Source: Thermoplasmata archaeon
Lineage (GTDB): Archaea; Thermoplasmatota; Thermoplasmata; GCA-020350865
Assembly (NCBI GenBank): GCA_020348445.1
Contig: CP070751.1
Coordinates: 2,444,892-2,508,891, forward strand
Direction: 5' to 3'
Length of the DNA stretch: 64,000 nt
Part shown: piece after piece, positions 1-64,000 of the stretch
Numbering within the stretch: position 1 is the stretch's first letter
Layout: the number at the start of each line of letters is the position of its first letter
Made by a program: the position numbers and the translations under genes
Notes under the pieces: model-generated
Told to the model about the DNA's origin: nothing
Databases searched by the model: none
Seen by the model: the letters and a program-made list of their open reading frames with translations, nothing else

Positions 1-1
1 C

Positions 2-451
2 CTTGAACAGTTGGGAGGCGGATCCATTGATGCATCACTGAAGAGCATAGAGGGGAATTATATCTCTCTCCAGACCTATCATGCAGGTTATTCAAGGCCA
101 TGGCTGCATTGGCATGAATCCAAACCAGGCATGCTCAACACCTTAACCAGTATGGACCACAAGTCCGGTTACTATGTTGATGTGGGCTCATCTGGACATC
201 TAAAAACCATTGGCAAAGTAATTGCTGGTGAGAGCATCCCCCTCAAAACAGGCTGGAACCTGATCGGGTTCCCGAGTCTGATATCTGTGGATAGAGACAC
301 TGCTTTAACTTCGATAGCGGGACTATATGACGCTGTTTACGGATTCGACGCCACAGCTGGGAAAGAGAAACCCATATTAGGCACTGACATGATGGACCCG
401 GGAAGCAGTTACTGGATCCATGTTACAGAAGATTGCGTTCTGGGGTTCTAA
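2..451 (+). CDS. 3' end of a secreted protein carrying the two-repeat C-terminal domain (157-aa class); 5'-truncated by the window edge
   Basis: Frame is open back to base 2 (LEQLGGGS...). Contains YHAGYSRPWLHW, GWNLIGFP and SYWIHVTEDCVLGF, which align with the C-termini of the genes ending at 12855 and 15083. Confidence 0.85.
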   Translation, partial: LEQLGGGSIDASLKSIEGNYISLQTYHAGYSRPWLHWHESKPGMLNTLTSMDHKSGYYVDVGSSGHLKTIGKVIAGESIPLKTGWNLIGFPSLISVDRDTALTSIAGLYDAVYGFDATAGKEKPILGTDMMDPGSSYWIHVTEDCVLGF

Positions 452-632
452 GTCACTTTAGAGAATCCGATATAAGAAGGCCGGTTTCTATAATAACCAT
501 ACGTTAGTGGGAACCATCTTAACCTGATTACATTACCTTCAGTAAAACAATATACCCCGCGATACTATTGGGATAAATTTATAATATGACTTATGAATAT
601 CTTCCGACATAATCCTTTGGGATGAGTCAAAG

Positions 633-2339
633 ATGAACAAAAAATTGTATGTGTTATCCATATCATTCATACTGATTCTGGGCACTTTTTCTTGTATTGA
701 AGTGGAAAATACAGACGGGTTCATGTTCCGAGGTGACTTGTACAGAAGTGGCGTATACGAATCAAAAGTGCCCAATAACAATACCCTTTTATGGAGCTTT
801 GATACAGGAATTTACCGGGTGCAGTCCTCTCCTGTTGTCGTAGATGGCAGGATTTTTTTTGGGAGTGACGATAACAACGTTTATTGCCTGGATGCTCTAA
901 CAGGAGATGAGATTTGGAACTTTTCAACAGAAGGAGCCGTGGGTTCCACACCAGCGGTTGTGGATGGAGTGGTTTATGTGGGATCCGCAGACAGGAACCT
1001 CTATGCAATAGATGCAGTTTCCAAGGAAAAGCTTTGGAATTATACCTATGCAAGCTCTCCTGCCCAAATTACGTCCTCCCCGGCAGTGGTAAACAACATG
1101 ATATTCTTTGCTTCCGATGACAACAATTTTTATGCTCTTAATATATCGAAAGCATCGACTCCCGAGTTGGAGTGGGTATTTCCAACTGGAAATGGTTTCC
1201 CCCCCAGTGAATATCAGTCAAGTCCAGCCGTCTTGTGGCCCTATGTATACTTTGGCTCAATAGATGGTAATCTATATTGTGTCTGGGCTAACAATGGGAC
1301 CCAGAAATGGGCCTTTGAAATGGAAGACGGCCTTGAAATCTACACGACCCCGACTATATACAATGGCTCTATATACATAGGAGGTGCTGATTATAAAATC
1401 AATGGTGCTTTATATTGTCTTGATGCCCAAACTGGGGAAGAAAAATGGAGGTTTCTCCCCCCTGGTGAGGGGCGCTTCTCAGAGGTTTACTCCTCTGCAG
1501 CAGTACATGACGACATCGTATTTATTCATGCTTGGCATAAGACACCTGGTCCAGAGGAAGAAAGAGGGACCGTGTTTGCGATTCGAGGGGATCTAAACGG
1601 TGATGGGAATATCACAAACAATGAGATCAAATGGAGTTTTATCACATGGGATGACGAGGGTGGATCGTCCCCAACCGTGGCAGATGGAAAGGTGCTCGTT
1701 GGATCTACAAATAAAAAATTGTATTGTATTGACGAATATACAGGGGAGGAGCTCTGGAATCTCACAACAGGTGGTCAAATCGTGGCCTCACCCACTGTCG
1801 CCTATGGAATTGTCTATATCACATCCGAGGACGGCACACTGTACGCCATAGGAGGAGATGAACCAGCCTATTTGGAGGTCGAAATCATCCCTGAGTTTCC
1901 ATCCATAAAATCCAACAGGGTGATGGGCATCTCATTTAATGTTACTTACAGAGGTTTTCCAATCGAAGGTGCGTTCATCAACTTCGAGGTCGATTTGGGC
2001 AATCTATCCCAGAGCGGAGCAAGCACATTCGAGGATGGCAGCCAGAGAATAAAATACAATGCCCCAGAGGTTTCTGAAAATACCACTGTTACAGTGCATG
2101 CCAAAGTCACTAAACCCGGATATCCCGAGGGAAACTCAACTGCTTCATTCGTAGTTGAGCCACCAACATCTTACAAACAGATTAAATCGAGCAGCATGTT
2201 CTCTCTATCCAAGTACTGGTTGTATCTTGTTGCTATATTTGTTCTCGTCGTGATAAATGTCGTTATCATGTATTATGCCAAAAGAAAAAAAAGTGATGAA
2301 GCAGGAAAATCTAAGGTCCAAGAAAATGTAGGGGAATAA
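633..2339 (+). CDS. Secreted PQQ-like (BamB-type repeat) beta-propeller with Ig-like stalk and C-terminal TM anchor
   Basis: N-terminal hydrophobic signal; repeated SSP.V.DG..F.GS.D..(L/V)Y(C/A)LD..TG...W blades; hydrophobic helix YWLYLVAIFVLVVINVVIMYY followed by a basic tail. Confidence 0.85.
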   Translation: MNKKLYVLSISFILILGTFSCIEVENTDGFMFRGDLYRSGVYESKVPNNNTLLWSFDTGIYRVQSSPVVVDGRIFFGSDDNNVYCLDALTGDEIWNFSTEGAVGSTPAVVDGVVYVGSADRNLYAIDAVSKEKLWNYTYASSPAQITSSPAVVNNMIFFASDDNNFYALNISKASTPELEWVFPTGNGFPPSEYQSSPAVLWPYVYFGSIDGNLYCVWANNGTQKWAFEMEDGLEIYTTPTIYNGSIYIGGADYKINGALYCLDAQTGEEKWRFLPPGEGRFSEVYSSAAVHDDIVFIHAWHKTPGPEEERGTVFAIRGDLNGDGNITNNEIKWSFITWDDEGGSSPTVADGKVLVGSTNKKLYCIDEYTGEELWNLTTGGQIVASPTVAYGIVYITSEDGTLYAIGGDEPAYLEVEIIPEFPSIKSNRVMGISFNVTYRGFPIEGAFINFEVDLGNLSQSGASTFEDGSQRIKYNAPEVSENTTVTVHAKVTKPGYPEGNSTASFVVEPPTSYKQIKSSSMFSLSKYWLYLVAIFVLVVINVVIMYYAKRKKSDEAGKSKVQENVGE

Positions 2340-2340
2340 A

Positions 2341-3564
2341 ATGAGTTTTATTGCAACAAAAACACAAGCCTTGCTTTTGGTAATTATAATATGCATAACC
2401 TTATTTCCGTCGGGGAATTCCAATGAAGCAATGGATGTTACCACCTTGAACCTTCTTTGGGAGAACAAAGAGGGGCACAACGCCACGCTGTGGTCTGTCA
2501 GGTGGTCACCCGATGACAGCATGATCTCAGCCACCTATTTTGACAACACAACCACGATATTCAACGCCCAAAACGGCTCCATTATAACGAAAATGGGGGC
2601 TCATCCGAAACCCCATGGAACCCGATGTGATGGTGAGCAAGATTGCGAAATTGAAGAGCATCTACCAACAAGATCCAGCGCCTGGTCCCCAGATGGCAAA
2701 TATCTGGCAACTGGAGGGGACAACAGGCTCATAATCATATATGCAAGCATAAACTGGTCTGTGGTAAAGATATTAGAGGGACATGAGCAAAGCGTCCTCA
2801 CCTTGGAGTGGTCTCCTGGGGGAACAATGATCGCATCCGGCTCTGGAACAGATAAGGTGGCCATTCACAATGAAGACAAAAAAGAGAATATAGTTAAGAT
2901 CTGGGATTTCTCCACCGGCTTGGTTATTGCTGAGCTCGAAGGACATCAGGATGGTGTTATGAACGTGAAATGGTCTCCCAACGGCTCCCAGATCGCCTCT
3001 GCATCAGATGATAAAAAAATTATGCTGTGGAGCACCTCCGACTGGACGAGAACCATGACCCTGGATGACCACGTCTTGGGTGTGCTTGATGTGGATTGGT
3101 CTCCAAATGGTACCTTTCTTGTGTCAGGAAGCAGAGATTACAAAGTCAGGTTGTGGGATGCCCAAACTGGTGAATCCATTGATAGATGGACAGAACCCAA
3201 CTGCATTCGTTCTGTTCATTGGCATCCAGATAAAGGGCTCATCGCAAATTCAGGCGTTGGGGAGACCATGCTTAAAATCCGCAATGCTACAACAGGCACA
3301 GTGATCAAGACATTTACAGAATCTGCCGATTCAAAAAGCGTGGTCATGTCCTCACGATGGTCACACGACGGATTGAAACTGGCTGCTGGGGCAGGTTTGG
3401 AGCACGCGTTGAGGGTATACTCCTTTGGTATATCAAGTGAAAAGGAGTCCAAAGAGATTCCATCGTGGGTTCCAGGCACCGTATTGTTCATGGCCATCAC
3501 CGCTATTGTTGTAGTTTTGATTATGATTCCAGTATTGGGAAAATTACAGGAGAGTGGAAGGTGA
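2341..3564 (+). CDS. Secreted WD40-repeat beta-propeller with C-terminal TM anchor
   Basis: Signal peptide; GH...V..V.WSPDG..LASGS.D...(K/R)IWD repeats; C-terminal TM helix; starts 1 nt after the previous stop codon. Confidence 0.9.
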   Translation: MSFIATKTQALLLVIIICITLFPSGNSNEAMDVTTLNLLWENKEGHNATLWSVRWSPDDSMISATYFDNTTTIFNAQNGSIITKMGAHPKPHGTRCDGEQDCEIEEHLPTRSSAWSPDGKYLATGGDNRLIIIYASINWSVVKILEGHEQSVLTLEWSPGGTMIASGSGTDKVAIHNEDKKENIVKIWDFSTGLVIAELEGHQDGVMNVKWSPNGSQIASASDDKKIMLWSTSDWTRTMTLDDHVLGVLDVDWSPNGTFLVSGSRDYKVRLWDAQTGESIDRWTEPNCIRSVHWHPDKGLIANSGVGETMLKIRNATTGTVIKTFTESADSKSVVMSSRWSHDGLKLAAGAGLEHALRVYSFGISSEKESKEIPSWVPGTVLFMAITAIVVVLIMIPVLGKLQESGR

Positions 3565-3565
3565 A

Positions 3566-4933
3566 ATGGTATTGAGCAACCTTATAAGAAGGGCGAGCGT
3601 AATTTTTCTTTCGTTGATTCTTCTTATGATGTTCTTTCCTTACACGTTAACCTCAAAAGCTGATATCGATTCCAATTATCTAGGAAACGGCCCTGGTAGG
3701 TTCAACTCATTGAAGGCCCAGGATATCGATTCAGACGGTAACGTGGAGGTCGTTTTCGGTAACTATGAAGGTTATCTCAACATAATCGAAAGTAGGGACG
3801 GCAGTTATTTTGAAAAATGGCGTTCTGACTCCTTGGGAACGAGGTTATGGGGTCTTTGTATTGCTGATTGTGATTCAGACGGCACAAATGAGATAATAGC
3901 AGGAAATGGCGAGGGGGAGTTCTATGTTTTTGATGCAGTATCAAACGAGTTAGAGTGGAAAAAGGAGGATCTAGGACGTGATGCCCATGGCATTGCTGTG
4001 GGCAACATAGACTCTGATGAAAATTTGGAGATAGTTGTGGGAACAGGCTATAAAACAGACATACCCTTGGGAAATGTGTATGTATTCGACGGTAAAACCC
4101 ATGAACTTGAGGCAGAATTGGGTCCCATTTCTTCAAGGCATCGCGGAGTTGCAATCGATGATGTGGATTTGGACGGTGTAAATGAAATAATCTTTGGAAG
4201 CGGAGTATCCTTGGGAGAGACCCCAGGTGAAGGTTACATTTACATATACGGTTTTGATGGCGAAGATTACATCCAGGAATGGAAAAGCGAGGATCTTGAT
4301 GGTGATGTCATAGGTCTTGTGATCTACGATCTTGAGGGCGATGGTACTTTAGAAATTATCGCAGGAAACGGCTACAGGTACAACCAGGGTTATTGCTTTA
4401 TATTCAGATATGTAGGAGAAGGAAGCGATTCAGGTTCCGGAACTCCTGCCATTTATCAACAGGTATGGGAAAGCGAGGATATAGGACCCAAGGCTTATGG
4501 ACTGGATGTTGGGGATATCGACGATGATGGTATAACAGAGATCGTTGTGGGCAACCAACCTGGCTATATTTGGATCTTCGATGCAAATACCCACGAGGTT
4601 GAGTGGAAAAGTCCGCTTTTAGGCACCGATATTCTAGGCATAGAAATCGCGGATGTTGATTTGGATGGTGAGGTCGAGATCATCGCCTCCCAGGGGGGCT
4701 ACATTGGAAAAGCTGACTGGACATCAGCCTATACTGCCCCGCATATATACATAATAAATGGTAGAACCCATGAGATCGAGACCAAATTGGGCGAGTACGA
4801 TTATTTGGAAATCCTATTTACGGTGGTGGTGATAGTACTTATTGTAATTACCTTGGTTCACCTCAATCGGGTGCTAAGGATCAAAAAAACAATCCGGAAA
4901 ACCAAAGTTGATACAAAAAGAGGAATCAAATGA
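3566..4933 (+). CDS. Secreted FG-GAP/VCBS-repeat protein with C-terminal TM anchor
   Basis: Repeated D.D.DG..EI(I/V).G Ca-binding motifs; signal peptide and C-terminal TM helix. ATG 3566 follows a GGAAGGTGA RBS (the ORF track starts at 3554). Confidence 0.85.
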   Translation: MVLSNLIRRASVIFLSLILLMMFFPYTLTSKADIDSNYLGNGPGRFNSLKAQDIDSDGNVEVVFGNYEGYLNIIESRDGSYFEKWRSDSLGTRLWGLCIADCDSDGTNEIIAGNGEGEFYVFDAVSNELEWKKEDLGRDAHGIAVGNIDSDENLEIVVGTGYKTDIPLGNVYVFDGKTHELEAELGPISSRHRGVAIDDVDLDGVNEIIFGSGVSLGETPGEGYIYIYGFDGEDYIQEWKSEDLDGDVIGLVIYDLEGDGTLEIIAGNGYRYNQGYCFIFRYVGEGSDSGSGTPAIYQQVWESEDIGPKAYGLDVGDIDDDGITEIVVGNQPGYIWIFDANTHEVEWKSPLLGTDILGIEIADVDLDGEVEIIASQGGYIGKADWTSAYTAPHIYIINGRTHEIETKLGEYDYLEILFTVVVIVLIVITLVHLNRVLRIKKTIRKTKVDTKRGIK

Positions 4934-4943
4934 GGTATAAAAG

Positions 4944-5696
4944 ATGCTACTGGAACTTGTGGTTGCGGCATTAATCGGGATATCCTTTGGAAATGCATGG
5001 GCCTGCATTCTCATGTCCTTTGGAACCTCGGCAGAGGAACGGAGTGTGGGTAAGTGGTTCATTGCAGGCAGGTTCTTAGGATTGATTCTTCTTGGATCTG
5101 TGATTTCCCTATTGAGGTTTGCAGCCCAGGACGTGATGCCCATTGTTATTTTGATATTCGGAGTATCAACTCTCCTTTTCGGTTTGTTGATTTTAATTCG
5201 GCATTTGATACAAAGCCGATATTATTTAGAGGATAAAAAAGGCATTTCTGATAATGTTCTGTTGTCTTTAATTTCGTTTTTCATGGTTATACCCAAAGAC
5301 AGAAAATGCAAAGGCAATCCAAATGGACCCCATGGGCACAAAAACAAAGGCAGTCATCATAGAAAACAGGGACAATGTAAAAGACACAAGAACTTCACAG
5401 AAAAATCTGGATTTGCACTTGGTGTGCTCAGGGGAGCGACCCCCTGTGCCAAGGTTATAGTATTGACTCCTCTTCTGGTGGCCTTTGGCTTCCCAGGTTC
5501 TCTGCCAATTATACTTGTCTATGCCTCTGCCTCCACGATCTATCCTGTAATTGGATATCTTTCAGCTGATGTACTTTCAAAATTCGATAAATATCAGTTA
5601 CATTTCAAAATACTAGGTGCATTCATACTCATTGCCATGGGTTTGTATTTCATAGTCAAGGTTGTTATGTGGAACTCCACACACATTGGAATGTAA
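4944..5696 (+). CDS. Integral membrane protein of the DsbD_2/UreH/RcnA-like type with a His/Cys-rich loop
   Basis: Several hydrophobic helices; loop CKGNPNGPHGHKNKGSHHRKQGQCKRH followed by G.LRGATPC, resembling the G..PC motif of this superfamily. Confidence 0.6.
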   Translation: MLLELVVAALIGISFGNAWACILMSFGTSAEERSVGKWFIAGRFLGLILLGSVISLLRFAAQDVMPIVILIFGVSTLLFGLLILIRHLIQSRYYLEDKKGISDNVLLSLISFFMVIPKDRKCKGNPNGPHGHKNKGSHHRKQGQCKRHKNFTEKSGFALGVLRGATPCAKVIVLTPLLVAFGFPGSLPIILVYASASTIYPVIGYLSADVLSKFDKYQLHFKILGAFILIAMGLYFIVKVVMWNSTHIGM

Positions 5697-5700
5697 TTTG

Positions 5701-6672
5701 GTGATAAAAGAAAGTGTGAATCATGTGAGAAGACCCAAGATAAGTGAGTGGCGTTTAATCGTGAACATAGCCTGGCTTTTCGTGATAAACAGCGTGCTCT
5801 TCGGAGTTTTTTATTTCAGCACACACCCTTTGACTAAGAACATATTCTGGCCTAATTTGTCAACAAGGTTCATCGTGAACAATCCCACAACTTCATTTTT
5901 ATACCAGATCCAGTCACGGTTTGCTAGTGGACAGGAGACCTATTATGTGGATCTGCTTGTTCCTTTCATGATATTTATTTTATTGGTTGTGATTTTAGGA
6001 AGGGTCTGGTGCGGGTGGCTTTGCCCCATAGGTTTTATACAGAACATTCTGCTTAGGATTAGAAAAGCACTGGGTATTCCATACAAGGATGTGTCCCCCA
6101 AGGCCACAATGGTGCTCAACCAGATGGGGTATGTACTGATATTTTTGATAGCCTTTTTGTCATTTGCTGTGGGAGTAACTTTCCTGGGAATGCACAATTT
6201 TTGGACAAAATCCGAGCTCCCCTTCGAGAGTGTGGCACCGCCGCGACCAATTTGGATCTTCCTTCAGCAGCTCGTGGGTCTGGAATCCTGGGATTCTGTC
6301 ATACCTCTCTCTTCTATAATCGTGGCGATCTTGGTGATCGTTCTATCCTTTAAAATCAGGCATTTCTGGTGCAGAATATGCCCTGCAGGGGCCCTCATGT
6401 CTCTTTTAAACCGCAGGGCCCTTGTGAGCATCCAAAAGGATGGCTCAAAATGCACAAAGTGCAGAATCTGTCTTAGAGCCTGCCCAATGGACATCGAGGA
6501 AATATACGAGGAGAAGGAAAAGGACAACGTGACCCACGAGACCTGTATCCACTGTTACAGATGCGTGGAGCTGTGTCCCGAAGATGGCTGCTTGAGTGTG
6601 ACATTCATGAACAAGACTATTGCTACTTCGAAGTATCCAAGGGCGCCAAAGCAAAAAGAGGTGGTTGGATGA
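5701..6672 (+). CDS. Membrane 4Fe-4S protein, NapH/MauN family
   Basis: CGWLCPIG and WCRICPAG motifs plus two ferredoxin motifs (CTKCRICLRACP, CIHCYRCVELCP) and TM helices. Exact start is uncertain (5701 or 5716). Confidence 0.85.
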   Translation: MIKESVNHVRRPKISEWRLIVNIAWLFVINSVLFGVFYFSTHPLTKNIFWPNLSTRFIVNNPTTSFLYQIQSRFASGQETYYVDLLVPFMIFILLVVILGRVWCGWLCPIGFIQNILLRIRKALGIPYKDVSPKATMVLNQMGYVLIFLIAFLSFAVGVTFLGMHNFWTKSELPFESVAPPRPIWIFLQQLVGLESWDSVIPLSSIIVAILVIVLSFKIRHFWCRICPAGALMSLLNRRALVSIQKDGSKCTKCRICLRACPMDIEEIYEEKEKDNVTHETCIHCYRCVELCPEDGCLSVTFMNKTIATSKYPRAPKQKEVVG

Positions 6673-8048
6673 ATTTAATTTCAAAAAAGAAAGGGGAAAA
6701 GAACGTACAGGACGAGAAACTTAATCCATTATCGAGCCTAAAAGCCTCTGAGAAAAGGTATGTAAGTGACAAGATTCTGAACAATTTGGGAATCAAAAAG
6801 GAGCAGACCCTCTCAGCTATGAAGAAATTTATAGAGGACGAAATCAAGAAACTACAATCCATGTCCCAAAGAGCACAGTCCATGGCCTATTTTGACGATA
6901 TTGCCAGGTATTTCGGAACAAGGGCCGAGGAAGTTGCGAAGTTCAAGGATGCAGGAGGACATGTGGTTGGTTCTCTTTGCATGTTCGTGCCAAACGAAAT
7001 TATTGCAGCTTCAGGAGCGCTCCCCTTAAGACTGGGCAGCGGCTTTCATGAAACAGCAGGTCCTGCAAATGTGATTTTGGGTGATGCAGGATTATGTCCT
7101 TTGGTTAAATCCACATTGGGCATGAGAATGGCTGCATGCTCTCCTTATTTTGAGATGTGTGATTTGCTTGTAGCCCCGACTCCCTGCGATGCCAAATTGA
7201 AGCTGGGGGAAATACTCCAGGATTTCGTACCTGTATTGATGCTTAATCTCCCTCGGATAAAGAGCGGAGCTGTGAACCGCAGGCAGTGGGCAGAGGAGAT
7301 CGGGATTCTCATGGACAAACTGGAGCTCCTCACAGGTAAAAAGATTAAAAGAAAGGACATGAAAGTAAGTATAGAAAAGTACCAGAGGGCCTATTCTGCT
7401 TACAGGGAACTTATGAATATAAGACGCGAGGCTGATGTGCTCTGGGGGAGAGACGCTCTTTTGGTAGCCCAATTATCATATTATGACGATATCGAAAGGT
7501 GGACACAGAACGTGCATAAGCTGGTTGCTGAGTTAAAACAGATGAAAGAGGAGGGAAAAACAATAATTTCGGATGAAGCTCCAAGAATCATGCTTGCTGG
7601 CTCCCCAATCATCTGGCCAAACTGGAAAATCCCAGATATAATCGAGGAAAGTGATGCACTGATTGTGGCAGATGAGCTATGCTCTGCAACAAGGGCACTT
7701 TCAAATCCAGTTGTTGTTGATGAGAACACAAAAAGAGGCATGATAGATGCAGTTATCGAGCGCTATCTATTTCCATGTACATGTCCTTGCTTTTCCCCAA
7801 ATCTTGAAAGGGATGACAACCTCTTAAACAGGATCAGGGACTATAAAGTGCAAGGTGTTATATTCCATGTTTTGAAGGGGTGCCATCTAAATGCACTTGA
7901 TGCAACAAGAATCAAAGGGATTTTAGAGGAAGAGGGAATTCCAATGTTCACTATAGAAAGCGAGTATGTTATGGGCGACTATCAGCAGATAAAGCTTAGG
8001 CTTGAAGCGTTCTTGGAGATGGTGAGGGCGCAGATTGACATAATTTAA
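6669..8048 (+). CDS. Double-cubane cluster protein-like reductase (2-hydroxyacyl-CoA dehydratase fold)
   Basis: Cys motifs SLCMF, LCPLVKS, ACSPYF, TPCDAKLK, ELCSA, CTCPCFSPN and GCHL match the DCCP pattern as I recall it (LCPLIKS, TTCDGKK, CSCFTPN, FCH). ATG overlaps the upstream stop (ATGA) behind GAGGTG. Confidence 0.75.
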   Translation: MNLISKKKGEKNVQDEKLNPLSSLKASEKRYVSDKILNNLGIKKEQTLSAMKKFIEDEIKKLQSMSQRAQSMAYFDDIARYFGTRAEEVAKFKDAGGHVVGSLCMFVPNEIIAASGALPLRLGSGFHETAGPANVILGDAGLCPLVKSTLGMRMAACSPYFEMCDLLVAPTPCDAKLKLGEILQDFVPVLMLNLPRIKSGAVNRRQWAEEIGILMDKLELLTGKKIKRKDMKVSIEKYQRAYSAYRELMNIRREADVLWGRDALLVAQLSYYDDIERWTQNVHKLVAELKQMKEEGKTIISDEAPRIMLAGSPIIWPNWKIPDIIEESDALIVADELCSATRALSNPVVVDENTKRGMIDAVIERYLFPCTCPCFSPNLERDDNLLNRIRDYKVQGVIFHVLKGCHLNALDATRIKGILEEEGIPMFTIESEYVMGDYQQIKLRLEAFLEMVRAQIDII

Positions 8049-8142
8049 AATATTGTATATCGTGTTATGCATAATGAGAAGTAAGTAATACTCCCTTAAA
8101 ATAAGGGGATAATAAATATTGAGGTACGGGATTGTATTAAAG

Positions 8143-9198
8143 ATGAAAAAACATATTGCGTGTTTAATAGTGATTATACTAATATCAACCGTTTTCGGGA
8201 ATTACCCTCAGGTCAATGCAGATCCAGGCACGATATCAGTAATTGGAACCCTCCCCTTACCCATCTACAGAGCCTCTTCAATTTGGGATGGGGAAAATGT
8301 ATACCTCTTTGGAGGAAAGGACGGAACCAAGAGTCTGAATACCATAGTACGCTACTCTCCAACCACCAACGATGCTAATATTCTTGATGTTGTGCTACCC
8401 ACAGTAAAGGATGGATCGTCGGCTATTTGGGACGGCCAGCACGCATACATATTTGGCGGAAACTCAGAAGGGATAAGCACAAAAGAGATTCTTAGATTCG
8501 ATACCTTATCCGAGGATTTAACGATGATGCAGGCCGAGCTTCCCTGGGGACTGCAAGGTGCAGGAGCATTTTGGACAGGTCAATATGCATATATTTTTGG
8601 CGGTCATGATGAGAATCGGAATTTCCATAAAGAGATAATCAGGTATGACCCAAAAGAGGATAACATAACGATTACCGATATTCTTCTTCCCTCGGAAAGG
8701 GCCGGAGCCTCTTTGATTTGGAATGGAGAGTTCGCATATATCTTTGGTGGGAGATTCATGAGCGTCATACGGGATGAGATATTACGGTTTAATCCTAATG
8801 ACGGTACTTTAATTAGTATGAATGCGGTTCTACCTGAGCCGAGATATCATACATCTGCTGCATGGGACAGTTGCTGTGCCTACATCTTTGGAGGCCGAAA
8901 TGGTTCCTCTGTTTTGGATGATATCCTAATTTATAATCCAATTACTGATTCTCTTTTCGTGGAGAAAACCAAGTTCACCAGTGGTAGAGAGCGCACATCT
9001 GCAATGTGGATTGGGGATCATGCTTATATTTTTGGGGGGGAGTCTGGTGCCAATTATTTGGATGAGATAGTGATTTATAATCCTGAGACTCGTGATGAGG
9101 ATCAAATCACAGAACCGTTTTTGGTTTTCCAATTGATAGCCATAGTGGCTGCGATGATCATTTTAATCTGGTTTGTAGGGAGAAGAAAAAAGGAATAA
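8143..9198 (+). CDS. Secreted Kelch-repeat beta-propeller with C-terminal TM anchor
   Basis: Six repeats of W.G..AYIFGG.......I..(Y/F).P; signal peptide from ATG 8143; TM helix plus RRKKE tail. Confidence 0.9.
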   Translation: MKKHIACLIVIILISTVFGNYPQVNADPGTISVIGTLPLPIYRASSIWDGENVYLFGGKDGTKSLNTIVRYSPTTNDANILDVVLPTVKDGSSAIWDGQHAYIFGGNSEGISTKEILRFDTLSEDLTMMQAELPWGLQGAGAFWTGQYAYIFGGHDENRNFHKEIIRYDPKEDNITITDILLPSERAGASLIWNGEFAYIFGGRFMSVIRDEILRFNPNDGTLISMNAVLPEPRYHTSAAWDSCCAYIFGGRNGSSVLDDILIYNPITDSLFVEKTKFTSGRERTSAMWIGDHAYIFGGESGANYLDEIVIYNPETRDEDQITEPFLVFQLIAIVAAMIILIWFVGRRKKE

Positions 9199-9375
9199 TA
9201 CACAAAGAATCGGTTTAACAATTCTTAAATACAATGAGGGTTATATCCTTTTTGTGCATTAATATAATGAACATATATTTATTTGAACCTTTACAATATA
9301 AAGCCCAGAATCAGATATAATAAAACACATATCAAATGAATCGAGGGTAAATCTAATATTCGAGGAGGAAATGAT

Positions 9376-12300
9376 ATGCTTGGAGGAACTAAAGTGTCTA
9401 AAAGAAGATTTTTTTCTTTCTCAGCAAGTACAATTCTTTTGATGAGTGCTATGCTGATTGGAATTTCATTTGAAATGCCAAACACCAGTGCGGGAACTGC
9501 AAACCACGATGTGGGAGAACTTCAAATTATTTTTCTCTCAGATTTTGGAAGGATCCTACGGCCGCTTCAATGGCCAAATCCCGGTACCTCCCATACCGTA
9601 AGTAACCAAGGAACTGGGTTTTTAGGATTGGTGGTGGATCAGGCCAATTATGATCATACTCCTGGGTCAGTGGATATTGCTGATTGTTACAAATTCGGTT
9701 CCAATAACTACTGGAACCAAGATGACTTCACACCAATCTCGTTAATAAACATGACAATTGATGATGGAACAACCCAAAAAAGTATTGCTTCATTTCAGAA
9801 TACAGGAACCACCCAGGATCCAAACGACATCCTGATCAATCAAACATGTTGGACAGTAAAGGACAAGGATTGGGCAATATTACAATGGGATGTGATCAAC
9901 ATTAAAAGCCCAGCTGCTGATATCACCGATTTTTGCCTAGGTCTGGAGATTGATATTTCGCAATCTGATTGGGGAGTGGATCCATCATATGGTCTAGGTG
10001 GGGATAGCGGTGACGACATCGACGGTTTTGATGTGACTGAAAATGTCTACTGGGCTTCGGATGATGGTGGAACAACCTTGGGATTTGGCTCGGTATTTGC
10101 TTGGGATCCCATCACACATTACTTTTCAAAGGACTATCACCCCGGAGATTATAATGAATACAAAACATATTGGGAAAATGAGACTTGGTTGTACAACAGA
10201 ATTCGTGCTCCAAATAGTGTTGAGGGAGCTTCACCAGGAAACAGAACATCCACTGTAGGATGGAATGGGAATACGATACCAGCTGGGACATCAAGAACCT
10301 TCACATTGGTGATTGCATTAAACAGCACCAAAAGTAGTATGATAACAGCAATAAAGGATGCTCGATACTACTACCACAACAACATAACAGGTTTTCTTAT
10401 CACAGAGTTCTCAGATTCTGCAGGATCGCATCAAATCGAGGTTTACAATAACGGTCGCGAAGCCACTCCTGCTTCAAATTTAGAATTCTCGGTAGATGGG
10501 GGTAGTACATTCTTAACTGGAGTCTGGGACAAGGACCCGATCCCAACCTATGAACACGCGGTCATCACTGTCACTGGCGGTGGAACGATCCATGCAGAGG
10601 GCGATACCATCAGCCTTTACGAAAATTCTGAGTTGGTTGATTTGGTGGCTTTTGGGCAGGAAGGTGTGGCACCTGATCCTTTGCCCGGTGAATCAACTGA
10701 AAGGCATTATAATTCATCTTCATCAAGCTATACAGATGACTGGCTACACCAGGCCCCAACTGGAGATACATTTGGCGCTTACAACAATGTTGGAATTGTG
10801 ATCAGGTCGCCTGAGGTTGTGCTCAACAGGGTGATGTTCAATCCATCTGTACCATCTGAGGGATATGTGGAGTTGATGTTCCTAGGTTTGGGGAGCCTTA
10901 ATATTTCAGACTATGAGATCATCTGCAATGACAGGTTCACAATTCCCACAGGAATCGTCCTCAGTAACACAAATAGGTTTTATGTATTCACGTACTCTGA
11001 CATGCCTACATTTTTCACAAATATGAATTCTGCAGGGGATAACGCCTATCTCTATGACAGAAATGACAATCTCCTTGATATGGTAGGATGGAACTCCTCG
11101 CATACACAAGGTTATTTCATGTCCCGAAGCCCTGATGGTACCGGAACCTATCAGGGTTTCAATGATAAAACCTCGGAGGCTGCGGGTTGGGTTTTTGACC
11201 AGCAACCTGTTGTTCTGCTGACTGAGTTCTATATGGATAGCAGTTCAGCTCAGATTGAAATTTACAATCCAAGGGGTGGCGAAAAATTGCTTGATGCCAG
11301 ATGGAGCCTGGAAAGCAGTGTAAACGGCCCCGGGGCACTTCCAGGAACCTGGGCGTTGGGTACAATACCTGCCAATGGAGGATACGATTACTTCACCATG
11401 AGTCCGGGTCCCACACCTGGAGATGAAGGTGACACCATCACTTTATATTACGATCCTGGCTCAGGTCAAATTATAATGGATCAAGTTGCCTTTGGAACAC
11501 ATGGGAAGGCACCAGACCCCCTTGCTGCAGAATCAACGTCCCGATACTGGAACAGCACCTCATTGAGTTGCCATGACGAGTGGACAAGGGAAGACACCCC
11601 GACTTTTGGTGCTCAAAACGATGTCCCGCCAATTGATTACAACTCGAAATTAATATTGAACGAAATACTGTTTAATCCTATTAATCCTGATGACTTTTTT
11701 GTTGAACTCTACCTCATATCTGGCACTCTCGACATATCGGTATATAGAATTGTGTGTGATTCTGAATTCGTTATCCCTAGTGGAACAATATTGAGTTCAT
11801 CCAATCCTTTTTTCTATCTGATTTATTCTATGGACTCTCCCTTCTTCGATAACATGGATTCGTCCGGAGATAATGTTTATCTTTACGATCCCAATGGTCG
11901 TCTTCTTGATATGGCAGGTTGGAGCTCACAGCACGAGCAAGGTAAATCAATGCGCAGGATTCCAGATGGAAATGGAACAAGGGATGGATTTGATGATCCA
12001 AGTTCAATTGCCGCAGGCTGGGTCTTTGATTGTATACCAACATCCCTTACGCTGCCGCCAGGACCGCCAAGGGATCTTCAGGCAAATCTTGTGACAGATG
12101 CAAAGGACGTATTTATTTCTTGGAACGCATCTTTAGATGACGGTCAGGGAGAAAACGATGTTGAAGGATATACAGTTTATAAGTCTAACACGGGAGTTAA
12201 CGGAACCTACGAATTTGCGGCCTGGATTTCTGCAACAGGGTCTGCATCCTATAATTGGACTGACAAGGATGCAGGAGATGGGGATTGGAACGATTATTTC

Positions 12301-12855
12301 TATATCGTCAGAGCCAACGACACATCTGATTCTGAGGAGCAAAACACAGATAAGGTCGGCAAATTTGTCAATTATTTAGTGAAGAACTGGAATCTGATAT
12401 CTGTGCCGTTGATTCAAGTGAACACATCGATGGAGTATGTGCTGCAAACAATAGAAGGGAATTACATCACAATCCAAGGGTACCATGCAGGCAAATCAAG
12501 ACCCTGGCTTCACTGGCACAAGAACAAACCAAAATATTTCAATGATGACATAGAAATAAATCATAAAGAGGGATACTACATCAGAATGACCAATCCAGAC
12601 TATCTAATCGTGGCAGGGAGGGTACCATCTGAAACTCAGATACCCTTAAAAACAGGATGGAATTTAATCGGTTATCCGTGTCTTATAAACCAAACTCGGG
12701 ATGATGCATTATCTTCGATTGATGGAAAATACAACATGGTGGAATACTATGATCCTATAAAGGGTAAGGAAGTGAGGCTCGATCCTGGGGATTATATGAA
12801 ACCCGGACTTGGATATTGGATTCATGCAACCGAGGACTGCGTTCTTATCATATAA
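9376..12855 (+). CDS. Secreted lamin-tail-domain (LTD) repeat protein with FN3 and the two-repeat C-terminal domain
   Basis: LITEF/LNEI...(I/V)E(V/L)YN...D.V.(F/W)G...S..R LTD-like motifs arranged as an internally duplicated pair; FN3-like ISWNAS..YTVYKS..YFYIVRAN; C-terminal domain from 12382. Confidence 0.75.
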   Translation: MLGGTKVSKRRFFSFSASTILLMSAMLIGISFEMPNTSAGTANHDVGELQIIFLSDFGRILRPLQWPNPGTSHTVSNQGTGFLGLVVDQANYDHTPGSVDIADCYKFGSNNYWNQDDFTPISLINMTIDDGTTQKSIASFQNTGTTQDPNDILINQTCWTVKDKDWAILQWDVINIKSPAADITDFCLGLEIDISQSDWGVDPSYGLGGDSGDDIDGFDVTENVYWASDDGGTTLGFGSVFAWDPITHYFSKDYHPGDYNEYKTYWENETWLYNRIRAPNSVEGASPGNRTSTVGWNGNTIPAGTSRTFTLVIALNSTKSSMITAIKDARYYYHNNITGFLITEFSDSAGSHQIEVYNNGREATPASNLEFSVDGGSTFLTGVWDKDPIPTYEHAVITVTGGGTIHAEGDTISLYENSELVDLVAFGQEGVAPDPLPGESTERHYNSSSSSYTDDWLHQAPTGDTFGAYNNVGIVIRSPEVVLNRVMFNPSVPSEGYVELMFLGLGSLNISDYEIICNDRFTIPTGIVLSNTNRFYVFTYSDMPTFFTNMNSAGDNAYLYDRNDNLLDMVGWNSSHTQGYFMSRSPDGTGTYQGFNDKTSEAAGWVFDQQPVVLLTEFYMDSSSAQIEIYNPRGGEKLLDARWSLESSVNGPGALPGTWALGTIPANGGYDYFTMSPGPTPGDEGDTITLYYDPGSGQIIMDQVAFGTHGKAPDPLAAESTSRYWNSTSLSCHDEWTREDTPTFGAQNDVPPIDYNSKLILNEILFNPINPDDFFVELYLISGTLDISVYRIVCDSEFVIPSGTILSSSNPFFYLIYSMDSPFFDNMDSSGDNVYLYDPNGRLLDMAGWSSQHEQGKSMRRIPDGNGTRDGFDDPSSIAAGWVFDCIPTSLTLPPGPPRDLQANLVTDAKDVFISWNASLDDGQGENDVEGYTVYKSNTGVNGTYEFAAWISATGSASYNWTDKDAGDGDWNDYFYIVRANDTSDSEEQNTDKVGKFVNYLVKNWNLISVPLIQVNTSMEYVLQTIEGNYITIQGYHAGKSRPWLHWHKNKPKYFNDDIEINHKEGYYIRMTNPDYLIVAGRVPSETQIPLKTGWNLIGYPCLINQTRDDALSSIDGKYNMVEYYDPIKGKEVRLDPGDYMKPGLGYWIHATEDCVLII

Positions 12856-12893
12856 CCATGCATCTAATGGCCATTTTTAGTTAGATAGCCCTC

Positions 12894-12909
12894 CAACAAA
12901 TTATTTATA
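12894..12909 (+). promoter_or_regulatory. BRE/TATA-like promoter element CAACAAATTATTTATA
   Basis: Identical 16-mer also at 15117-15132; both copies lie upstream of PQQ-propeller genes. Confidence 0.55.
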
Positions 12910-12965
12910 CCACCCAGTTCATACTAATTGTATCAAAACAAGGAAATATGGAGTGGGAGTTTGTT

Positions 12966-15083
12966 ATGAAAGTCCGATGTCTTCAGTTACTTGTCCATTT
13001 AGTTGTCTGGCTATTGATTTTGAATGGCTTGATCTTTTTAGATGCACCCCAAAGCAAGATTTATGATTATCCTGAGGATAACATGGAAAAAGAACCTTCT
13101 TCTATCCATAACTCCGGTTTGGGAAGATCTACAAGAGCAGGCAATGACTGGCCTATGTACCGAGGGGACCTTTTTCATTCTGGTTTTGGCACATCCTCTA
13201 TTCCATCAAATGACACCCCATTATGGTCAAATACCACAGGTAGCGGAGACGGATACGGTTCACCTGCAGTGGCCGACGGCAGGGTTTTTGCCGGTTCTGC
13301 AGATGGATATCTTTACTGTTTTGATTTGTATACTGGGGAGAGATTATGGAGAACGTTTTTATCTTCAGGTGATTTTGGTGTATGCGGCTCTCCTGCTGTC
13401 GCAAACGATCATGTAGTTGTTTTCTGTTCAGGTGATGATACTGTTTACAGATTAAGAGTATCGGACGGTAGCGAAGATTGGAGTTACTCTCCGGGTAGCG
13501 GTGCCTATGGAGGCTCTTCACCAGCAATCAGTAACGGTAGAATTTACGTTGGTTCAGGTAATAGATATCTCTATTGTTTGGATGAAATTAGTGGTAATAT
13601 GATTTGGTCATACAGAACCGATGTGGGACCTTGGAGAAATTACGGAATACAATCCTCTCCAGCAGTGGCAAATGGAAGGGTGTTTGTGGGTGCCTGTGAT
13701 ACGTATCTCTACTGCTTTAATGAATCCCAGCCCTCTGCCCCAAATGCAGAATATTTTTGGAGGACCGATCTTTATGATGCCGTATTTGCATCGCCAGCAG
13801 TAGCAAACGGGAGGGTCTTTTGTGGCTCTGGATACTATGCTTACGGTGAAGGCGATAACTCACATACGATGTTCTGTCTGGATGAACTCACAGGCGAAGT
13901 TATATGGAGTTATGTAACAGGAAGTGATATCCTGTCCTCACCTGCCATTGCCTATGGAAATTGTTATTTCACGTCCACGGATGGCGAGTTGTATTGTGTG
14001 GATGCAGAAGATTCAGGACCTACACCTTCATTTGTTTGGAGCGAGACTGTAGGAGACTCGTGGTCCTCTCCGGCAGTTGCCGATGGTAAAGTGGTGGTTG
14101 GTTCCCGTGGCACCAATTCCATATATTGTTTCGATGCTCTTTCTGGTGCTTTAATATGGAGCCGTAATCTTGGCAATGACATATACAGTTCTCCTGCAAT
14201 TTCCGATGGCAAGGTTGTAGTTGGTGTTAGAGGCTCCCCTGAATCAGTTTACTGCTTTGGAAACTTAACAAGTCCTCCTTCACCCCCTGCACCACCCACC
14301 AATTTACAGGCCCAGCTTGTGGGAAATGGAAACGATGTAATGGTCTTTTGGGATGCTTCAATAGATGACGGAAGCGGTGATGATAATGTTTTGGGTTATA
14401 CAGTATACAAATCAAGTGCAGGGGTAAACGGCCCATATGATTTCGAGGCATGGGTTTTGGCAACAGATTCTCCAACATATGATTGGACTGATGTTGGTGC
14501 AGGGGATGGTGATCTAAACGATTACTTCTACATAGTGAGGGCTAATAACACAGATAACAACGAGGAGAATAACGTAAGAAAAGTGGGTAAAGTGGTAAAC
14601 CAACAAGCAAAAGGATGGAATCTCATATCTGTTCCCTTAATTCAAGCCAGCACCTCAAGAAATTATTCACTTCAAACCATAGAAGGTAATTCTTCGGCTG
14701 TACAATCGTATCATGCAGGAAAATCAAAACCATGGCTTCACTGGAATGATAAAAAACCCGCTCATTTAAATGATGTCAACGATATTACTAATGAAAATGG
14801 ATATTATATCTACATGGTGAATACCGATTATCTTGTGACCGCAGGAAAAGTGCCAACCACAACCTCGATATCCCTTTATCATGGATGGAACATGGTGGGT
14901 TACCCTTCTTTGGAAATCAGGACAAGAAATGATGCACTTTCCTCAATTTCGGCCTCGTACAATAGGGTGATTTTCTTGGATACCCAAAGTGGAAGGGAAG
15001 TATTTCTTGGCCCAAGTGATTTAATGAGTCCTGGGTATGGATATTGGATCCATGTAACTGAGAACTGCGAACTTGTCTTGTAA
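12966..15083 (+). CDS. Secreted PQQ-like beta-propeller with FN3 and the two-repeat C-terminal domain
   Basis: DWPMYRGD start of the propeller; SSPA(V/I)A.GRV blades; FN3 plus C-terminal domain (from 14610) homologous to the upstream gene. ATG 12966 follows GGAGTGGGAG (the ORF track starts at 12948). Confidence 0.85.
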   Translation: MKVRCLQLLVHLVVWLLILNGLIFLDAPQSKIYDYPEDNMEKEPSSIHNSGLGRSTRAGNDWPMYRGDLFHSGFGTSSIPSNDTPLWSNTTGSGDGYGSPAVADGRVFAGSADGYLYCFDLYTGERLWRTFLSSGDFGVCGSPAVANDHVVVFCSGDDTVYRLRVSDGSEDWSYSPGSGAYGGSSPAISNGRIYVGSGNRYLYCLDEISGNMIWSYRTDVGPWRNYGIQSSPAVANGRVFVGACDTYLYCFNESQPSAPNAEYFWRTDLYDAVFASPAVANGRVFCGSGYYAYGEGDNSHTMFCLDELTGEVIWSYVTGSDILSSPAIAYGNCYFTSTDGELYCVDAEDSGPTPSFVWSETVGDSWSSPAVADGKVVVGSRGTNSIYCFDALSGALIWSRNLGNDIYSSPAISDGKVVVGVRGSPESVYCFGNLTSPPSPPAPPTNLQAQLVGNGNDVMVFWDASIDDGSGDDNVLGYTVYKSSAGVNGPYDFEAWVLATDSPTYDWTDVGAGDGDLNDYFYIVRANNTDNNEENNVRKVGKVVNQQAKGWNLISVPLIQASTSRNYSLQTIEGNSSAVQSYHAGKSKPWLHWNDKKPAHLNDVNDITNENGYYIYMVNTDYLVTAGKVPTTTSISLYHGWNMVGYPSLEIRTRNDALSSISASYNRVIFLDTQSGREVFLGPSDLMSPGYGYWIHVTENCELVL

Positions 15084-15116
15084 ATAACCTTTACACTAAA
15101 GCCTTTAAATAAAAAT

Positions 15117-15132
15117 CAACAAATTATTTATA
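15117..15132 (+). promoter_or_regulatory. BRE/TATA-like promoter element CAACAAATTATTTATA (second copy)
   Basis: Exact match to 12894-12909. Confidence 0.55.
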
Positions 15133-15180
15133 TCATTCAAATAATACCATCTTAAAGTAGACAAGGAAGTAATTTAGTGG

Positions 15181-18100
15181 GTGAGTGAGATGAAAGTTCA
15201 TGTTTCTAGGACATCTGCTGTAGTTGTCATTATGATGTTAATTATTACAAGTTCTTGGACAATGGTTCTTCAACCCTCAGAAAATATTATTAATGAATTA
15301 TCTGAAGAGGAATCCCATTTGGATCCTGATCCAAGTGTTAACAGACCAACAAGAGCAGGGACACCCTGGCCGATGCACCGTAATAACCCTATTCACACAG
15401 CCTACACACCAGACTCTGGACCTATAACAGATGAGGTGCTGTGGGTTAATTATCCGCTTGGTAAGACTTTGGGCTCCCCTGCGGTGGTAGACGATAAAGT
15501 ATTTATTGGAAGCGGAAACGGAATGAACGCATTTTATATAGAAAACGGCTCACTAGCATGGCGTACTCCAACCTATAATGTGGTTCCTGGGGGCTATGGG
15601 CTCACTTCTGCACCTGCGTATTCCAATGGTTTTATTTACTTTGGTGGAGATGGTTTTTACTGTCTTTATGAAAACAATGGTACAGTCAAATGGTTTGTTG
15701 ATACTCCCCATCAAAACTGGGGAGATGGCACTCCCACTGTTGCCAATGGCAAGGTCTTTATTCCAGGAAGTGATAGAAAATTGTACTGTCTCGATGAGGA
15801 TGACGGAACTATAATTTGGACCTTTCAAACTGGTTCCGGTGGAAGCGCTAATTATGGATTGTACGCTGCTCCTGCCGTGGTAAACGGTTTTGTTTACCTG
15901 GCGGCCTGCGATTGGATCCTATATCAGATCAACGAGACCCAACCCACGATTACCGCTTCTGCATACAACACCTTCACAATGAACTATGCCTCCTATTCCA
16001 CACCCGTTGTAGTAAATAATCGAGTATTTGTAGGATGTGGATATACTGGGACAAGTACTAATAATCGCTTCTACTGCCTTGATGCAAACGATCTTTCTTT
16101 TATCTGGGAGTTTTATCCGGGCTCCTCAACCAGTTTCTTTTCCTCAGCAGGTTATTATAACAACAGGGTGTACATCGGTTCTCTGGATGGCAATCTCTAT
16201 TGCCTCGATGCAACCAGCCCCTCAGCCAATGTTCTCTGGCAATACTACATAGGTCCCACTTGGTGCTCCCCTGCCATAACAAATGACAGGCTGTATATTG
16301 GTTCAAGATCTAATGTCTTCTACTGCTTCAATCTTTCTCAAACCTCTGGATCTGAGGAGTATTACTGGATATTCAATGCCTTGGATCAAGTAAATTCCTC
16401 ACCTGCTGTGATGGATGGCAGAGTCTATGTGGGTTTTGGCTGGGAAGATAGTTCCAATGGAGGAGTTTACTGCTTCGGACCTCCACCAGTACCTCCCTCT
16501 GTGGACAGCATTCAAATCGAGGATCAGCCCGGCGGAATAGGCAACCCAATTCTCGATCAAACCATTGACGTGGGGGTACAAATTACGGGGTACGCAGCAG
16601 CATACAATGGAACTGATTACCTGTATGACATTGAGGTGGAATGGATGGTCGCCAATGGAAGCGGAGCAAATGCATCAACCTCACCCACGAATTCGGTGGA
16701 TAGTTCTGATTTCTACTCTGGTTTTTTCGGGGGAACAGCAACATGGACTGCAGATGATGGACTTGGCCATATTTACCAGGTGGAGTTCACGATAAGAGAT
16801 CCCGCTGTTGAGTACATCAGTATTGTGGATACTGAGAACATTGGTTCATCCGAGATTATGGATCAAATAGTGGATGTTGGGTTCACAAAAAAAGGCTATG
16901 CCGCATCATTTAATATAACAACCGGATATATGGGAGATGTAATAGTTAATTGGAGTGTTCAAAATACCACTTCCTCGGCCTTCACAAGTCCATCCCAGGC
17001 CACGAACTCAACATTCAATGCAAGCCTTTTAGGCGGGATAGCCACATGGATTGCCGATGACGGGAAAGGGCATACAGACGAGGTCGAGTTCACGATAAGA
17101 GACCCTACTGTGGACGACATCTTGATTGTTGACACCGAAGGAATTGGCTCCTCTGAGATCACAGGAAAAACCGTGGATGTTGGATATACTATTGTAGGTT
17201 ATGCTGCAGGCTTTAACGATACAGCAGGATATATCGGAGATGTTCCAGTTAACTGGTATGTGGTAAACACGAGCGGAGCCGAAGGTTTTACCTCCCCGAC
17301 TTCGGGGCCAAATTCAATTCTTAACGTTAGCTTTAAAAATGGCACTGTAGAATGGATTGCAGATTATGGGGGCGGTCATACCGATTCTGTTGTATTTTCG
17401 GTGCGAAAGCCAACTGTTGATTATATCATAATCAGAACAGGCTCGAAAGGAACAGGAAGCTGGGTGGGGGATTCCACATATATCTTCGGGACCACTGATA
17501 CATTCTATGCAGGGGGTTACAATAATACAGCAGGCTGGATAGAAGATGTGGATGCCGAATGGGAAAGTGACAATCAGCCTGTGGGAAATGTTAGTATGGG
17601 TCCCTCCAACTCCACAACCTTCTCTGCAATAAACAACGGAACCTGCAATATCACTGCAACTTACGATAAATTTTCGAATACGACAGGTGTTATATCTGTC
17701 ATCAACTACACAATCGATTACATTATAATCAGGGATTCACCAGGTGGAGAAGGTTCAGTTGTGGAAGATATGAATTTCGCAGTTGGAGGAACTGCGACTT
17801 TCTATGCCGCTGCCTACAATGAATCATCTGGCTATCTTGGAGATGTAGGAGTGGAATGGGAATCCAGTAATGAAACCATCGCAATCGTAACGAGCCCTGG
17901 GATCTCAACACTTTTTACTGCTCAATTTATTGGCGGGGAATGCAATGTCACTGCAACATACGATTCATTAATTTCCAATGTAACTGGAACGCTAACCGTT
18001 TTAGATGCAGAGATAAATTATATTCTGATTACTAATGCACCAAATGGGGATGAAATTTCCACTGTTTATTTGAATGTGAACGAGACCATAACAGTTTATG

Positions 18101-19899
18101 CATCAAGTTACAATGAATCCACATCACTATATCTGGGTTTGGTGGAGGTTAACTGGGATCAATTTCCTGCTATCGGGTCATTCAACCTACCCACGGGGAG
18201 TTCCACAACATTCAGGGCAGGGATGTCGGGAGGGACTACCTCGATCAATGCAACATATACATCCCTGGGGCTTTGGGATAATTTCACGCTGGTTATTAAC
18301 GATCCCACAGTTGATTATATCCAAATAAGGGATGAAAGTGGTGGTTTAGGTGATGTTATTTCGCAGGCCAGCTTCACACTTGGAGATATTGTTTCTGATA
18401 CATACTATTGCGCAGGTTACAACTACACGGCAGATTACATAGACGACATGTCTGCAAATTGGGTGGTAATCGGTAATATAGGCACTGTTATCCCAAGCTC
18501 AGGTACATCAACACAATTTACCGCCACAACTGCGGGATCAGGGGAAATCACCGCAAGTTACAATGGAAAATCCACATCAGCAGATATTACAATATATCCA
18601 GAACCTGATCTAACTCCTCCTGCAGCGCCAACTGGACTTCGGGTTCGTCAGGTGGCCACTGGAGGTGCATTGAGTTTAACATGGAATCCCAATACAGATG
18701 CTGATTTGGCAGGGTACAACATCTATCGGTCAACTACAAATGGAACAGGATATGAAAAGGTAAATACCGAGCTGGTCACAGAAACTCAATTTCCCAATAC
18801 AGGTCTCATAAATGGAGTAACTTATTACTTTTATATCACAGCTGTAGACGATGCTCCCACACCAAACGAATCTCCACCTTCAGATACAGTTGACAATGTA
18901 TGCGATGTTGATACAGACGGAGATGGGGTATACGATAATAATGATGATGATGATGACAATGATGGCCTTTCAGATTCCGAAGAAGCTGACATTCAAACAG
19001 ATCCCAAAAATCCAGATACTGATGGGGATGGATACAACGATGCCGAGGATGAAGCTCCACTTGATCCGCACAAACATCAAAAAGAAGATCCCCCGCCCGA
19101 TGCACCTACGGGCTTGGTTGTGACTCCACTTTCTTCAGGGGATGCCCTCAACATTTCTTGGGATGCAAATACCGAGGAAGACCTAGCAGGATATAATCTC
19201 TTTCGCTCTCTGCTTCCTGATAGGGAGTTTGAGAGGTTAAATAATGATGTTATAACGTCTGAGTATTACGTTGATAGCTCATTAACTTCCGGAGTCAAGT
19301 ACTATTATTATGTGGTGGCAGTGGACACCACTAGTCAAATCTCTGATCCGTCCGAAAAAATAAGTGGTGTTCCCGATATCGATACCGATTCTGATGGAAA
19401 ACTTAACTATGAAGATGATGATGATGACAATGATGGTCTTACAGATTCTGAAGAAGAGGATATGGGAACAGATCCTTTGCGGGAGGACTCGGATGGAGAT
19501 GGGTATATCGATTCTGAGGATTTTTATCCGTTAAATGCAGGGAAGTGGGAGAAATCAAAAGAAGAAGATTTTAATGTTTTATTATTGTTGATTCCAATTA
19601 TTCTGATCGTCATATTACTGTTATTTTTTATTTTAACAAAAAAACGCAAACCTGAGGAAGTTCCTCCACCAATATCTGCCCCAGAGAGAGTATTGCCTCC
19701 CCCGCCAGCAGGATACGTACAAAAGAAAGAGACTCCAGTAATCGAGCAAAAGGAAATGCCATTACCCCAAGAAGAGGAAGAATCTCCACTTCCTGATGAC
19801 GAAGAATTTCCTACTCCTGAGGACAAGAAAGAACTTCTATCTCCTGAAGATGAAGAGGAGCCTTTTGACGAGGATGCACTGCCACCTCCTGACGATTGA
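15181..19899 (+). CDS. Large surface protein: PQQ-like propeller, Ig-like repeats, two FN3, TSP3-like Ca-binding repeats, TM helix, Pro/acidic tail
   Basis: WPMHRNN propeller; repeated P.V(D/E)YI.I......Y(A/C)A(A/G)YN...Y..D..V.W units; D.D.DG/DDDDDND motifs; TM helix then PPP/EED tail. Start may be ATG 15190. Confidence 0.85.
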   Translation: MSEMKVHVSRTSAVVVIMMLIITSSWTMVLQPSENIINELSEEESHLDPDPSVNRPTRAGTPWPMHRNNPIHTAYTPDSGPITDEVLWVNYPLGKTLGSPAVVDDKVFIGSGNGMNAFYIENGSLAWRTPTYNVVPGGYGLTSAPAYSNGFIYFGGDGFYCLYENNGTVKWFVDTPHQNWGDGTPTVANGKVFIPGSDRKLYCLDEDDGTIIWTFQTGSGGSANYGLYAAPAVVNGFVYLAACDWILYQINETQPTITASAYNTFTMNYASYSTPVVVNNRVFVGCGYTGTSTNNRFYCLDANDLSFIWEFYPGSSTSFFSSAGYYNNRVYIGSLDGNLYCLDATSPSANVLWQYYIGPTWCSPAITNDRLYIGSRSNVFYCFNLSQTSGSEEYYWIFNALDQVNSSPAVMDGRVYVGFGWEDSSNGGVYCFGPPPVPPSVDSIQIEDQPGGIGNPILDQTIDVGVQITGYAAAYNGTDYLYDIEVEWMVANGSGANASTSPTNSVDSSDFYSGFFGGTATWTADDGLGHIYQVEFTIRDPAVEYISIVDTENIGSSEIMDQIVDVGFTKKGYAASFNITTGYMGDVIVNWSVQNTTSSAFTSPSQATNSTFNASLLGGIATWIADDGKGHTDEVEFTIRDPTVDDILIVDTEGIGSSEITGKTVDVGYTIVGYAAGFNDTAGYIGDVPVNWYVVNTSGAEGFTSPTSGPNSILNVSFKNGTVEWIADYGGGHTDSVVFSVRKPTVDYIIIRTGSKGTGSWVGDSTYIFGTTDTFYAGGYNNTAGWIEDVDAEWESDNQPVGNVSMGPSNSTTFSAINNGTCNITATYDKFSNTTGVISVINYTIDYIIIRDSPGGEGSVVEDMNFAVGGTATFYAAAYNESSGYLGDVGVEWESSNETIAIVTSPGISTLFTAQFIGGECNVTATYDSLISNVTGTLTVLDAEINYILITNAPNGDEISTVYLNVNETITVYASSYNESTSLYLGLVEVNWDQFPAIGSFNLPTGSSTTFRAGMSGGTTSINATYTSLGLWDNFTLVINDPTVDYIQIRDESGGLGDVISQASFTLGDIVSDTYYCAGYNYTADYIDDMSANWVVIGNIGTVIPSSGTSTQFTATTAGSGEITASYNGKSTSADITIYPEPDLTPPAAPTGLRVRQVATGGALSLTWNPNTDADLAGYNIYRSTTNGTGYEKVNTELVTETQFPNTGLINGVTYYFYITAVDDAPTPNESPPSDTVDNVCDVDTDGDGVYDNNDDDDDNDGLSDSEEADIQTDPKNPDTDGDGYNDAEDEAPLDPHKHQKEDPPPDAPTGLVVTPLSSGDALNISWDANTEEDLAGYNLFRSLLPDREFERLNNDVITSEYYVDSSLTSGVKYYYYVVAVDTTSQISDPSEKISGVPDIDTDSDGKLNYEDDDDDNDGLTDSEEEDMGTDPLREDSDGDGYIDSEDFYPLNAGKWEKSKEEDFNVLLLLIPIILIVILLLFFILTKKRKPEEVPPPISAPERVLPPPPAGYVQKKETPVIEQKEMPLPQEEEESPLPDDEEFPTPEDKKELLSPEDEEEPFDEDALPPPDD

Positions 19900-19997
19900 G
19901 TATTTAGCTTTCCCGTTCCTGTAACAGGGTGTATAAATATGATACCAACATCGAATAATTTATATTATACCCTCTTATTTTTAAATTGTCAAGGTGA

Positions 19998-22226
19998 ATG
20001 AGCATGAAAATCCACATTGGTAAGTATACGATTTTCATAGTATTTTTAATAATCTTGTCAACATCATCACAGGTAAGCTCCGAATCCTGGCCCATGTTCT
20101 TTTCCGATCCACAGCATTCAGGTAACAGTATAACGATCGCACCCAACACATCCGCCACATTATGGTCGGTTCCGTCAATTGGAGGAAACGGTTATTCATC
20201 TCCAGTTGTTGCCAACGGCAAGATGTTTGTAAATAAAGGCGGGGGAGGAATACTGTACTGTCTTTACGAGCTGAATGGAACCGAAATTTGGAACGTGTCA
20301 ATTGGATTTGCCGGTGAGTCATGCTCAACTCCTGCATATGCAGATGGTCTGGTTTATATTATAGGTGACAAACTGTACTGTTTCTATGAGAACAACGGCA
20401 CAGAACTTTGGAGCAACTCACTTTCAGGCGGCGGGATTGGCACTTCATCACCAACTGTATCGGACGGCAGAGTGTTAGTAAACACACAGATTCTCTACTG
20501 TTTCTATGCCTCAAACGGTACTGAAATCTGGAATAATTTTGTGGGAGGAGATTGGGAGCCTTCAACTCCCGCGGTGGCAAATGATAAGGTGTTTGTGAAT
20601 GGGGACCAGCTGTACTGCTTTTATGCTGAAAACGGCACTGAGATTTGGAATACTACAGGTGATGAATCCACTTCCCCAGTTATTGCCAATGGTAGAGTGT
20701 TTTTGCATCCTTACCAAATCTATTGCCTTTATGAAAACAATGGAACCGAGATTTGGAGTAAACCCATTGGAAGCGACTCTTATTCCACTCCAGCCGTGTT
20801 TCAAGGCAATATTTTTCTGAATAATAATGGTGATATATACTGTTTGTACCAGAATAACGGAACCCAGATCTGGCAGGCGACAATCGAGGGTGCAGGATGC
20901 TCCACACCTGCAGTTGATGCCCAAGGAAAAATATACTTGACCGGCGGAAGTTACACATATTGTTTAAATGGGACCAATGGTGAAGAGATTTGGAAAAAAT
21001 CCACAGGTGGTGAGGGATATTCTTCGCCTGCCATTTCAAATGAAAGGGTATTTGTGAACCAAGGTACAGTTTACTGCCTCGGCGGTCCGCCGCCAACAAT
21101 CGACTACATTGGACTGCTGGATGATAACGATAACATATTGACATCCATTACTCTGGATATCGGTGAATGGATTCTCTGCTATGCTGTGGCATACAACAAG
21201 ACAGAAGGTCTTCTTTATGATGTCGATGTATCGTGGTCTTTGGATGACGATATCGCCACCGCAAATCCCGCACAGGGAAATTTCACGAACATAACTGCTG
21301 TCATCAACGGCACATGTAACCTTTTTATGATTTATAATATTTCTATTTCGAACTCTACCCCAGTTACTGTTAGACCACCCATGTCCACTCCCAAGGGCCT
21401 TGTTGTTACAGCTTTGCCCTCAGGAAATGCACTCAATATCACCTGGAGCGCAAATCCTGAGGAATACCTTGCAGGCTACGACATATACCGCTCGCAAACC
21501 CTGGACGGTGTGTATTCAAAGATAAACACTGAACTTATACTCACCGAGTATTATGTTGATGATTCATTGACAACTGGAGTAAGATATTATTATTGTGTTA
21601 TTGCAGTAAACGACCATCAAAAGGAATCCAGGTCATCTGATAAGGTAAGCGGAATTCCTGATTTTGATTCTGATTCAGACGGATTACTAAACTATGAAGA
21701 TGATGACGATGACAATGATAATTACCCTGATACAGAGGACGCCTTTCCTTTAAATCCTCTTGAATGGCTGGACACTGACAGCGATACCATTGGCAACAAT
21801 GCAGACGATGATGATGACGGTGATGGACTGCTCGATACTGAGGAGGATAAAAACGGAAATGGAGTGGTTGATCCTGGTGAAACAGACCCTCTTGATGCTG
21901 ATTCCGACGACGATGGACATGATGATTCTGAAGATTATTACCCACTAGACAAGAGTAAATGGAAAAAACAAGAGGAAGAGGAATTCCCAATGTTTCTACT
22001 TTTGATTGTAATAGTTATAATAATTCTATTGGTTATTTTGATGGCTTTCTTAAAAAAGAGGAAGTCTCCCAAAGCTCCCTTTGAACAAAAGGGGGAGGAA
22101 GATCTAATACAATCTGATCTTGACAAGGAACAACCATCTTCTCATGAGGAGGATCTACAACCTCCAAAGGACGAGGAAGACCATCCACATTTCGAGGGTG
22201 AAGAAAAGCCAGAATCTTCAAAATGA
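19998..22226 (+). CDS. Surface protein: PQQ-like propeller, Ig-like, FN3, TSP3-like repeats, TM helix, acidic tail
   Basis: Eight (L/I)YC.Y..NGTEIW-type blades; FN3/TSP3 module homologous to the upstream gene; TM helix FPMFLLLIVIVIIILLVILMAF. Confidence 0.85.
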   Translation: MSMKIHIGKYTIFIVFLIILSTSSQVSSESWPMFFSDPQHSGNSITIAPNTSATLWSVPSIGGNGYSSPVVANGKMFVNKGGGGILYCLYELNGTEIWNVSIGFAGESCSTPAYADGLVYIIGDKLYCFYENNGTELWSNSLSGGGIGTSSPTVSDGRVLVNTQILYCFYASNGTEIWNNFVGGDWEPSTPAVANDKVFVNGDQLYCFYAENGTEIWNTTGDESTSPVIANGRVFLHPYQIYCLYENNGTEIWSKPIGSDSYSTPAVFQGNIFLNNNGDIYCLYQNNGTQIWQATIEGAGCSTPAVDAQGKIYLTGGSYTYCLNGTNGEEIWKKSTGGEGYSSPAISNERVFVNQGTVYCLGGPPPTIDYIGLLDDNDNILTSITLDIGEWILCYAVAYNKTEGLLYDVDVSWSLDDDIATANPAQGNFTNITAVINGTCNLFMIYNISISNSTPVTVRPPMSTPKGLVVTALPSGNALNITWSANPEEYLAGYDIYRSQTLDGVYSKINTELILTEYYVDDSLTTGVRYYYCVIAVNDHQKESRSSDKVSGIPDFDSDSDGLLNYEDDDDDNDNYPDTEDAFPLNPLEWLDTDSDTIGNNADDDDDGDGLLDTEEDKNGNGVVDPGETDPLDADSDDDGHDDSEDYYPLDKSKWKKQEEEEFPMFLLLIVIVIIILLVILMAFLKKRKSPKAPFEQKGEEDLIQSDLDKEQPSSHEEDLQPPKDEEDHPHFEGEEKPESSK

Positions 22227-22325
22227 TAGCCATATAAATATCTTTATTCAAGAATTGTTCTAAAATATTTAAGTAATCCATACTTTATCTTACCATACCA
22301 AGAAAGATAACAGTGAGGGGTCAAC

Positions 22326-25253
22326 ATGAGGCTAGAATTGAACAGAAAAAAGATTGCTCGTGGGCAATTGTCGATTTTAGTGGCATTTCTATTCGTATTC
22401 TCAATCATGGATGCGTTTTCCATGACTGTTTACAATGAATCAGAAAGAAATGTCGCTTTCTTTGATTACGAGCCGCAAGACGACGGTAAACAACCTGATC
22501 CGCATGGTGTAAGATCCGAGGAGCCCATATGGTCGCCATATTCTGGCTCTCTACCCGATGCTCTTAGTTATTACAGCATAGATTTCGGTGATGTGAACAA
22601 CGATGGCAAACTGGATATCGTTGTGGGCGGAGGCCAGAATCCAAGCAGTGATGGTATTCATTGTTGGGTGGGCGATGGATTTGGGGGATGGTCAGAAGAA
22701 TCTTCTGGCTTACCAACATCGCAATGGCGTTCTGATGTTGAGCTGGGTGATTTAAACAACGACGGTAAGCTCGATATCGCCTGCGGTGGACTGATATATA
22801 CGGGCAACGGCGGAGCTGGTGGCCCTATGGTATGGACATCGGAAAATAATCCTTCATACCCCTGGCTTGGCGTGGCCTTGGGTGATGTAAACAACGATGG
22901 AATATTGGATATTGCTGCTGGAACAGACAACTGGGGTATAAAGATCTGGGTGAGCAACGGCAAGGCAGGAGGCTCCTTTATATGGACCAATTCTTCTGGC
23001 GGTCTTCCTACATCTGGGCAGTATTATGGAACATATCTTGGTGATGTGAACAACGACGGAAATCTCGATCTCGCCGCCGCAACTAACGAACAAGAAGGAA
23101 TTAGGGTATGGACAGGCAATGGAGAATCCGGCTCCTCAGCACTTTGGACCGATGTATCAACATCAACTGGCCTGCCCACTACAGGGGATTATTCTCAGGT
23201 TTGCTTTGGAGATGCGAACAACGATGGAAAACTGGATGTCGCCGGCTCAAAACGATCTGGGGGTGTTAAGTTCTACAAGGGCAACGGTGGCGAAGGTGGA
23301 TTTTCATGGGTTGAAGAATCAAATGGTCTTGCAACAACTAATTGGTATTATGGTCTTGCCTTTGGCGATGTAAACAACGATGGGAACCTAGACCTCGTGG
23401 GAGCCAACTATACTGGAAGAGGTTTAGAAGTCTGGCTGGGAGATGGAGGTTCAGGAGGTTCTGTGGATTGGAGCCCTGCAAGGGAAGGATTACTTGACAT
23501 CTCAAATGCCCTGGATTTATGCCTAGGAGATGTGAACAACGACGGACGGCTCGATATCGGGGTCACATCAGAGATGATGGGAATCCAGGTTTGGGCGGGC
23601 AATTTACCGGATTTGGCGATTACTGGTTGGACCTCAGTCTCTTCTGGGCTTCCAACAAGTTCCGGCTATTATGACGTGATTTTCGGCGATATAAATCATG
23701 ACGGTAAATTGGACCTCGCCGGAGCAGGTAAAGACAATCAAGGTATAGGAGTATGGCTGGGAGATGGAACAGGTAATTGGGCTGAAGTATCTGATTTTGA
23801 TCTTCCCTCAAATGGAGACTATTGTGGGGTGAGATTGAAGGATGTGAATCATGATGGTAATTTGGATTTAATTGCCTCAAGCGATGATCAACTCGGTGTT
23901 CTGATATGGCCTGGTGATGGGACAGGTGGTTTTGGTGCAGGCTCAGGGCCAACTGATCCGGCAAGCCCCCCTAATATGGCGGGAGTGGAGGTTGCCGATA
24001 TCAATTGCGACGGCAATGTGGATATCGCTACCTGTTATTATGAGCCTCCTCAATCTGGAGATAAGGTATATGCCTGGCTTGGTGATGGAAGTGGTGGATG
24101 GGGATCTGATATTGGTCCTCCAGTAGAGCTAGGTTTTGATGATGTGGCTCTCGGGGATGTGGATCATGATGGGAAAATAGATCTATTAGCAACAGCCCAT
24201 ATGCAGGGATACAGGTTCTGGTTGGGAGATGGTACTGGGGGATGGAGTTTGCAACCTCAAAATGGTCTACCCTCATCCAGTGGGATTGGAGGCCTGGGAG
24301 TCTGCTTTGGTGATGTGAACCATGATGGAGATTTAGACATTGCTGTGGGTTCATGGGCGGGCTCTTACGGTGTGCGGGTTTATACCAGTGATGGTGGAGA
24401 TGGTGGAGCTGTGGATTGGGTAAATGACTCTGTGGGCCTGCCAACGGTGGGAACCTACGGAGGGGTGGAGTTTGGAGATATAAACAATGACGGTAACCTT
24501 GACATTCTTTCCGCAAATGCGGGAGGAGGACAAAGTAATGGCATCAGCCTGGCTTTAGGAAATGGAGGTGAAGGCGGATCAATGGTATGGACTGACTCCA
24601 GCCTTCCAGATCTTCCTTTGTCTGGTAATTATTGGGGCGTTGCTTTGGGAGATATCAACAACGATGGTATTCTTGACATAGCCATATCCTCAGCAAATAC
24701 TGGTATTAGGGTGTATATCACTCAAACCCAGCCAACCTATCAAATCAACCTTCTAGAGGGTTGGAACCTCATATCCCTGCCTTTAATCCAGTCAGATCCT
24801 ACCGTGTATAACGTCCTTGGATCCATTTCTGGAGAATACAAGGCAGTGCAATGCTACGATACAGATGATGCAAACGATCCCTGGAAACACTATAATCCCG
24901 ATAAACCCTCACAACTCAACGATTTGACAGATTTGGACCATACCATGGGGATCTGGATATATATCACTGAACCTGGCGGAACCACGCTAACAGTATATGG
25001 AGGTCAATTTAGTGGTGGACAATCAATTACAATACGCCCGGGTTGGAATCTTGCTGGATTTCCCTCACAAACAGACAAACTTCGAGATGTCGCTCTAAAT
25101 AATACTGTATCCGATATCGATTATGTCGGGTATTTTGATGCGTCAACAGATAGATTTGTGATATTAACTGACAGCGATTACATGGAAGTAGGTAGAGGCT
25201 ACTATATTCATTCGACAAATCCCTCTGATATCGTATGGAATGTTCCCCTTTAG
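22326..25253 (+). CDS. Secreted FG-GAP repeat protein (probably two propellers) with the two-repeat C-terminal domain (165-aa class)
   Basis: More than a dozen GD(V/I)N(N/H)DG.LD(I/L) repeats; C-terminal domain from 24756; no C-terminal TM helix. Confidence 0.88.
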   Translation: MRLELNRKKIARGQLSILVAFLFVFSIMDAFSMTVYNESERNVAFFDYEPQDDGKQPDPHGVRSEEPIWSPYSGSLPDALSYYSIDFGDVNNDGKLDIVVGGGQNPSSDGIHCWVGDGFGGWSEESSGLPTSQWRSDVELGDLNNDGKLDIACGGLIYTGNGGAGGPMVWTSENNPSYPWLGVALGDVNNDGILDIAAGTDNWGIKIWVSNGKAGGSFIWTNSSGGLPTSGQYYGTYLGDVNNDGNLDLAAATNEQEGIRVWTGNGESGSSALWTDVSTSTGLPTTGDYSQVCFGDANNDGKLDVAGSKRSGGVKFYKGNGGEGGFSWVEESNGLATTNWYYGLAFGDVNNDGNLDLVGANYTGRGLEVWLGDGGSGGSVDWSPAREGLLDISNALDLCLGDVNNDGRLDIGVTSEMMGIQVWAGNLPDLAITGWTSVSSGLPTSSGYYDVIFGDINHDGKLDLAGAGKDNQGIGVWLGDGTGNWAEVSDFDLPSNGDYCGVRLKDVNHDGNLDLIASSDDQLGVLIWPGDGTGGFGAGSGPTDPASPPNMAGVEVADINCDGNVDIATCYYEPPQSGDKVYAWLGDGSGGWGSDIGPPVELGFDDVALGDVDHDGKIDLLATAHMQGYRFWLGDGTGGWSLQPQNGLPSSSGIGGLGVCFGDVNHDGDLDIAVGSWAGSYGVRVYTSDGGDGGAVDWVNDSVGLPTVGTYGGVEFGDINNDGNLDILSANAGGGQSNGISLALGNGGEGGSMVWTDSSLPDLPLSGNYWGVALGDINNDGILDIAISSANTGIRVYITQTQPTYQINLLEGWNLISLPLIQSDPTVYNVLGSISGEYKAVQCYDTDDANDPWKHYNPDKPSQLNDLTDLDHTMGIWIYITEPGGTTLTVYGGQFSGGQSITIRPGWNLAGFPSQTDKLRDVALNNTVSDIDYVGYFDASTDRFVILTDSDYMEVGRGYYIHSTNPSDIVWNVPL

Positions 25254-25329
25254 TTCTACGAATCCAAGCATAAATGCTCCTTTTCATATTATTGAAATAT
25301 TAGAACAAGATAATGGGAAGATAGGAGGG

Positions 25330-25809
25330 TTACCCCTTTCTTTTCTTAAAACCTGCCATCCTGGGACAGCTGTCTTTCAAATTGCAATCCTCGCATCCAT
25401 ATTTTTTTGTAATGACAGGTAGCATAATGAATCCCATTATTATGAAGATGGAAAATAGGACAAGAAGTGTGATAGAGAATTCATAGTAGAGAAGGTATAT
25501 CCCAGCTAAAACGGGGAGGATCCATGATGGAAAGACAATACCAATATGCCTTCTGAACGTATCATTGAATTTCTTTGAATCTCTCTCTTTAAAAAGCTTG
25601 GCTGCTACCCTAGCATATCCACTTGGACATTTTGGATTATCAAAATGAGGGCAATGGGCGCAAATGAATCTCATGAACCAAAGGGTGCTGAAAATGCAAT
25701 ACAGGACATAGACCAAAAAAAACAACCAACCCAAAAATAACATGATAACGGCCCCGAGCGCATATGTGGAAAATGTGGGTAAGTTATGCAATACCTTATT
25801 TGCTCCCAT
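25330..25809 (-). CDS. Uncharacterised membrane protein with two Cys clusters
   Basis: About four TM helices; CAHCPHFDNPKC and CEDCNLKDSC motifs; GGAGG RBS upstream. Confidence 0.75.
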   Translation of the reverse strand: MGANKVLHNLPTFSTYALGAVIMLFLGWLFFLVYVLYCIFSTLWFMRFICAHCPHFDNPKCPSGYARVAAKLFKERDSKKFNDTFRRHIGIVFPSWILPVLAGIYLLYYEFSITLLVLFSIFIIMGFIMLPVITKKYGCEDCNLKDSCPRMAGFKKRKG

Positions 25810-25902
25810 GAATTTCTTTCCTCCATTTTACTATCTTGGGCAATTTGTTGTTACATTTCTCCAATATACGCATATTTCAATTAAACGAAATACAATATGA
25901 AA

Positions 25903-26742
25903 TTATATCTTATCTTTAGAATCTAACCCAGGAATCCCACATGCATCTGCCCTACACTGTTTACATGCTCTGAATATGGGAATTATGCTCTCGCATGCCT
26001 CTCGGGAAGCGATAAGCTCATCACAGGTTGGAGCCCTAAGATGTTTGAATTCTCCTAAAGGAATCAAGGGCATAATATTCATTATAAAGACACCCCGTTT
26101 TTGAATTTCATAGGCGATATCCTTTACATGTTCCAGATTTATTTCAGGAATAAGCACGGTGTTGACCTTGGTCAAGAATCCCAATTCAGAGGCAATTTCC
26201 AGGCCTTCAAGCTGCTTTGATACAAGAACCTCAGCCCCTTCAATGCCACTTAGTATGTTACCCTCCACTATAGAATATGAAGAGATTTTCGAGGCGACTT
26301 CTGGATCAACTGCATTTATTGTTAGTGTAAGGGATTTCACATTAAGTTCTTTTAAGATCCTGGCTTTCTCGGGTAAAAGAAGACCGTTTGTACAAACGCA
26401 TAATTTTAAGTCCGGGAAATTCTCCCCAACTAGCCTCAGGGTCTCTAATGTCTCTTGATTGTAAAGAGGTTCACCAGGACCTGAGATACCCACAACTGCC
26501 ATAGAAGGATTCTTTTCCATTGCCTTCTCTACAGCCAAAATTGCTTCTTCTGGCTTTATCAATTCATAAGCCAATCCAGGGCGCGAACTATGATAATAAG
26601 GTGAGACCTTCCTGTCACAATATTTACAGGCTATGTTGCATTTTGGTGCTACGGGAAGGTGGATTCTCCCAATCTTGTGATGCGCCTGTGTACTGTAACA
26701 CGGATGTGATTGAGAAAGCTCTATTATATCACCATTTAACAA
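25903..26742 (-). CDS. nifB: Stand-alone NifB-like radical SAM protein (no NifX domain)
   Basis: HPC, RIHLPVAPKCNIACKYC, TLTIN and CKQCRADACG motifs match NifB. ExRP reads SSRP and AGPG reads SGPG. Confidence 0.65.
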   Translation of the reverse strand: MLNGDIIELSQSHPCYSTQAHHKIGRIHLPVAPKCNIACKYCDRKVSPYYHSSRPGLAYELIKPEEAILAVEKAMEKNPSMAVVGISGPGEPLYNQETLETLRLVGENFPDLKLCVCTNGLLLPEKARILKELNVKSLTLTINAVDPEVASKISSYSIVEGNILSGIEGAEVLVSKQLEGLEIASELGFLTKVNTVLIPEINLEHVKDIAYEIQKRGVFIMNIMPLIPLGEFKHLRAPTCDELIASREACESIIPIFRACKQCRADACGIPGLDSKDKI

Positions 26743-26826
26743 GCATATTTCTCCTTAAGTCTGCCCGTTCAATACATGATTTTATTTATAAAATTTGGCT
26801 TTTAAATATCTTCTTTATCTTCTTTT

Positions 26827-28242
26827 TCAGCCCTCTTTTCTTTTTTTCATAGCCCTATTTTTTAATTCTATTGAGATCATTATCAATACCAATGATAAGA
26901 CTGCAATCCAAATAACAGTAATTATGATCCTGTCCCTTACAACCCAGCATTTACTTGATCGATTACCATCCCCTGAGGTTGTATCATTCCCGTTGTCTGG
27001 TGGGGGTTCACTTTCACCATCTTCGCCATCTTCGCCATCTTCACCATCCTCTCCATCTCCACCATCTCCATCATTTCCTCCATTTCCTCCGTTTCCGTTG
27101 TCAGGTTCGGGAGGTTTTGAGGAATTAAAGGCATAAATTGTTTTTAATGAATTGCCAACAAAAATATATCCCTCTGATATGGCCGCAGACGACAGTATTT
27201 CACCCCCAGTGATATAAGACCATATCAAATCGCCGTTTGTCGCATTCAGTGCATAAAAAATTCCTTGGGATTCACCTATAAAGATTATTTCATCAGCAAT
27301 TGAGGGCGAAGCATCTACAACATCATTTGTTTCAAACTCCCATTTCAGTTGCCCTGTTTCTGCATCAAGAGCCCTAACCTTGTTATCCCTTGCTCCAAAG
27401 AACACCTTACCATACGCAATTGTGGCTGTGGAGACTGTTTCTGCCCCAAGTGTGAAATTCCAAATCTCCCTACCTGTATATAGGTCGAGACAGTACATCT
27501 TTTGAGCATAATTGCCAAAGTAAACCTTATTCTCAAAAATGGACGGGGAAGCCACTATGAAGCCCTTTGTTTCAAACTCCCAAATGACTTCAGCTGTGTG
27601 TATGTTGTAACTCCGAAGAATATTATCACATCCCCCTACTAGGACCATGTCATCAGATACAGCTGCAGAACCTAAAATGTAAGATCCTGCAGTTGAATTC
27701 CATTCCTTTTCGCCGGATGATGCATTTAATGCATATAACATACCGTCATGGGAACCTATGAAAACCTTGGCATTCCCAAAGGTGGGAGAGCCTTCGATAT
27801 CTCCATTAGTTGAAAAGTTCCAGAGTTCAGATCCTGTGTTCGCGTCCAATGCATATAATCTTCCATTAGTGGATCCAATATATAGGATTTCATCAACTAC
27901 CAAAGGGGAGGATTTTACAGTTCCTGTGATTTGGTGTTTCCATGATAAATTACCAGTTTTCATCTCTAATGCATATACCCATCCATCATCAGAGCCAACA
28001 TAGACTGTCCCGTTTACTACCACAGGTGAGGATTTCACAGCCCCAGTTGTGTTGTATGTCCAAAATAACTCGGTTTCATTTCTCAATAAACTGGATGTAT
28101 AACCTGTATTCTGTGAATCATAACAGAATTGTGGCCAATCATCCTGTCCAACTGTGTTATAAACTGTAAAACTCATGGTTGAAAAGGACATGAGAATGAT
28201 AATCGTGGATAATACATTAAATGTCCGCACTCCGCTTTTCAT
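26827..28242 (-). CDS. Secreted PQQ-like beta-propeller with Gly/Asp linker and C-terminal TM anchor
   Basis: DDWPQFCYD start, SSP.V blades and TM helix. ATG 28242 lies about 26 nt downstream of a TTTTATAA box, suggesting a leaderless start (the ORF track starts at 28266). Confidence 0.85.
   Translation of the reverse strand: MKSGVRTFNVLSTIIILMSFSTMSFTVYNTVGQDDWPQFCYDSQNTGYTSSLLRNETELFWTYNTTGAVKSSPVVVNGTVYVGSDDGWVYALEMKTGNLSWKHQITGTVKSSPLVVDEILYIGSTNGRLYALDANTGSELWNFSTNGDIEGSPTFGNAKVFIGSHDGMLYALNASSGEKEWNSTAGSYILGSAAVSDDMVLVGGCDNILRSYNIHTAEVIWEFETKGFIVASPSIFENKVYFGNYAQKMYCLDLYTGREIWNFTLGAETVSTATIAYGKVFFGARDNKVRALDAETGQLKWEFETNDVVDASPSIADEIIFIGESQGIFYALNATNGDLIWSYITGGEILSSAAISEGYIFVGNSLKTIYAFNSSKPPEPDNGNGGNGGNDGDGGDGEDGEDGEDGEDGESEPPPDNGNDTTSGDGNRSSKCWVVRDRIIITVIWIAVLSLVLIMISIELKNRAMKKRKEG
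27013..27101. repeat. Degenerate 9-bp tandem repeat encoding the GNG/DG(E/D) linker
   Basis: TTCACCATC/TTCGCCATC-type units encode DGEDGEDGEDGE on the minus strand. Confidence 0.8.
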
Positions 28243-28301
28243 CGATACTATAGATAGAAATAACAATTATAAAACCCTTTCTGGTTTTTTCAATGATATT
28301 C

Positions 28302-31300
28302 TCATTCAGATGTCCTTATCGCATTGGAAACTTCCATTTTTGAGGCCTTTAATATGGGTATCAGGGCAGAAATCATTGCCACGATGTACGATATCAATAA
28401 TATCCCTGCGACATACAGCCAAGGCCAACTACCAAAATCAATATTCATCCTTAAAAGATAAACACTGGAGGCAATAATCCCACTGAGTGTACCTATGATG
28501 ATTCCTGATAAAATCACATATGAATTCTCCAAGAAAAGAGATTTCATGAGGGTCCCTTTTGAAAATCCTATGGCCCTGAGAATACCCATTTCCCTTCTTC
28601 TCTCAAGGGTGTTTCTTGCGGCGACAATGCCAAAGCCTAGGGTGCCTATTATAAGGCCAAACAATAGAATGACCTGGAATATGGAAATGTAGGTGTTTTC
28701 AATGAGAATATTCTCCACAACCACTGACTCAACTGAATATGCGTCAAAACCATATGCGGAAAGTGCACTCTCAAGTTCAGTCATCTGCGGTTTTAAATTG
28801 CTGGCCTCTGATTTGAAAAGGAACAAATCGTACCCGTTATCAGTGGGATACAGAACATCGAAATTCTCGTCCCAGATTATCAGACTCCCTTGAAATATCG
28901 AGTTTCCTATAATACCCACGATTTTCAAGGATACGGTATTTCCCATCTCGTCCACAATCGTAATTGTGGAGCCCAAATCAAGTCCAAGGATCCATACTAT
29001 TGTATTATAATCCCCAATTGCGGGAATTTCATCGTCTTCCTTTGATTCCTGAAGAAGTAACCAGGGATTATCCTCACCATCCCCCAGATCCTCATGATTG
29101 ATGAAAACGAATGAATTGTCCCAAAAAAAGGATTTGTTGGCTCCTATTAATCTCGGACTTGCTGCCCGATTTAAATTAGAGCATGTGCCCCCCAAATCGC
29201 CTTTGGTTTTGAACTGCGTGATTTCAAGCTCATTAAACACATTCGATGAAATCCCGCTTTTTTGTCTTGAGCCTGAGTCTGCAAGGTCAGCGAATATGGG
29301 ATTCACGCCCTCACCCATTATCTGATAACCTCCCCCGCTTTCTGAAACAGCCTTTTCAACATCGTAAATTGCTCCTTGGAGGTTTATGGTCAGGCTCACC
29401 AAAACGAACAATGTCAAGGAGAAAAGAAATACAGAGAACATAGTTCTTTTTGGTCTTCTGGCAGCGTTCTTAATGGAGAATTGCAAAAGCCATCTCTTTC
29501 CATGTTGTATTGGTATCTCTTTTTCTTCCTTACCATATTCCCACGTTACTTTCACAAGAAAGTGGTGAAAGACAAGTATAAATCCACAAAGCAGCATAAA
29601 TCCGGAAATAAAGAACAGCTCGATTACAGGCACTATATCTGCAAAATAAGAGGTAAGAATTAGTGTATAAATCACCAAGGCCAAACCTGCCCAAAATTCG
29701 ATATTTTTTTTATGTCTTATCCCTATAAATCCCCGTGCAGAAAAAATTAGAATCACAGGCCCCAAACCAAGGGTCACAAATCCTAGTTCGCTTTGAAATC
29801 CATTCCCAATAAGAACGGGCAAAACCAGTATTATCAAACCTATAATCCCAAAAAAGGATGGTAAGAAGATGCTCTTTTTCTCCTCCCTTGCAGACAATCC
29901 ATACCTAAGAGCTCCCGCCACGGTCCTCCTTCCCTCATACCAAAGTGCAAGGAACATAGTAAAAATAGAGATAAGAATCCCCAGAGAGAAACCTACCACC
30001 AGACTATCCAATGTATAATAGAATCTCACCTGTGAACCCTCCATTATGGACGACCAAAAAGTATTCATTCCAGTAATAAGAAAAACTCCAAATAAAAGAC
30101 CTAAAATCACACCAAAGACTCCACCTACAATTGAGAGAATTGTACCCTCCACAAGAAATATATGATTTATTGATCGTTTTCTGAAACCCAGGGCCCTTAA
30201 AGTCGCATTCTCTGTCATCCTGGATTCTATTCTCAAGGTAATTAAAAGTACGATAAGTACGGCTGCCGCGATAATACAGGCTGCGCTGAAGGCGAGGAAC
30301 ATCTGCGTGAAGATATCGATTCCTTGGGCTGATTCAAGGGCATCCAGCTTCACTGCTTTTATCGAGATAGAGGCCTCGTCTGCACCAATGAAATTGTTTA
30401 ATATATCCTCCACTTGTTGTGTCAATTCTGATAAACTCGAGTCCTGCTTAGGTATCATTCTGACCTGGGTAATATTGCCTATATCTGTGTTCCACAGATT
30501 TGTTCCCTGTGCAAAACCAATAAATGCCTTTGGTGTCCCCTCGTAATCCTGCCAATATCTCTCATCGTCATTTGTAATTAAATCCAGGTTCATGGGAAAA
30601 GGCGGGTCCCAGTCGAAGGCGCTCATCTTACCTTCTATTCCTGGAAAGGATGGCATAAGCATTCTGTCATCGGCCTTTCCTTGCATATCTACGATATATT
30701 TTACAGTGAAGTTCTTTGTAAGATACCTAATGTTGTAGAACTCGTCCATAACAGAGTAGTTCATGGCCACTGTGTCCTCAACATCTGCCTGTAATCTTTC
30801 TGCCACCCAATTATTTATAATAATCTCATCTTCCGCCAATGAACCCTCGATTTCCTGGGTGCTTCCATTTAAGGTGAACAAACCGAATTCATTATCGAGA
30901 TTTGGATCAAAGGCTGTTATAGTGGAGTAGGGCACATACCTATCACCCAGGGATAGTGTATTCCAAAAGTAGGTTAAGATTTGTGATGTTGCCTTCAATG
31001 TGGTAATAGAGGGATGGTTGCTTATAAGTTCAAGGTAATCATATGAAAAAAAGATGTCAGCAGACTCCAGTGCCAAGTAATTCTTACCAGTATTTTGAAG
31101 TAACCTGAATCCTGCCTCTTCATAACCAATTGCATCATCGAGGGCGCTTCTTAGAGTTTTAGAAACATCATTGCACAGTTTTTCACCTTCTCTTTCATCT
31201 CCTGTATTAGAGACGAGAATCATGTTCATGGAATCCTCTGAATTGAAAAGCAATTGAAGGCTCTCGATATTCACATATATGTTTTGTGGTGTATTTCTGT

Positions 31301-32006
31301 TGGCATTTAACTGGAACCTTCCCATACCCTCAGAGGAAACGACATCTTTTACCTCCAACTGAACCTTGAGGTTGGTGTTCTTTTGTTCACCCAGGAAAAT
31401 TGCCTCAAATACCTGATCCAATCTGGCAAAGGAAATGTTGATCTTTTCCCCTTTTCCCACACCTATTTCGGATGCTACATCCTCGTTAATGAAAACTTCA
31501 TTTATACCCAGGGAGAAATCAAGTTGTATCCCCTCTACTGATAACATGGAGCCAAATTCAAAAAAGGCTTCGTTGATACCGATTAAGTTGGCTTTTGTTG
31601 TTCTCGCCCCTGTACTTGGGCTTTCAGCAATTCCCTTCATGTAAATTATGGGTGCAAGGTGATCCACATCATCCATGAGGTCATTGTTGTCCATCAAGGA
31701 ATCAAGGATAGAGCCAGAAAACAGTCTGTCTGATGTGATTATCTCATCCACTTCACCCAGATTATCGTAAGCTGCGTCAGTTATACTAGCTCTGAGAGAA
31801 TCCCCTGAGATGAGGGAACCGGTAATTACCAAGGTACTTATGCAGGTTGCAGCTATCAAAGCCAAATTTGTTTTGGCATGGCCCCTAAGAGACCTTATGG
31901 CTATTGTGACTACCTGCGGTTGTAAAATTCCAAGGCCAAGGACTCCAGCCACCGTAATCAGAAATAATACAAATAATATCAGGGCACCAATACCAAGGCC
32001 GCTCAT
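28302..32006 (-). CDS. FtsX/MacB-like ABC transporter permease, tandem (two permease halves)
   Basis: Two large extracytoplasmic regions, each followed by permease signatures (RMTENATLRALGF; RRREMGILRAIGF). No ATPase domain. Confidence 0.85.
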   Translation of the reverse strand: MSGLGIGALILFVLFLITVAGVLGLGILQPQVVTIAIRSLRGHAKTNLALIAATCISTLVITGSLISGDSLRASITDAAYDNLGEVDEIITSDRLFSGSILDSLMDNNDLMDDVDHLAPIIYMKGIAESPSTGARTTKANLIGINEAFFEFGSMLSVEGIQLDFSLGINEVFINEDVASEIGVGKGEKINISFARLDQVFEAIFLGEQKNTNLKVQLEVKDVVSSEGMGRFQLNANRNTPQNIYVNIESLQLLFNSEDSMNMILVSNTGDEREGEKLCNDVSKTLRSALDDAIGYEEAGFRLLQNTGKNYLALESADIFFSYDYLELISNHPSITTLKATSQILTYFWNTLSLGDRYVPYSTITAFDPNLDNEFGLFTLNGSTQEIEGSLAEDEIIINNWVAERLQADVEDTVAMNYSVMDEFYNIRYLTKNFTVKYIVDMQGKADDRMLMPSFPGIEGKMSAFDWDPPFPMNLDLITNDDERYWQDYEGTPKAFIGFAQGTNLWNTDIGNITQVRMIPKQDSSLSELTQQVEDILNNFIGADEASISIKAVKLDALESAQGIDIFTQMFLAFSAACIIAAAVLIVLLITLRIESRMTENATLRALGFRKRSINHIFLVEGTILSIVGGVFGVILGLLFGVFLITGMNTFWSSIMEGSQVRFYYTLDSLVVGFSLGILISIFTMFLALWYEGRRTVAGALRYGLSAREEKKSIFLPSFFGIIGLIILVLPVLIGNGFQSELGFVTLGLGPVILIFSARGFIGIRHKKNIEFWAGLALVIYTLILTSYFADIVPVIELFFISGFMLLCGFILVFHHFLVKVTWEYGKEEKEIPIQHGKRWLLQFSIKNAARRPKRTMFSVFLFSLTLFVLVSLTINLQGAIYDVEKAVSESGGGYQIMGEGVNPIFADLADSGSRQKSGISSNVFNELEITQFKTKGDLGGTCSNLNRAASPRLIGANKSFFWDNSFVFINHEDLGDGEDNPWLLLQESKEDDEIPAIGDYNTIVWILGLDLGSTITIVDEMGNTVSLKIVGIIGNSIFQGSLIIWDENFDVLYPTDNGYDLFLFKSEASNLKPQMTELESALSAYGFDAYSVESVVVENILIENTYISIFQVILLFGLIIGTLGFGIVAARNTLERRREMGILRAIGFSKGTLMKSLFLENSYVILSGIIIGTLSGIIASSVYLLRMNIDFGSWPWLYVAGILLISYIVAMISALIPILKASKMEVSNAIRTSE

Positions 32007-32170
32007 GGTTCTTAAATCACCTAGGTTCTATTTATTTGCTTCGAGAACTGGATTATTATTTGAATAATTATGATTAATTATGCCAGGTTTTTGTATTTCC
32101 AATGGGCTAATAAAACAATAGAAAACCAATAATTATATAAGATATAAATAGAATATATATCAAAAACGTA

Positions 32171-33286
32171 GTGAGTAGTGATAAAATACAAGAGGAAGGT
32201 ATTGAAACTGTCAAATCATTGGTCATATTAGTGATATTTCTAAGCGCTACTTTCACAGTTACAGCGATGATACCATATGAAGATTCTAAAGACAATACAG
32301 AAAAGCCCATGGACAAACCTCTAGAAGAGGAGAGAATAAATTCCCCAGACCCTGAGATTCCTGAGATAGATACTTCAACAGCATGTGAATCACAGGTTAT
32401 AATTACAAAAGACCTGGAGCGATTAATTGAGAAAGTTTCTAGGAAAATTGAATGTAAAAAAGATCCCTGCTACGTTAATGACCGCGACTCATATGAACCG
32501 TACAGTGATGGCTTGGTGGCACCCTTGGCAAATGCAGGGATAGACGAGATTGTTTGGGAGGGAGAACCTGCTTATCTTGATGGCTCAAAATCCAACGATT
32601 CGGATGGTACCATTGTTAAATATTCTTGGTATTTAGATATGGAACTGATAGGCAATTCAGAAACCTTTTTCACCAACCTTACATTGGGAATTCATGACAT
32701 AATGCTAATTGTTGAGGACAATGATGGATTGACAGATGATGATTGGGTGAGAGTTACGGTATATGAAGAGGGTACGAAAGCAAATGGTGCTTCACTCAGT
32801 GGCGCTGTAATAGATGCCAGGACAAGAGAGGGTTTTGATCCCTATATAGTGCTCACCAATGGAGATTTTCAAATATCCACATGGACAGATTTCGGAGGTA
32901 ATTATAGTTTCATTGGTCTTCCGGCGGGACATTACGAGATATTTTGCGAGGCAGAAGGCTACGAGGACTATTATAGTGAAATGGATATAAAATATGACGA
33001 TGAGTTAATTCATGATATTATAATGAATAGAGCCGTTACCAGAATCGAACTATTCTATCCAATGTTCAGACCAGAGCCCAGACGTGTATCGATCATTACC
33101 GTTAACTACACATTTGTAACGAGGAGGAACCTATATCTTGAACCCGACGTAATAGAATTACCAATTTTACGATCAAATTCATCTAATCCTCCACTCCCTA
33201 AGGTAATACGACCTACTCCCCCAAATTTGTATCTGCCCCCTGAACCTCCAAGTATTGATCTTTATTGGGTGAATCGGGATCCTTAA
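32171..33286 (+). CDS. Secreted protein with PKD-like and carboxypeptidase-regulatory-like Ig domains and a Pro-rich end
   Basis: ANAG.D......LDGS.S.DSDGTIVKYSW (PKD); GAVIDA.T......TD..GNYSF.GLPAGHYEI (CarboxypepD_reg-like); N-terminal hydrophobic segment. Confidence 0.7.
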   Translation: MSSDKIQEEGIETVKSLVILVIFLSATFTVTAMIPYEDSKDNTEKPMDKPLEEERINSPDPEIPEIDTSTACESQVIITKDLERLIEKVSRKIECKKDPCYVNDRDSYEPYSDGLVAPLANAGIDEIVWEGEPAYLDGSKSNDSDGTIVKYSWYLDMELIGNSETFFTNLTLGIHDIMLIVEDNDGLTDDDWVRVTVYEEGTKANGASLSGAVIDARTREGFDPYIVLTNGDFQISTWTDFGGNYSFIGLPAGHYEIFCEAEGYEDYYSEMDIKYDDELIHDIIMNRAVTRIELFYPMFRPEPRRVSIITVNYTFVTRRNLYLEPDVIELPILRSNSSNPPLPKVIRPTPPNLYLPPEPPSIDLYWVNRDP

Positions 33287-33303
33287 AATCCTTACACCAA
33301 TGC

Positions 33304-34104
33304 CTACTTTTTAACAATTTCAAGAAGTTTCTCGTGCAAATCACTGTTACCAGCTATAATCAGATTACTCCAATTGGTAACATTGATTTCTTTCTCATCA
33401 AGGCTCATCCCAAAATCGTCTGTTATGATACCCCCTGCTTCCTTTACTATAAGCTGTGCGGAGCTGATGTCCAATAACCTGCAGGTGTCTCTCAGATCCA
33501 CATAACCAGAAAGAGCTCCCTGGGCAACAAAGCATATGTCCAGGGCAACTGAGCCAAAGCACCTGGTTCTATTAGCGACGTTCATTACCTTCATTGCACT
33601 CATCAGGCTCTCGGGAGTATGCGGGTGAAGCTCAAGACCCACAGCACTCAAAATATTTGATTTAGAGGTGGATATCCTTTTTCCATTTAGATAACTGCCT
33701 TTACCTCGTATTGCATGATATTCGTCCCCTGTTACCAGGTTTCGGACATAGCCTACATCGATTCTTCCAATTTTAGCCTCAGAACTTGCCAAGGCAAGTG
33801 AAATAGCAAAAAGTGGTATACCGTCCTTTGCATTTCCAGAGCCATCCAAGGGATCGGCAATGACAATTTCCTGGGCATTTCCCAGCTCAATTACCCCACA
33901 TTCCTCAGAAATCAGTTTAACATTCCCAATATCTTTTAGTTTCTTTAAAATCACATCCTCAACTGCCTTATCAATACCCCGGGTAATATCGCCTCCTGCA
34001 CCCCGCCCAAGTGTTCTTTTAGCCTCTTTTTTCCCTGAGATGCTCAATGCCACCTCTTGAGCTTCTTTTCCTATTTCACTGAATATCTCCAGCCAATTAT
34101 CCAT
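33304..34104 (-). CDS. suhB: Inositol monophosphatase / fructose-1,6-bisphosphatase, archaeal bifunctional type
   Basis: SEE, DPLDGS, R.FGSVALD and D...A motifs. Confidence 0.88.
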   Translation of the reverse strand: MDNWLEIFSEIGKEAQEVALSISGKKEAKRTLGRGAGGDITRGIDKAVEDVILKKLKDIGNVKLISEECGVIELGNAQEIVIADPLDGSGNAKDGIPLFAISLALASSEAKIGRIDVGYVRNLVTGDEYHAIRGKGSYLNGKRISTSKSNILSAVGLELHPHTPESLMSAMKVMNVANRTRCFGSVALDICFVAQGALSGYVDLRDTCRLLDISSAQLIVKEAGGIITDDFGMSLDEKEINVTNWSNLIIAGNSDLHEKLLEIVKK

Positions 34105-34122
34105 TTTTTAATCACCATCTTA

Positions 34123-34653
34123 TCATTTTATTTTAAATTCCCATTCACACCAAAGGTTTTCTTGATGCTTGCCAGGAGGACAAACATTACAATTGACTAT
34201 AATATCCTCGTTAAATTCTTTTACAAAGTTTTTCAGGTATCCCCAGCGGACGTTATTGCATGGAAACTCTGAAAGTCCTTTGGAAAGTCGGGTTTTCTGA
34301 ACACGACAGTCAGTATTCCTGAATAGAGCCCTGTTCTCTTCCTCAATGATTTCCTTGTTCTCCAAATCCAAGGACCAGGATGTGAGCTTTAAGGCTTCAA
34401 TAACTGCATGGATGTCATTTTTCTGAATCCCGAATGTCTCTTTTATCCTCCTTGCCTCGATCTTCCCCATTACCTCCCATACGTTCTTGTCAATCTCAGT
34501 TGCGCTTGCTGTGTCGAACTTATTTTCGATTCCAAGAAAATAAAGACCGTCCACTGTCCAAAGGTTGCGCATCTGCAGAAAGAACAGGTCAATTAGTTTT
34601 TCAGAGGGCATATTTAACATCATATCTCTGTCCAGTTTTCTTGCAGGGTCCAT
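34123..34653 (-). CDS. DUF6125-like protein (V4R-related fold)
   Basis: W.VDGL.F...E.......ID..VW, C.VQ..R..KGL.EFPC and C.VCPP....W-CEW.F pattern. Confidence 0.6.
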   Translation of the reverse strand: MDPARKLDRDMMLNMPSEKLIDLFFLQMRNLWTVDGLYFLGIENKFDTASATEIDKNVWEVMGKIEARRIKETFGIQKNDIHAVIEALKLTSWSLDLENKEIIEEENRALFRNTDCRVQKTRLSKGLSEFPCNNVRWGYLKNFVKEFNEDIIVNCNVCPPGKHQENLWCEWEFKIK

Positions 34654-34658
34654 AAATG

Positions 34659-36032
34659 TCAGTCCTCCACTTTTTCTTTTTGTTGTTCAAAACTCTCCAA
34701 GGCTCTTATGAAGGGATCAGTTAAAAGGCTGAGGGGTGGAGTAAAACAACGCTCTGTAAACAAGAGTTCAGAAATTGTCATTTTATTTTTGATTGCAAGT
34801 GCAATTGCATTTATTCTTTCCTTAACGTCCTCTTCTGATATTATCTGGGCACCCACTAAAAGGTTATCGTGGGCAAGTAATTTGATGTTTATCAGTTTGT
34901 TGTCTGGATAGTAACTTGAGCGTGTTTGTCCTGTTGCCCTGCCAATATTTACCTCGAGCCGGGATTGATTTGCCATATGGGATGTCAGACCAACTGATCC
35001 CACCTGCAAATCTCCGATAACTGTTATAGATGGACTGAGATATCCCTTGATTTTTAAATCACCGCCAGATATGTTCTCTGCAATCATTCTCGCATGTAGA
35101 GCTGCGGTGGATGCCAAGGCACTGATTTTTGGAGTAGAGGTTATTTGATCTCTAACTTCCACACAATCCCCTAAAGCAAAAACATTTTTGAATGGTTGTC
35201 CCTCCCTTTCAACATTCAGAGTTGGATTTACCACTACACCTCCTGATTTACCCACTGCCAAACCAGCTTCTTGTACCAGATCCGAATTTGGCTTAACACC
35301 AGTTGCAATGAGCACCAAATCAGCTGGAAATTCCCCTTCATCTGTGGCCACTGCACTTACTGTTTTCTCTCCTTTAATGGATGATACCCTTGTGGAGCAA
35401 TAAATCTTTATTCCCTTCGTTTTAAGATGCCTTTGTATTATTTCAGCCATATCAAAATCAAGAATCTGGGGAACAATAGACGGAAGCATCTCGATTACTG
35501 TTGTCTTTATTCTATTATGAACAAAGGCAACTGCAGTTTCCAAACCAATAATCCCCGCACCGATAATTACAGCATTACTCGCACTCATCATAGCCTCATT
35601 TAGGATGTTTCCTTCCTCGTAGTTGCTAAGGGTATACACTCCGTCCAATTCAACTCCCTCAATTGGTGGAATAAAGGGCTTCCTACCAGTTGCTATAACC
35701 AAAATATCGTAATCTAGAACCTCACCAGAATTTAAGGTCACCTGTTGATTGTCCAAATCCAAATCAGTTGCTTCACTTTCTGTTTTTAACTCGATTCCCC
35801 TACCTCTGTAAAAATCAGTGGTTTTTAGTATAATATCCTCCATGTACTCAACCTTTCCCTCCATAACAAAGGGCATGCCGCATGGGGAGTAGCTGCCAAT
35901 GGCTTCCTTTTTAATCACAGTGATTTGAAAGTTCCCTTTCTTTTTAGTCAATGCCATGGCTAAAGTCATTCCCGCCACACCGCCACCGACAATAACTATT
36001 TTCTTTTTTTGGACATTTGTATCTTGGCTCAT
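34659..36032 (-). CDS. FAD-dependent pyridine nucleotide-disulfide oxidoreductase (NADH oxidase / CoA-disulfide reductase family)
   Basis: GGGVAG FAD motif, YSPCG redox Cys, ATG, GAGIIG NAD motif, GDC. Confidence 0.9.
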   Translation of the reverse strand: MSQDTNVQKKKIVIVGGGVAGMTLAMALTKKKGNFQITVIKKEAIGSYSPCGMPFVMEGKVEYMEDIILKTTDFYRGRGIELKTESEATDLDLDNQQVTLNSGEVLDYDILVIATGRKPFIPPIEGVELDGVYTLSNYEEGNILNEAMMSASNAVIIGAGIIGLETAVAFVHNRIKTTVIEMLPSIVPQILDFDMAEIIQRHLKTKGIKIYCSTRVSSIKGEKTVSAVATDEGEFPADLVLIATGVKPNSDLVQEAGLAVGKSGGVVVNPTLNVEREGQPFKNVFALGDCVEVRDQITSTPKISALASTAALHARMIAENISGGDLKIKGYLSPSITVIGDLQVGSVGLTSHMANQSRLEVNIGRATGQTRSSYYPDNKLINIKLLAHDNLLVGAQIISEEDVKERINAIALAIKNKMTISELLFTERCFTPPLSLLTDPFIRALESFEQQKEKVED

Positions 36033-36064
36033 GCCTTTACCTCCTTTAGATTATCTTAACCTGA

Positions 36065-36511
36065 TTATGCCTTCTCGCATATCAATCTTTCACCAGTTTT
36101 GCAGTAGTGCTTGAAATGACCAAGCCAGATTGGATCCACTGGAGCCTCCCGCACAAATTCTACGAACCTGTTCAATTGCTTTACAGTCTGAGCAGATACA
36201 TGGTGCTCGATTTGGCATGCGTCCTTCTCGGCATTCTTCTTATTGACTCCAATTATCTCAAGAAATTCTGCAAGGGTCTTGTGGGTCTTTATAAGTTCTT
36301 TAGCAATTTTTTCTCCATCCTTGGTCAAGGTGACTCCGCGGTAGGGCACGTAATTTACCAATTTCTTTTTGGATAACTTTTGTACCATCTCCGTGGCGCT
36401 CGGGGGAGACACACCGAGATTTGCGGCAAGATCATTTGTATGCACATGACCATGCTTTTTTTCTAGGTTATGTATTACCTCGATGTATTCCTCAATGGTC
36501 TTGTTCTTCAT
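36065..36511 (-). CDS. DtxR/MntR-family metal-dependent transcriptional regulator
   Basis: EEY.E.I, LA..LGVSPPS.TEM HTH, H..L.EFL and DACQIEH metal ligands. Confidence 0.92.
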   Translation of the reverse strand: MKNKTIEEYIEVIHNLEKKHGHVHTNDLAANLGVSPPSATEMVQKLSKKKLVNYVPYRGVTLTKDGEKIAKELIKTHKTLAEFLEIIGVNKKNAEKDACQIEHHVSAQTVKQLNRFVEFVREAPVDPIWLGHFKHYCKTGERLICEKA

Positions 36512-36577
36512 TTCCTTCCCTCCTTTTTCGAAATTTTGGTATAATTCAATTTATTTTCTTTATCCATTCTATCACCC

Positions 36578-37219
36578 TCACTCTGTACGGACATATATGT
36601 TAGAGGCGATTTCTTTGTCCACAACAACTTGGGTCCTTCCCACAGAGAACACATAGGATGGGGATCTTTGTATCAGGGTTAATATGCGGCCTGGAAGAAC
36701 TCCCATTGCCATAAGTTTTTTTAACATGTTGTGATCCCGGGTCTGAATATAAATCACAGTGCCCTTTTGTCCCCTTTTTAATTCACTCAATTGATGTATG
36801 ACCTTGCCTGCCATACTTCGACGCTCCCTACAGCAGCGTCCTTTTGGTATCCTGCGGCCATGGGGGCATTCCCTTGGATGGCCAAGCAATGTGCAGACTC
36901 CTTCCTCAACTTCCCCTGAAATCAGAATATGCTCGAATTGACAGGCAGGGGATTCCATTTCTCTCTTGCTCATGCGGATAAGATCGTGGAACAGCCTCTC
37001 TGCAAGCCTATGTCTTCTAATTACTCCTTCGGCCACTTCCTTACCCTTCTTTGTGAACTTTATTCCGTCTTTTTCCTTTTTTATGAGGCCGTTTTCCTTA
37101 AGCTCAGACACTGCCTTTAATTTACCAATATCTTTTTCCTTAAAGTGGCTCTTCTCCTTTTCTATCAAAGAGATCCATAGACTCTCAAGATCTTCTTCTG
37201 CATCCTCTGACAGATTCAT
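36578..37219 (-). CDS. DtxR-type metal-binding protein with a C-terminal FeoA domain
   Basis: RRHRLAERL, ACQFEH, LGHPRECPHG..IP motifs, then FeoA-like L.ELK.G.KG.V...L.AMG.LPG..L. The N-terminal HTH is degenerate. Confidence 0.85.
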   Translation of the reverse strand: MNLSEDAEEDLESLWISLIEKEKSHFKEKDIGKLKAVSELKENGLIKKEKDGIKFTKKGKEVAEGVIRRHRLAERLFHDLIRMSKREMESPACQFEHILISGEVEEGVCTLLGHPRECPHGRRIPKGRCCRERRSMAGKVIHQLSELKRGQKGTVIYIQTRDHNMLKKLMAMGVLPGRILTLIQRSPSYVFSVGRTQVVVDKEIASNIYVRTE

Positions 37220-37419
37220 TTTTTCACCTTCTTTTCTTTTTTTCTTCTTTTACGTATCAACTTGATCAGTTTGGGCTCAGGTAAATATTCGTATCCGCAG
37301 TTTGGGCAGCGAAGTTTGTCACATGAAGAAATCGGACAGGTCGCACATGCACTTCTTCCCTCGTCCAATGAGAACTCAAAACCGCAGAAGGTGCATTTTA
37401 TTTCAGAATCAATGCTCAC
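37216..37419 (-). CDS. Small Cys-rich protein (FeoC-like / zinc ribbon), 67 aa
   Basis: CTFC, CATCP..C, CPNC. GTG 37419 overlaps the feoB stop (GTGA) and its stop overlaps the next ATG (ATGA). Confidence 0.75.
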   Translation of the reverse strand: MSIDSEIKCTFCGFEFSLDEGRSACATCPISSCDKLRCPNCGYEYLPEPKLIKLIRKRRKKEKKVKK

Positions 37420-39350
37420 ACTAGAACCCCCAGTGCACTTAATACTATATTGAGTAAAAAGCCCACGAAAAATGCAAATGGAAAGATAAAGGCAATTATA
37501 CCGAGAGTGACCTTTTTTCCCCGCTCCTTGTACATCATCATAACCTGAGCAATGCAAGGTATAAAAAGTGTCAAAGTAACAGCCGCCACTGTAAGCTGTG
37601 CCATTGTAAGTGTGCCGCTGATATCGTAAAGACCAGCTGCTCCGTAATCCCTTCTAAAGAAACCGTATATGAAAACAGGTGCCGCACTTCCTGGAAGCCC
37701 GAGTCCACCCATGAGAGGGGCAAGCCAATTTACTAGATGAACAAATACTCCAGTAATATCCCCAAGCCACAGAAGGACACTGGCTATCACGAAAAGCGGA
37801 AGTACTTCCTTGAAGTACCATATCATCCTAGTGTATGTTTTTACAAGGACATTGGAGAGTTTGGGAACTCTCAGAGGAGGAAGTTCCATAAAGAACTGGG
37901 GTTTTCCCCCTGGAATCAGCGTGGAACCCAACCAGCCAATGAAGAGCATGACAACAAATATTACCATGGCCCAGGTGAATAGTGCCAAAACACTCCTGGA
38001 AAGTATTCCAAATATGACTCCAAGTTGTGCCGAACAGGGGATCGCAAGTGCAAGAAGAAGGGTTGCCAAAATCCGCTCTTTCTTTGTCTCAAGCGTACGG
38101 GTGACAAGTGTACCCATTGTATCGCATCCCAGACCCAGTGTCATGGGAATCACTGCTCTTCCTGAGAGGCCGATTTTCTTAAAGACCCGGTCAATAAGCA
38201 GGGACAGTCTTGGAAGGTAGCCTGTATCCTCAAGTATGGAGAACGCCAAAAAGAATATCCCCACTATGGGAAATATTATGGCCACTGCGTATCTTAGACC
38301 CAGGGTCACGATCCCGAATTCCCCACCAATTATGCCCCTAACGGGATCCCAGGGAACATTTTCCTCTAAAAAACCATCTACCCTTGGATTGATGTGCCCC
38401 TCGAATAGGGTCCCTTCTATAAAATCAACAAGCTCTCCTGCACCGAAAACTCCCACAAGCAAGTAAAGCCCTATAATCACGGATATTAAAATTGGAATTC
38501 CTGTGGAAGGCCGTATCATTGCCCTGCTTATCTTTTCCTTTAGATCCAATGGTCTTTCACCCTCGGCTCTGACCGCCCTTTCAGCCAGTTTATCTATCTG
38601 ATTCTGCCTGGAATTGGCAACAACATAATCAAGGGGTCTTGCATAGGAATCCCGCACTTCTTCTGCTATTTCTTTTGCTTTTGTAAACACCTTTTTATTC
38701 TTTTCAGAAACCATTGCTTCGATTGTTGATTCACCCTGTAGAAGAAAAAGTGCAATGGACCGTTTACTTATAGGATAATCCCCTTCAAGAAGATCTTCTA
38801 TTTTTATAGCCGCTTCCTCGATCTCTTTTGAGTATCTCACCTTGCGTCCCGGGGCAAGCCCTCTGTTTAGGGTGGTTGTAATGGCTTTATCAAGTTCTTT
38901 TAGGCCCTCCCCTTTTGTTGCTGCTGTGGGAATCACAGGAATTCCCAAGGCTTCTTCCAGTGCCATGAAATCGAACTGCATCCCTTCCTCTTCTGCCTCG
39001 TCGATCATGTTCAGGACGGCGATTGTCGGAAGGCCGGTTTCAATAAGTTGAAGTGTTAAATGCAGCATGCGGTCGATGTTCTTGGCATCCAGAACGTTAA
39101 TAATCAAACTTGGGTTCTCATTTAAAAGAATGTCCCTTGCAACCCTTTCCTCCTCTGTTATTGGTAAAAGGGAATACATACCCGGGGTGTCAATGATCTC
39201 CACTTTCTTTCCCGATATCTCAGTCTTTCCCCTATCCACGGCAACTGTTGTTCCTGGATAATTTGAGACAACGACATAGGCACCTGTTAGGGCGTTGAAA
39301 ATCACGCTCTTCCCCACATTGGGATAGCCCATAAGAAGTATGGTGTCCAT
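37416..39350 (-). CDS. feoB: Ferrous iron transport protein B
   Basis: G1 GYPNVGKS, NYPGTTV, DTPG, NMID GTPase motifs; membrane gate motifs EDTGYLPR, PCSAQ, F.PC. Confidence 0.95.
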   Translation of the reverse strand: MDTILLMGYPNVGKSVIFNALTGAYVVVSNYPGTTVAVDRGKTEISGKKVEIIDTPGMYSLLPITEEERVARDILLNENPSLIINVLDAKNIDRMLHLTLQLIETGLPTIAVLNMIDEAEEEGMQFDFMALEEALGIPVIPTAATKGEGLKELDKAITTTLNRGLAPGRKVRYSKEIEEAAIKIEDLLEGDYPISKRSIALFLLQGESTIEAMVSEKNKKVFTKAKEIAEEVRDSYARPLDYVVANSRQNQIDKLAERAVRAEGERPLDLKEKISRAMIRPSTGIPILISVIIGLYLLVGVFGAGELVDFIEGTLFEGHINPRVDGFLEENVPWDPVRGIIGGEFGIVTLGLRYAVAIIFPIVGIFFLAFSILEDTGYLPRLSLLIDRVFKKIGLSGRAVIPMTLGLGCDTMGTLVTRTLETKKERILATLLLALAIPCSAQLGVIFGILSRSVLALFTWAMVIFVVMLFIGWLGSTLIPGGKPQFFMELPPLRVPKLSNVLVKTYTRMIWYFKEVLPLFVIASVLLWLGDITGVFVHLVNWLAPLMGGLGLPGSAAPVFIYGFFRRDYGAAGLYDISGTLTMAQLTVAAVTLTLFIPCIAQVMMMYKERGKKVTLGIIAFIFPFAFFVGFLLNIVLSALGVLV

Positions 39351-39449
39351 TTCCTTGTCTTTTTTAATTGCTTTGACTTGTTCATTTTCGGATGTCCCAT
39401 GACACCCTTTTTTCTTGTTCTTCAGGCTACATCCTCCCCGATCATATGT

Positions 39450-39483
39450 TTAGGTTCGCCTAATTATAGTTAGGTATGCCTAA
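39450..39483. promoter_or_regulatory. Two DtxR/IdeR-type operator palindromes (TTAGG-N4-CCTAA) upstream of feoB
   Basis: TTAGGTTCGCCTAA at 39450-39463 and TTAGGTATGCCTAA at 39470-39483, immediately downstream (minus strand) of a TATATATA tract. Confidence 0.8.
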
Positions 39484-39629
39484 ATATATATATATAGTTT
39501 TTGGTGGGAGATACTGTTGAGTTATGAATGATTTTTTTAACTGGCTAAAAATGGGTGATAATATGAGTTTTTGGAAGGATTTATGGAAAAAGATTAAGAC
39601 TATGAAAATCATATAGAAAAGGATTAATT

Positions 39630-40220
39630 ATGAGCCTCAATTTTTTTTATAATATTTATTTTATCTGTATACTAATATCATTACTTATGGTATTAGACTA
39701 TTGGCTGACATTAATCAGTCAAAAATATTTCGATAAATATGGAAGTAAATATTTACAAGTAGAATCACTCGAATTAAATCCTACATTCCAAAAAAGCATA
39801 AAAGAAGGTAAATACAATCCAAAACATTTGTTAGGTATTATCTTCGTAATATTTTGTTTAATAATAACATTCTATTTAAAGAGTCTCAATCTCAATATTT
39901 TCGGTTTCGATTTAGGATTTTTTTATGAATTTTTAGTAGGATTTTTTATTTTAATTTTTGTTAGCATTAATTCTGGACATATTCAAAGTATATTTTATCT
40001 TAATTTTATTGGAAAACATCCAAATGTAATAGAAGGGAGAATAAGACGTGAAATGTCTCTCCAATATTATATAAGGATGTTATCTTTCTTTTCAATATCG
40101 TTTATCTTATTGTTTATTCTAATTTTTAATCCTACAATATTTATATTTGGTGGACTCATTGGTACATTAATAGTTAGCATTTGGCTTAATGAATTATATC
40201 AGAAAACGGTGAAAAAATAA
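39630..40220 (+). CDS. Hypothetical membrane protein (AT-rich)
   Basis: 196-aa ORF with several hydrophobic helices and visibly AT-rich codon usage; no family recognised. Confidence 0.65.
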   Translation: MSLNFFYNIYFICILISLLMVLDYWLTLISQKYFDKYGSKYLQVESLELNPTFQKSIKEGKYNPKHLLGIIFVIFCLIITFYLKSLNLNIFGFDLGFFYEFLVGFFILIFVSINSGHIQSIFYLNFIGKHPNVIEGRIRREMSLQYYIRMLSFFSISFILLFILIFNPTIFIFGGLIGTLIVSIWLNELYQKTVKK

Positions 40221-40454
40221 TTATTTAAAATTTCAGATTTTGGATGTTGTTTAATTTTCTCCATTGTCTTTCAGAACAGAATTTATGTTCCCAACTTTCT
40301 CTTGGCTTTGATTTAACAATATTTCCATTCTGAGATATTGTGTCATTAAGGCACTTATTCAAAATCTTATCGTTTCCAAAAAAGTTTTAAATACGATTAC
40401 ATCAATGTATAATTTGAGGAAGTGATATCCTCCCAAAAAACTGGGGGAATAAAA

Positions 40455-41174
40455 ATGTATAAAATCGCAATTGTGCGAATTTCGGTAATAATGTTGCTAA
40501 TCTGTGTGATAAATCCTGTTACAGTCTCACAGGCTCCTGATGGACAAAGTTCAGAGCAAATAGATTTATTGAATCAAAGCACAATGAAATCCATCAATAA
40601 TACTATTATACGAGAATCAGTAAATTTGGTTATACAATATGATTTTGACACAGATATGGATGGGATCCCTGATGCCAATGAACTTGGATTTGAATTTGAT
40701 TTTGACAATGATATTGGTTTGGCAGATGACCCCAATAACCCAGTGACGCCAGATACAGGTCCAGATAACATCGATCGCGACAGTGACAACGATGGAATAT
40801 TGGATTGGCCTTGGGGCAACGATACGATTTTAATACAGCCTATAACAGGTAAAACTAAATCCTTAATGGAGTTGACCGATGTGTTTTCAGTGTATGTCGA
40901 TGAAGTAGGTGAATCGACAAAATTACAGTTTTCTCCTGAAGACAATAATTACCAACTTGATATATCCAAGTTAAGAAACGGAGAACATGTTATTTACGTT
41001 CAACATATCGTCAATGATGGATATAACTTAAACACCTCTACATTCGAGTTTTATATCGAAGTTCAGAAAGATTCTAATGATCAAGATTCTTTTCCTATTA
41101 TTTGGTTAGGTTTAATTGCAATAATACTAATCTGTGTTGTGTTATTAGCTTTAATGATGTTGTATAGGAGATAA
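40455..41174 (+). CDS. Secreted protein with TSP3-like Ca-binding motifs and C-terminal TM anchor
   Basis: DTDMDGIPDANE and DRDSDNDGILD motifs; signal peptide; TM helix plus RR. ATG 40455 follows GGGGGA (the ORF track starts at 40422). Confidence 0.7.
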   Translation: MYKIAIVRISVIMLLICVINPVTVSQAPDGQSSEQIDLLNQSTMKSINNTIIRESVNLVIQYDFDTDMDGIPDANELGFEFDFDNDIGLADDPNNPVTPDTGPDNIDRDSDNDGILDWPWGNDTILIQPITGKTKSLMELTDVFSVYVDEVGESTKLQFSPEDNNYQLDISKLRNGEHVIYVQHIVNDGYNLNTSTFEFYIEVQKDSNDQDSFPIIWLGLIAIILICVVLLALMMLYRR

Positions 41175-41318
41175 CCAGCTCACTCTTTTAAATCAGACCA
41201 AAATTGCAGGACCGAGAATCAGTGAATTCCAATTGACTATAGGTATTAATATCGGTGAGAAAGTTAAAGACGATTTTACAAAAAGAAATATAACAAATGA
41301 AAGCATTTATGTTACTTG

Positions 41319-41398
41319 CCCCCAACTCCCTCTGACCCTTCCTCGCACAAACTAGGCTTCTTAAGCCTTAATTTTTCCCTCCTTAGGGGAGTTGGGGG
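41319..41398. other. GC-rich inverted repeat with an internal hairpin, between convergent genes
   Basis: CCCCCAACTCCC (41319-41330) pairs perfectly with GGGAGTTGGGGG (41387-41398); inner AGGCTT-CTT-AAGCCT at 41354-41368. Confidence 0.6.
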
Positions 41399-41472
41399 TG
41401 GTTTTCTAATTTCTGTGATTACCTTATGCAAAATCCTTTTGATCTAAATTTTTGAGTAAATCAAAATGTATA

Positions 41473-42075
41473 CTATCTTCTTTCCATTCCGATAATATAC
41501 CAGTCCTGTGGTTCATCCAACTCAGTATCCACTGTAAGATGTATGATTGCTAGGTTAGGATAAAGATTTTTCAATTCATCCAAATCGACTTCTTCGAATC
41601 TCTTCAGATTATTGAGGTAGGCCTGCTCTGTGAGGGCATTGGATTCGTAGTTCTCCTTGGTCCTTCTAAGTATTCTTTGGATACTGGCATCCTTGCTGCA
41701 ATGGGTCTGCAATATCACAAAAGTCTTGCTCTGGGTCGCGGCAATAGAAGCTGCCCTCTTGCGCAGCTCGGATGTTACAAACGTCGCATCCATTATGGCT
41801 CCGTTCTCCTTTTCTAGCATCTCTTCGGCACGCCTGAACATCTCGTCGTATACCTTTTTTCGAATCTCGTAGTTGGAGGCCACCTTTTCATCGAAGACAT
41901 CCATACCCTTTAGCACCTCGAGGCGAATGAGATCAGTCCTCAGAATAGGATAACCTTTGATTTTGGATACCTCTTGTGTGGTTTCTGTCTTCCAGGTCCC
42001 GGGAAGACCGCATGCGATAAGAAGTGTTCCGGGTTTAAGATTGGCTTCTATAAACTCTGCGAAGGGTTCTCTCAT
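41473..42075 (-). CDS. P-loop kinase, AAA_33/COG0645-like
   Basis: GLPGTWKT Walker-A-like motif, LRTD..R, MDATF, lid region. Confidence 0.8.
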   Translation of the reverse strand: MREPFAEFIEANLKPGTLLIACGLPGTWKTETTQEVSKIKGYPILRTDLIRLEVLKGMDVFDEKVASNYEIRKKVYDEMFRRAEEMLEKENGAIMDATFVTSELRKRAASIAATQSKTFVILQTHCSKDASIQRILRRTKENYESNALTEQAYLNNLKRFEEVDLDELKNLYPNLAIIHLTVDTELDEPQDWYIIGMERR

Positions 42076-42119
42076 GTCATCACTTTCCTTTTAGGCAATT
42101 ATCATGATTGTATATATTA

Positions 42120-43130
42120 TTAATCTTCACCGATATATGAATATGCCAAATTAAAATACTTCTTTGCGGTGTCCATGGCTTGCTTCCCTTTCTCACCTGT
42201 AATGCTGGGGTCGTTTAACATAAAGCTTGTGACCTTTCCTCTAACATATGCCCTGTAGACCTTGTAGAATTTGATGAGATGGTCGATATCCTTTTCATTG
42301 GTTTTTTCACAATACGCTTTCTTCAGCTCTGCTGCCAGGTCTTTCCCATCATTGTATTCCAGGTCCATGAGTAAAAACGCAATGTCAGAGGCAGTATCAG
42401 AATACCTGAACCTCTCATTGAACTCTATGCAGTCGAAGATGATGATGGGATCAGTTAAACAGATATGCTCCATGTGAAGGTCGCCGTGGCAGTCCCTGAT
42501 CTTTTTATCAGAAATCCTCTGCTCAAAGAGCTTCTTAAATTTTTTATAGAAATCATTTGTCCACTTTTTCAAATCCGCATGCTGCTTCTTGGTAATTACC
42601 TTACCAATAAATTCCTGGGTCTGGGAAAAGTTCTCATCGGTATTGAACTTGATCACCTCGATCTTTCCGAAAGCGTCGATCTCCTTTGCCTGTCTTGAGG
42701 ATTTGTGAAAGGCGGCCACTGCTTCTGCCACCCTCTTAATATCCTTGGACGTGATCTTACCCTCTTTAAGTTTCGATTTCAGCAGGTTCTCTATAGGCAG
42801 ACGCTTCATCTTGACTGCGTATTCCACAATTTCCCCTTCCCCGTTAATAACGTGGTTTTCATCGTCCAGGGTAACGGGATATACTCCAAGATAAATCCCT
42901 TCAGAAAACCTGTTGTTCAGTTCCACCTCCTGCTCGCAGTAGAATTTTCTTTTTTCCAATGTGGAGAAATCCAAGAATCCGAAATCCACTGATTTCTTCA
43001 ATTTATACACGAAATTGTCGCATATGAATACGTTTGATATGTGGGTCTGCGCAAGACTAACCTCTTTTGTTTCCTCGGGATATGCCTCAGGTTTTAATAG
43101 ATCATCAATTATCTTGGACATGGTTATCAC
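42120..43130 (-). CDS. Aminoglycoside-phosphotransferase-like protein (COG2187-like)
   Basis: THIS.VF...VYKLKK.VDFGFLDFSTLEKR...C..E..LN, RDCHGDLH, FDCIEFNERFR. Confidence 0.88.
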   Translation of the reverse strand: MITMSKIIDDLLKPEAYPEETKEVSLAQTHISNVFICDNFVYKLKKSVDFGFLDFSTLEKRKFYCEQEVELNNRFSEGIYLGVYPVTLDDENHVINGEGEIVEYAVKMKRLPIENLLKSKLKEGKITSKDIKRVAEAVAAFHKSSRQAKEIDAFGKIEVIKFNTDENFSQTQEFIGKVITKKQHADLKKWTNDFYKKFKKLFEQRISDKKIRDCHGDLHMEHICLTDPIIIFDCIEFNERFRYSDTASDIAFLLMDLEYNDGKDLAAELKKAYCEKTNEKDIDHLIKFYKVYRAYVRGKVTSFMLNDPSITGEKGKQAMDTAKKYFNLAYSYIGED

Positions 43131-44014
43131 TTTTTCCTTTTCAGGGTTTCAAATTGATCAATAACAAAATCAGGTACATCTACTGTGCCCATTATAATAG
43201 GATTCTGGTGACAGTCAGAGCCACCTGTCATAAGTAGGTTGTGGCTTTTGGCAAAGTTTATATAATGATCAGCGGTTTTTTCATCATGGCGGGAATGCCA
43301 ACATTCAACTCCATCTATATAAGCGAGCATTGCATTTTCAATGATTTCTGTCTGCACTTCAAGGGATTGTGTGACCTTCACCAGGGAGGTTCCATTGGGA
43401 TCATTTGGATGCGCAAATATCAATATCCCACCTGCATCATGAACCAAGGAGGAAGCCTCTTTTAATCCAAAAGGAAACTTTGGCACATTGCAGCGCACAA
43501 GGTATTTATCGAAAGCCTCCTGCTTGTCTGAGACAATTCCTTTTTTCACAAGGTAAGATGCAATGTGCGGCCTTCCAAAAACACCATCCACACTTTCTTG
43601 GATGGCCTTTATATCTTTTTGGGTGAGGGGATCGATTCCCTCAGACTCGAACTCGTAATTGATCTTTTCTAATATCTTTAAAGCCCTATCATCTCGAAAA
43701 TGTGTGATCTCTTTTAATTTCTCTCTCAATGCCGAATTCTCGAAATCGTAATGGTAAGCCAAGAAATCAAGGGCTATGGCTTTTCCTTTGGTGTACTCAG
43801 TGTGGGAAAACGTTATGTTAAACTCCAAACCTGTGATGTACTCCAAACCTGCTTCCTGGGCCAGTGCTTTGGCACGAGCCTGACATTCCATTGAATCATG
43901 ATCAGTTATGGAGAGCACATCAATATTTCTATGGACGGCCTCTCTGAATATTTCTTCAAGGCTCATTCTGCCGTCCGAACAGTTCTTGGAGTGAATGTGA
44001 AGATCTATTTTCAT
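43127..44014 (-). CDS. PHP-domain metal-dependent phosphoesterase
   Basis: DLHIHS..SDG, ITDHD, GLE, RPH, AHP, GGSDCH. Confidence 0.92.
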   Translation of the reverse strand: MKIDLHIHSKNCSDGRMSLEEIFREAVHRNIDVLSITDHDSMECQARAKALAQEAGLEYITGLEFNITFSHTEYTKGKAIALDFLAYHYDFENSALREKLKEITHFRDDRALKILEKINYEFESEGIDPLTQKDIKAIQESVDGVFGRPHIASYLVKKGIVSDKQEAFDKYLVRCNVPKFPFGLKEASSLVHDAGGILIFAHPNDPNGTSLVKVTQSLEVQTEIIENAMLAYIDGVECWHSRHDEKTADHYINFAKSHNLLMTGGSDCHQNPIIMGTVDVPDFVIDQFETLKRKK

Positions 44015-44068
44015 TATTCATCACTTCTTTGATCCGGCCCCAACATAATTTCCGCATTTTTATGATAG

Positions 44069-45346
44069 TTATGTGCCTGCCGAATAATCTGTTAAATACT
44101 TCTTCTGCTCCTCTGTGAGCCTATCGATTGTGATGCCCTGGGTCGCAAGCTTCAGTTGGGCAACTTCCTGGTCCTGCTCCTTTGTCACATCGTATATCCT
44201 GTTCTCAAGGGAATTGCCATTTTTAGCAAGCCACATCATGGAGAGGAACTGGTTTGCAAAGGACATGTCCATGACTTCAGAAGGATGACCCTCGGCTGAT
44301 GCCAGGTTAACAAGCCTTCCCTGGGCCAAAAGGAATATCTTATTTCCGTTTTTAAGGGTGTACTCCTCATTTGAAGGTCGGATCTCACGAACCGATGTGG
44401 ACATTTCCTTCAAATCTTTGATATTTACCTCGCAGTCGTAGTGTCCAGTATTGCACACAATGGCTCCGTCTTTCATGAGTTCAAAATGTCTTTTTACAAT
44501 GATATCCTTCATCCCTGCCGCTGTGATAAATATATCCCCGATTTTTGCTGCCTCGTCCATTTTCATCACTCTAAATCCTTCCAAAGTTGCTTTCAAAGCC
44601 ATAATAGGATTGACCTCTGTTACTATGACATTTGCTCCGAGACCTTTTGCCCGCATGGCAACACCGCGGCCGCAGTGACCGTATCCAGCCACTACAAAAT
44701 TCTTTCCTGCAATAAGAACGCTCGTTGCTCTCAGAATACCGTCAAGGGAACTCTGACCTGTGCCGTATACATTATCGAAATCCCATTTTGTCTCTGCATC
44801 ATTCACTGCCATTATGGGATACAGTAGTTTTCCGTCCTCGGCCATGGCCCTTAAGCGGTGAACACCTGTTGTGGTCTCCTCTGTACCGCCAATAACTTCT
44901 TTGGCAAGCTCTGGGTGCTTGTTGTGTATCGTAAATATCAGGTCCGCACCGTCGTCAAGTGTCAGTGTCGGTTTCATTTCCAAGGTCTTTTCAATTGCCC
45001 AGTAGAACTCATCCACATTCATGCCGTGCCATGCATAAACTGAAATCCCTTGCTTTGCCAAGGCTGCGGCGATATCGTCCTGGGTGCTTAAGGGATTGCA
45101 TCCACTCCATGAGACTTCTGCACCTGCCAAAACCAGTGTTTTGATAAGAACGGCAGTTTCCTTGGTTACGTGAAGACAGCCCGCAATTCTCATGCCTTTT
45201 AGTGGCTTTGACTCGCTGTACTTCTTTTGAAAGGCCATCATAACCGGCATTCTTGATTCGGCCCACTCGATCTTCTTCTGTCCAGATTCGGCAAGGCTTA
45301 TGTCCTTTACTTTATAATTCTTGTTACTATCTGCATCGTTTTCCAT
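44069..45346 (-). CDS. ahcY: Adenosylhomocysteinase
   Basis: GCLHVTKET, CNPLSTQD, EETTTGVHRL, FDNVYGTGQS, GYGHCGRG, GHPSEVMDMSF. Confidence 0.97.
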   Translation of the reverse strand: MENDADSNKNYKVKDISLAESGQKKIEWAESRMPVMMAFQKKYSESKPLKGMRIAGCLHVTKETAVLIKTLVLAGAEVSWSGCNPLSTQDDIAAALAKQGISVYAWHGMNVDEFYWAIEKTLEMKPTLTLDDGADLIFTIHNKHPELAKEVIGGTEETTTGVHRLRAMAEDGKLLYPIMAVNDAETKWDFDNVYGTGQSSLDGILRATSVLIAGKNFVVAGYGHCGRGVAMRAKGLGANVIVTEVNPIMALKATLEGFRVMKMDEAAKIGDIFITAAGMKDIIVKRHFELMKDGAIVCNTGHYDCEVNIKDLKEMSTSVREIRPSNEEYTLKNGNKIFLLAQGRLVNLASAEGHPSEVMDMSFANQFLSMMWLAKNGNSLENRIYDVTKEQDQEVAQLKLATQGITIDRLTEEQKKYLTDYSAGT

Positions 45347-45404
45347 AATCGTTCACCAAAATGTCCTATGTTTCGGATGTTTATATAGTTTTTCTAAGGT
45401 ATTT

Positions 45405-45472
45405 TGTACATATTTTATCATTTTATATAAAATAATGTACATTGTCCGAAAGATTAATAAATATTGTGTACA
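45405..45472. promoter_or_regulatory. Three TGTACA palindromic cores at exact 31-bp spacing (putative Lrp operator array)
   Basis: TGTACA at 45405, 45436 (within AATGTACATT) and 45467, in the divergent ahcY/lrp region. Confidence 0.65.
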
Positions 45473-45490
45473 ATTAACCCATCAGATACT

Positions 45491-45922
45491 GTGACATTGG
45501 ACAAAAGAGATGAAAAGATAATAAAAGCCCTTAAAAAAAATGCCCGGGCCAGTATAAGGGATATCTCAAAGGCAACGCAAATTCGGCCAAGTACTGTACA
45601 TCAGCGAATAAAAAGGCTGCAAGAAGACGGTGTGATCGAGGGATTCACAGTAAAGTTGAACGATGATAAAATCGGCAAGGGATTTGCAGTCTTTATGCTG
45701 ATTTCGGGATCAACAGAGAGGTACCTTGACCAAAGATTCCTAAAAAACGAGCATGTGAAGGGGATATATGGAATTACAGGGGAGTACGATCTTTTAATAA
45801 AATTGAAATTTCGGGACATGATCGCCTTCAACGAATTTTTACTAACATTCAGAGAGAAATACAGCGAGCACATCCAAAAAACATTGACCATGGTTCAGAC
45901 AGTGAAATTGAAGGAGGAGTAA
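45491..45922 (+). CDS. Lrp/AsnC-family transcriptional regulator
   Basis: LD..D.KII..L..NAR.S..IS....STV..RI..L...GVI.GF; ITGEYDLLIK. Likely start is GTG 45491 or TTG 45497. Confidence 0.92.
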   Translation: MTLDKRDEKIIKALKKNARASIRDISKATQIRPSTVHQRIKRLQEDGVIEGFTVKLNDDKIGKGFAVFMLISGSTERYLDQRFLKNEHVKGIYGITGEYDLLIKLKFRDMIAFNEFLLTFREKYSEHIQKTLTMVQTVKLKEE

Positions 45923-46458
45923 CGTTCAGACATTGCGAAAGGGAATGCAAGTCTCAGAGTATAAAAGAGGCATGTAAAGATCAAAACCCTCTGCTCTTGC
46001 CTTCCTGATAACCAATGTGGATTTTGTCTGGGATCCGAGTTTGTACGTTCTTAGATACATGTTCTTCACTTGGAGTCTCGGCAATCCATACAAGACAATA
46101 TAAAGGTCACCCTAAAAATATCATCGGCGATAATCTATGTAATACTCTGATTTACCTCTGTGCCCCGGTTTTCAAATGACTATGAAGGATCCTAATCATG
46201 TATTGAACTTCTTTTGCCAGCGCTTTCTACCTTTTCTGTACTCCTTGGGGGTCAGAAGAACACTTGAATACTTCTTTGTTGAGACAACTTCAATGAACTT
46301 ATCATCCTTGTTTCGTGCTTTCATTTCAAATACCGTATTAAATATTGGTAAATAAGGAGTATTAAACGTCTTGCCACAAATATCAATTGTGATAATACCG
46401 TCGTAGAAAGTGATCTATTACCATTACATTTCAATTAAAAATTTGGTAATAATTAGCG

Positions 46459-46881
46459 TTAATAACACTTTTTCTCACATGTACAGATCTTATTCCCGTG
46501 CTTACTGAGTGTATTTGCCCCCCAATATTTGAAGGCATAGACAAGAGTATCGTACGATTCCTCATTGGAGAGAGAGATGTTTAACTTGGGAAGAAGTTTG
46601 TTCTTATAAAGCATCCTGGCAACTGATGTCACAGCATCCTTTGTTTCGTTTGACTTAGAATCACTTATACTCAGTAATTTGAATGGACAGTTTGATTCGT
46701 CAGAATGTTTTATCATGTCAATGATATGCGGTTCTACTTCATTTTGAGCCGTCTCTATTTTCGATACTGTATCTGCTTTCAACGCGACCATATTTCTCCC
46801 GTAGGTTAATAGGCATATGGCCTTATAAGACTTATGGAATAAAATATCAATAATGATTCTATTTTTTTTACATCCCGTCAC
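46459..46881 (-). CDS. Hypothetical protein
   Basis: 140-aa ORF adjacent to the sirtuin. Start is uncertain (possibly MVALKAD); no motif recognised. Confidence 0.45.
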   Translation of the reverse strand: MTGCKKNRIIIDILFHKSYKAICLLTYGRNMVALKADTVSKIETAQNEVEPHIIDMIKHSDESNCPFKLLSISDSKSNETKDAVTSVARMLYKNKLLPKLNISLSNEESYDTLVYAFKYWGANTLSKHGNKICTCEKKCY

Positions 46882-47629
46882 TTAAACATTGTTCTAATCT
46901 TTGAAAGATCTCAGGAAGAATCTCCCCTGCTTTCCCGAAAATAGAAACATTCGCAATTGAAGATACGGGTGTAGCTGCAAGATTAATTTCGATAATCGAT
47001 GCCCCGTTTGTCTTTGCAGAAAACGGCAGGCTTGCTGCAGGTTGAACCAAAACCGAGGTTCCCACAACGAGCATGCTATCACATTCCTCGGACAGTAAAA
47101 AAGCCTGGCTAATTTCCTTTTGGGGCATGGCCTCCCCGAACCAGACAACATCAGGTCTAATTAATGAGCCACACTTGCATTTTGGTGGGATCTCACTGAG
47201 GGGGACTTCTAGGAACTCGAATATTTTCTGTTCCTCAAGGCACCTTACTCTCCAAATATTCCCATGAAGCTCGATTATGTTTTTACTTCCCGCTTTTCTG
47301 TGTAAGCCGTCAACATTCTGTGTAATGACTGAAAAATTCGGGAAATTCTTTTCCATCTTTGCTATGGTCAAGTGAGCGGGATTTGGACCGCCTTCTTGGA
47401 TCTTCTGCCTCCTCCAGTCGTACCATTCCCACACTTTCTTTGGGTCATTTTCGAAGGCATAGGGAGTGGCCAGATCCTCGGCCCTGTATTTTTCCCACAT
47501 ACCGTCCTTTCCTCTGAATGTTGGAATTCCGCTTTCTGCCGAGATGCCCGCGCCTGTAAAGACAACCACATTTTTTGCCTCTTCAAGGAGCCTGCAGGCC
47601 TCGGTGATCTTTTCATCTTCAGCCATCAA
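46868..47629 (-). CDS. cobB: NAD-dependent protein deacylase (sirtuin, class III)
   Basis: TGAGISAESGIPTFRG, TQNVDGLH, ELHGNI, RPDVVWFGE, VGTS..V.PAA. Confidence 0.95.
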   Translation of the reverse strand: MMAEDEKITEACRLLEEAKNVVVFTGAGISAESGIPTFRGKDGMWEKYRAEDLATPYAFENDPKKVWEWYDWRRQKIQEGGPNPAHLTIAKMEKNFPNFSVITQNVDGLHRKAGSKNIIELHGNIWRVRCLEEQKIFEFLEVPLSEIPPKCKCGSLIRPDVVWFGEAMPQKEISQAFLLSEECDSMLVVGTSVLVQPAASLPFSAKTNGASIIEINLAATPVSSIANVSIFGKAGEILPEIFQRLEQCLSDGM

Positions 47630-47682
47630 TTTGACATATCTCGACCTTTGGTTTTAATTTTTTGGAGAAATACCCGAATATC

Positions 47683-47740
47683 TCAAAAGCAAATGTATTT
47701 TACGACTATAAGAATGTAATTTTTCTACACAGAGCATATA
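47683..47740 (+). repeat. 58-bp direct repeat (copy 1), promoter-proximal
   Basis: 51/58 identity to 53532-53589 by manual alignment; ends at a TATA-like element. Confidence 0.8.
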
Positions 47741-47797
47741 TATCTAAGGTTATATAGACGTCGATTAGGGATAAGGTATGTTGAGGGGGCATTTGCA

Positions 47798-50700
47798 ATG
47801 AAAAGGAAGTTGCCATCGGTTAGTGTCTGTTTTCTCCTTGTTTTGGTGATGTTCATCTCGGTGGACATGGGGCTTGAGGTAGTGGAGAATGCAGAAGGGA
47901 CCACGATTTATGTGGGAGGCTTGGGTCCTGGTAATTATTCTACTATCCAGGCGGCAATAAATGATGCAAACAACGGTGATACAGTATATGTATACCACGG
48001 AGATTATTCTGGATGTTTATTAATAAACAAAACAATAAATCTAATCGGAGAACATAAGAACAATACAACCATCGATGGCGGAGGAGATGGATACGTAATT
48101 TGTATTACCTCTGATTTCGTAAATATAACTGGGTTTGAAATAATGGGCAGCGGAAAAAATCACCCATGGGCTGGAGTAAAAATAGACTCCCATAACAATA
48201 CAATCTTTGCAAATAGCATTTCAGCAAACGACGGATATGGCATTTATCTTAATTATTCAAATGATAACATTATACGTGATAACATATTTTATTGGAATCA
48301 TGGATCAATTTGGCTTGATCATTCCACAAGAAACAAAATAACAGGCAATACCTTGATGGTTAGTATGGCCTCCATAACCCTTCTTTACTCCAAAGAGAAT
48401 AAAATAACATATAATTATATATCATCAAATAATCAAAGTACCGGTATCCATCTTATTTATTCAGATAATAACGATATCATGGCTAATGCACTTATAAATT
48501 GCTGGCATGGAATTTATATTGAGCGTTCCAGTAAAAATGAAGTAATGGGGAACGATGCATCAAGTGGAAAATATGGAATACGTTTAAATGTCGCCACTGA
48601 AACACAAATTACGTTAAATAGTGTCTCCTCAAACGGTCATACAGGTATTTATCTCAGCGGCTCTTCAAACAACACCATATACCATAATAATATCCTTTCA
48701 AATACAAATCTGGGATACGATAATTCCAATGACGCCAATCAATGGGATGCCGGCTATCCAGATGGGGGCAATTATTGGTCAGATTTTTCAGGATTCGATA
48801 ACTTCAGCGGTCCAGATCAGGATATACCAGGGGGCGATGATATAGGAGATTCCCCCTATTCTATTGATTCTGATTCCATTGATAATTATCCAATGATGAA
48901 TCCATGCAATATTCCGTATAACCCTCCTAATTCCCCTGAGGAAAGAAACCGTCCACCCACAGCTTATGCATCACCAGAAGCACAGACTATATATGTTGAC
49001 CAAAGTGCACAATTTTCAGGATGGGGTATGGACCTCGACGGTTATATAAAGGTCTATGAATGGGATTTTGGGGATGGATCTCCTCTAAGTTACAGTAAGA
49101 ATCCTACACATCAATATGATGAAATAGGTGATTACATAGTTACCCTAACAGTTATAGACAATGATGGGGGAATGGATTCAGATACATGCGAAGTAACTAT
49201 AATTCCAAGAAATCCTCCCATCGCTGATGCAGGTTCTGATCAATCAGTTTTTATTGGCCAGGATGTTCAGTTCGACGGAAGCGGAAGTTACGATCCTGAT
49301 GATCATTATTACTGGAATATTACGAAAGTAGCTGATACAAGTCATTATGGACCAAAATATACGTGGATTGAAATTAAAAGTGATGATACACCATTGATAA
49401 GTTATGGTAATGGTTACTATTCACAGGTATTGGATAGCAAAGATCGATTACATAAAATCTACGGGTCTGGAAGCCTTGTATATACCGGTTATCTTAATAA
49501 TCAACCTACCTCACAAATTGTAGATAGTGGTGGTGTAGGCTTCTATTCCTCAATTGCACTTGGCAGTAATGATTACCCACAAATTAGCTATTATGATGGC
49601 GGAAATGGTGATTTGAAATATGCAAGATGGACAGGGAGTAACTGGAGCATTCAACCTGTGGATACAGAGGGAGATATTGGAACCTTCACCTCAATTGTAG
49701 TTGACATTTTTGATTTTCCCCATATAAGCTATTTAGATGCAGCCAACCAGAACCTGAAATACGCAAGATGGACTGGAAGTGAATGGAGCATCAAAACCGT
49801 TCCTACAAACGGAGACGAAATCCGCCAGGTATCAATTGGAACCACGGGTAGAGAGGCGATTTTAAGCTTTGTTGAAATTAGTAATGTTCCTATGAATGAA
49901 AATATGGAATTAAAGTGCGCAACTTGGTCTGGTAACTATTGGAATATCAATGAAGTAGACGATTATGGATATGCACGTCATTTCTTTTGTTCACCTTCCA
50001 TGAGGATCGATGAAAATGGTTTTATACATCTTAGTTATGGGCACTGGAATATAAGTAACAATGAGAATCATCATTGGGATCCTGAGCTCAGGTACAATTG
50101 TGGTGATATCGAAACCGTGGATAGTCATCCAGATTTCCCCGGTGTTGCCTTTGCCAGTTCATCCATAGCTTTTGACAGCAAGATTCTCCCGCATATTGTT
50201 TATTGGGATGAACTAGATCAAAGTGTTGAGTACGCTAAAAAGACTAAATTCAACGATATTATCTCCTACGAATGGAATTTTGGTGATGGGACACCAAATG
50301 TCACAGGCAAGAATCCCATTCATGTTTATAACACTCCAGGAATGTATGACGTAACTCTTACAGTCATGGACCGAAGTGGTGGTAAAGATACCGATAATTG
50401 CACTATAACTGTAATAAACGGGACCCCTGTGAATCTAAATTATGGTTGGAATCTCATTTCCCTTCCGACAATTCAAGATGATACAAAAATCCAAACAGTT
50501 TTACAATCAATTGAAGGGGACTACGATGCTGTACAATGGTACGACGCATCAGATAGCCGTGACCCATGGAAACATCATCATATTTCCAAGCCACCCTACC
50601 TAAACGATCTGAATGCAATTGACCATAAAATGGGCCTCTATATTCGTGTCACTAACAAGAAAGGAGCGATTCTCTTTTTAGAGGGGGTTAGGCCTGCCAC

Positions 50701-50938
50701 AACCCAGGAAATTAGCCTCCATCAGGGTTGGAACCTGGTAGGCTATCCCTCTTCCATAATTCTTTCGAGGGATGAAGCCCTTAATAATCTCGTTTTTGAG
50801 GTGCAAATTAACGCTATAAAATATTATGATACAACATCCAGCAAGCTCAAAAATCTAGGTGAAGATGGATTAATGGAACCGGGTATGGGCTTCTACATTC
50901 ACGCTCAAACCAACTGCGTGTGGGAGGTGACACTTTGA
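47798..50938 (+). CDS. Secreted NosD-like beta-helix protein with two PKD domains, an inserted propeller-like region and the C-terminal domain (165-aa class)
   Basis: YSTIQAAI..A..GDTVYVY.G.Y; GI.L..S..N.I..N repeats; GGNYWSD; PKD WDFGDG motifs; C-terminal domain from 50441. Confidence 0.85.
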   Translation: MKRKLPSVSVCFLLVLVMFISVDMGLEVVENAEGTTIYVGGLGPGNYSTIQAAINDANNGDTVYVYHGDYSGCLLINKTINLIGEHKNNTTIDGGGDGYVICITSDFVNITGFEIMGSGKNHPWAGVKIDSHNNTIFANSISANDGYGIYLNYSNDNIIRDNIFYWNHGSIWLDHSTRNKITGNTLMVSMASITLLYSKENKITYNYISSNNQSTGIHLIYSDNNDIMANALINCWHGIYIERSSKNEVMGNDASSGKYGIRLNVATETQITLNSVSSNGHTGIYLSGSSNNTIYHNNILSNTNLGYDNSNDANQWDAGYPDGGNYWSDFSGFDNFSGPDQDIPGGDDIGDSPYSIDSDSIDNYPMMNPCNIPYNPPNSPEERNRPPTAYASPEAQTIYVDQSAQFSGWGMDLDGYIKVYEWDFGDGSPLSYSKNPTHQYDEIGDYIVTLTVIDNDGGMDSDTCEVTIIPRNPPIADAGSDQSVFIGQDVQFDGSGSYDPDDHYYWNITKVADTSHYGPKYTWIEIKSDDTPLISYGNGYYSQVLDSKDRLHKIYGSGSLVYTGYLNNQPTSQIVDSGGVGFYSSIALGSNDYPQISYYDGGNGDLKYARWTGSNWSIQPVDTEGDIGTFTSIVVDIFDFPHISYLDAANQNLKYARWTGSEWSIKTVPTNGDEIRQVSIGTTGREAILSFVEISNVPMNENMELKCATWSGNYWNINEVDDYGYARHFFCSPSMRIDENGFIHLSYGHWNISNNENHHWDPELRYNCGDIETVDSHPDFPGVAFASSSIAFDSKILPHIVYWDELDQSVEYAKKTKFNDIISYEWNFGDGTPNVTGKNPIHVYNTPGMYDVTLTVMDRSGGKDTDNCTITVINGTPVNLNYGWNLISLPTIQDDTKIQTVLQSIEGDYDAVQWYDASDSRDPWKHHHISKPPYLNDLNAIDHKMGLYIRVTNKKGAILFLEGVRPATTQEISLHQGWNLVGYPSSIILSRDEALNNLVFEVQINAIKYYDTTSSKLKNLGEDGLMEPGMGFYIHAQTNCVWEVTL
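50893..50929 (+). repeat. 37-bp repeat at a gene 3' end (second copy at 53388-53424)
   Basis: CTACATTCA(C/T)GCTCAAACCAACTGCGTGTGGGAGGTG, 36/37 identical. Confidence 0.85.
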
Positions 50939-53433
50939 GGAGGAAAGTTACATCTTTAGGTCTATGTTTAATACTTTTTATGGCGATATTTACTACTTTC
51001 GATTTGAATTGTAAAATTATCCAAACAGGTAAAAGTGAAACCTTCTATGTGGATGATGACGGTGGAAAGGACTATACAAGAATACAGGATGCAATAGACA
51101 ATGCCACTGCTGGAAGTATTATTTATGTCTGGAATGGAACCTACAATGAAAATGTTGTTGTGGATAAATCATTAACAATTATCGGCAATAGTTCGATGAA
51201 CACAATTATCGATGCTAATAAAACCGGTGATGCAATGACCATCCAAGCAAATTGGGTAAATATTACTGGATTTACATTTGCTAGGCCAAATAAATATAAA
51301 GCTGGAATAAAGCTTGATAATGCTGAGAATTGTATGGTAACGTATAATGCTTATTCTCCCTATTATGGTTCCTCATATGGTATCCATATCTATAATTCCA
51401 GAGAGAACACTATAATTTCCAATAACTTCTCAAAAGCAAGATGCGGGATTTTAGTAAATATATCGGACAATAATAATATTGCAGAAAACGATCTATTCGG
51501 CAACAGATATGGCATATTTCTGGGTCCATCAAGTAACAATAATTACATTGATAACAACAATATTTCAAATAGTAAAATCTTGAATGTCGACCAGTATGGG
51601 ATATATATCCATTATTCTGTCGGAAATAATATCACACAAAATATAATGGTTGAAAATGGAATTTTTATCTCTGGAAACCTTATTCAACATTGGAATACAC
51701 ATAAAATTGATACTTCAAATATTATTTCCTCAAAACCTGTATATTATTGGAAGAATCGAACTGGTGGTATTATCCCAATGGGTGCGGGGCAGATCATCCT
51801 AGCCCACTGCCAAAATGTTACAGTAAAAAATCAGGAAATTTCTAATAGTTCTGTGGGAATTGAGCTGGGTTTCTCACTAAACAATGATATTATAAATAAT
51901 AATGCATCGGATAACTATTATGGATTTTACTTATATAAATCAAATGATAATTTGTTTATGAATAATAATATCTCAAATAATAATTATGGGATTTTCTTAA
52001 AAAATTCCGGCAATAACAAGATCATCTCGTGCAGTTCTTATTCAAACAAAAAATATTCAATTTATTGCCATGTTTCAAATGATAATTTAATGGAAAGTAA
52101 TGAATTTCATTCAAGCATTTATTTATTCTCTTCAAGTTTTAATAAGATAAATGATAATGATTTAAATAAATGCAGTATTGGCTTAAGATACTCATCGAAT
52201 AACAGTATCGAAAGAAATACCTTTTCTAGTGGCGGAATTGGTCTTCAACATTCCTCAAATTACAATACAGTAACAAAAAATATCATTCTAAATTCAGGAG
52301 TCTCGTTAACGTTAACATCTTCGATGTACAACAGTATTACATATAATGAAATTTTTCATCCAACAATAGGCTTTGATTTATATTTATCCTCAAAAAATAT
52401 TATTGCAAATAACAATATATCGTTAAGTAACATAGATGGGATTTATTTATCCGATTCAGATCACAACATCATTCTTGATAATAATATATCGTTCAGTCAA
52501 GTTGATGGTATCTATAGCTATTATTCTTCAAATAATACGATCAGGGGAAATAACATATCATCAAACAATGAAATGGGAATTCATTTTTCACATTCACACA
52601 ACAGCTCGATAATTGAAAATACTATTTATAAAAATGGATACGGCCCTATATTCGATAGTTGGGGCATTCGTCTAGAGTTTTCATTAAATAATGTAATCTA
52701 TCACAATAATATAATAGATAACAAAATACAAGAATCTGATAACTCACCTTTTTCAAATTTGTGGAATGATTCATATCCCTCTGGTGGTAATTACTGGAGC
52801 AATTACAAAGGGAAGGATGAAAAAAGTGGCCCGAAGCAGGATCAACCTGGAAGCGATGGTATCGGTGATACCTCGATCGGGAGTGATAATTACCCTCTAA
52901 TGAAACCCTACCAAAAAACGAGGATACCCTTGACTAAAGGTTTTAATTTAATATCAATTCCAAAAATCCAATCAGATACCTCTATTCAAAGTGTTTTGTA
53001 TTCCCTTTCAAATCAATATTATGCCGTTCAATCGTATAACAATTCGGATGGAAATGATCCTTGGAAACATTACCACACCTCAAAACCCTCTCAAATGAAC
53101 GACTTGAAATGTCTCGACCACAATATGGGATTTTTTATATATATAAAAGATCCAGATGGAACAATTTTTATAGTGAATGGAACAATGCCTCATTTTTCAC
53201 AAAATATTTCACTTTATAAAGGTTGGAATCTTGTTGGCTATCCCTCTTTTACTAATTATAACCGAACTGATGCCCTAAACAACCTTACTTTCGGAACACA
53301 TGTGGATGCAATATGGACCTTTAATTCTGCAAATCAAAAATTTCAATCGATTGGTGAGTCAGATTACTTCAAGCAAGGTAAAGGTTACTACATTCATGCT
53401 CAAACCAACTGCGTGTGGGAGGTGCCCCTCTGA
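50935..53433 (+). CDS. Secreted NosD-like beta-helix protein with the C-terminal domain (165-aa class)
   Basis: DYTRIQDAIDNA, Asn-rich parallel beta-helix repeats, GGNYWSNY; C-terminal domain from 52936. TTG 50935 overlaps the upstream TGA behind GGAGGTG. Confidence 0.85.
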   Translation: MRRKVTSLGLCLILFMAIFTTFDLNCKIIQTGKSETFYVDDDGGKDYTRIQDAIDNATAGSIIYVWNGTYNENVVVDKSLTIIGNSSMNTIIDANKTGDAMTIQANWVNITGFTFARPNKYKAGIKLDNAENCMVTYNAYSPYYGSSYGIHIYNSRENTIISNNFSKARCGILVNISDNNNIAENDLFGNRYGIFLGPSSNNNYIDNNNISNSKILNVDQYGIYIHYSVGNNITQNIMVENGIFISGNLIQHWNTHKIDTSNIISSKPVYYWKNRTGGIIPMGAGQIILAHCQNVTVKNQEISNSSVGIELGFSLNNDIINNNASDNYYGFYLYKSNDNLFMNNNISNNNYGIFLKNSGNNKIISCSSYSNKKYSIYCHVSNDNLMESNEFHSSIYLFSSSFNKINDNDLNKCSIGLRYSSNNSIERNTFSSGGIGLQHSSNYNTVTKNIILNSGVSLTLTSSMYNSITYNEIFHPTIGFDLYLSSKNIIANNNISLSNIDGIYLSDSDHNIILDNNISFSQVDGIYSYYSSNNTIRGNNISSNNEMGIHFSHSHNSSIIENTIYKNGYGPIFDSWGIRLEFSLNNVIYHNNIIDNKIQESDNSPFSNLWNDSYPSGGNYWSNYKGKDEKSGPKQDQPGSDGIGDTSIGSDNYPLMKPYQKTRIPLTKGFNLISIPKIQSDTSIQSVLYSLSNQYYAVQSYNNSDGNDPWKHYHTSKPSQMNDLKCLDHNMGFFIYIKDPDGTIFIVNGTMPHFSQNISLYKGWNLVGYPSFTNYNRTDALNNLTFGTHVDAIWTFNSANQKFQSIGESDYFKQGKGYYIHAQTNCVWEVPL

Positions 53434-53440
53434 TTTTTTT
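53434..53440 (+). terminator. Oligo-T archaeal-type terminator
   Basis: T7 run immediately after the stop codon of 50935..53433. Confidence 0.45.
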
Positions 53441-53531
53441 GCTACCTTAGATGGCCTCGACATTCCTTATTAATCCTCCCACACTTTTATCTTTTTTTAT
53501 AAATCATTTGCACAAAAGACAATCGAACATG

Positions 53532-53589
53532 TCAAAAATAAATGTATTTTTCGAATATAAAAATGTAATTTGTCTACACAGAGCTTATA
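53532..53589 (+). repeat. 58-bp direct repeat (copy 2), promoter-proximal
   Basis: See 47683-47740; ends in CTTATA(AA). Confidence 0.8.
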
Positions 53590-53646
53590 AAGGGGAAATA
53601 CCATATAGATAACATATTGAAACATGTTATATCTGGAGGGATATGC

Positions 53647-53916
53647 GTGTCAAGATGTAGATCGTCACCGTCAGCAATATGCCTGCTTTCGTCTATATTA
53701 ATGGTTGTTAAAAAAAGAGTTAAAAGAAAGAAAATAGTAAAAATATCTAAAAAGAAACAAGGAAAGCTGACTTCAAAGGATAAGAAATATGAGAAGCAAG
53801 AGGAACTTTCTTCCCTCTTAAGAGAGATAAAAGAGGAGCTTGCCCCGCTGCCTCACGTTTTAACTGTTTTAGGTACTATATTACAAAGCGAGGGTTCAGA
53901 TGTGGATGAATTATGA
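53647..53916 (+). CDS. Hypothetical Lys-rich small protein
   Basis: GTG 53647 follows GGAGGG (alternative ATG 53701); Lys-rich N-half with a helical C-half. Confidence 0.35.
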   Translation: MSRCRSSPSAICLLSSILMVVKKRVKRKKIVKISKKKQGKLTSKDKKYEKQEELSSLLREIKEELAPLPHVLTVLGTILQSEGSDVDEL

Positions 53917-54172
53917 AATTGATGATCACATAGCCGCAACCTTGCAGCCTGGAAGTGAACAAAAGATATTTGATAATGGTGCCCTTCCATTTTTAAATTG
54001 GACTTTCTCCCTCCTTCCAGGCTCGGATCTTTTTACTGTTTACCTTATAACTTTTCTTTTTGAAGGAGTGGAAATCAACGATCTAGTTTATGGTAATAAA
54101 TCACAAAGTAATAAATCATTTTGGAGGGAACAACATGAGGGGGAATGCATATACGAAACTCAAGAAACATGA
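53906..54172 (+). CDS. Hypothetical small protein
   Basis: ORF overlapping both neighbours; GAGGGT upstream; no motif. Confidence 0.3.
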   Translation: MNYEIDDHIAATLQPGSEQKIFDNGALPFLNWTFSLLPGSDLFTVYLITFLFEGVEINDLVYGNKSQSNKSFWREQHEGECIYETQET

Positions 54173-54386
54173 GGGATCATTGGAGAGATTGGTGAACAGC
54201 GATTTCATGGTTGAAGTTCAACCAGATAATCCAACCAACGATGCATTGCACATAGATGGTACATCTTATGGAATTTTTGTCCTAAATAATGAGTTGCGTG
54301 AGCTTATTGGTCTTATCGGGAAGGTAGCCGCGATTCGTCCTATTTCCAAAAAGGGTCTTGGGGATGGTGTAAATGTTAAAAAATAG
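54135..54386 (+). CDS. Hypothetical small protein
   Basis: ATG 54135 with a good GGAGGG RBS; no motif recognised. Confidence 0.45.
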   Translation: MRGNAYTKLKKHEGSLERLVNSDFMVEVQPDNPTNDALHIDGTSYGIFVLNNELRELIGLIGKVAAIRPISKKGLGDGVNVKK

Positions 54387-54541
54387 GATAGAATCTAAAC
54401 ACGTTCTGCTTCTAGCAATTATTTCGGGAATATATGGGAGGTGCTTATTCAAATAAGGTGATAAAGTAGACTTTGGACTTGTTATATAGGGCGCTGGGTT
54501 AGAAAAAGTTGTTGATAAATTAGTTTGAGGTAGGTTAAGCC

Positions 54542-55219
54542 ATGTACAGAAGTGCATCTTTGGTGTGGGAAGATCATGTCTTATCATTCGATGAGGCTGT
54601 CAAAGAAAATGGTCATTCATTTGATATTTTTATGGATGGTGGTTGTGGAAGGGAAAAATTTCTCGAAAGGTATTCCAATCAATTCAGATTTTGCATAGGC
54701 ATTGACACCGATTTAAGAGAATGCAACAAATCTCATAATAACATACAATATATTAAGGGAGATCTGGAAGGAATTCCTCTAAAGGATGCTAGTGTGGATG
54801 TCATTCTTACCAACTTCGTTTTGGAGCATATCAGAAGACCAAAAAGATTCTTCATGGAAGCGTCCAGAGTCATGAAAAAAGAAGGTATATTAATTATCTG
54901 GACACCGAATGCAAAATCCCCTGCTGGCCTTATGATACACTTGTTACCTATTTCATTTATAAAAAATTTCAAGAAGAATTTCATTGGCCACGAATCTTAC
55001 CCAACCTATTATCTTTCCAATAGCCCCTTAAAACTTGATGCCATGCTTAAAGAATCTGGACTTCAAAAGGCAAAATTGGAGATGAAAGATGGAGTATTTT
55101 ATTTCTCGGAATTTAAAGTGGTGAGATTGTTGCATTCAGTTCTCATCAAGCTAACAGATTGTGATGGATTTGGGCAGTTCAAGGATTTAATATTTGCAGT
55201 ATATTTGAAGGCAAGATAG
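54542..55219 (+). CDS. Class I SAM-dependent methyltransferase
   Basis: MDGGCG motif I, GID, GDLE.IPL.D.S.DVI...VLEH, L....PN. Confidence 0.88.
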   Translation: MYRSASLVWEDHVLSFDEAVKENGHSFDIFMDGGCGREKFLERYSNQFRFCIGIDTDLRECNKSHNNIQYIKGDLEGIPLKDASVDVILTNFVLEHIRRPKRFFMEASRVMKKEGILIIWTPNAKSPAGLMIHLLPISFIKNFKKNFIGHESYPTYYLSNSPLKLDAMLKESGLQKAKLEMKDGVFYFSEFKVVRLLHSVLIKLTDCDGFGQFKDLIFAVYLKAR

Positions 55220-55352
55220 AAGACATAAAATTATGATATCTGATTGAGCAACTTAAAATCCAAATGTAGCATATCATGTGTTATAGTGCTTTTGATTTCA
55301 TTTGGTAAGGGACCTCGACAATCCTTATTAATCCTCTCACACATTCACTTTT

Positions 55353-57008
55353 TTGATGTATATCGTACTCCTCGATGGTTATGTTGACGAGCCAAGCTGC
55401 CTGGGCGTCCCCCCTTTTATCTCGCCCTATGTTCGATACACAGCAGGGGCAATCAAAGAGGCAGGCCATGAATTTACGTATCTTACCATCGATGAATATC
55501 GAAATAACTCCCCAAAAAACAAGGCACTAAAAAACGCGAAATTGCTTGCCATAATCGGTGGGGCCATAGTGCCAGGAAAGTATCTCAGGGGAACACCTGC
55601 CTCGATTCCTGAGATCAAGAATATAGCCGAGAATTTCAAAGGCACAAAAATACTTGGGGGGCCAATTGCAAAGTTTGGATTCAGTGGAGACAGGAAAATA
55701 AAGGATCTTGTGAACATTTTTGATTTTTTGCCTAAATCGGATCCCGATGCTTTTATCTTTGATCTGTTATCAGAGAAATCCCAAAATGACAGGTTGCGGA
55801 CAGAAAAAGAGTGGCGAAATTGGGCAATAAAAGGAAGCTCTGTCATAACCCAGCATCCTGATTTCCCAAATCCTCTAATAATAGAACTCGAGACCTACAG
55901 GGGCTGCGTAAGGTTCTTTACAGGTGGTTGTTCTTTTTGCATCGAGCCCCTTTTCGGAGAGCCGAAGTTCAGGGAGCCCAAAGACATCATTGACGAGGTT
56001 GGTGCTTTAAATAAATTCGGTGCTGTGAATTTCAGACTTGGGGCCCAATCCTGCATCTTTTCCTATAAAATAGAGGATATCGGATCCTCTGAAACTCCAA
56101 AGCCTAGGCCCGAGATCATCGAAAAACTGCTTTCGGGAGTGAGAAATGCGGTTTTGAACCTAGAGGTTCTCCACACCGACAATGCCAATCCGGCTGTTAT
56201 AGCTGAACATCCCAACGAAGCCAAGAGAATATTGAAGGCTCTCGTCAAATACTGCACAAGCGGCAATGTCCTTGCCCTGGGAATGGAGAGCGCTGATCCA
56301 AAGGTGATTGCAGCCAACAATTTAAATGCAACTCCCGATCAGGTCTTAAAAGCAATTGAACTCATAAACGAATACGGCGCAAAAAGAGGAGAAAACGGAA
56401 TGCCGAAACTGCTGCCAGGCATCAATTTTCTGTCAGGACTTTCTGGAGAGTCGAAAAGAACCTTCGAACATAATTTTAAATTTTTAAAAGATATTCTCGA
56501 AAGGGATCTTCTATTGCGGAGAATCAACATAAGACAGGTTGCATTCGTAAGAAACAAGTTCGATGTGAAGATCCACCATACCGATTTCTTACGGTTCAAA
56601 AGAATGGTTCGAGAAGAAATCGACATCAATATGCTGAAGCTTATACTCCCCACGAAAACTGTCCTAAAAAGGGTCTTTTTGGAAAAAGTTCAGGGTAATG
56701 TCACATTTGGCAGGCAAATTGGGACCTATCCACTTTTGGTGGGAATACCATATCAAACCCCGCTCAACACCTTCAAAGATGTCATCATCACTGACCACGG
56801 GTTTCGGAGCGTAACAGGCATAGAATATCCCTTGAACGTGAATTCTGCCTCGCTTAAGGCTCTATCTTCGTTACCGGGCATTGGAAAAAAGAGGGCCGCG
56901 AGAATCGTTTTAGCAAGGCCTTTTAGTTCACAGCAGGATTTCTTAAGCTCCCTTGATGATGAAAAAGTAGCAAATAGTGTTTTGGATTACATCTCTTTTA
57001 ATCGATAA
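55353..57008 (+). CDS. Archaeal radical SAM protein with a C-terminal helix-hairpin-helix (COG1031-like)
   Basis: LLDGYVDEPSCLGVPP.ISPY.RY; ETYRGC-x7-CSFC; LRRINIRQV; L.VN.AS..L..LPGIGKKRA. Confidence 0.85.
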   Translation: MMYIVLLDGYVDEPSCLGVPPFISPYVRYTAGAIKEAGHEFTYLTIDEYRNNSPKNKALKNAKLLAIIGGAIVPGKYLRGTPASIPEIKNIAENFKGTKILGGPIAKFGFSGDRKIKDLVNIFDFLPKSDPDAFIFDLLSEKSQNDRLRTEKEWRNWAIKGSSVITQHPDFPNPLIIELETYRGCVRFFTGGCSFCIEPLFGEPKFREPKDIIDEVGALNKFGAVNFRLGAQSCIFSYKIEDIGSSETPKPRPEIIEKLLSGVRNAVLNLEVLHTDNANPAVIAEHPNEAKRILKALVKYCTSGNVLALGMESADPKVIAANNLNATPDQVLKAIELINEYGAKRGENGMPKLLPGINFLSGLSGESKRTFEHNFKFLKDILERDLLLRRINIRQVAFVRNKFDVKIHHTDFLRFKRMVREEIDINMLKLILPTKTVLKRVFLEKVQGNVTFGRQIGTYPLLVGIPYQTPLNTFKDVIITDHGFRSVTGIEYPLNVNSASLKALSSLPGIGKKRAARIVLARPFSSQQDFLSSLDDEKVANSVLDYISFNR

Positions 57009-59994
57009 TCCCTTTTGTTCCGCAGCTTGGGCACTTAACTTCAAGAGGCCTTTGATCCGTGGGAACGCCGAAAACTGTATAACATTTCGGGCACGAGATA
57101 TCCTCGTACTGGGGCATTGATATCGGTGTGAAGGCAGGCTCTGTAGTGGGTGCCGAAACAGTTTGGGCTAATGGAAGAGGTGTAACTGCGGTAGCAGAAG
57201 GCTCCTCAGCCCTACTTCTGCGTCCTGCAAACATACCCGCAAGAATGGCACAGATAATTATGACCACGATCAAAAGCAGTATCATATACTGTGCATCAGG
57301 TGATTCGTACCATGGCTTTTCATCTTCTTCTCCAACATCCTGTGTTGAGCCGTGCTTCGTAGGATCCAGTGGAAATTCATCTTCGGTGTCTGGATAACTA
57401 TCATTATCGTCATCTGGGTCTGCATTGTTACCAATTCCGTCACCGTCTGTATCTTCCCATTCCTCTGGATCATCAGGGAAGGGATCGTCATCATCATTTA
57501 CACCGTCTCCATCGCTGTCAAGGATGCCACCATCTCCGCCGTCTCCGCCATCCACCTGCTCTTCAGATATTGTAATTGACTTCTTACCTGACTTGTATGT
57601 TTCCCCGTCCTCATCTATGACCCTAACCTCATATTGGTAGTTTCCAGCAGTCAAGGGCCCAAAGGAGGCAGTGTATTGATCATTTCCATTGAATTGCATG
57701 GAAACGGGTTGGAAACACGTTTCACCTTGACAATAGTCCAGATTCACGGAATTAATGCCGTCTCCCGAAACGGTGGCGTATACAGTGATCTCATCCTTTT
57801 CGGTTGGGTCAGTGGGAGAATGGGAAATTTCAGAGATCGTGATTGGTACTTTGATGTCAGAGACTGAAAATGGAATCTTGCCTGAATAATATTTTTCGCC
57901 GTCATCATCCTCTACGCATACCTCATATTCGTAATCCCCAGAATCCAACGGACCTATGGTTACAGAATACTCGTCGCTTCCCATATAAAGCATGTTTTCG
58001 GGACCGAAATGGAAATAGCCTTGATAATAATCCAGATAGACCTCTTCTATATTATCTCCAGTCACCAAGGCTGAGATGCTGATTTCATCTTCCTCGTCAG
58101 GACTCGAAGGAGAATGCCAAACATCCTCTATGAGTATTGTACCGATTTCGATTACTGTAACATAAACAGTGGCTGAATCAGTAACATAAGTATCCTCTAT
58201 GCACATTCCATCCACTGTAAAGGTGATTTCCCCACCCTCGGCATCAGAAGGAACTTCCACTGTCAAGATCACATCCTGCTCAGCACCCTCCTGTAGAATT
58301 AAAGTATCTTCATCCAAAGATCCCCAGTTCCTATACCAATTCTGACCTTGCAACGTTAGCTCGATCTCCTCCTGCACGTTTCCAAGGTTTGTTACTGTGA
58401 GTGTAAATTGTGTACTCTCGCCTGCGTTCACATCCCCTTCCTGCAGCGCAGGTTCTATCTCAAAATCATAGATAAAGGGATTGACATGCGTCGTCAAGGT
58501 TATCTCATGATATACAGAGGAGTCTCCTTGCGAGGTTCCTTTCAAATCGAATAGATAATCGCCCTCGGAGGTACCTGAGGGTACATTCACAGTCAGGGTA
58601 ATGTCCTGATTGCTGCTCGCAGAAAGAGAGACCGAGTTTGTACTCAGCTCTCCCCAATAGCTGTATGATCCAGATAATAATAAGTCAATGGTATCTTCAG
58701 TATTGCCTGTATTATCCACGGTCACTGTAAAGACAACAGACTCCTCGGGGAAACAGGATTTGCTAGTCTCATCTGGTAGGAGATTTACACCGTATGTGAT
58801 GTCGGTGGTGACTTCGGTTATGGTAGCAGCAGTTGCGGATTTTGTGGGATCTCCATTTGATGTGGCTGTTACATCGATCTGATACTCTCCATCGGCTGTC
58901 CCAGAGGGAACATCCACCTGCAGTGTGATATCCTCAGATAAACCAGGTGCGATTGTGACCGAGGTCTGGCTGAGAGTTCCCCAACTGCTCTGATCTCCGG
59001 ATAATGTCAGGGAAATGGTGTCCTCTGTATCGCCGATATTGCCAACTGTAAGGGTGTAAGTTGTTGATTCTCCTGCAAAGGCAAAGTGTTCTTGGGAGGG
59101 AGGGCCTATTTCAACGCCGTAATTTGGAGGTGGTATCGGAATCATAGCTGCAGTTTGGTCCACATAATGTGCTTCAAACTTGAATTGAGGTCCATTGTAA
59201 GGGGGGTCATAACCGCCTACATTTATCTCATCATTGAATACAGCAGCAATTACCATAGTGTTACTGGGCACGATATCCCCAAAATATTGTGTCTCATCTG
59301 GATCTTCGGGATCGTCGTGATGTTCTGAACCAATCCAAATGACCTCATCTTCCCAAGAGGATTCAGCAGGAACATTAATATCTACATTAAATGCATAATC
59401 TAGAAAGCCAAAGTGATAGGGTTGATTGTTTGTCATGTTATATCTGGATATGATCTCAGTGATGTATGCACGCAGATTGCCGCCATATCCTTCACTCCCA
59501 AGATTGGTAACTTTTACAGAGATTTGTAAGGCAGAGTCGCCAAGATCATAAGCTTTTACTTCTACTTCAAGACTAGGAACTTGCCTCTCTCCACAGGATT
59601 CAATTAAAGGTCGAATATCATCTTCGGTTTGTTGCGTATCGTCATTGGAGGATCCAACCTTGGTTTCATAACCCCCATCAAATATTGTGGTGGGATAGCC
59701 AGGTATGTTGTAATCGTTTGCTCTCTCGCCTGCCTTATCATTATAATCTGTAATCATCGCCACAAAATAGAAGGGGTAATCATTGGACTCATAGATATTA
59801 TATAGTGCATCTGCTACATAGGGACAATGTCCACACCAAGTTGCAGTAAACTCTTCTGAAAATGTAGTGTGGGTGAAGTCCGCAAATGGCTGAGGGTCCT
59901 CTTCTTCATCAGCTTGCGCAAAGCCCACAAACACCGAAAAAAACATGGCAAAAGCTAAAAGATAACATATCTGTTTTGGTGTTATTCTTCTCAT
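56998..59994 (-). CDS. Membrane-anchored surface protein: thioredoxin-like (WCGHC), Ig-like/NEW3-type repeats, TSP3 repeats, TM helix, C-terminal zinc ribbon
   Basis: ATWCGHCP; three V.N.G..(E/Q)D.I.L repeats; DSDGDGVNDDDDPFP; TM helix; CPKC...CPSC at the C-terminus. Confidence 0.85.
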   Translation of the reverse strand: MRRITPKQICYLLAFAMFFSVFVGFAQADEEEDPQPFADFTHTTFSEEFTATWCGHCPYVADALYNIYESNDYPFYFVAMITDYNDKAGERANDYNIPGYPTTIFDGGYETKVGSSNDDTQQTEDDIRPLIESCGERQVPSLEVEVKAYDLGDSALQISVKVTNLGSEGYGGNLRAYITEIISRYNMTNNQPYHFGFLDYAFNVDINVPAESSWEDEVIWIGSEHHDDPEDPDETQYFGDIVPSNTMVIAAVFNDEINVGGYDPPYNGPQFKFEAHYVDQTAAMIPIPPPNYGVEIGPPSQEHFAFAGESTTYTLTVGNIGDTEDTISLTLSGDQSSWGTLSQTSVTIAPGLSEDITLQVDVPSGTADGEYQIDVTATSNGDPTKSATAATITEVTTDITYGVNLLPDETSKSCFPEESVVFTVTVDNTGNTEDTIDLLLSGSYSYWGELSTNSVSLSASSNQDITLTVNVPSGTSEGDYLFDLKGTSQGDSSVYHEITLTTHVNPFIYDFEIEPALQEGDVNAGESTQFTLTVTNLGNVQEEIELTLQGQNWYRNWGSLDEDTLILQEGAEQDVILTVEVPSDAEGGEITFTVDGMCIEDTYVTDSATVYVTVIEIGTILIEDVWHSPSSPDEEDEISISALVTGDNIEEVYLDYYQGYFHFGPENMLYMGSDEYSVTIGPLDSGDYEYEVCVEDDDGEKYYSGKIPFSVSDIKVPITISEISHSPTDPTEKDEITVYATVSGDGINSVNLDYCQGETCFQPVSMQFNGNDQYTASFGPLTAGNYQYEVRVIDEDGETYKSGKKSITISEEQVDGGDGGDGGILDSDGDGVNDDDDPFPDDPEEWEDTDGDGIGNNADPDDDNDSYPDTEDEFPLDPTKHGSTQDVGEEDEKPWYESPDAQYMILLLIVVIIICAILAGMFAGRRSRAEEPSATAVTPLPLAQTVSAPTTEPAFTPISMPQYEDISCPKCYTVFGVPTDQRPLEVKCPSCGTKGIID

Positions 59995-60165
59995 TTTATC
60001 ACCTGCTTATCAAGAGTCAATTAAAACGCTGCTAAGGCAGTCGCTCCCACTCCGTTTGACGAGTTATAATAGGGCCAAGACATATTTAAATTTTCGGTTA
60101 AAATACAGACACAGGATGCCCGAAACCGAGATTTAGTTACCTTTTTAAACCCCTGCCTCCTTTTC

Positions 60166-61752
60166 GTGATAGGTGAACGGGCGTTGATTGCAAGGAAATC
60201 ATTTTTGGTTTTCCTAAATATGATGGCAGGTAGCGTTCTGGGCTATGTTGCATTGTTCTTCATACTAAGGTACATGGGCCCTGAGGAATACGGGATAATC
60301 GGCTTTGGCATGGCCTTTGTGGGGCTATTTGCCTTTATAGCTGATTTGGGCTTCAACCACGCCCATATTAAACGAGTATCTGAGGGCAGGGACCTGGGAA
60401 GCTGCATTGGAACCTTCTTCGTGGTTAAGGTGGTGCTCACGGCTGTGATGATAGGCTGTGTCCTCTTCTCAATATTCTTTTGGAAGGTCGTAATTGGAAG
60501 GGGTTTCGAGACTCCTGAACATGAGCCGGTAATCTACTTGTTCATACTATTCTATGTAATTACCAGCTTAAGCAGCATTCCCCTCACCACCTTTGCAGCC
60601 AGAAGAGAGACAGCAAAACAGCAATTGCCTGGACTGATCGAGCCCATGACGAGGGCTCCATTGATCATCATAATAGCACTGGGTACTTTTGGTGTTTTTG
60701 CTTTGGCTGGCGCCTATGTAGCCGGGGTTATCGCGATTCTCATCACCGCGATCATCCTTTTCCGGGGGTATCCCATAGGCAAGTTCGATCCTAAGCTCTT
60801 TAAACACTATTTTAGATTCGCTATCCCCATTGTTGTTGCTGCAAGTATAGCTATGATCTCTGTGAATATAGATAAGGTCATGTTACAGCTGTTCTGGGGA
60901 TCTAGGTTCGTGGGCTATTACTTTGGTGCCCAGAGACTGACTGCATTTCTCGTCATGATATCAACAGCAGTCACTTTGCTGCTTTTTCCCACCCTCTCGG
61001 AGCATCACGGCAAGGGGGAGGAGAAGGAGATACGGAGATTGACCATCGTTGCTGAAAGATATGTATCGTTGATTATAATGCCTGCCACGATTCTTTTTAT
61101 TGTGTTTGCCAAGCCCATTCTTTTCCTGTTCAATGCCGAAATTGCTGAGAACGCAACCACAACCCTCCAGATAATGTCCATATATTCGCTGGTATTCAGC
61201 TTTGATTTGCTATTTTTTAATCAGATCATGGCCGTGGATAGACCAGGGCTTAGCACAAAAATCGCAGTTGTAATGGCAGTGACCAATATAGTCCTTAACG
61301 CTTTCTTCATCCCAAAAGATATCAGATTCCTGGGCATCAACCTCCTTGGGATGGGTGCAGAAGGAGCAGCACTGGCAACCGCGATTTCTGCGATAGTTGG
61401 TCTGATATTGTTAAAGATAGTAACACGCAGACTAACAGGTACAAAATGGAATCCGAAAATCCTGATGCACTTGGTAGCTGCGCTTGTTATGGGCATTGTA
61501 CTATTTTTTATTAGTGATACATTTAACATCTGGGATCTGTTCGATCCGTTTTGGGCGGGAATAATTGATTTATTGCTATATATGGGAGTGCTTCTGTGTA
61601 TGGGCTTATTAGGAATAGGCATTTATTTGGGAATACTTATTATTTTTAAGGAATTTAAAAAGGCTGATTTAAAATTGTTTTTGAACATTCTGGACCCAAG
61701 AGGGATAAAGGATTATGTTATTGTCGAGCTGAAAGATAACAAGATAGAATAG
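60166..61752 (+). CDS. Oligosaccharide flippase (Wzx/MOP family)
   Basis: Many TM helices; R.MGPEEYG, ADLG, NIDKVML..F.G...VGYY..AQRL. Confidence 0.88.
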   Translation: MIGERALIARKSFLVFLNMMAGSVLGYVALFFILRYMGPEEYGIIGFGMAFVGLFAFIADLGFNHAHIKRVSEGRDLGSCIGTFFVVKVVLTAVMIGCVLFSIFFWKVVIGRGFETPEHEPVIYLFILFYVITSLSSIPLTTFAARRETAKQQLPGLIEPMTRAPLIIIIALGTFGVFALAGAYVAGVIAILITAIILFRGYPIGKFDPKLFKHYFRFAIPIVVAASIAMISVNIDKVMLQLFWGSRFVGYYFGAQRLTAFLVMISTAVTLLLFPTLSEHHGKGEEKEIRRLTIVAERYVSLIIMPATILFIVFAKPILFLFNAEIAENATTTLQIMSIYSLVFSFDLLFFNQIMAVDRPGLSTKIAVVMAVTNIVLNAFFIPKDIRFLGINLLGMGAEGAALATAISAIVGLILLKIVTRRLTGTKWNPKILMHLVAALVMGIVLFFISDTFNIWDLFDPFWAGIIDLLLYMGVLLCMGLLGIGIYLGILIIFKEFKKADLKLFLNILDPRGIKDYVIVELKDNKIE

Positions 61753-61923
61753 TTACCTTCCCAAATTGATCTTTATTTTTCGAACCGCATTAGACCCTCG
61801 AAACAAAAATCAAATAAGGAAAAATTTATATTACAGGGGATTGATATGTTCGCTGGCCATGATGAATCCATCCGAAAGTTCATTGTAGCGAACCTTTAAA
61901 AAAAACACATCGAGGAATTTCTC

Positions 61924-63282
61924 ATGAATGTACTTTTACTCAACCTTCCGAGATACGAGGGGATGCCCATCGAGAGGGAAGAATGTTGCTATGGGATTCC
62001 AAGCGCGAACCTGCCCTCCCATATGGCTCAGATCTCGGGATTTCTGAAACAAGCGGGAATTTCCATCGATTTTTACGATGCAAACAACAGGGGAACATCC
62101 TTTGAGGAAATAAAGAGGATAATTAAGAAAATTAAACCTGATTTGGTAATTTCCACTGTAACTGTATCTTACATGCCCTATGAGGCGCAGATCGCAACAA
62201 TTTGTAAAAAGGAAAATATCAAATGCATTGCAATATCTTGCCCGTTCGGGTATGCAGAGGACCTTGTAAAAAAATATCCCTTTTACTTTGCCATTCATTC
62301 TGAACCTGAGCAGGTTATCCTCGATTATCTAAACACAGGAAAACTGGAAAATTTAAAGGGAATCGCATATAAGGATGAAAACGGAGTTCATAAGACACCA
62401 TCCTTGGAGGGTAATTATTCGAAAATGCCACAAATCGACGTTGACTTATTTGATCCCAAACACTACGGAAGTTTCTTCAAATATCAGTATTCCAGGGGTT
62501 GTCCATACAGTTGCTCCTTTTGTGTTTGGTCCCCCCTAAAATGGCAAATAAAAAATATCGAGGTCGTGCTTGATGATTTAGAATCACTGTATAAAAAAGG
62601 GCTACGAACCTTGCATCTTCTAGGAGCTCAGATCTCAACAAATCTCAATTGGACTTACAAGATGCTCGACGGTCTAGAGCAAAGAAGAATCAAAGTCAGG
62701 TGGGGCGGAGATATTAGATCCAACGAAGTGAATGGTGATAAACATTTCTTGAGCAGGGTCAAAGAAGGTGGTTGCAACTGGTTGTTGATAGGCGGGGAAT
62801 CCCTGAGTCAAAATCTTTTGGACGGAATAAACAAGAAGCAGACTGTGGATCAAATTAAAAACACGATAAATGCTTGTTACGAAGAAAAGATCTACTTAAA
62901 ATCCGGGATCATATTCAATCTAGAGGAAACAATGGATGATGTCAAGGAGTATGTAGATATCATAAAAGATCTGAAGCCCTTTGATTTTTACCCGCTAATG
63001 GCCCGTGCCGAGAAGGGAACACCATTGTACGAGAAATGGTATCCTGATCTTGATTATGTGCAGGTAAAAAATTGGCTCGTGAAAATTCCGACTCCGCCGG
63101 ATCTCAAAAATGCACAAAAGAGAATGGATTATTTTGAAAAGCAAACAAAATCCGTCAAACTGCAAAACCGCAGAAGGTACAGGATATTGAAACTCAGGGA
63201 GGTCGTTGGCAATCTTGGTTTCTATTCGAAATTGTATTCTGAGGGAGCCCTAAGACGACTAAGAATCCAAAAGAGTGTATAA
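61924..63282 (+). CDS. Cobalamin-binding-domain radical SAM protein
   Basis: N-terminal B12-binding-like region; SRGCPYSCSFC; GGES.SQ.LL..INK; ..PGT-like (AEKGTPLY) motif. Confidence 0.85.
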   Translation: MNVLLLNLPRYEGMPIEREECCYGIPSANLPSHMAQISGFLKQAGISIDFYDANNRGTSFEEIKRIIKKIKPDLVISTVTVSYMPYEAQIATICKKENIKCIAISCPFGYAEDLVKKYPFYFAIHSEPEQVILDYLNTGKLENLKGIAYKDENGVHKTPSLEGNYSKMPQIDVDLFDPKHYGSFFKYQYSRGCPYSCSFCVWSPLKWQIKNIEVVLDDLESLYKKGLRTLHLLGAQISTNLNWTYKMLDGLEQRRIKVRWGGDIRSNEVNGDKHFLSRVKEGGCNWLLIGGESLSQNLLDGINKKQTVDQIKNTINACYEEKIYLKSGIIFNLEETMDDVKEYVDIIKDLKPFDFYPLMARAEKGTPLYEKWYPDLDYVQVKNWLVKIPTPPDLKNAQKRMDYFEKQTKSVKLQNRRRYRILKLREVVGNLGFYSKLYSEGALRRLRIQKSV

Positions 63283-63367
63283 CTGATATGATTCATCTTC
63301 TTTTTACGTAATCTCGCTCGTATTATAATTAATTGGACACATAATCGTGGATTTCTTGAGGGGTATT

Positions 63368-64000
63368 TCAAATCCCAATAAAAGTGTACCTCGTAAAATC
63401 TGTTGTTGAAATCTGATAACCCTCCGCCATTACAAGAGTTGGATCAAATGCCCCAAAGGGCATAACTGTGGAGTGCCAGTACCATCGCTGCTTGATATTA
63501 TCGAAATAATTGATTCCCTCGGTATCGGAAATGCTGTCGCAGTATTGGTCTGCAGTATAGTTATTTTTCATTTTTAGTGGAATGCCAAAAGTGTCATATC
63601 CGGTTGAATAACCCTCTGTCCATATTCCAATGCTATAAGTGCTCGCTCCTTTTACGCCACTTGCATTGAATGGAACAACCATGTAATACAATCTAGTCCC
63701 AGGAGTGTTTGCAGAGGCTCCGCTATGAACTGTGTTATTGATTCCAAAATTAATGGGTCCGCAGACAGAAAAATAATCCTTATTGAAAGTCCCAAAGAAA
63801 CCATCCGGGTTATTTGACCAGTATACCTCGTACCAATCTCCTGTACCCATGCTCGACGGCTCCTGCCAGCTAACATTCACATCTCCATTAAGCAGAACCT
63901 CAACTTGAAGGTTTTTTGCCTCTGAGGAAAATGCAAATCCCGAAAAAAGGGGATCATCATTGTAACTGATCATGGCGGCAGGCATACCGCAGAAGGTGTA
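63368..64000 (-). CDS. 3' part of a secreted protein with an FN3-like domain and a divergent single-repeat version of the C-terminal domain; 5'-truncated by the window edge
   Basis: Frame is open to 64000; V.VSW..P...YEVYWS...YYMVVP (FN3); GYDTFGIPL...W.WH...EGYQI resembles GWNLISIPL...W.H...GY.I. Confidence 0.7.
   Translation of the reverse strand, partial: YTFCGMPAAMISYNDDPLFSGFAFSSEAKNLQVEVLLNGDVNVSWQEPSSMGTGDWYEVYWSNNPDGFFGTFNKDYFSVCGPINFGINNTVHSGASANTPGTRLYYMVVPFNASGVKGASTYSIGIWTEGYSTGYDTFGIPLKMKNNYTADQYCDSISDTEGINYFDNIKQRWYWHSTVMPFGAFDPTLVMAEGYQISTTDFTRYTFIGI

What the first reader, a model, noticed from the sequence alone, without database searches (positions are those of the whole stretch)
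2..53433. A conserved two-repeat C-terminal domain that replaces the membrane anchor on unrelated secreted proteins: candidate archaeal surface-sorting or docking system
Seen: six secreted proteins (heads: LTD, PQQ propeller, FG-GAP, NosD twice, and one truncated at the window edge) end in the same domain, GWNL(I/V)S.P...(I/L)EG.Y..VQ.Y....PW.H....KP..(L)ND...DH..G..I...GWNL.G(Y/F)P...R..AL......GY(W/Y)IH....hydrophobic end. Counted from two residues before the first W, it is exactly 157 aa in two genes (12382-12852, 14610-15080; the 2..451 fragment is the same class) and exactly 165 aa in three (24756-25250, 50441-50935, 52936-53430). The classes have distinct motifs (YHAG.S.PWLHW versus Y...D..DPWKH). 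None of these proteins has a C-terminal TM helix, and none of the nine TM-anchored surface proteins here has the domain. Inference: the domain is an alternative attachment or export tag, analogous to dockerin, SLH or the T9SS CTD, with two specificity classes. I recognise no named family, but I cannot confirm that it is unannotated.
Basis: partly seen in the sequence, partly recalled or inferred. Interest (0 to 1): 0.85.

Follow-up and report, generated by a model that had tools for sequence, protein, structure and literature searches.

The report
Unnamed two-repeat tail on archaeal surface proteins
About ninety exported proteins of this uncultured sediment archaeon (Thermoplasmata), six of them in this window, end in the same 160-residue domain that no database describes; it most likely holds them at the cell surface in place of a membrane anchor, but what it binds is unknown.

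Summary
Six window ORFs end in one homologous domain of 157 or 165 aa. It is a tandem duplication of an ~80-aa unit (hhalign probability 99%).

- **No known relative.** It matches nothing in Pfam, NCBIfam or PDB sequences. A confident AlphaFold model (pLDDT 96.7) has no convincing structural relative (best Z 5.4).
- **How common it is.** The genome (5.16 Mb) holds 93 full copies. 86 end within 5 residues of the stop, about 90% have a signal-like N-terminus, and none has a C-terminal TM helix. 176 other surface-type ORFs have a TM anchor and no copy.
- **Heads and constraint.** The same head families carry either ending. Between paralogs the tail is far more conserved than the heads (63% against 36% identity).
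- **Range.** The family has 11,313 clusters at 50% identity, mainly uncultured Thermoplasmata. Chloroflexota genomes hold a few copies each.
- **Partner.** I found no sorting enzyme or receptor. An apparent archaeosortase co-distribution dissolved at phylum scale.

My best reading (0.45) is a non-covalent surface-retention or docking module. It could also be an external-ligand binding module, an assembly module or a cleaved sorting signal. The two classes are real subfamilies, but whether they differ in specificity is untested. This scan found the same domain before in other Thermoplasmata genomes and drew similar conclusions.

The parts
2..451 (+). Short-class tail domain. It is the end of a 725-aa ORF that begins upstream of the window; the stop codon is at 452-454.
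9376..12855 (+). Exported protein of 1159 aa with two lamin-tail domains and an fn3-like domain. The short-class tail domain is at 12382-12852.
12948..15083 (+). Exported PQQ beta-propeller protein of 711 aa with an fn3-like domain. The short-class tail domain is at 14610-15080.
22326..25253 (+). Exported FG-GAP repeat protein of 975 aa. The main-class tail domain is at 24756-25250.
47798..50938 (+). Exported NosD/beta-helix plus PKD protein of 1046 aa. The main-class tail domain at 50441-50935 is the copy that was modelled.
50920..53433 (+). Exported NosD/beta-helix protein of 837 aa. Its start overlaps the end of the previous gene. The main-class tail domain is at 52936-53430.
15181..22226 (+). 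Contrast set: two PQQ-propeller plus fn3 proteins (15181-19899 and 19998-22226). They have the same head family as 12948-15083 but end in a TM helix and an acidic tail, with no tail domain.

Best explanation
The tail is a self-folding, extracellular, two-lobed domain. It keeps Sec-exported proteins at the cell surface by binding non-covalently to one common envelope component, a protein or a glycan. It does the job that a C-terminal TM helix does in paralogs with the same heads.

Shown here:
- the domain, its internal duplication and its confident fold;
- its near-strict C-terminal position on signal-bearing proteins with very diverse heads;
- its exclusivity with TM anchors in this genome;
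- repeated swapping of the two endings within head families;
- much stronger conservation than the heads.

Inferred: that it binds something on the cell, that the signal peptide is cleaved, and that the subfamilies bind different partners.
For: - There are 93 full copies, 4.5% of the genome; 86 end within 5 aa of the stop.
- About 90% have a basic N-terminal region followed by a ~20-residue uncharged segment, like the type-I TM proteins.
- 0/93 have a C-terminal TM helix. 176 type-I-like ORFs lack the domain. 76/93 heads have TM-anchored paralogs.
- On the NosD head tree (34 with the tail, 17 with a TM) the ending changed at least 11 times, against 14.6 for shuffled labels.
- In 721 paralog pairs the tail is 63% identical and the heads 36%; the tail is the more conserved part in 97% of pairs. 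This suggests one shared, constrained function.
- Heads are both enzymatic and non-enzymatic: beta-helix, PKD, LTD, FG-GAP, propellers, CARDB, BNR, M14, GH9, GH43, phosphatase. Anchoring modules typically show this spread; substrate-specific modules do not.
- N-glycosylation sequons are twice the shuffled expectation (313 against 150), which fits an exposed extracellular domain.
- In two other Thermoplasmata the domain is followed by a Ser/Thr-rich linker, a TM helix and a basic tail, so there it sits next to the membrane.
Against: - No binding partner, receptor or envelope ligand was identified.
- No gene family is a general neighbour of the tail-bearing genes.
- The domain also occurs at 1-6 copies per genome in Chloroflexota, and once in an Aenigmatarchaeota genome. 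Their envelopes differ, so a lineage-specific envelope ligand is hard to reconcile with this.
- The domain is acidic (median net charge -7), so simple electrostatic binding to anionic lipids is unlikely.
- Many paralogs with the same heads have neither a tail nor a TM helix.
- Cleavage of the N-terminal signal is assumed. If it stays as an anchor, the tail would be the distal tip.
- No cultured organism carries the domain, so there is no experimental evidence at all.
Confidence: 0.45

Rival explanations
1. The tail binds something outside the cell: a polysaccharide, detritus, a mineral surface or another cell. It would then be a lectin-, CBM- or adhesin-like module that tethers enzymes and adhesins to a substrate rather than to the producer's own surface.
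For: - Some heads are hydrolases: GH9, GH43, BNR sialidase-like, M14 and a phosphatase.
- The domain crosses between Archaea and Bacteria that share sediment habitats but not envelopes.
- Trp, Tyr and Asn are invariant or nearly so (W43, W97, N98, Y34, Y102), as in sugar-binding sites.
- Single-repeat relatives lie inside giant adhesin-like proteins of other Thermoplasmatota.
Against: - There is no similarity to any CBM, lectin or Ig family by sequence or fold.
- One identical module on ~90 proteins, most with non-enzymatic heads, is unusual for substrate-binding modules.
- The near-strict C-terminal position and the exclusivity with TM anchors are not expected for a CBM.
- It sits next to the membrane in L036 and L115.
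Confidence: 0.25
2. The tail is an assembly or stability module. The tails bind each other or a lattice, forming a common protein coat that displays varied heads, or they simply cap and stabilise the protein's C-terminus.
For: - Conservation between paralogs is very high.
- The internal pseudo-dimer of two homologous lobes weakly resembles RCK_C/TrkA_C domains, which act as dimers (Z 5.4 over 63 residues).
- No separate partner gene was found.
Against: - Self-association was not tested; only monomer models were possible.
- Chloroflexota and Aenigmatarchaeota genomes with 1-6 copies could hardly build a lattice.
- A stability cap would not need to be exclusive with TM anchors.
Confidence: 0.15
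3. The tail is a sorting signal in the manner of the T9SS C-terminal domain. A dedicated machine would recognise it, and might remove it and attach the protein covalently.
For: - It is strictly C-terminal in 97% of the best public hits.
- Copy number per genome is high, as for T9SS or PGF-CTERM cargo.
- Among 41 close relatives an archaeosortase-like gene tracked the tail: both 26, neither 11.
Against: - At phylum scale the archaeosortase link fails: both 10 genomes, tail only 39, archaeosortase-like only 35.
- Archaeosortases act on a motif-TM-basic signal, which the tail lacks. The genome has no PGF-CTERM match.
- There is no conserved cleavage motif upstream of the domain.
- Three copies in this genome, and several elsewhere, are internal and followed by another full domain.
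- The tail does not match PF18962 or TIGR04183.
Confidence: 0.08

Closest known systems
T9SS C-terminal domain (Por_Secre_tail, PF18962 / TIGR04183) of Bacteroidota
   Same: One conserved beta-rich domain sits at the extreme C-terminus of dozens of otherwise unrelated exported proteins per genome.
   Different: - There is no sequence match.
- It is twice as long and built of two repeats.
- The hosts are archaea, which to my knowledge lack an outer membrane and a T9SS (not searched here).
- No processing enzyme was found.
- A few copies are internal.
SLH domains and Listeria GW modules (non-covalent envelope-binding repeats of Gram-positive surface proteins)
   Same: These are repeated units, usually at the C-terminal end, that hold diverse secreted proteins on the cell without a TM helix. 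GW modules are also ~80-aa repeats with a Gly-Trp motif.
   Different: - There is no match to PF00395 or PF13457.
- No SH3-like or helical SLH fold appeared among the structural matches.
- Their ligands (pyruvylated cell-wall polymer, lipoteichoic acid) are bacterial wall components, which to my knowledge Thermoplasmata lack.
Dockerin-cohesin system of cellulosomes
   Same: A duplicated C-terminal module is shared by many enzymes, and subfamilies could mean different docking specificities. The main class has an acidic Y-D/N-x-x-D-x-x-D-P-W loop that could bind a cation.
   Different: Dockerins are ~70 aa with two EF-hand-like helical repeats. There is no PF00404 match, and no cohesin-like receptor or scaffold was found.
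PGF-CTERM / archaeosortase A
   Same: It is an archaeal C-terminal tag shared by many surface proteins.
   Different: PGF-CTERM is a short motif plus a TM helix plus a basic tail, and it is cleaved and lipid-linked. The tail described here is a 160-aa soluble domain, and its distribution does not follow the archaeosortase-like gene at phylum scale.
RCK_C / TrkA_C domain (best structural match)
   Same: Each lobe has a similar small beta-alpha-beta arrangement: Z 5.4, rmsd 2.5 Å over 63 residues for lobe 2, and Z 3.2-3.5 for lobe 1.
   Different: The scores are below the level at which a shared fold can be trusted. RCK_C is cytoplasmic and binds ligands. Identity is 3-12%.

Membership tests
T9SS C-terminal domain (PF18962 / TIGR04183) | Sequence match to the family models | tested here: not met
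   No Pfam or NCBIfam hit at E<=1 for any of the six copies.
T9SS C-terminal domain (PF18962 / TIGR04183) | Position at the extreme C-terminus of cargo | tested here: met
   86/93 in this genome and 247/254 of the best public hits end within 5 aa of the protein end.
T9SS C-terminal domain (PF18962 / TIGR04183) | Host has an outer membrane and T9SS translocon/sortase (SprA, PorV, PorU) | not tested
   T9SS genes were not searched. The hosts are Thermoplasmata archaea.
PGF-CTERM / archaeosortase substrates | Tripartite signal: short motif, TM helix, basic tail | tested here: not met
   No TM-like segment in the last 130 aa of any of the 93 copies. No TIGR04126 match in the genome.
PGF-CTERM / archaeosortase substrates | Co-distribution with an archaeosortase | tested here: not met
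   It tracks the gene among 41 relatives but not across 301 genomes of the phylum: both 10, tail only 39, archaeosortase-like only 35.
SLH domain (PF00395) | Sequence match; ~55-aa helical repeats, usually three | tested here: not met
   No Pfam hit. The model is mostly beta with two ~80-aa repeats.
Listeria GW module (PF13457) | Sequence match and SH3-like fold | tested here: inconclusive
   No Pfam hit. No SH3-like chain among the listed structural matches, but weak folds can be missed.
Dockerin (PF00404) | Two 22-residue Ca-binding loop-helix repeats; cohesin partner | tested here: not met
   No Pfam hit. The model is mostly beta. No cohesin-like partner was seen among neighbours.
Carbohydrate-binding modules / Ig-like domains | Sequence or fold match to a known CBM, lectin or Ig family | tested here: inconclusive
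   - No Pfam, NCBIfam or PDB sequence hit.
- Foldseek gave no match with E<=0.001.
- The best VIA-align Z was 5.4 and 3.8, to unrelated small domains.

The most novel reading that the evidence does not exclude
The tail is the docking half of an undescribed archaeal surface-display system. A new fold would bind one or a few dedicated, still unidentified receptors on wall-less Thermoplasmata, and the subfamilies (short, main and long classes) would be distinct docking specificities. This would be a functional analogue of dockerin-cohesin or SLH that arose independently.
Probability: 0.3. Interest if true: 0.85.

Novelty: new variant of a known kind. Interest (0 to 1): 0.6.

Why it matters
These uncultured sediment archaea, to my knowledge, lack the usual cell wall, and nobody knows how they hold proteins on their surface. 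In this genome 4.5% of the DNA encodes proteins that end in this one undescribed domain. Public data hold more than 11,000 sequence clusters of it. It has no Pfam or NCBIfam entry, and I found no paper on it. Naming it and finding its partner would explain the localisation of a large part of the exported proteome of abundant sediment archaea. It could also give a handle for displaying or purifying their surface proteins, and it would add a new, confidently modelled fold.

Tried and rejected
- **Databases.** Pfam, NCBIfam and a PDB-sequence profile gave no family.
- **Fold searches.** Foldseek and VIA-align on the whole domain and on repeat 1 alone gave nothing convincing.
- **ESM Atlas.** It returned only unnamed clusters.
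- **Literature.** Searches for the motif and for Thermoplasmatota surface sorting found no description.
- **Archaeosortase as sorting enzyme.** The correlation was striking among 41 relatives but is rejected at phylum scale.
- **Neighbour enrichment around all ~100 copies.** There is no general partner. The only enriched family is a 14-member small secreted protein next to one NosD subfamily.
- **Cleavage motif.** None is conserved upstream. Only the domain's own leading Leu and the end of the beta-helix heads are conserved there.
- **Expression.** No RNA holder was listed. The DNA is held by two sediment-metagenome runs of one study.
- **Model coordinates.** They were not available, so exposure of the conserved Trp, Asn and Tyr residues could not be assessed.
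Full report
**Observation.** Translating the six stated stretches gives one homologous domain. The six copies align over 168 columns with 24 invariant positions and 37-58% identity to the first copy. The coordinates and lengths in the window are exactly as reported: 157 aa twice, 165 aa three times, and a truncated short-class copy at 2-451. Pfam assigns the heads as stated: lamin-tail domains, a PQQ propeller, FG-GAP repeats, and NosD/beta-helix twice, one with PKD domains. A hydropathy scan shows one N-terminal hydrophobic segment and no C-terminal one in the five complete proteins. It also finds exactly nine other window ORFs with an N-terminal signal plus a C-terminal TM helix (633, 2341, 3554, 8119, 15181, 19998, 26827, 40422, 56998), none with the domain. 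Several of these have the same head families: PQQ propellers and FG-GAP.

**Scale in this genome.** The window lies in a single 5.16-Mb contig.
- A profile of the six copies finds 106 matches, in 102 stop-to-stop ORFs. 93 of these cover at least 140 of the 163 profile positions, and those ORFs make up 4.5% of the genome.
- Of the 93, 86 end within 5 residues of the stop and four within 10-40 residues.
- Three are internal. One is followed by a second beta-helix head, one by 216 unassigned residues, and one by a Spherulin4 domain.
- About 90% have a strongly hydrophobic N-terminal segment, against 45% of control ORFs. Its length and flanking basic residues are like those of the type-I TM proteins (median 20 against 22 uncharged residues).
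- None of the 93 has a TM-like segment near its end. 176 type-I-like ORFs have no copy. 76 of the 93 heads have TM-anchored paralogs.
- On a tree of 82 NosD-type heads, 34 have the tail, 17 a TM helix and 31 neither. The ending changed at least 11 times, close to the 14.6 of shuffled labels. Beta-helix repeats align poorly, so this tree is rough. The small PQQ family shows the same pattern.
- In 721 paralog pairs with alignable heads, the tail is 63% identical and the head 36%. The tail is the more conserved part in 97% of pairs.

**Anatomy.**
- The two halves are homologous (hhalign probability 99%, E 2e-18). Each starts with G-W-N-L-(I/V)-(S/G)-x-P and ends with G-x-(G)-(Y/F)-(W/Y)-I-x.
- The first half carries an extra loop. 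It reads Y-(D/N)-x-x-D-x-x-D-P-W-K-H in the main class and Y-H-A-G-x-S-x-P-W-L-H-W in the short class.
- A conserved Leu four residues before the first Trp belongs to the domain. There is no conserved cleavage-like motif upstream.
- AlphaFold2, given 63 diverse sequences, returns a mostly-beta model with pLDDT 96.7 and pTM 0.89. The first repeat alone gives pLDDT 96.1.
- Foldseek finds no PDB match with E <= 0.001.
- An exhaustive VIA-align search gives at best Z 5.4 (rmsd 2.5 Å, 63 residues) to RCK_C/TrkA_C domains for the second lobe and Z 3.8 for the first. This is below the level at which the tool advises trusting a shared fold.
- Pfam, NCBIfam, PDB sequences and the ESM Atlas give no name.
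- The domain is acidic (median net charge -7). It carries N-glycosylation sequons at twice the shuffled expectation (313 against 150), concentrated at a few loop positions, as expected for an exposed extracellular archaeal domain.

**The two classes.** The short class forms a clade of 20 sequences with support 0.99. It has nine to ten members in this genome, six of them clustered at and just upstream of the window, plus members in three related genomes. It is always preceded by a conserved fn3-like domain. The main class is 163-166 aa and a third group is 172-176 aa. The subfamilies are therefore real. Whether they differ in partner is not testable here.

**Distribution.**
- The closest named record is an uncultured Thermoplasmata chromosome labelled Methanomassiliicoccales (CP070739). 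The DNA comes from sediment metagenomes.
- Among 41 relatives, 29 have the domain, with up to 48 matches per genome in the relatives. The genomes without it are mostly 90-100% complete and of 1.3-2.3 Mb.
- Across 301 genomes of the phylum, 49 have it.
- A search of 1.84 billion representative proteins finds 11,313 clusters at E <= 0.001 and 728 at E <= 1e-30.
- 247 of the 254 best public proteins carry it within 5 residues of their end. The exceptions are mostly head-tail-head fusions with a second beta-helix, and one has a distal TM helix.
- Two-repeat copies in more distant Thermoplasmatota are also terminal. Weak single-repeat matches lie inside giant proteins of 1,800-4,600 aa.
- Three Chloroflexota genomes hold 2-6 matches each, an Aenigmatarchaeota genome one, and a Methanosarcinales MAG 15. 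The heads there include an M14 peptidase, a beta-helix and CBM9, and one copy is internal in an RHS-repeat protein.
- In two Thermoplasmata relatives the domain is followed by a Ser/Thr/Asp-rich linker, a TM helix and a basic tail (L036, L115). This shows it can sit next to the membrane, and that exclusivity with TM anchors is strong but not absolute.

**Search for a machine or partner.**
- The genome has a weak archaeosortase-like gene (PF09721, 30 bits) and no PGF-CTERM match.
- Among the 41 relatives that gene's pattern nearly matched the tail's: both 26, tail only 3, gene only 1, neither 11. This included a joint absence inside one family.
- In the same 301 genomes of the phylum the link fails: both 10, tail only 39, gene only 35. 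I treat the first result as shared ancestry.
- Neighbour analysis around all copies found no general partner. The one strongly enriched family has 14 members, 12 of them adjacent (p 4e-8). It is a small secreted protein beside one NosD subfamily.

**Mechanism.**
- I favour a non-covalent surface-retention or docking module (0.45). The protein is exported by Sec, the signal is probably cleaved, and the tail binds a common envelope component, standing in for the TM anchor of its paralogs.
- The main rival (0.25) is binding to an external ligand. The cross-domain distribution and the conserved aromatic and Asn residues support this. The uniform use on about 90 mostly non-enzymatic heads and the membrane-proximal cases count against it.
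- Self-assembly or stabilisation (0.15) was not tested.
- A cleaved sorting signal (0.08) is the least likely. No machine was found, internal copies exist, and there is no TM helix or cleavage motif.

**Comparison and novelty.** In use, the tail resembles T9SS C-terminal domains, SLH and GW modules and dockerins. It is not a member of any of them by sequence, and it shows no trusted fold similarity to anything in the PDB. I found no paper describing it. Earlier follow-ups in this scan met the same family in other Thermoplasmata genomes and reached similar conclusions. This report adds:
- the genome-wide census;
- the paralog swap and conservation tests;
- the rejection of the archaeosortase link;
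- the membrane-proximal variants;
- the sequon enrichment.

It is a real, abundant and uncatalogued domain, and its function is still inferred.

Noticed in passing
L141:4405-4902 (-) = genome C1:1484404-1484901; 13 further paralogs: A 14-member family of ~150-aa secreted proteins has no Pfam hit and only weak discoidin/jelly-roll-like Atlas leads. 12 members lie 56-1,314 bp from a NosD-plus-tail gene on the same strand (11 of them within 460 bp), often alternating small-large-small.
   Followed up: partly
L036:1174-3477 (-) and L115:1-3759 (+): In two other Thermoplasmata the tail domain is followed by a Ser/Thr/Asp-rich linker, a TM helix and a short basic tail. In L115 the end (SGGSS-LFGLLLLLAVVCLAV-RKHRN) looks like a sortase-type tripartite signal.
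   Followed up: partly
window 12000-12380 and 14230-14610: The short-class tails are always preceded by a conserved fn3-like domain. The shared cassette is therefore about 260 aa, longer than the reported domain.
   Followed up: partly
genome C1:2831653-2832879 (L119:1336-2562 -): There is an archaeosortase-like gene (PF09721, 30 bits) in a genome without any PGF-CTERM match. Its substrates may be among the 176 type-I-like proteins, some of which have short basic tails after the TM helix.
   Followed up: partly
window 28302-32006 (-): A giant 1234-aa protein has about 13 hydrophobic segments and two FtsX-like permease domains. It lies between the two groups of surface-protein genes.
   Followed up: no
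window 50920-50938: The second NosD gene appears to start at a GTG 19 bp before the stop of the first. Such tandem pairs could become the head-tail-head fusions seen elsewhere (P0061, P0153, P0168).
   Followed up: no
L121-L128 (other Thermoplasmatota genomes): Single ~75-aa repeats of the same unit occur inside giant proteins of 1,800-4,600 aa (26-50 bits). The repeat is therefore older and more widely used than the two-repeat terminal form.
   Followed up: partly

Follow-up and report, generated by a model that had tools for sequence, protein, structure and literature searches.

The window analysed here is a 64,000-nucleotide stretch of contig CP070751.1 from a Thermoplasmata archaeon. Six plus-strand open reading frames (P1 to P6) occupy positions 633–8048, with intergenic spacings of 1, 1, 10 and 1–28 nt and then an ATGA overlap between P5 and P6 (Table 1). 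P3 is taken to begin at the ATG at 3566; the listed alternative, a GTG at 3554, overlaps P2. The start of P5 is uncertain and could lie at 5698, 5701, 5716 or 5725. A TATA-like element is found 47–55 nt 5′ of the P1 start codon. A sigma-70 scan was also run, but such a scan is not applicable to archaea, and so the element stands as a candidate archaeal promoter read directly off the sequence. The open reading frames, their gaps and the results of domain searches bear out a preliminary description of this DNA as six close-packed genes for three propellers, two membrane proteins and a DCCP-like protein, including its naming of P4, P5 and P6.

Table 1. Features of the P1–P6 unit and window counterparts of the extra genes found in the operons of relatives
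Feature	Position	Strand	Description
TATA-like TTTATAATA	578..586	+	Candidate archaeal promoter
P1	633..2339	+	PQQ/BamB-like beta-propeller plus stalk domain; Pfam PF13360 (PQQ_2), 2e-44
P2	2341..3564	+	WD40 propeller, type-I anchored; Pfam WD40, 4e-44
P3	3566..4933	+	Seven-bladed FG-GAP propeller, type-I anchored; Pfam FG-GAP_3
P4	4944..5696	+	Diverged DsbD_2/CcdA-like membrane protein, predicted 3+3 helices
P5	5698..6672	+	NapH-like, four TM segments; Fer4_5 plus two 4Fe-4S
P6	6669..8048	+	DCCP-like HGD-D protein, predicted cytoplasmic; start overlaps P5 stop (ATGA)
s159	25330..25809	-	Small 3-TM protein, conserved CxxC-x(6-8)-C motif
NifB-like	25903..26742	-	Radical-SAM core, 279 aa; motifs HPC, CX3CX2C, TxTxN, CxxCRxDAxG
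Fourth propeller	26827..28266	-	PQQ-like, type-I anchored (Pfam and topology); within FtsX/NifB-like operon
FtsX permease	28302..32006	-	FtsX/MacB-type duplicated permease, 1234 aa; Pfam FtsX twice

P1, P2 and P3 each carry an N-terminal hydrophobic signal, a C-terminal transmembrane (TM) segment and a basic tail. For P1, the predicted topology is that of a type-I membrane protein with a signal peptide and a TM segment at 528–546, and its orthologues occupy the same position in relatives. P2 contains a conserved loop, TRCDGxxxC...H, and a PNC(V/I)RSV motif; cysteines C96 and C288 are invariant across the aligned orthologues and C102 is present in 12 of 13. Its AF2 model has a mean pLDDT of 81.5, with values below 50 in loop 88–106. 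The blades of P3, which is more strongly conserved than P1 and P2 (50–61% identity outside the genus), bear conserved Asp/Glu motifs resembling Ca sites, five of them in the full DxDxD...E form. Among 61 relatives, P3 is present in all nine genomes that carry P4 and in none of the 52 others. By domain content and topology, P1–P3 are propellers predicted to be held outside the cell by their C-terminal anchors.

A Pfam search returned no match for the P4 protein of the window. Members of its family match TauE and DsbD_2 (PF13386), the latter an uncharacterised Pfam family; P4 relatives also match transporter families (TauE in 8 of 32, plus MntP and Cad) and carry the JGI name CcdA. The top Foldseek match is CcdA 5VKV, albeit a weak one (E 0.23), and hhalign places the P4/DsbD_2 alignment (A5) against the true DsbD_2 gene of this genome with 97% probability. 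Both Cys21 in TM1 and the cysteine of an RGATPC168 motif in TM4 are conserved in orthologue alignments, and they are retained when P4 is aligned with DsbD_2 proteins of the other NapH–DCCP cassettes described below. Judged by sequence, P4 is a genuine though diverged member of the DsbD_2/LysE superfamily. The preliminary label 'His-rich DsbD_2/UreH-like' is therefore apt as to the DsbD_2 type, whereas orthologues do not share the His-rich loop.

P5 carries a C117-x3-C121-P motif after TM2 and a C237-x2-C240-P motif after TM4, and its basic C-terminal domain, predicted to be cytoplasmic, contains two CxxCxxCxxxCP motifs. All 12 cysteines are invariant in 15 orthologues. The protein scores 86.8 bits on the NapH/MauN model TIGR02163 (cut-off 213) and 87–88 bits on NCBIfam NapH models, below their cut-offs of 213–234. 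A search for P5 fusion proteins found none. The motifs and topology identify P5 as a four-TM protein in which both Cys motifs and both [4Fe-4S] sites are predicted to face the cytoplasm.

P6 matches the structures 6ENO and 7YYL in the PDB with an E value of about 1e-69 across 387–388 residues, and reaches 325 bits on NF040772, the double-cubane model, for which the cut-off is 350. Its six cluster-ligand cysteines (104, 143, 173, 338, 372 and 405) are invariant; a seventh, non-ligand cysteine, present in 13 of 13 orthologues, is Gly/Ser in the P6 of the window. These data mark P6 as a DCCP-type protein, predicted to be cytoplasmic, with the six cluster cysteines in place. DCCP depends on an ATP-driven reductase and has no known natural role (PMC9351452).

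At least 12 other Thermoplasmata genomes or contigs (L022, L024, L027–L034, L042 and L043; partial contigs are consistent) preserve the P1–P6 order; they include other genera and families and show 33–61% protein identity outside the genus. Across families, P1–P2–P3–P4 are spaced by gaps of 1–10 nt or overlaps. Because the identical order recurs across genera and families at this identity, the six-gene arrangement is not due to chance. For the same reason, gene-neighbourhood comparison upholds the link of propellers to the NapH-like and DCCP genes, which the preliminary description would have given up had the genes not been syntenic in relatives. One genome retains P4–P6 and has lost P1, P2 and most of P3.

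The originally proposed six-gene operon is, however, too small. Relatives show an operon of about ten genes, which adds an FtsX-like permease, a NifB-like radical-SAM protein, a Cys-rich mini membrane protein and a fourth propeller; the window counterparts lie at 25330–32006, and in this genome the parts of the extended unit are scattered over ~50 kb. The FtsX permease gene, whose product has weak NCBIfam matches to ADOP and LolCE, immediately precedes P1, in the same orientation, in L027–L033 and L043. The NifB-like gene lies directly 3′ of P6 in L030–L034 and L045, co-occurs with the P1–P6 cluster among relatives and, here as in relatives, is followed by s159, which matched no named family in family searches. 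The NifB-like protein shares the core motifs of NifB, an enzyme of nitrogenase cofactor and MCR-activation cluster synthesis, and scores 272.5 bits on TIGR01290 over the core only (cut-off 343). Unlike NifB, it has neither known client in this genome, in which a search found no nitrogenase-family (NifDK/EN) gene and no MCR gene, and is linked to the DCCP cluster instead.

Two activase genes lie directly 3′ of P6 in L041–L043. Their best matches in the present genome (44% and 61%) are an orthologous pair at genome coordinates 2428164–2429731, 22 kb upstream of the unit, in which the gene order is unchanged. This pair belongs to a paralogous module 8–22 kb upstream that also comprises NapH-like and DCCP genes, NosD-like surface proteins of the beta-helix type and the true DsbD_2 gene. 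More widely, an activase gene lies directly downstream of the P6 relative in 28 of 33 loci, and close relatives (~50% identity) include activase–HGD-D fusions. Of the loci scoring 480 bits or more with a P6 HMM, 25 of 30 have a NapH-like gene immediately upstream, versus 5 of 32 below 480. In a tree, this NapH link is clade-specific (6 changes versus 23 in shuffles) and is found nowhere in the 28-row classical DCCP clade.

A surface protein, either CARDB or propeller, is encoded upstream in 16 of 21 NapH–DCCP loci and a DsbD_2 gene is present in 10 of 21; in metagenomes, nearly all close P6 relatives have a NapH-like gene in front of them, mostly together with a surface protein and often with DsbD_2. 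CARDB proteins stand in for propellers in other cassettes, many of which are propeller-free, and the CARDB type repeatedly has a CDF cation transporter nearby. The surface-protein module varies among cassettes and the core is constant. In gene architecture, P1–P6 very probably represent the uncultured-Thermoplasmata form of a cassette composed of a surface protein, an optional DsbD_2 protein, a NapH-like protein, a double-cubane protein and two activases. A search of the accessible literature found no paper describing the P1–P6 gene set or its wiring, in agreement with the initial remark that no such system is known to have been described.

The best explanation, to which we assign a probability of roughly 0.4 as a whole, is an envelope-spanning redox machine in which electrons from P6 pass via P5 and P4 out to the propellers; the outward direction itself stands at about even odds. 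A heterodimeric activase would use ATP to charge the double-cubane cluster of P6 with low-potential electrons; this cluster would serve as a store or relay, as in BzdN, from which the ferredoxin-like domain of P5 would be reduced. Reducing power would then cross the membrane through P5 together with the two transmembrane cysteines of P4, in the manner of NosR or CcdA/DsbD. The three-propeller complex, with the conserved Cys loop of P2 as candidate site, would receive it and may hold a substrate or metal centre outside the cell in need of reduction. The NifB-like enzyme, s159 and the FtsX-type permease could be accessory, acting in cluster maturation and in mechanical work at the surface. DsbD and CcdA transfer reducing power outward, and the enzymes served by NapH, NosR and RdhC are extracytoplasmic. 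A point against an outward relay is that ATP-energised electrons would lose their low potential in ordinary [4Fe-4S] clusters and thiols, which makes the scheme seem wasteful if coupling within the complex is not tight. Furthermore, isolated DCCP is already a catalyst with substrate channels (PMC7317905), DsbD_2 is present in only about half of NapH–DCCP cassettes, the activases lie outside the operon here, and one genome dispenses with P1, P2 and most of P3. P5 also falls far below the NapH cut-offs and yielded no fusion proteins, the P4 of the window lacks a Pfam match, and the Cys loop of P2 is modelled too poorly to bear on its candidate role.

The catalytic reduction of small molecules by DCCP (PMC7317905, PMC9351452) would fit the direction favoured in the preliminary description, in which P6 reduces an imported substrate in the cytoplasm with ATP-boosted electrons. 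The propellers would bind a scarce or thiophilic substrate outside the cell (such as a metal, metalloid, organometal or small unsaturated molecule), P4, as a LysE-superfamily protein with a Cys-lined path, would import it, and P5 would supply electrons from the membrane, drawing on quinol or another membrane carrier. NapH is an established quinol dehydrogenase. A variable surface module on a constant core is what substrate binders would be expected to give, and the two conserved TM cysteines of P4, the matches of its relatives to TauE, MntP and Cad transporters and the recurrent CDF cation transporter point the same way. However, characterised DsbD/CcdA relatives move electrons outward rather than substrates, LysE-superfamily members are mostly exporters, the propellers show no identified substrate-binding motif, gene context offers no candidate substrate, and half of the cassettes do without DsbD_2. 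We consider this inward scheme somewhat less likely than the outward one. Its logic resembles that of MerP–MerT–MerA, the mercury uptake and reduction system, with a binder outside the cell, a membrane protein bearing a Cys pair and a reductase in the cytoplasm, but only as an analogy, with no homology expected, and the P6 reductase is ATP-driven and Fe-S based.

NosZ is a propeller protein whose centre depends on NosR and NosDFY, and the cluster might likewise build, insert or keep reduced a metal(-sulfur) centre in an extracellular propeller, with P5 in the role of NosR, the FtsX-type permease in that of NosDFY and the NifB-like protein and P6 supplying or processing a complex Fe-S cluster. 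The NosD-like beta-helix proteins of the paralogous module, the NifB-like and FtsX-type genes of the ancestral operon and the conserved Cys and His residues of P2 are consistent with such a role. It is nonetheless improbable, given that P2 showed three cysteines and no further sign of a metal-site motif, the motifs of P3 resemble ordinary Ca sites, CARDB proteins substitute for propellers elsewhere and no ABC ATPase gene is adjacent. The propellers could instead be ordinary adhesins or S-layer-type proteins beside a self-contained, membrane-docked P4–P6 reductase: positions 8119–25253 and the flanks are packed with unrelated surface proteins, one genome has P4–P6 without P1–P2, and many cassettes are propeller-free. 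The close P1–P4 spacing across families at 33–61% identity, the restriction of P3 orthologues to P4-bearing genomes and the different surface protein at the equivalent place in 16 of 21 other-cassette loci make mere proximity quite improbable. Finally, the JGI and NCBI names of relatives, together with HGD-D family membership, would make P6 a subunit of benzoyl-CoA reductase or 2-hydroxyacyl-CoA dehydratase. These pipeline annotations are almost certainly wrong here: P6 is a lone HGD-D gene with no second subunit, its cysteines follow the six-Cys double-cubane pattern rather than the three-Cys one, its partners are membrane proteins and not genes of CoA-ester metabolism, and among solved relatives it matches DCCP at 1e-69 versus 7e-22 for BzdN and 3e-19 for HadC.

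The cluster ties an ATP-driven Fe-S reductase, whose natural role has been unknown since 2018, to membrane redox proteins and surface propellers, and so offers a testable clue to the function of the double-cubane enzyme family. Its parts resemble known systems to differing degrees. P5 shares with the C-terminal module of NapH, NosH and NosR the four TM segments, a Cys motif following each of TM2 and TM4 and a C-terminal domain, predicted to be cytoplasmic, that carries two [4Fe-4S] motifs, although its second Cys motif is CX2CP rather than CX3CP. Unlike NapH and NosR, it has no adjacent NapG/NapA or NosZ partner and no periplasmic FMN domain, and its gene is translationally coupled to that of the DCCP. 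P4 is predicted to have the 3+3 helices of CcdA/DsbD and DsbD_2, TM1 and the TPC motif of TM4 each contributing a conserved Cys, and its positional equivalents in other cassettes pass PF13386; unlike CcdA/DsbD, it has a large basic cytoplasmic loop and no thioredoxin-like partner.

In comparison with class I benzoyl-CoA reductase BzdNOPQ, P6 lacks a BzdO-type catalytic subunit and a CoA-ester context, but like BzdN it is an HGD-D protein with a predicted [8Fe-9S] cluster; in BzdN a heterodimeric module that depends on ATP feeds this cluster, which relays and stores electrons (PMC11971306). P6 falls in a different tree clade from the NapH-free group of DCCP plus activase, and its NapH-like, DsbD_2-like and surface-protein partners are absent from the described DCCP system. 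Two different activase genes, remote in this genome, imply a heterodimer. Nevertheless, P6 has the six cluster-binding cysteines of DCCP from Carboxydothermus hydrogenoformans (6ENO, 7YYL), and in sister lineages it is partnered by ATP-dependent activases of the same family, as DCCP is by DCCP-R.

Six plus-strand genes, P1 to P6, run head to tail with gaps of 1, 1, 10 and 1-28 nt, and an ATGA overlap joins P5 to P6 (see the table). Because the ORFs, the Pfam/NCBIfam domain matches and the topology from hydropathy scans all agree on a unit of propellers, membrane proteins and a DCCP-like gene, the six-gene arrangement noticed in the preliminary description is confirmed. A TATA-like element, TTTATAATA, is visible on inspection about 50 nt upstream of P1. 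A scan for sigma-70 promoters and terminators returned what is expected from shuffled sequence, and the sigma-70 model is in any case not applicable to archaea; neither tRNA genes nor Rfam families were found within the window. The three propeller proteins each begin with a signal and end in a membrane anchor followed by a short basic tail, so P1-P3 are predicted to face outward. The AF2 model of P2 leaves its conserved Cys loop unresolved, and hence offers no site geometry.

Coordinates of the P1-P6 genes and related features (window positions unless marked G000, the whole genome, or L039, the region upstream of the window)
Feature	Position	Strand	Description
P1	633-2339	+	PQQ/BamB-like propeller (Pfam/NCBIfam)
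P2	2341-3564	+	WD40 propeller (Pfam/NCBIfam)
P3	3566-4933	+	FG-GAP propeller (Pfam/NCBIfam)
P4	4944-5696	+	Membrane protein, DsbD_2-type
P5	about 5698/5725-6672	+	Fer4_5 plus di-cluster ferredoxin; NapH/MauN the nearest models
P6	6669-8048	+	HGD-D protein, double-cubane model
Surface array	8119-25253		Seven same-strand anchored surface proteins
NifB/FtsX run	25330-32006	-	NifB-like gene, small 3-TM Cys-rich protein, large PQQ propeller, FtsX-type permease
Genes past the FtsX gene	34659-39350		Pyridine-nucleotide-disulfide oxidoreductase, DUF6125 protein, DtxR-type/FeoA fusion regulator, 644-aa ORF
True DsbD_2 gene	L039:2342-4741 region	-	85 bits on PF13386; divergent beside ActA/ActB
ActA/ActB	G000:2428164-2429731		Tandem activase pair
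Second module	L039:7221-14715 = G000:C1:2432220-2439714	+	NosD-like, membrane, NapH-like, 644-aa, DCCP paralogue
Four-gene sets	G000:C1:1386431-1390605; 2936831-2941027		Two HGD-D and two activases each (BCR/HAD-like)
Classical DCCP+activase pair	G000:3100301-3102368		

P6 lacks a TM segment and matches the solved DCCP structures over the whole HGD-D fold (residues 66-453; 6ENO, E 1.7e-69; 7YYL, 7.4e-70), with BzdN and HadC far behind as solved relatives. A seven-Cys DCCP motif has been published, six of whose cysteines are ligands of the [8Fe-9S] cluster (PMC7317905). The corresponding C104, C143, C173, C338, C372 and C405 of P6 fit the spacing of this motif, and none of them varies among 14 orthologues. 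The seventh, non-ligand cysteine (Cys94 of DCCP-Ch) is replaced by Gly123/Ser124 in P6 of the window and is Cys in 13/13 orthologues; class III DCCPs likewise lack it (PMC7317905). The description of P6 as DCCP-like therefore stands on its fold and six ligand positions, with a score of 325 bits on NF040772 that falls below the equivalog cut-off of 350. As a protein of DCCP type, P6 may hold an [8Fe-9S] cluster and perform ATP-dependent reduction of small molecules. Assignment of P6 as a benzoyl-CoA reductase was rejected given the ranking of its solved relatives, its six-Cys rather than three-Cys pattern, the lack of a second HGD-D subunit and its membrane-protein partners. Annotation pipelines nevertheless commonly name proteins related to P6 as subunits of benzoyl-CoA reductase or hydroxyacyl-CoA dehydratase. 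DCCPs are capable of some of the hardest reductions in biology, and their natural substrate and role were called unknown in both 2022 and 2025 (PMC9351452, PMC11971306). Haft's SAO preprint ties DCCPs to another locus, one encoding a selenoprotein.

The NapH-like identity proposed for P5 holds for the layout of the protein and fails at the score cut-offs of the curated NapH models (86.8 bits against 213 for TIGR02163; 88.5 against 234 for PRK09477). P5 has the four TM segments, two membrane-adjacent Cys motifs and two C-terminal [4Fe-4S] motifs of NapH/MauN proteins, and the hydropathy scan places both Cys motifs and the Fe-S domain on the basic, cytoplasmic side. It differs from NapH/MauN in its second Cys motif, which is CX2CP rather than CX3CP. 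None of its neighbours in the window is NapG/NapA or another known periplasmic client. P5 was also sought within longer proteins, for example fused to P6 or to a flavin domain; none emerged at E <= 1e-10, a result that is weak evidence.

P4 of the window has no Pfam match above threshold, PF13386 and PF02683 included, and its family comprises 96 clusters, which are Thermoplasmata MAGs wherever an organism is given and metagenomes otherwise; CcdA is a recurring JGI name for its members. DsbD_2 is matched by 3/32 family members (best 7e-9) and TauE by 8/32, both models lying within the LysE superfamily. Its positional equivalents in other cassettes pass PF13386 at 68-73 bits and align with P4, both TM cysteines being retained. 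Furthermore, hhalign comparison of the P4/DsbD_2 alignment (A5) with the true DsbD_2 gene that this genome carries gives a probability of 97%, and the assignment of P4 to a diverged DsbD_2 type is borne out accordingly. Among orthologues, the RGATPC168 motif of TM4 never varies and C21 of TM1 is conserved in at least 90%; P4 shares with the DsbD_2/CcdA thiol relays a 3+3 repeat whose TM1 and TM4 each bear one conserved cysteine. The AF2 model (pLDDT 77) displays this 3+3 helix arrangement; CcdA is its top PDB match in Foldseek, a weak one (E 0.23), and a profile search of PDB sequences yielded nothing meaningful. From these sequence features, P4 is a candidate transmembrane thiol relay of the DsbD_2/CcdA type. 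The His-rich character previously attributed to it is not a family trait, as the His-rich loop varies among orthologues.

The arrangement of these genes is conserved among relatives, whose MAGs are deposited under 'Thermoplasmata archaeon' or 'Methanomassiliicoccales archaeon'. Scanning one genome per species with a pattern from the P4 alignment recovered 18 loci, all from Thermoplasmata/Thermoplasmatota. P1-P6 are complete and in the same order in ten of these, and four partial contigs agree with that order. Three further loci (L035, L037 and L038) contain only a stand-alone, distant P4 homologue among unrelated genes that give no functional hint. The complete 1.99-Mb chromosome CP070767 (L026) retains P4-P6 intact and has lost P1 and P2; its P3 is a remnant adjoining an inserted minus-strand gene of 1092 aa, and no P2 orthologue occurs anywhere in that genome. 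Its sister genome (L027) carries the full set. Outside the genus, identities are 36-39% for P1, 44-53% for P2, 50-61% for P3, 33-41% for P4, 42-45% for P5 and 48-55% for P6. P3 and P4 orthologues occur together in the same 9 of 61 sampled relatives (three families) and in 0/52 others. Because both order and co-occurrence are kept, the propellers are syntenic with the napH-like/DCCP pair, and the loss of synteny that the preliminary description had named as grounds for abandoning its proposal was not found.

The unit does not end at six genes, as had been supposed, since relatives add an FtsX-type permease, a NifB-like gene, a gene for a small Cys-rich protein, a further propeller or activases. 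The permease gene (1217-1234 aa) lies directly 5′ of P1 in L027-L034, and in six loci (L030-L034 and L045) P6 is followed by the NifB-like gene, the small 3-TM Cys-rich protein and the large PQQ propeller. In the window, these four genes form a minus-strand run, and surface-protein genes spanning 17 kb stand between it and P6. No ABC ATPase partner of the permease is adjacent in the window, and an Atlas search with the small Cys-rich protein returned unnamed clusters only. This array comprises Kelch and LTD proteins, three PQQ proteins ending in FN3/TSP3 tails and an FG-GAP protein of 975 aa; the Kelch gene is its sole member conserved beside P6, and within the genus only.

No BcrAD_BadFG-family activase for P6 is adjacent in the window. 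However, two activase genes lie directly 3′ of P6 in the metagenome contigs L041-L043, and their best matches in this genome are the orthologous pair ActA/ActB, in the same order and 22 kb upstream of P6. Activase pairs are likewise located elsewhere in the genome in 5/5 cluster-bearing genomes examined. In proteins of about 750 aa (P0191-P0216), a BcrAD_BadFG activase is fused with an HGD-D domain sharing roughly 50% identity with P6; a bacterial relative in this set, from [Eubacterium] cellulosolvens, is 52% identical.

A second copy of the system is found upstream of the window at a distance of about 8-22 kb, comprising the true DsbD_2 gene, the two activases and a module of NosD-like, NapH-like and DCCP genes. 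The NosD-like product is a beta-helix protein and the membrane protein of the module has 359 aa. Its NapH-like paralogue is 30% identical to P5, and its DCCP paralogue, 38% identical to P6, passes NF040772 at 422 bits. The 644-aa protein of the module is also encoded 5′ of DCCP genes in two metagenome loci (L076 and L078). Elsewhere in the genome are two HGD-D/activase four-gene sets and a classical DCCP+activase pair; the P5 HMM detects no NapH-like neighbour of any of them.

Beyond this lineage, we scanned metagenomes with a P6-family alignment, which gave 80 loci on contigs without taxonomy, and labelled their neighbours using purpose-built HMMs. Counting loci with upstream sequence, a NapH-like gene is directly upstream in 25 of the 30 that score at least 480 bits on the P6 HMM (a 26th case was found by eye) and in 5/32 below that score. 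An activase is directly 3′ in 28/33 related metagenome loci. Of 21 NapH-DCCP loci whose upstream sequence is long enough, 16 encode a surface protein (CARDB or propeller) within 2.5 kb upstream and ten have a DsbD_2-type gene directly upstream. A quick ML search with midpoint rooting resolves the P6 family into clades linked to propellers (support 97) and to CARDB proteins (support 100), the clade of the P6 paralogue and a classical DCCP+activase clade of 28 members, which is without NapH. The NapH label requires 6 changes on this tree, compared with 23 in shuffles. Near CARDB-DsbD_2-NapH-DCCP-activase cassettes, a CDF cation-efflux transporter with ZT_dimer and an Oxidored_molyb-domain protein were each seen at four loci of the metagenome contigs (coordinates include L056:2708-4114 and L065:12862-13677).

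The 279-aa NifB-like protein contains the HPC, CX3CX2C, TxTxN and CxxCRxDAxG motifs and scores 272.5 bits on TIGR01290 (cut-off 343.65), aligning with the core only (model positions 4-281). Its gene is adjacent to P6 in six loci, in one (L030) by 4 nt. Neither the NifDK/EN family (PF00148) nor MCR_alpha was found in the source genome, a 5.16-Mb single contig with a marker-based completeness of 82%. Among 61 relatives, the NifB-like gene is present in 6/6 members of the MCR-bearing family, 8/9 genomes bearing the P1-P6 cluster and 0/46 others. Its presence in the MCR-bearing family is no surprise, as clusters resembling the L-cluster serve in the MCR activation complex (PMC12176620). The co-occurrence with P1-P6 is a lead rather than a statistic, since only three lineages carry the cluster. 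It is conceivable, although we consider it unlikely, that the NifB-like protein assembles an eight-iron cluster, fused or containing carbide, for the membrane-wired DCCP or another protein of the operon. If true, NifB chemistry would gain a third class of clients besides nitrogenases and the MCR activation complex, and would do so in archaea lacking both.

The analysis establishes the parts of P1-P6, their topology, their conserved order and their partnership with activases; beyond this, we propose as most likely the following route for reducing power. ATP-driven loading of the P6 cluster would be followed by hand-over to the ferredoxin domain of P5, passage across the membrane through P5 and the Cys pair of P4, and delivery to the propeller complex, where P2 offers a candidate receiving site made up of its conserved TRCDGxxxC loop and C288. 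Characterised DsbD/CcdA proteins carry reducing power outward, and proteins of the NapH, NosR and RdhC kinds work for enzymes located outside the cytoplasm. Because of these precedents, and because the DCC of BzdN acts as relay and store (PMC11971306), we lean towards outward flow. The opposite direction, in which a substrate would be captured outside, imported and reduced by P6 as the preliminary description proposed, is nearly as likely, and the evidence fits either.

With these gene associations, the function of DCCPs becomes an experimental question, with the direction of electrons between P6 and P5, the ligands of the propellers and the role of NifB in cluster maturation as its terms. Benzoyl-CoA reductase or dehydratase labels on P6 relatives can also mislead metabolic reconstructions of sediment archaea. 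Our literature search found no description of a DCCP linked to NapH-like, DsbD_2 or surface proteins, and no such system under the propeller trio in Thermoplasmata, NifB in Thermoplasmata, or NapH with HGD-D/activase. The loci collected here show that a whole branch of DCCPs is not a free cytoplasmic enzyme but is encoded with NapH-like, often DsbD_2-type, and surface proteins. The Thermoplasmata version, with its three conserved propellers, FtsX-type permease and orphan NifB, is the richest form of this arrangement.
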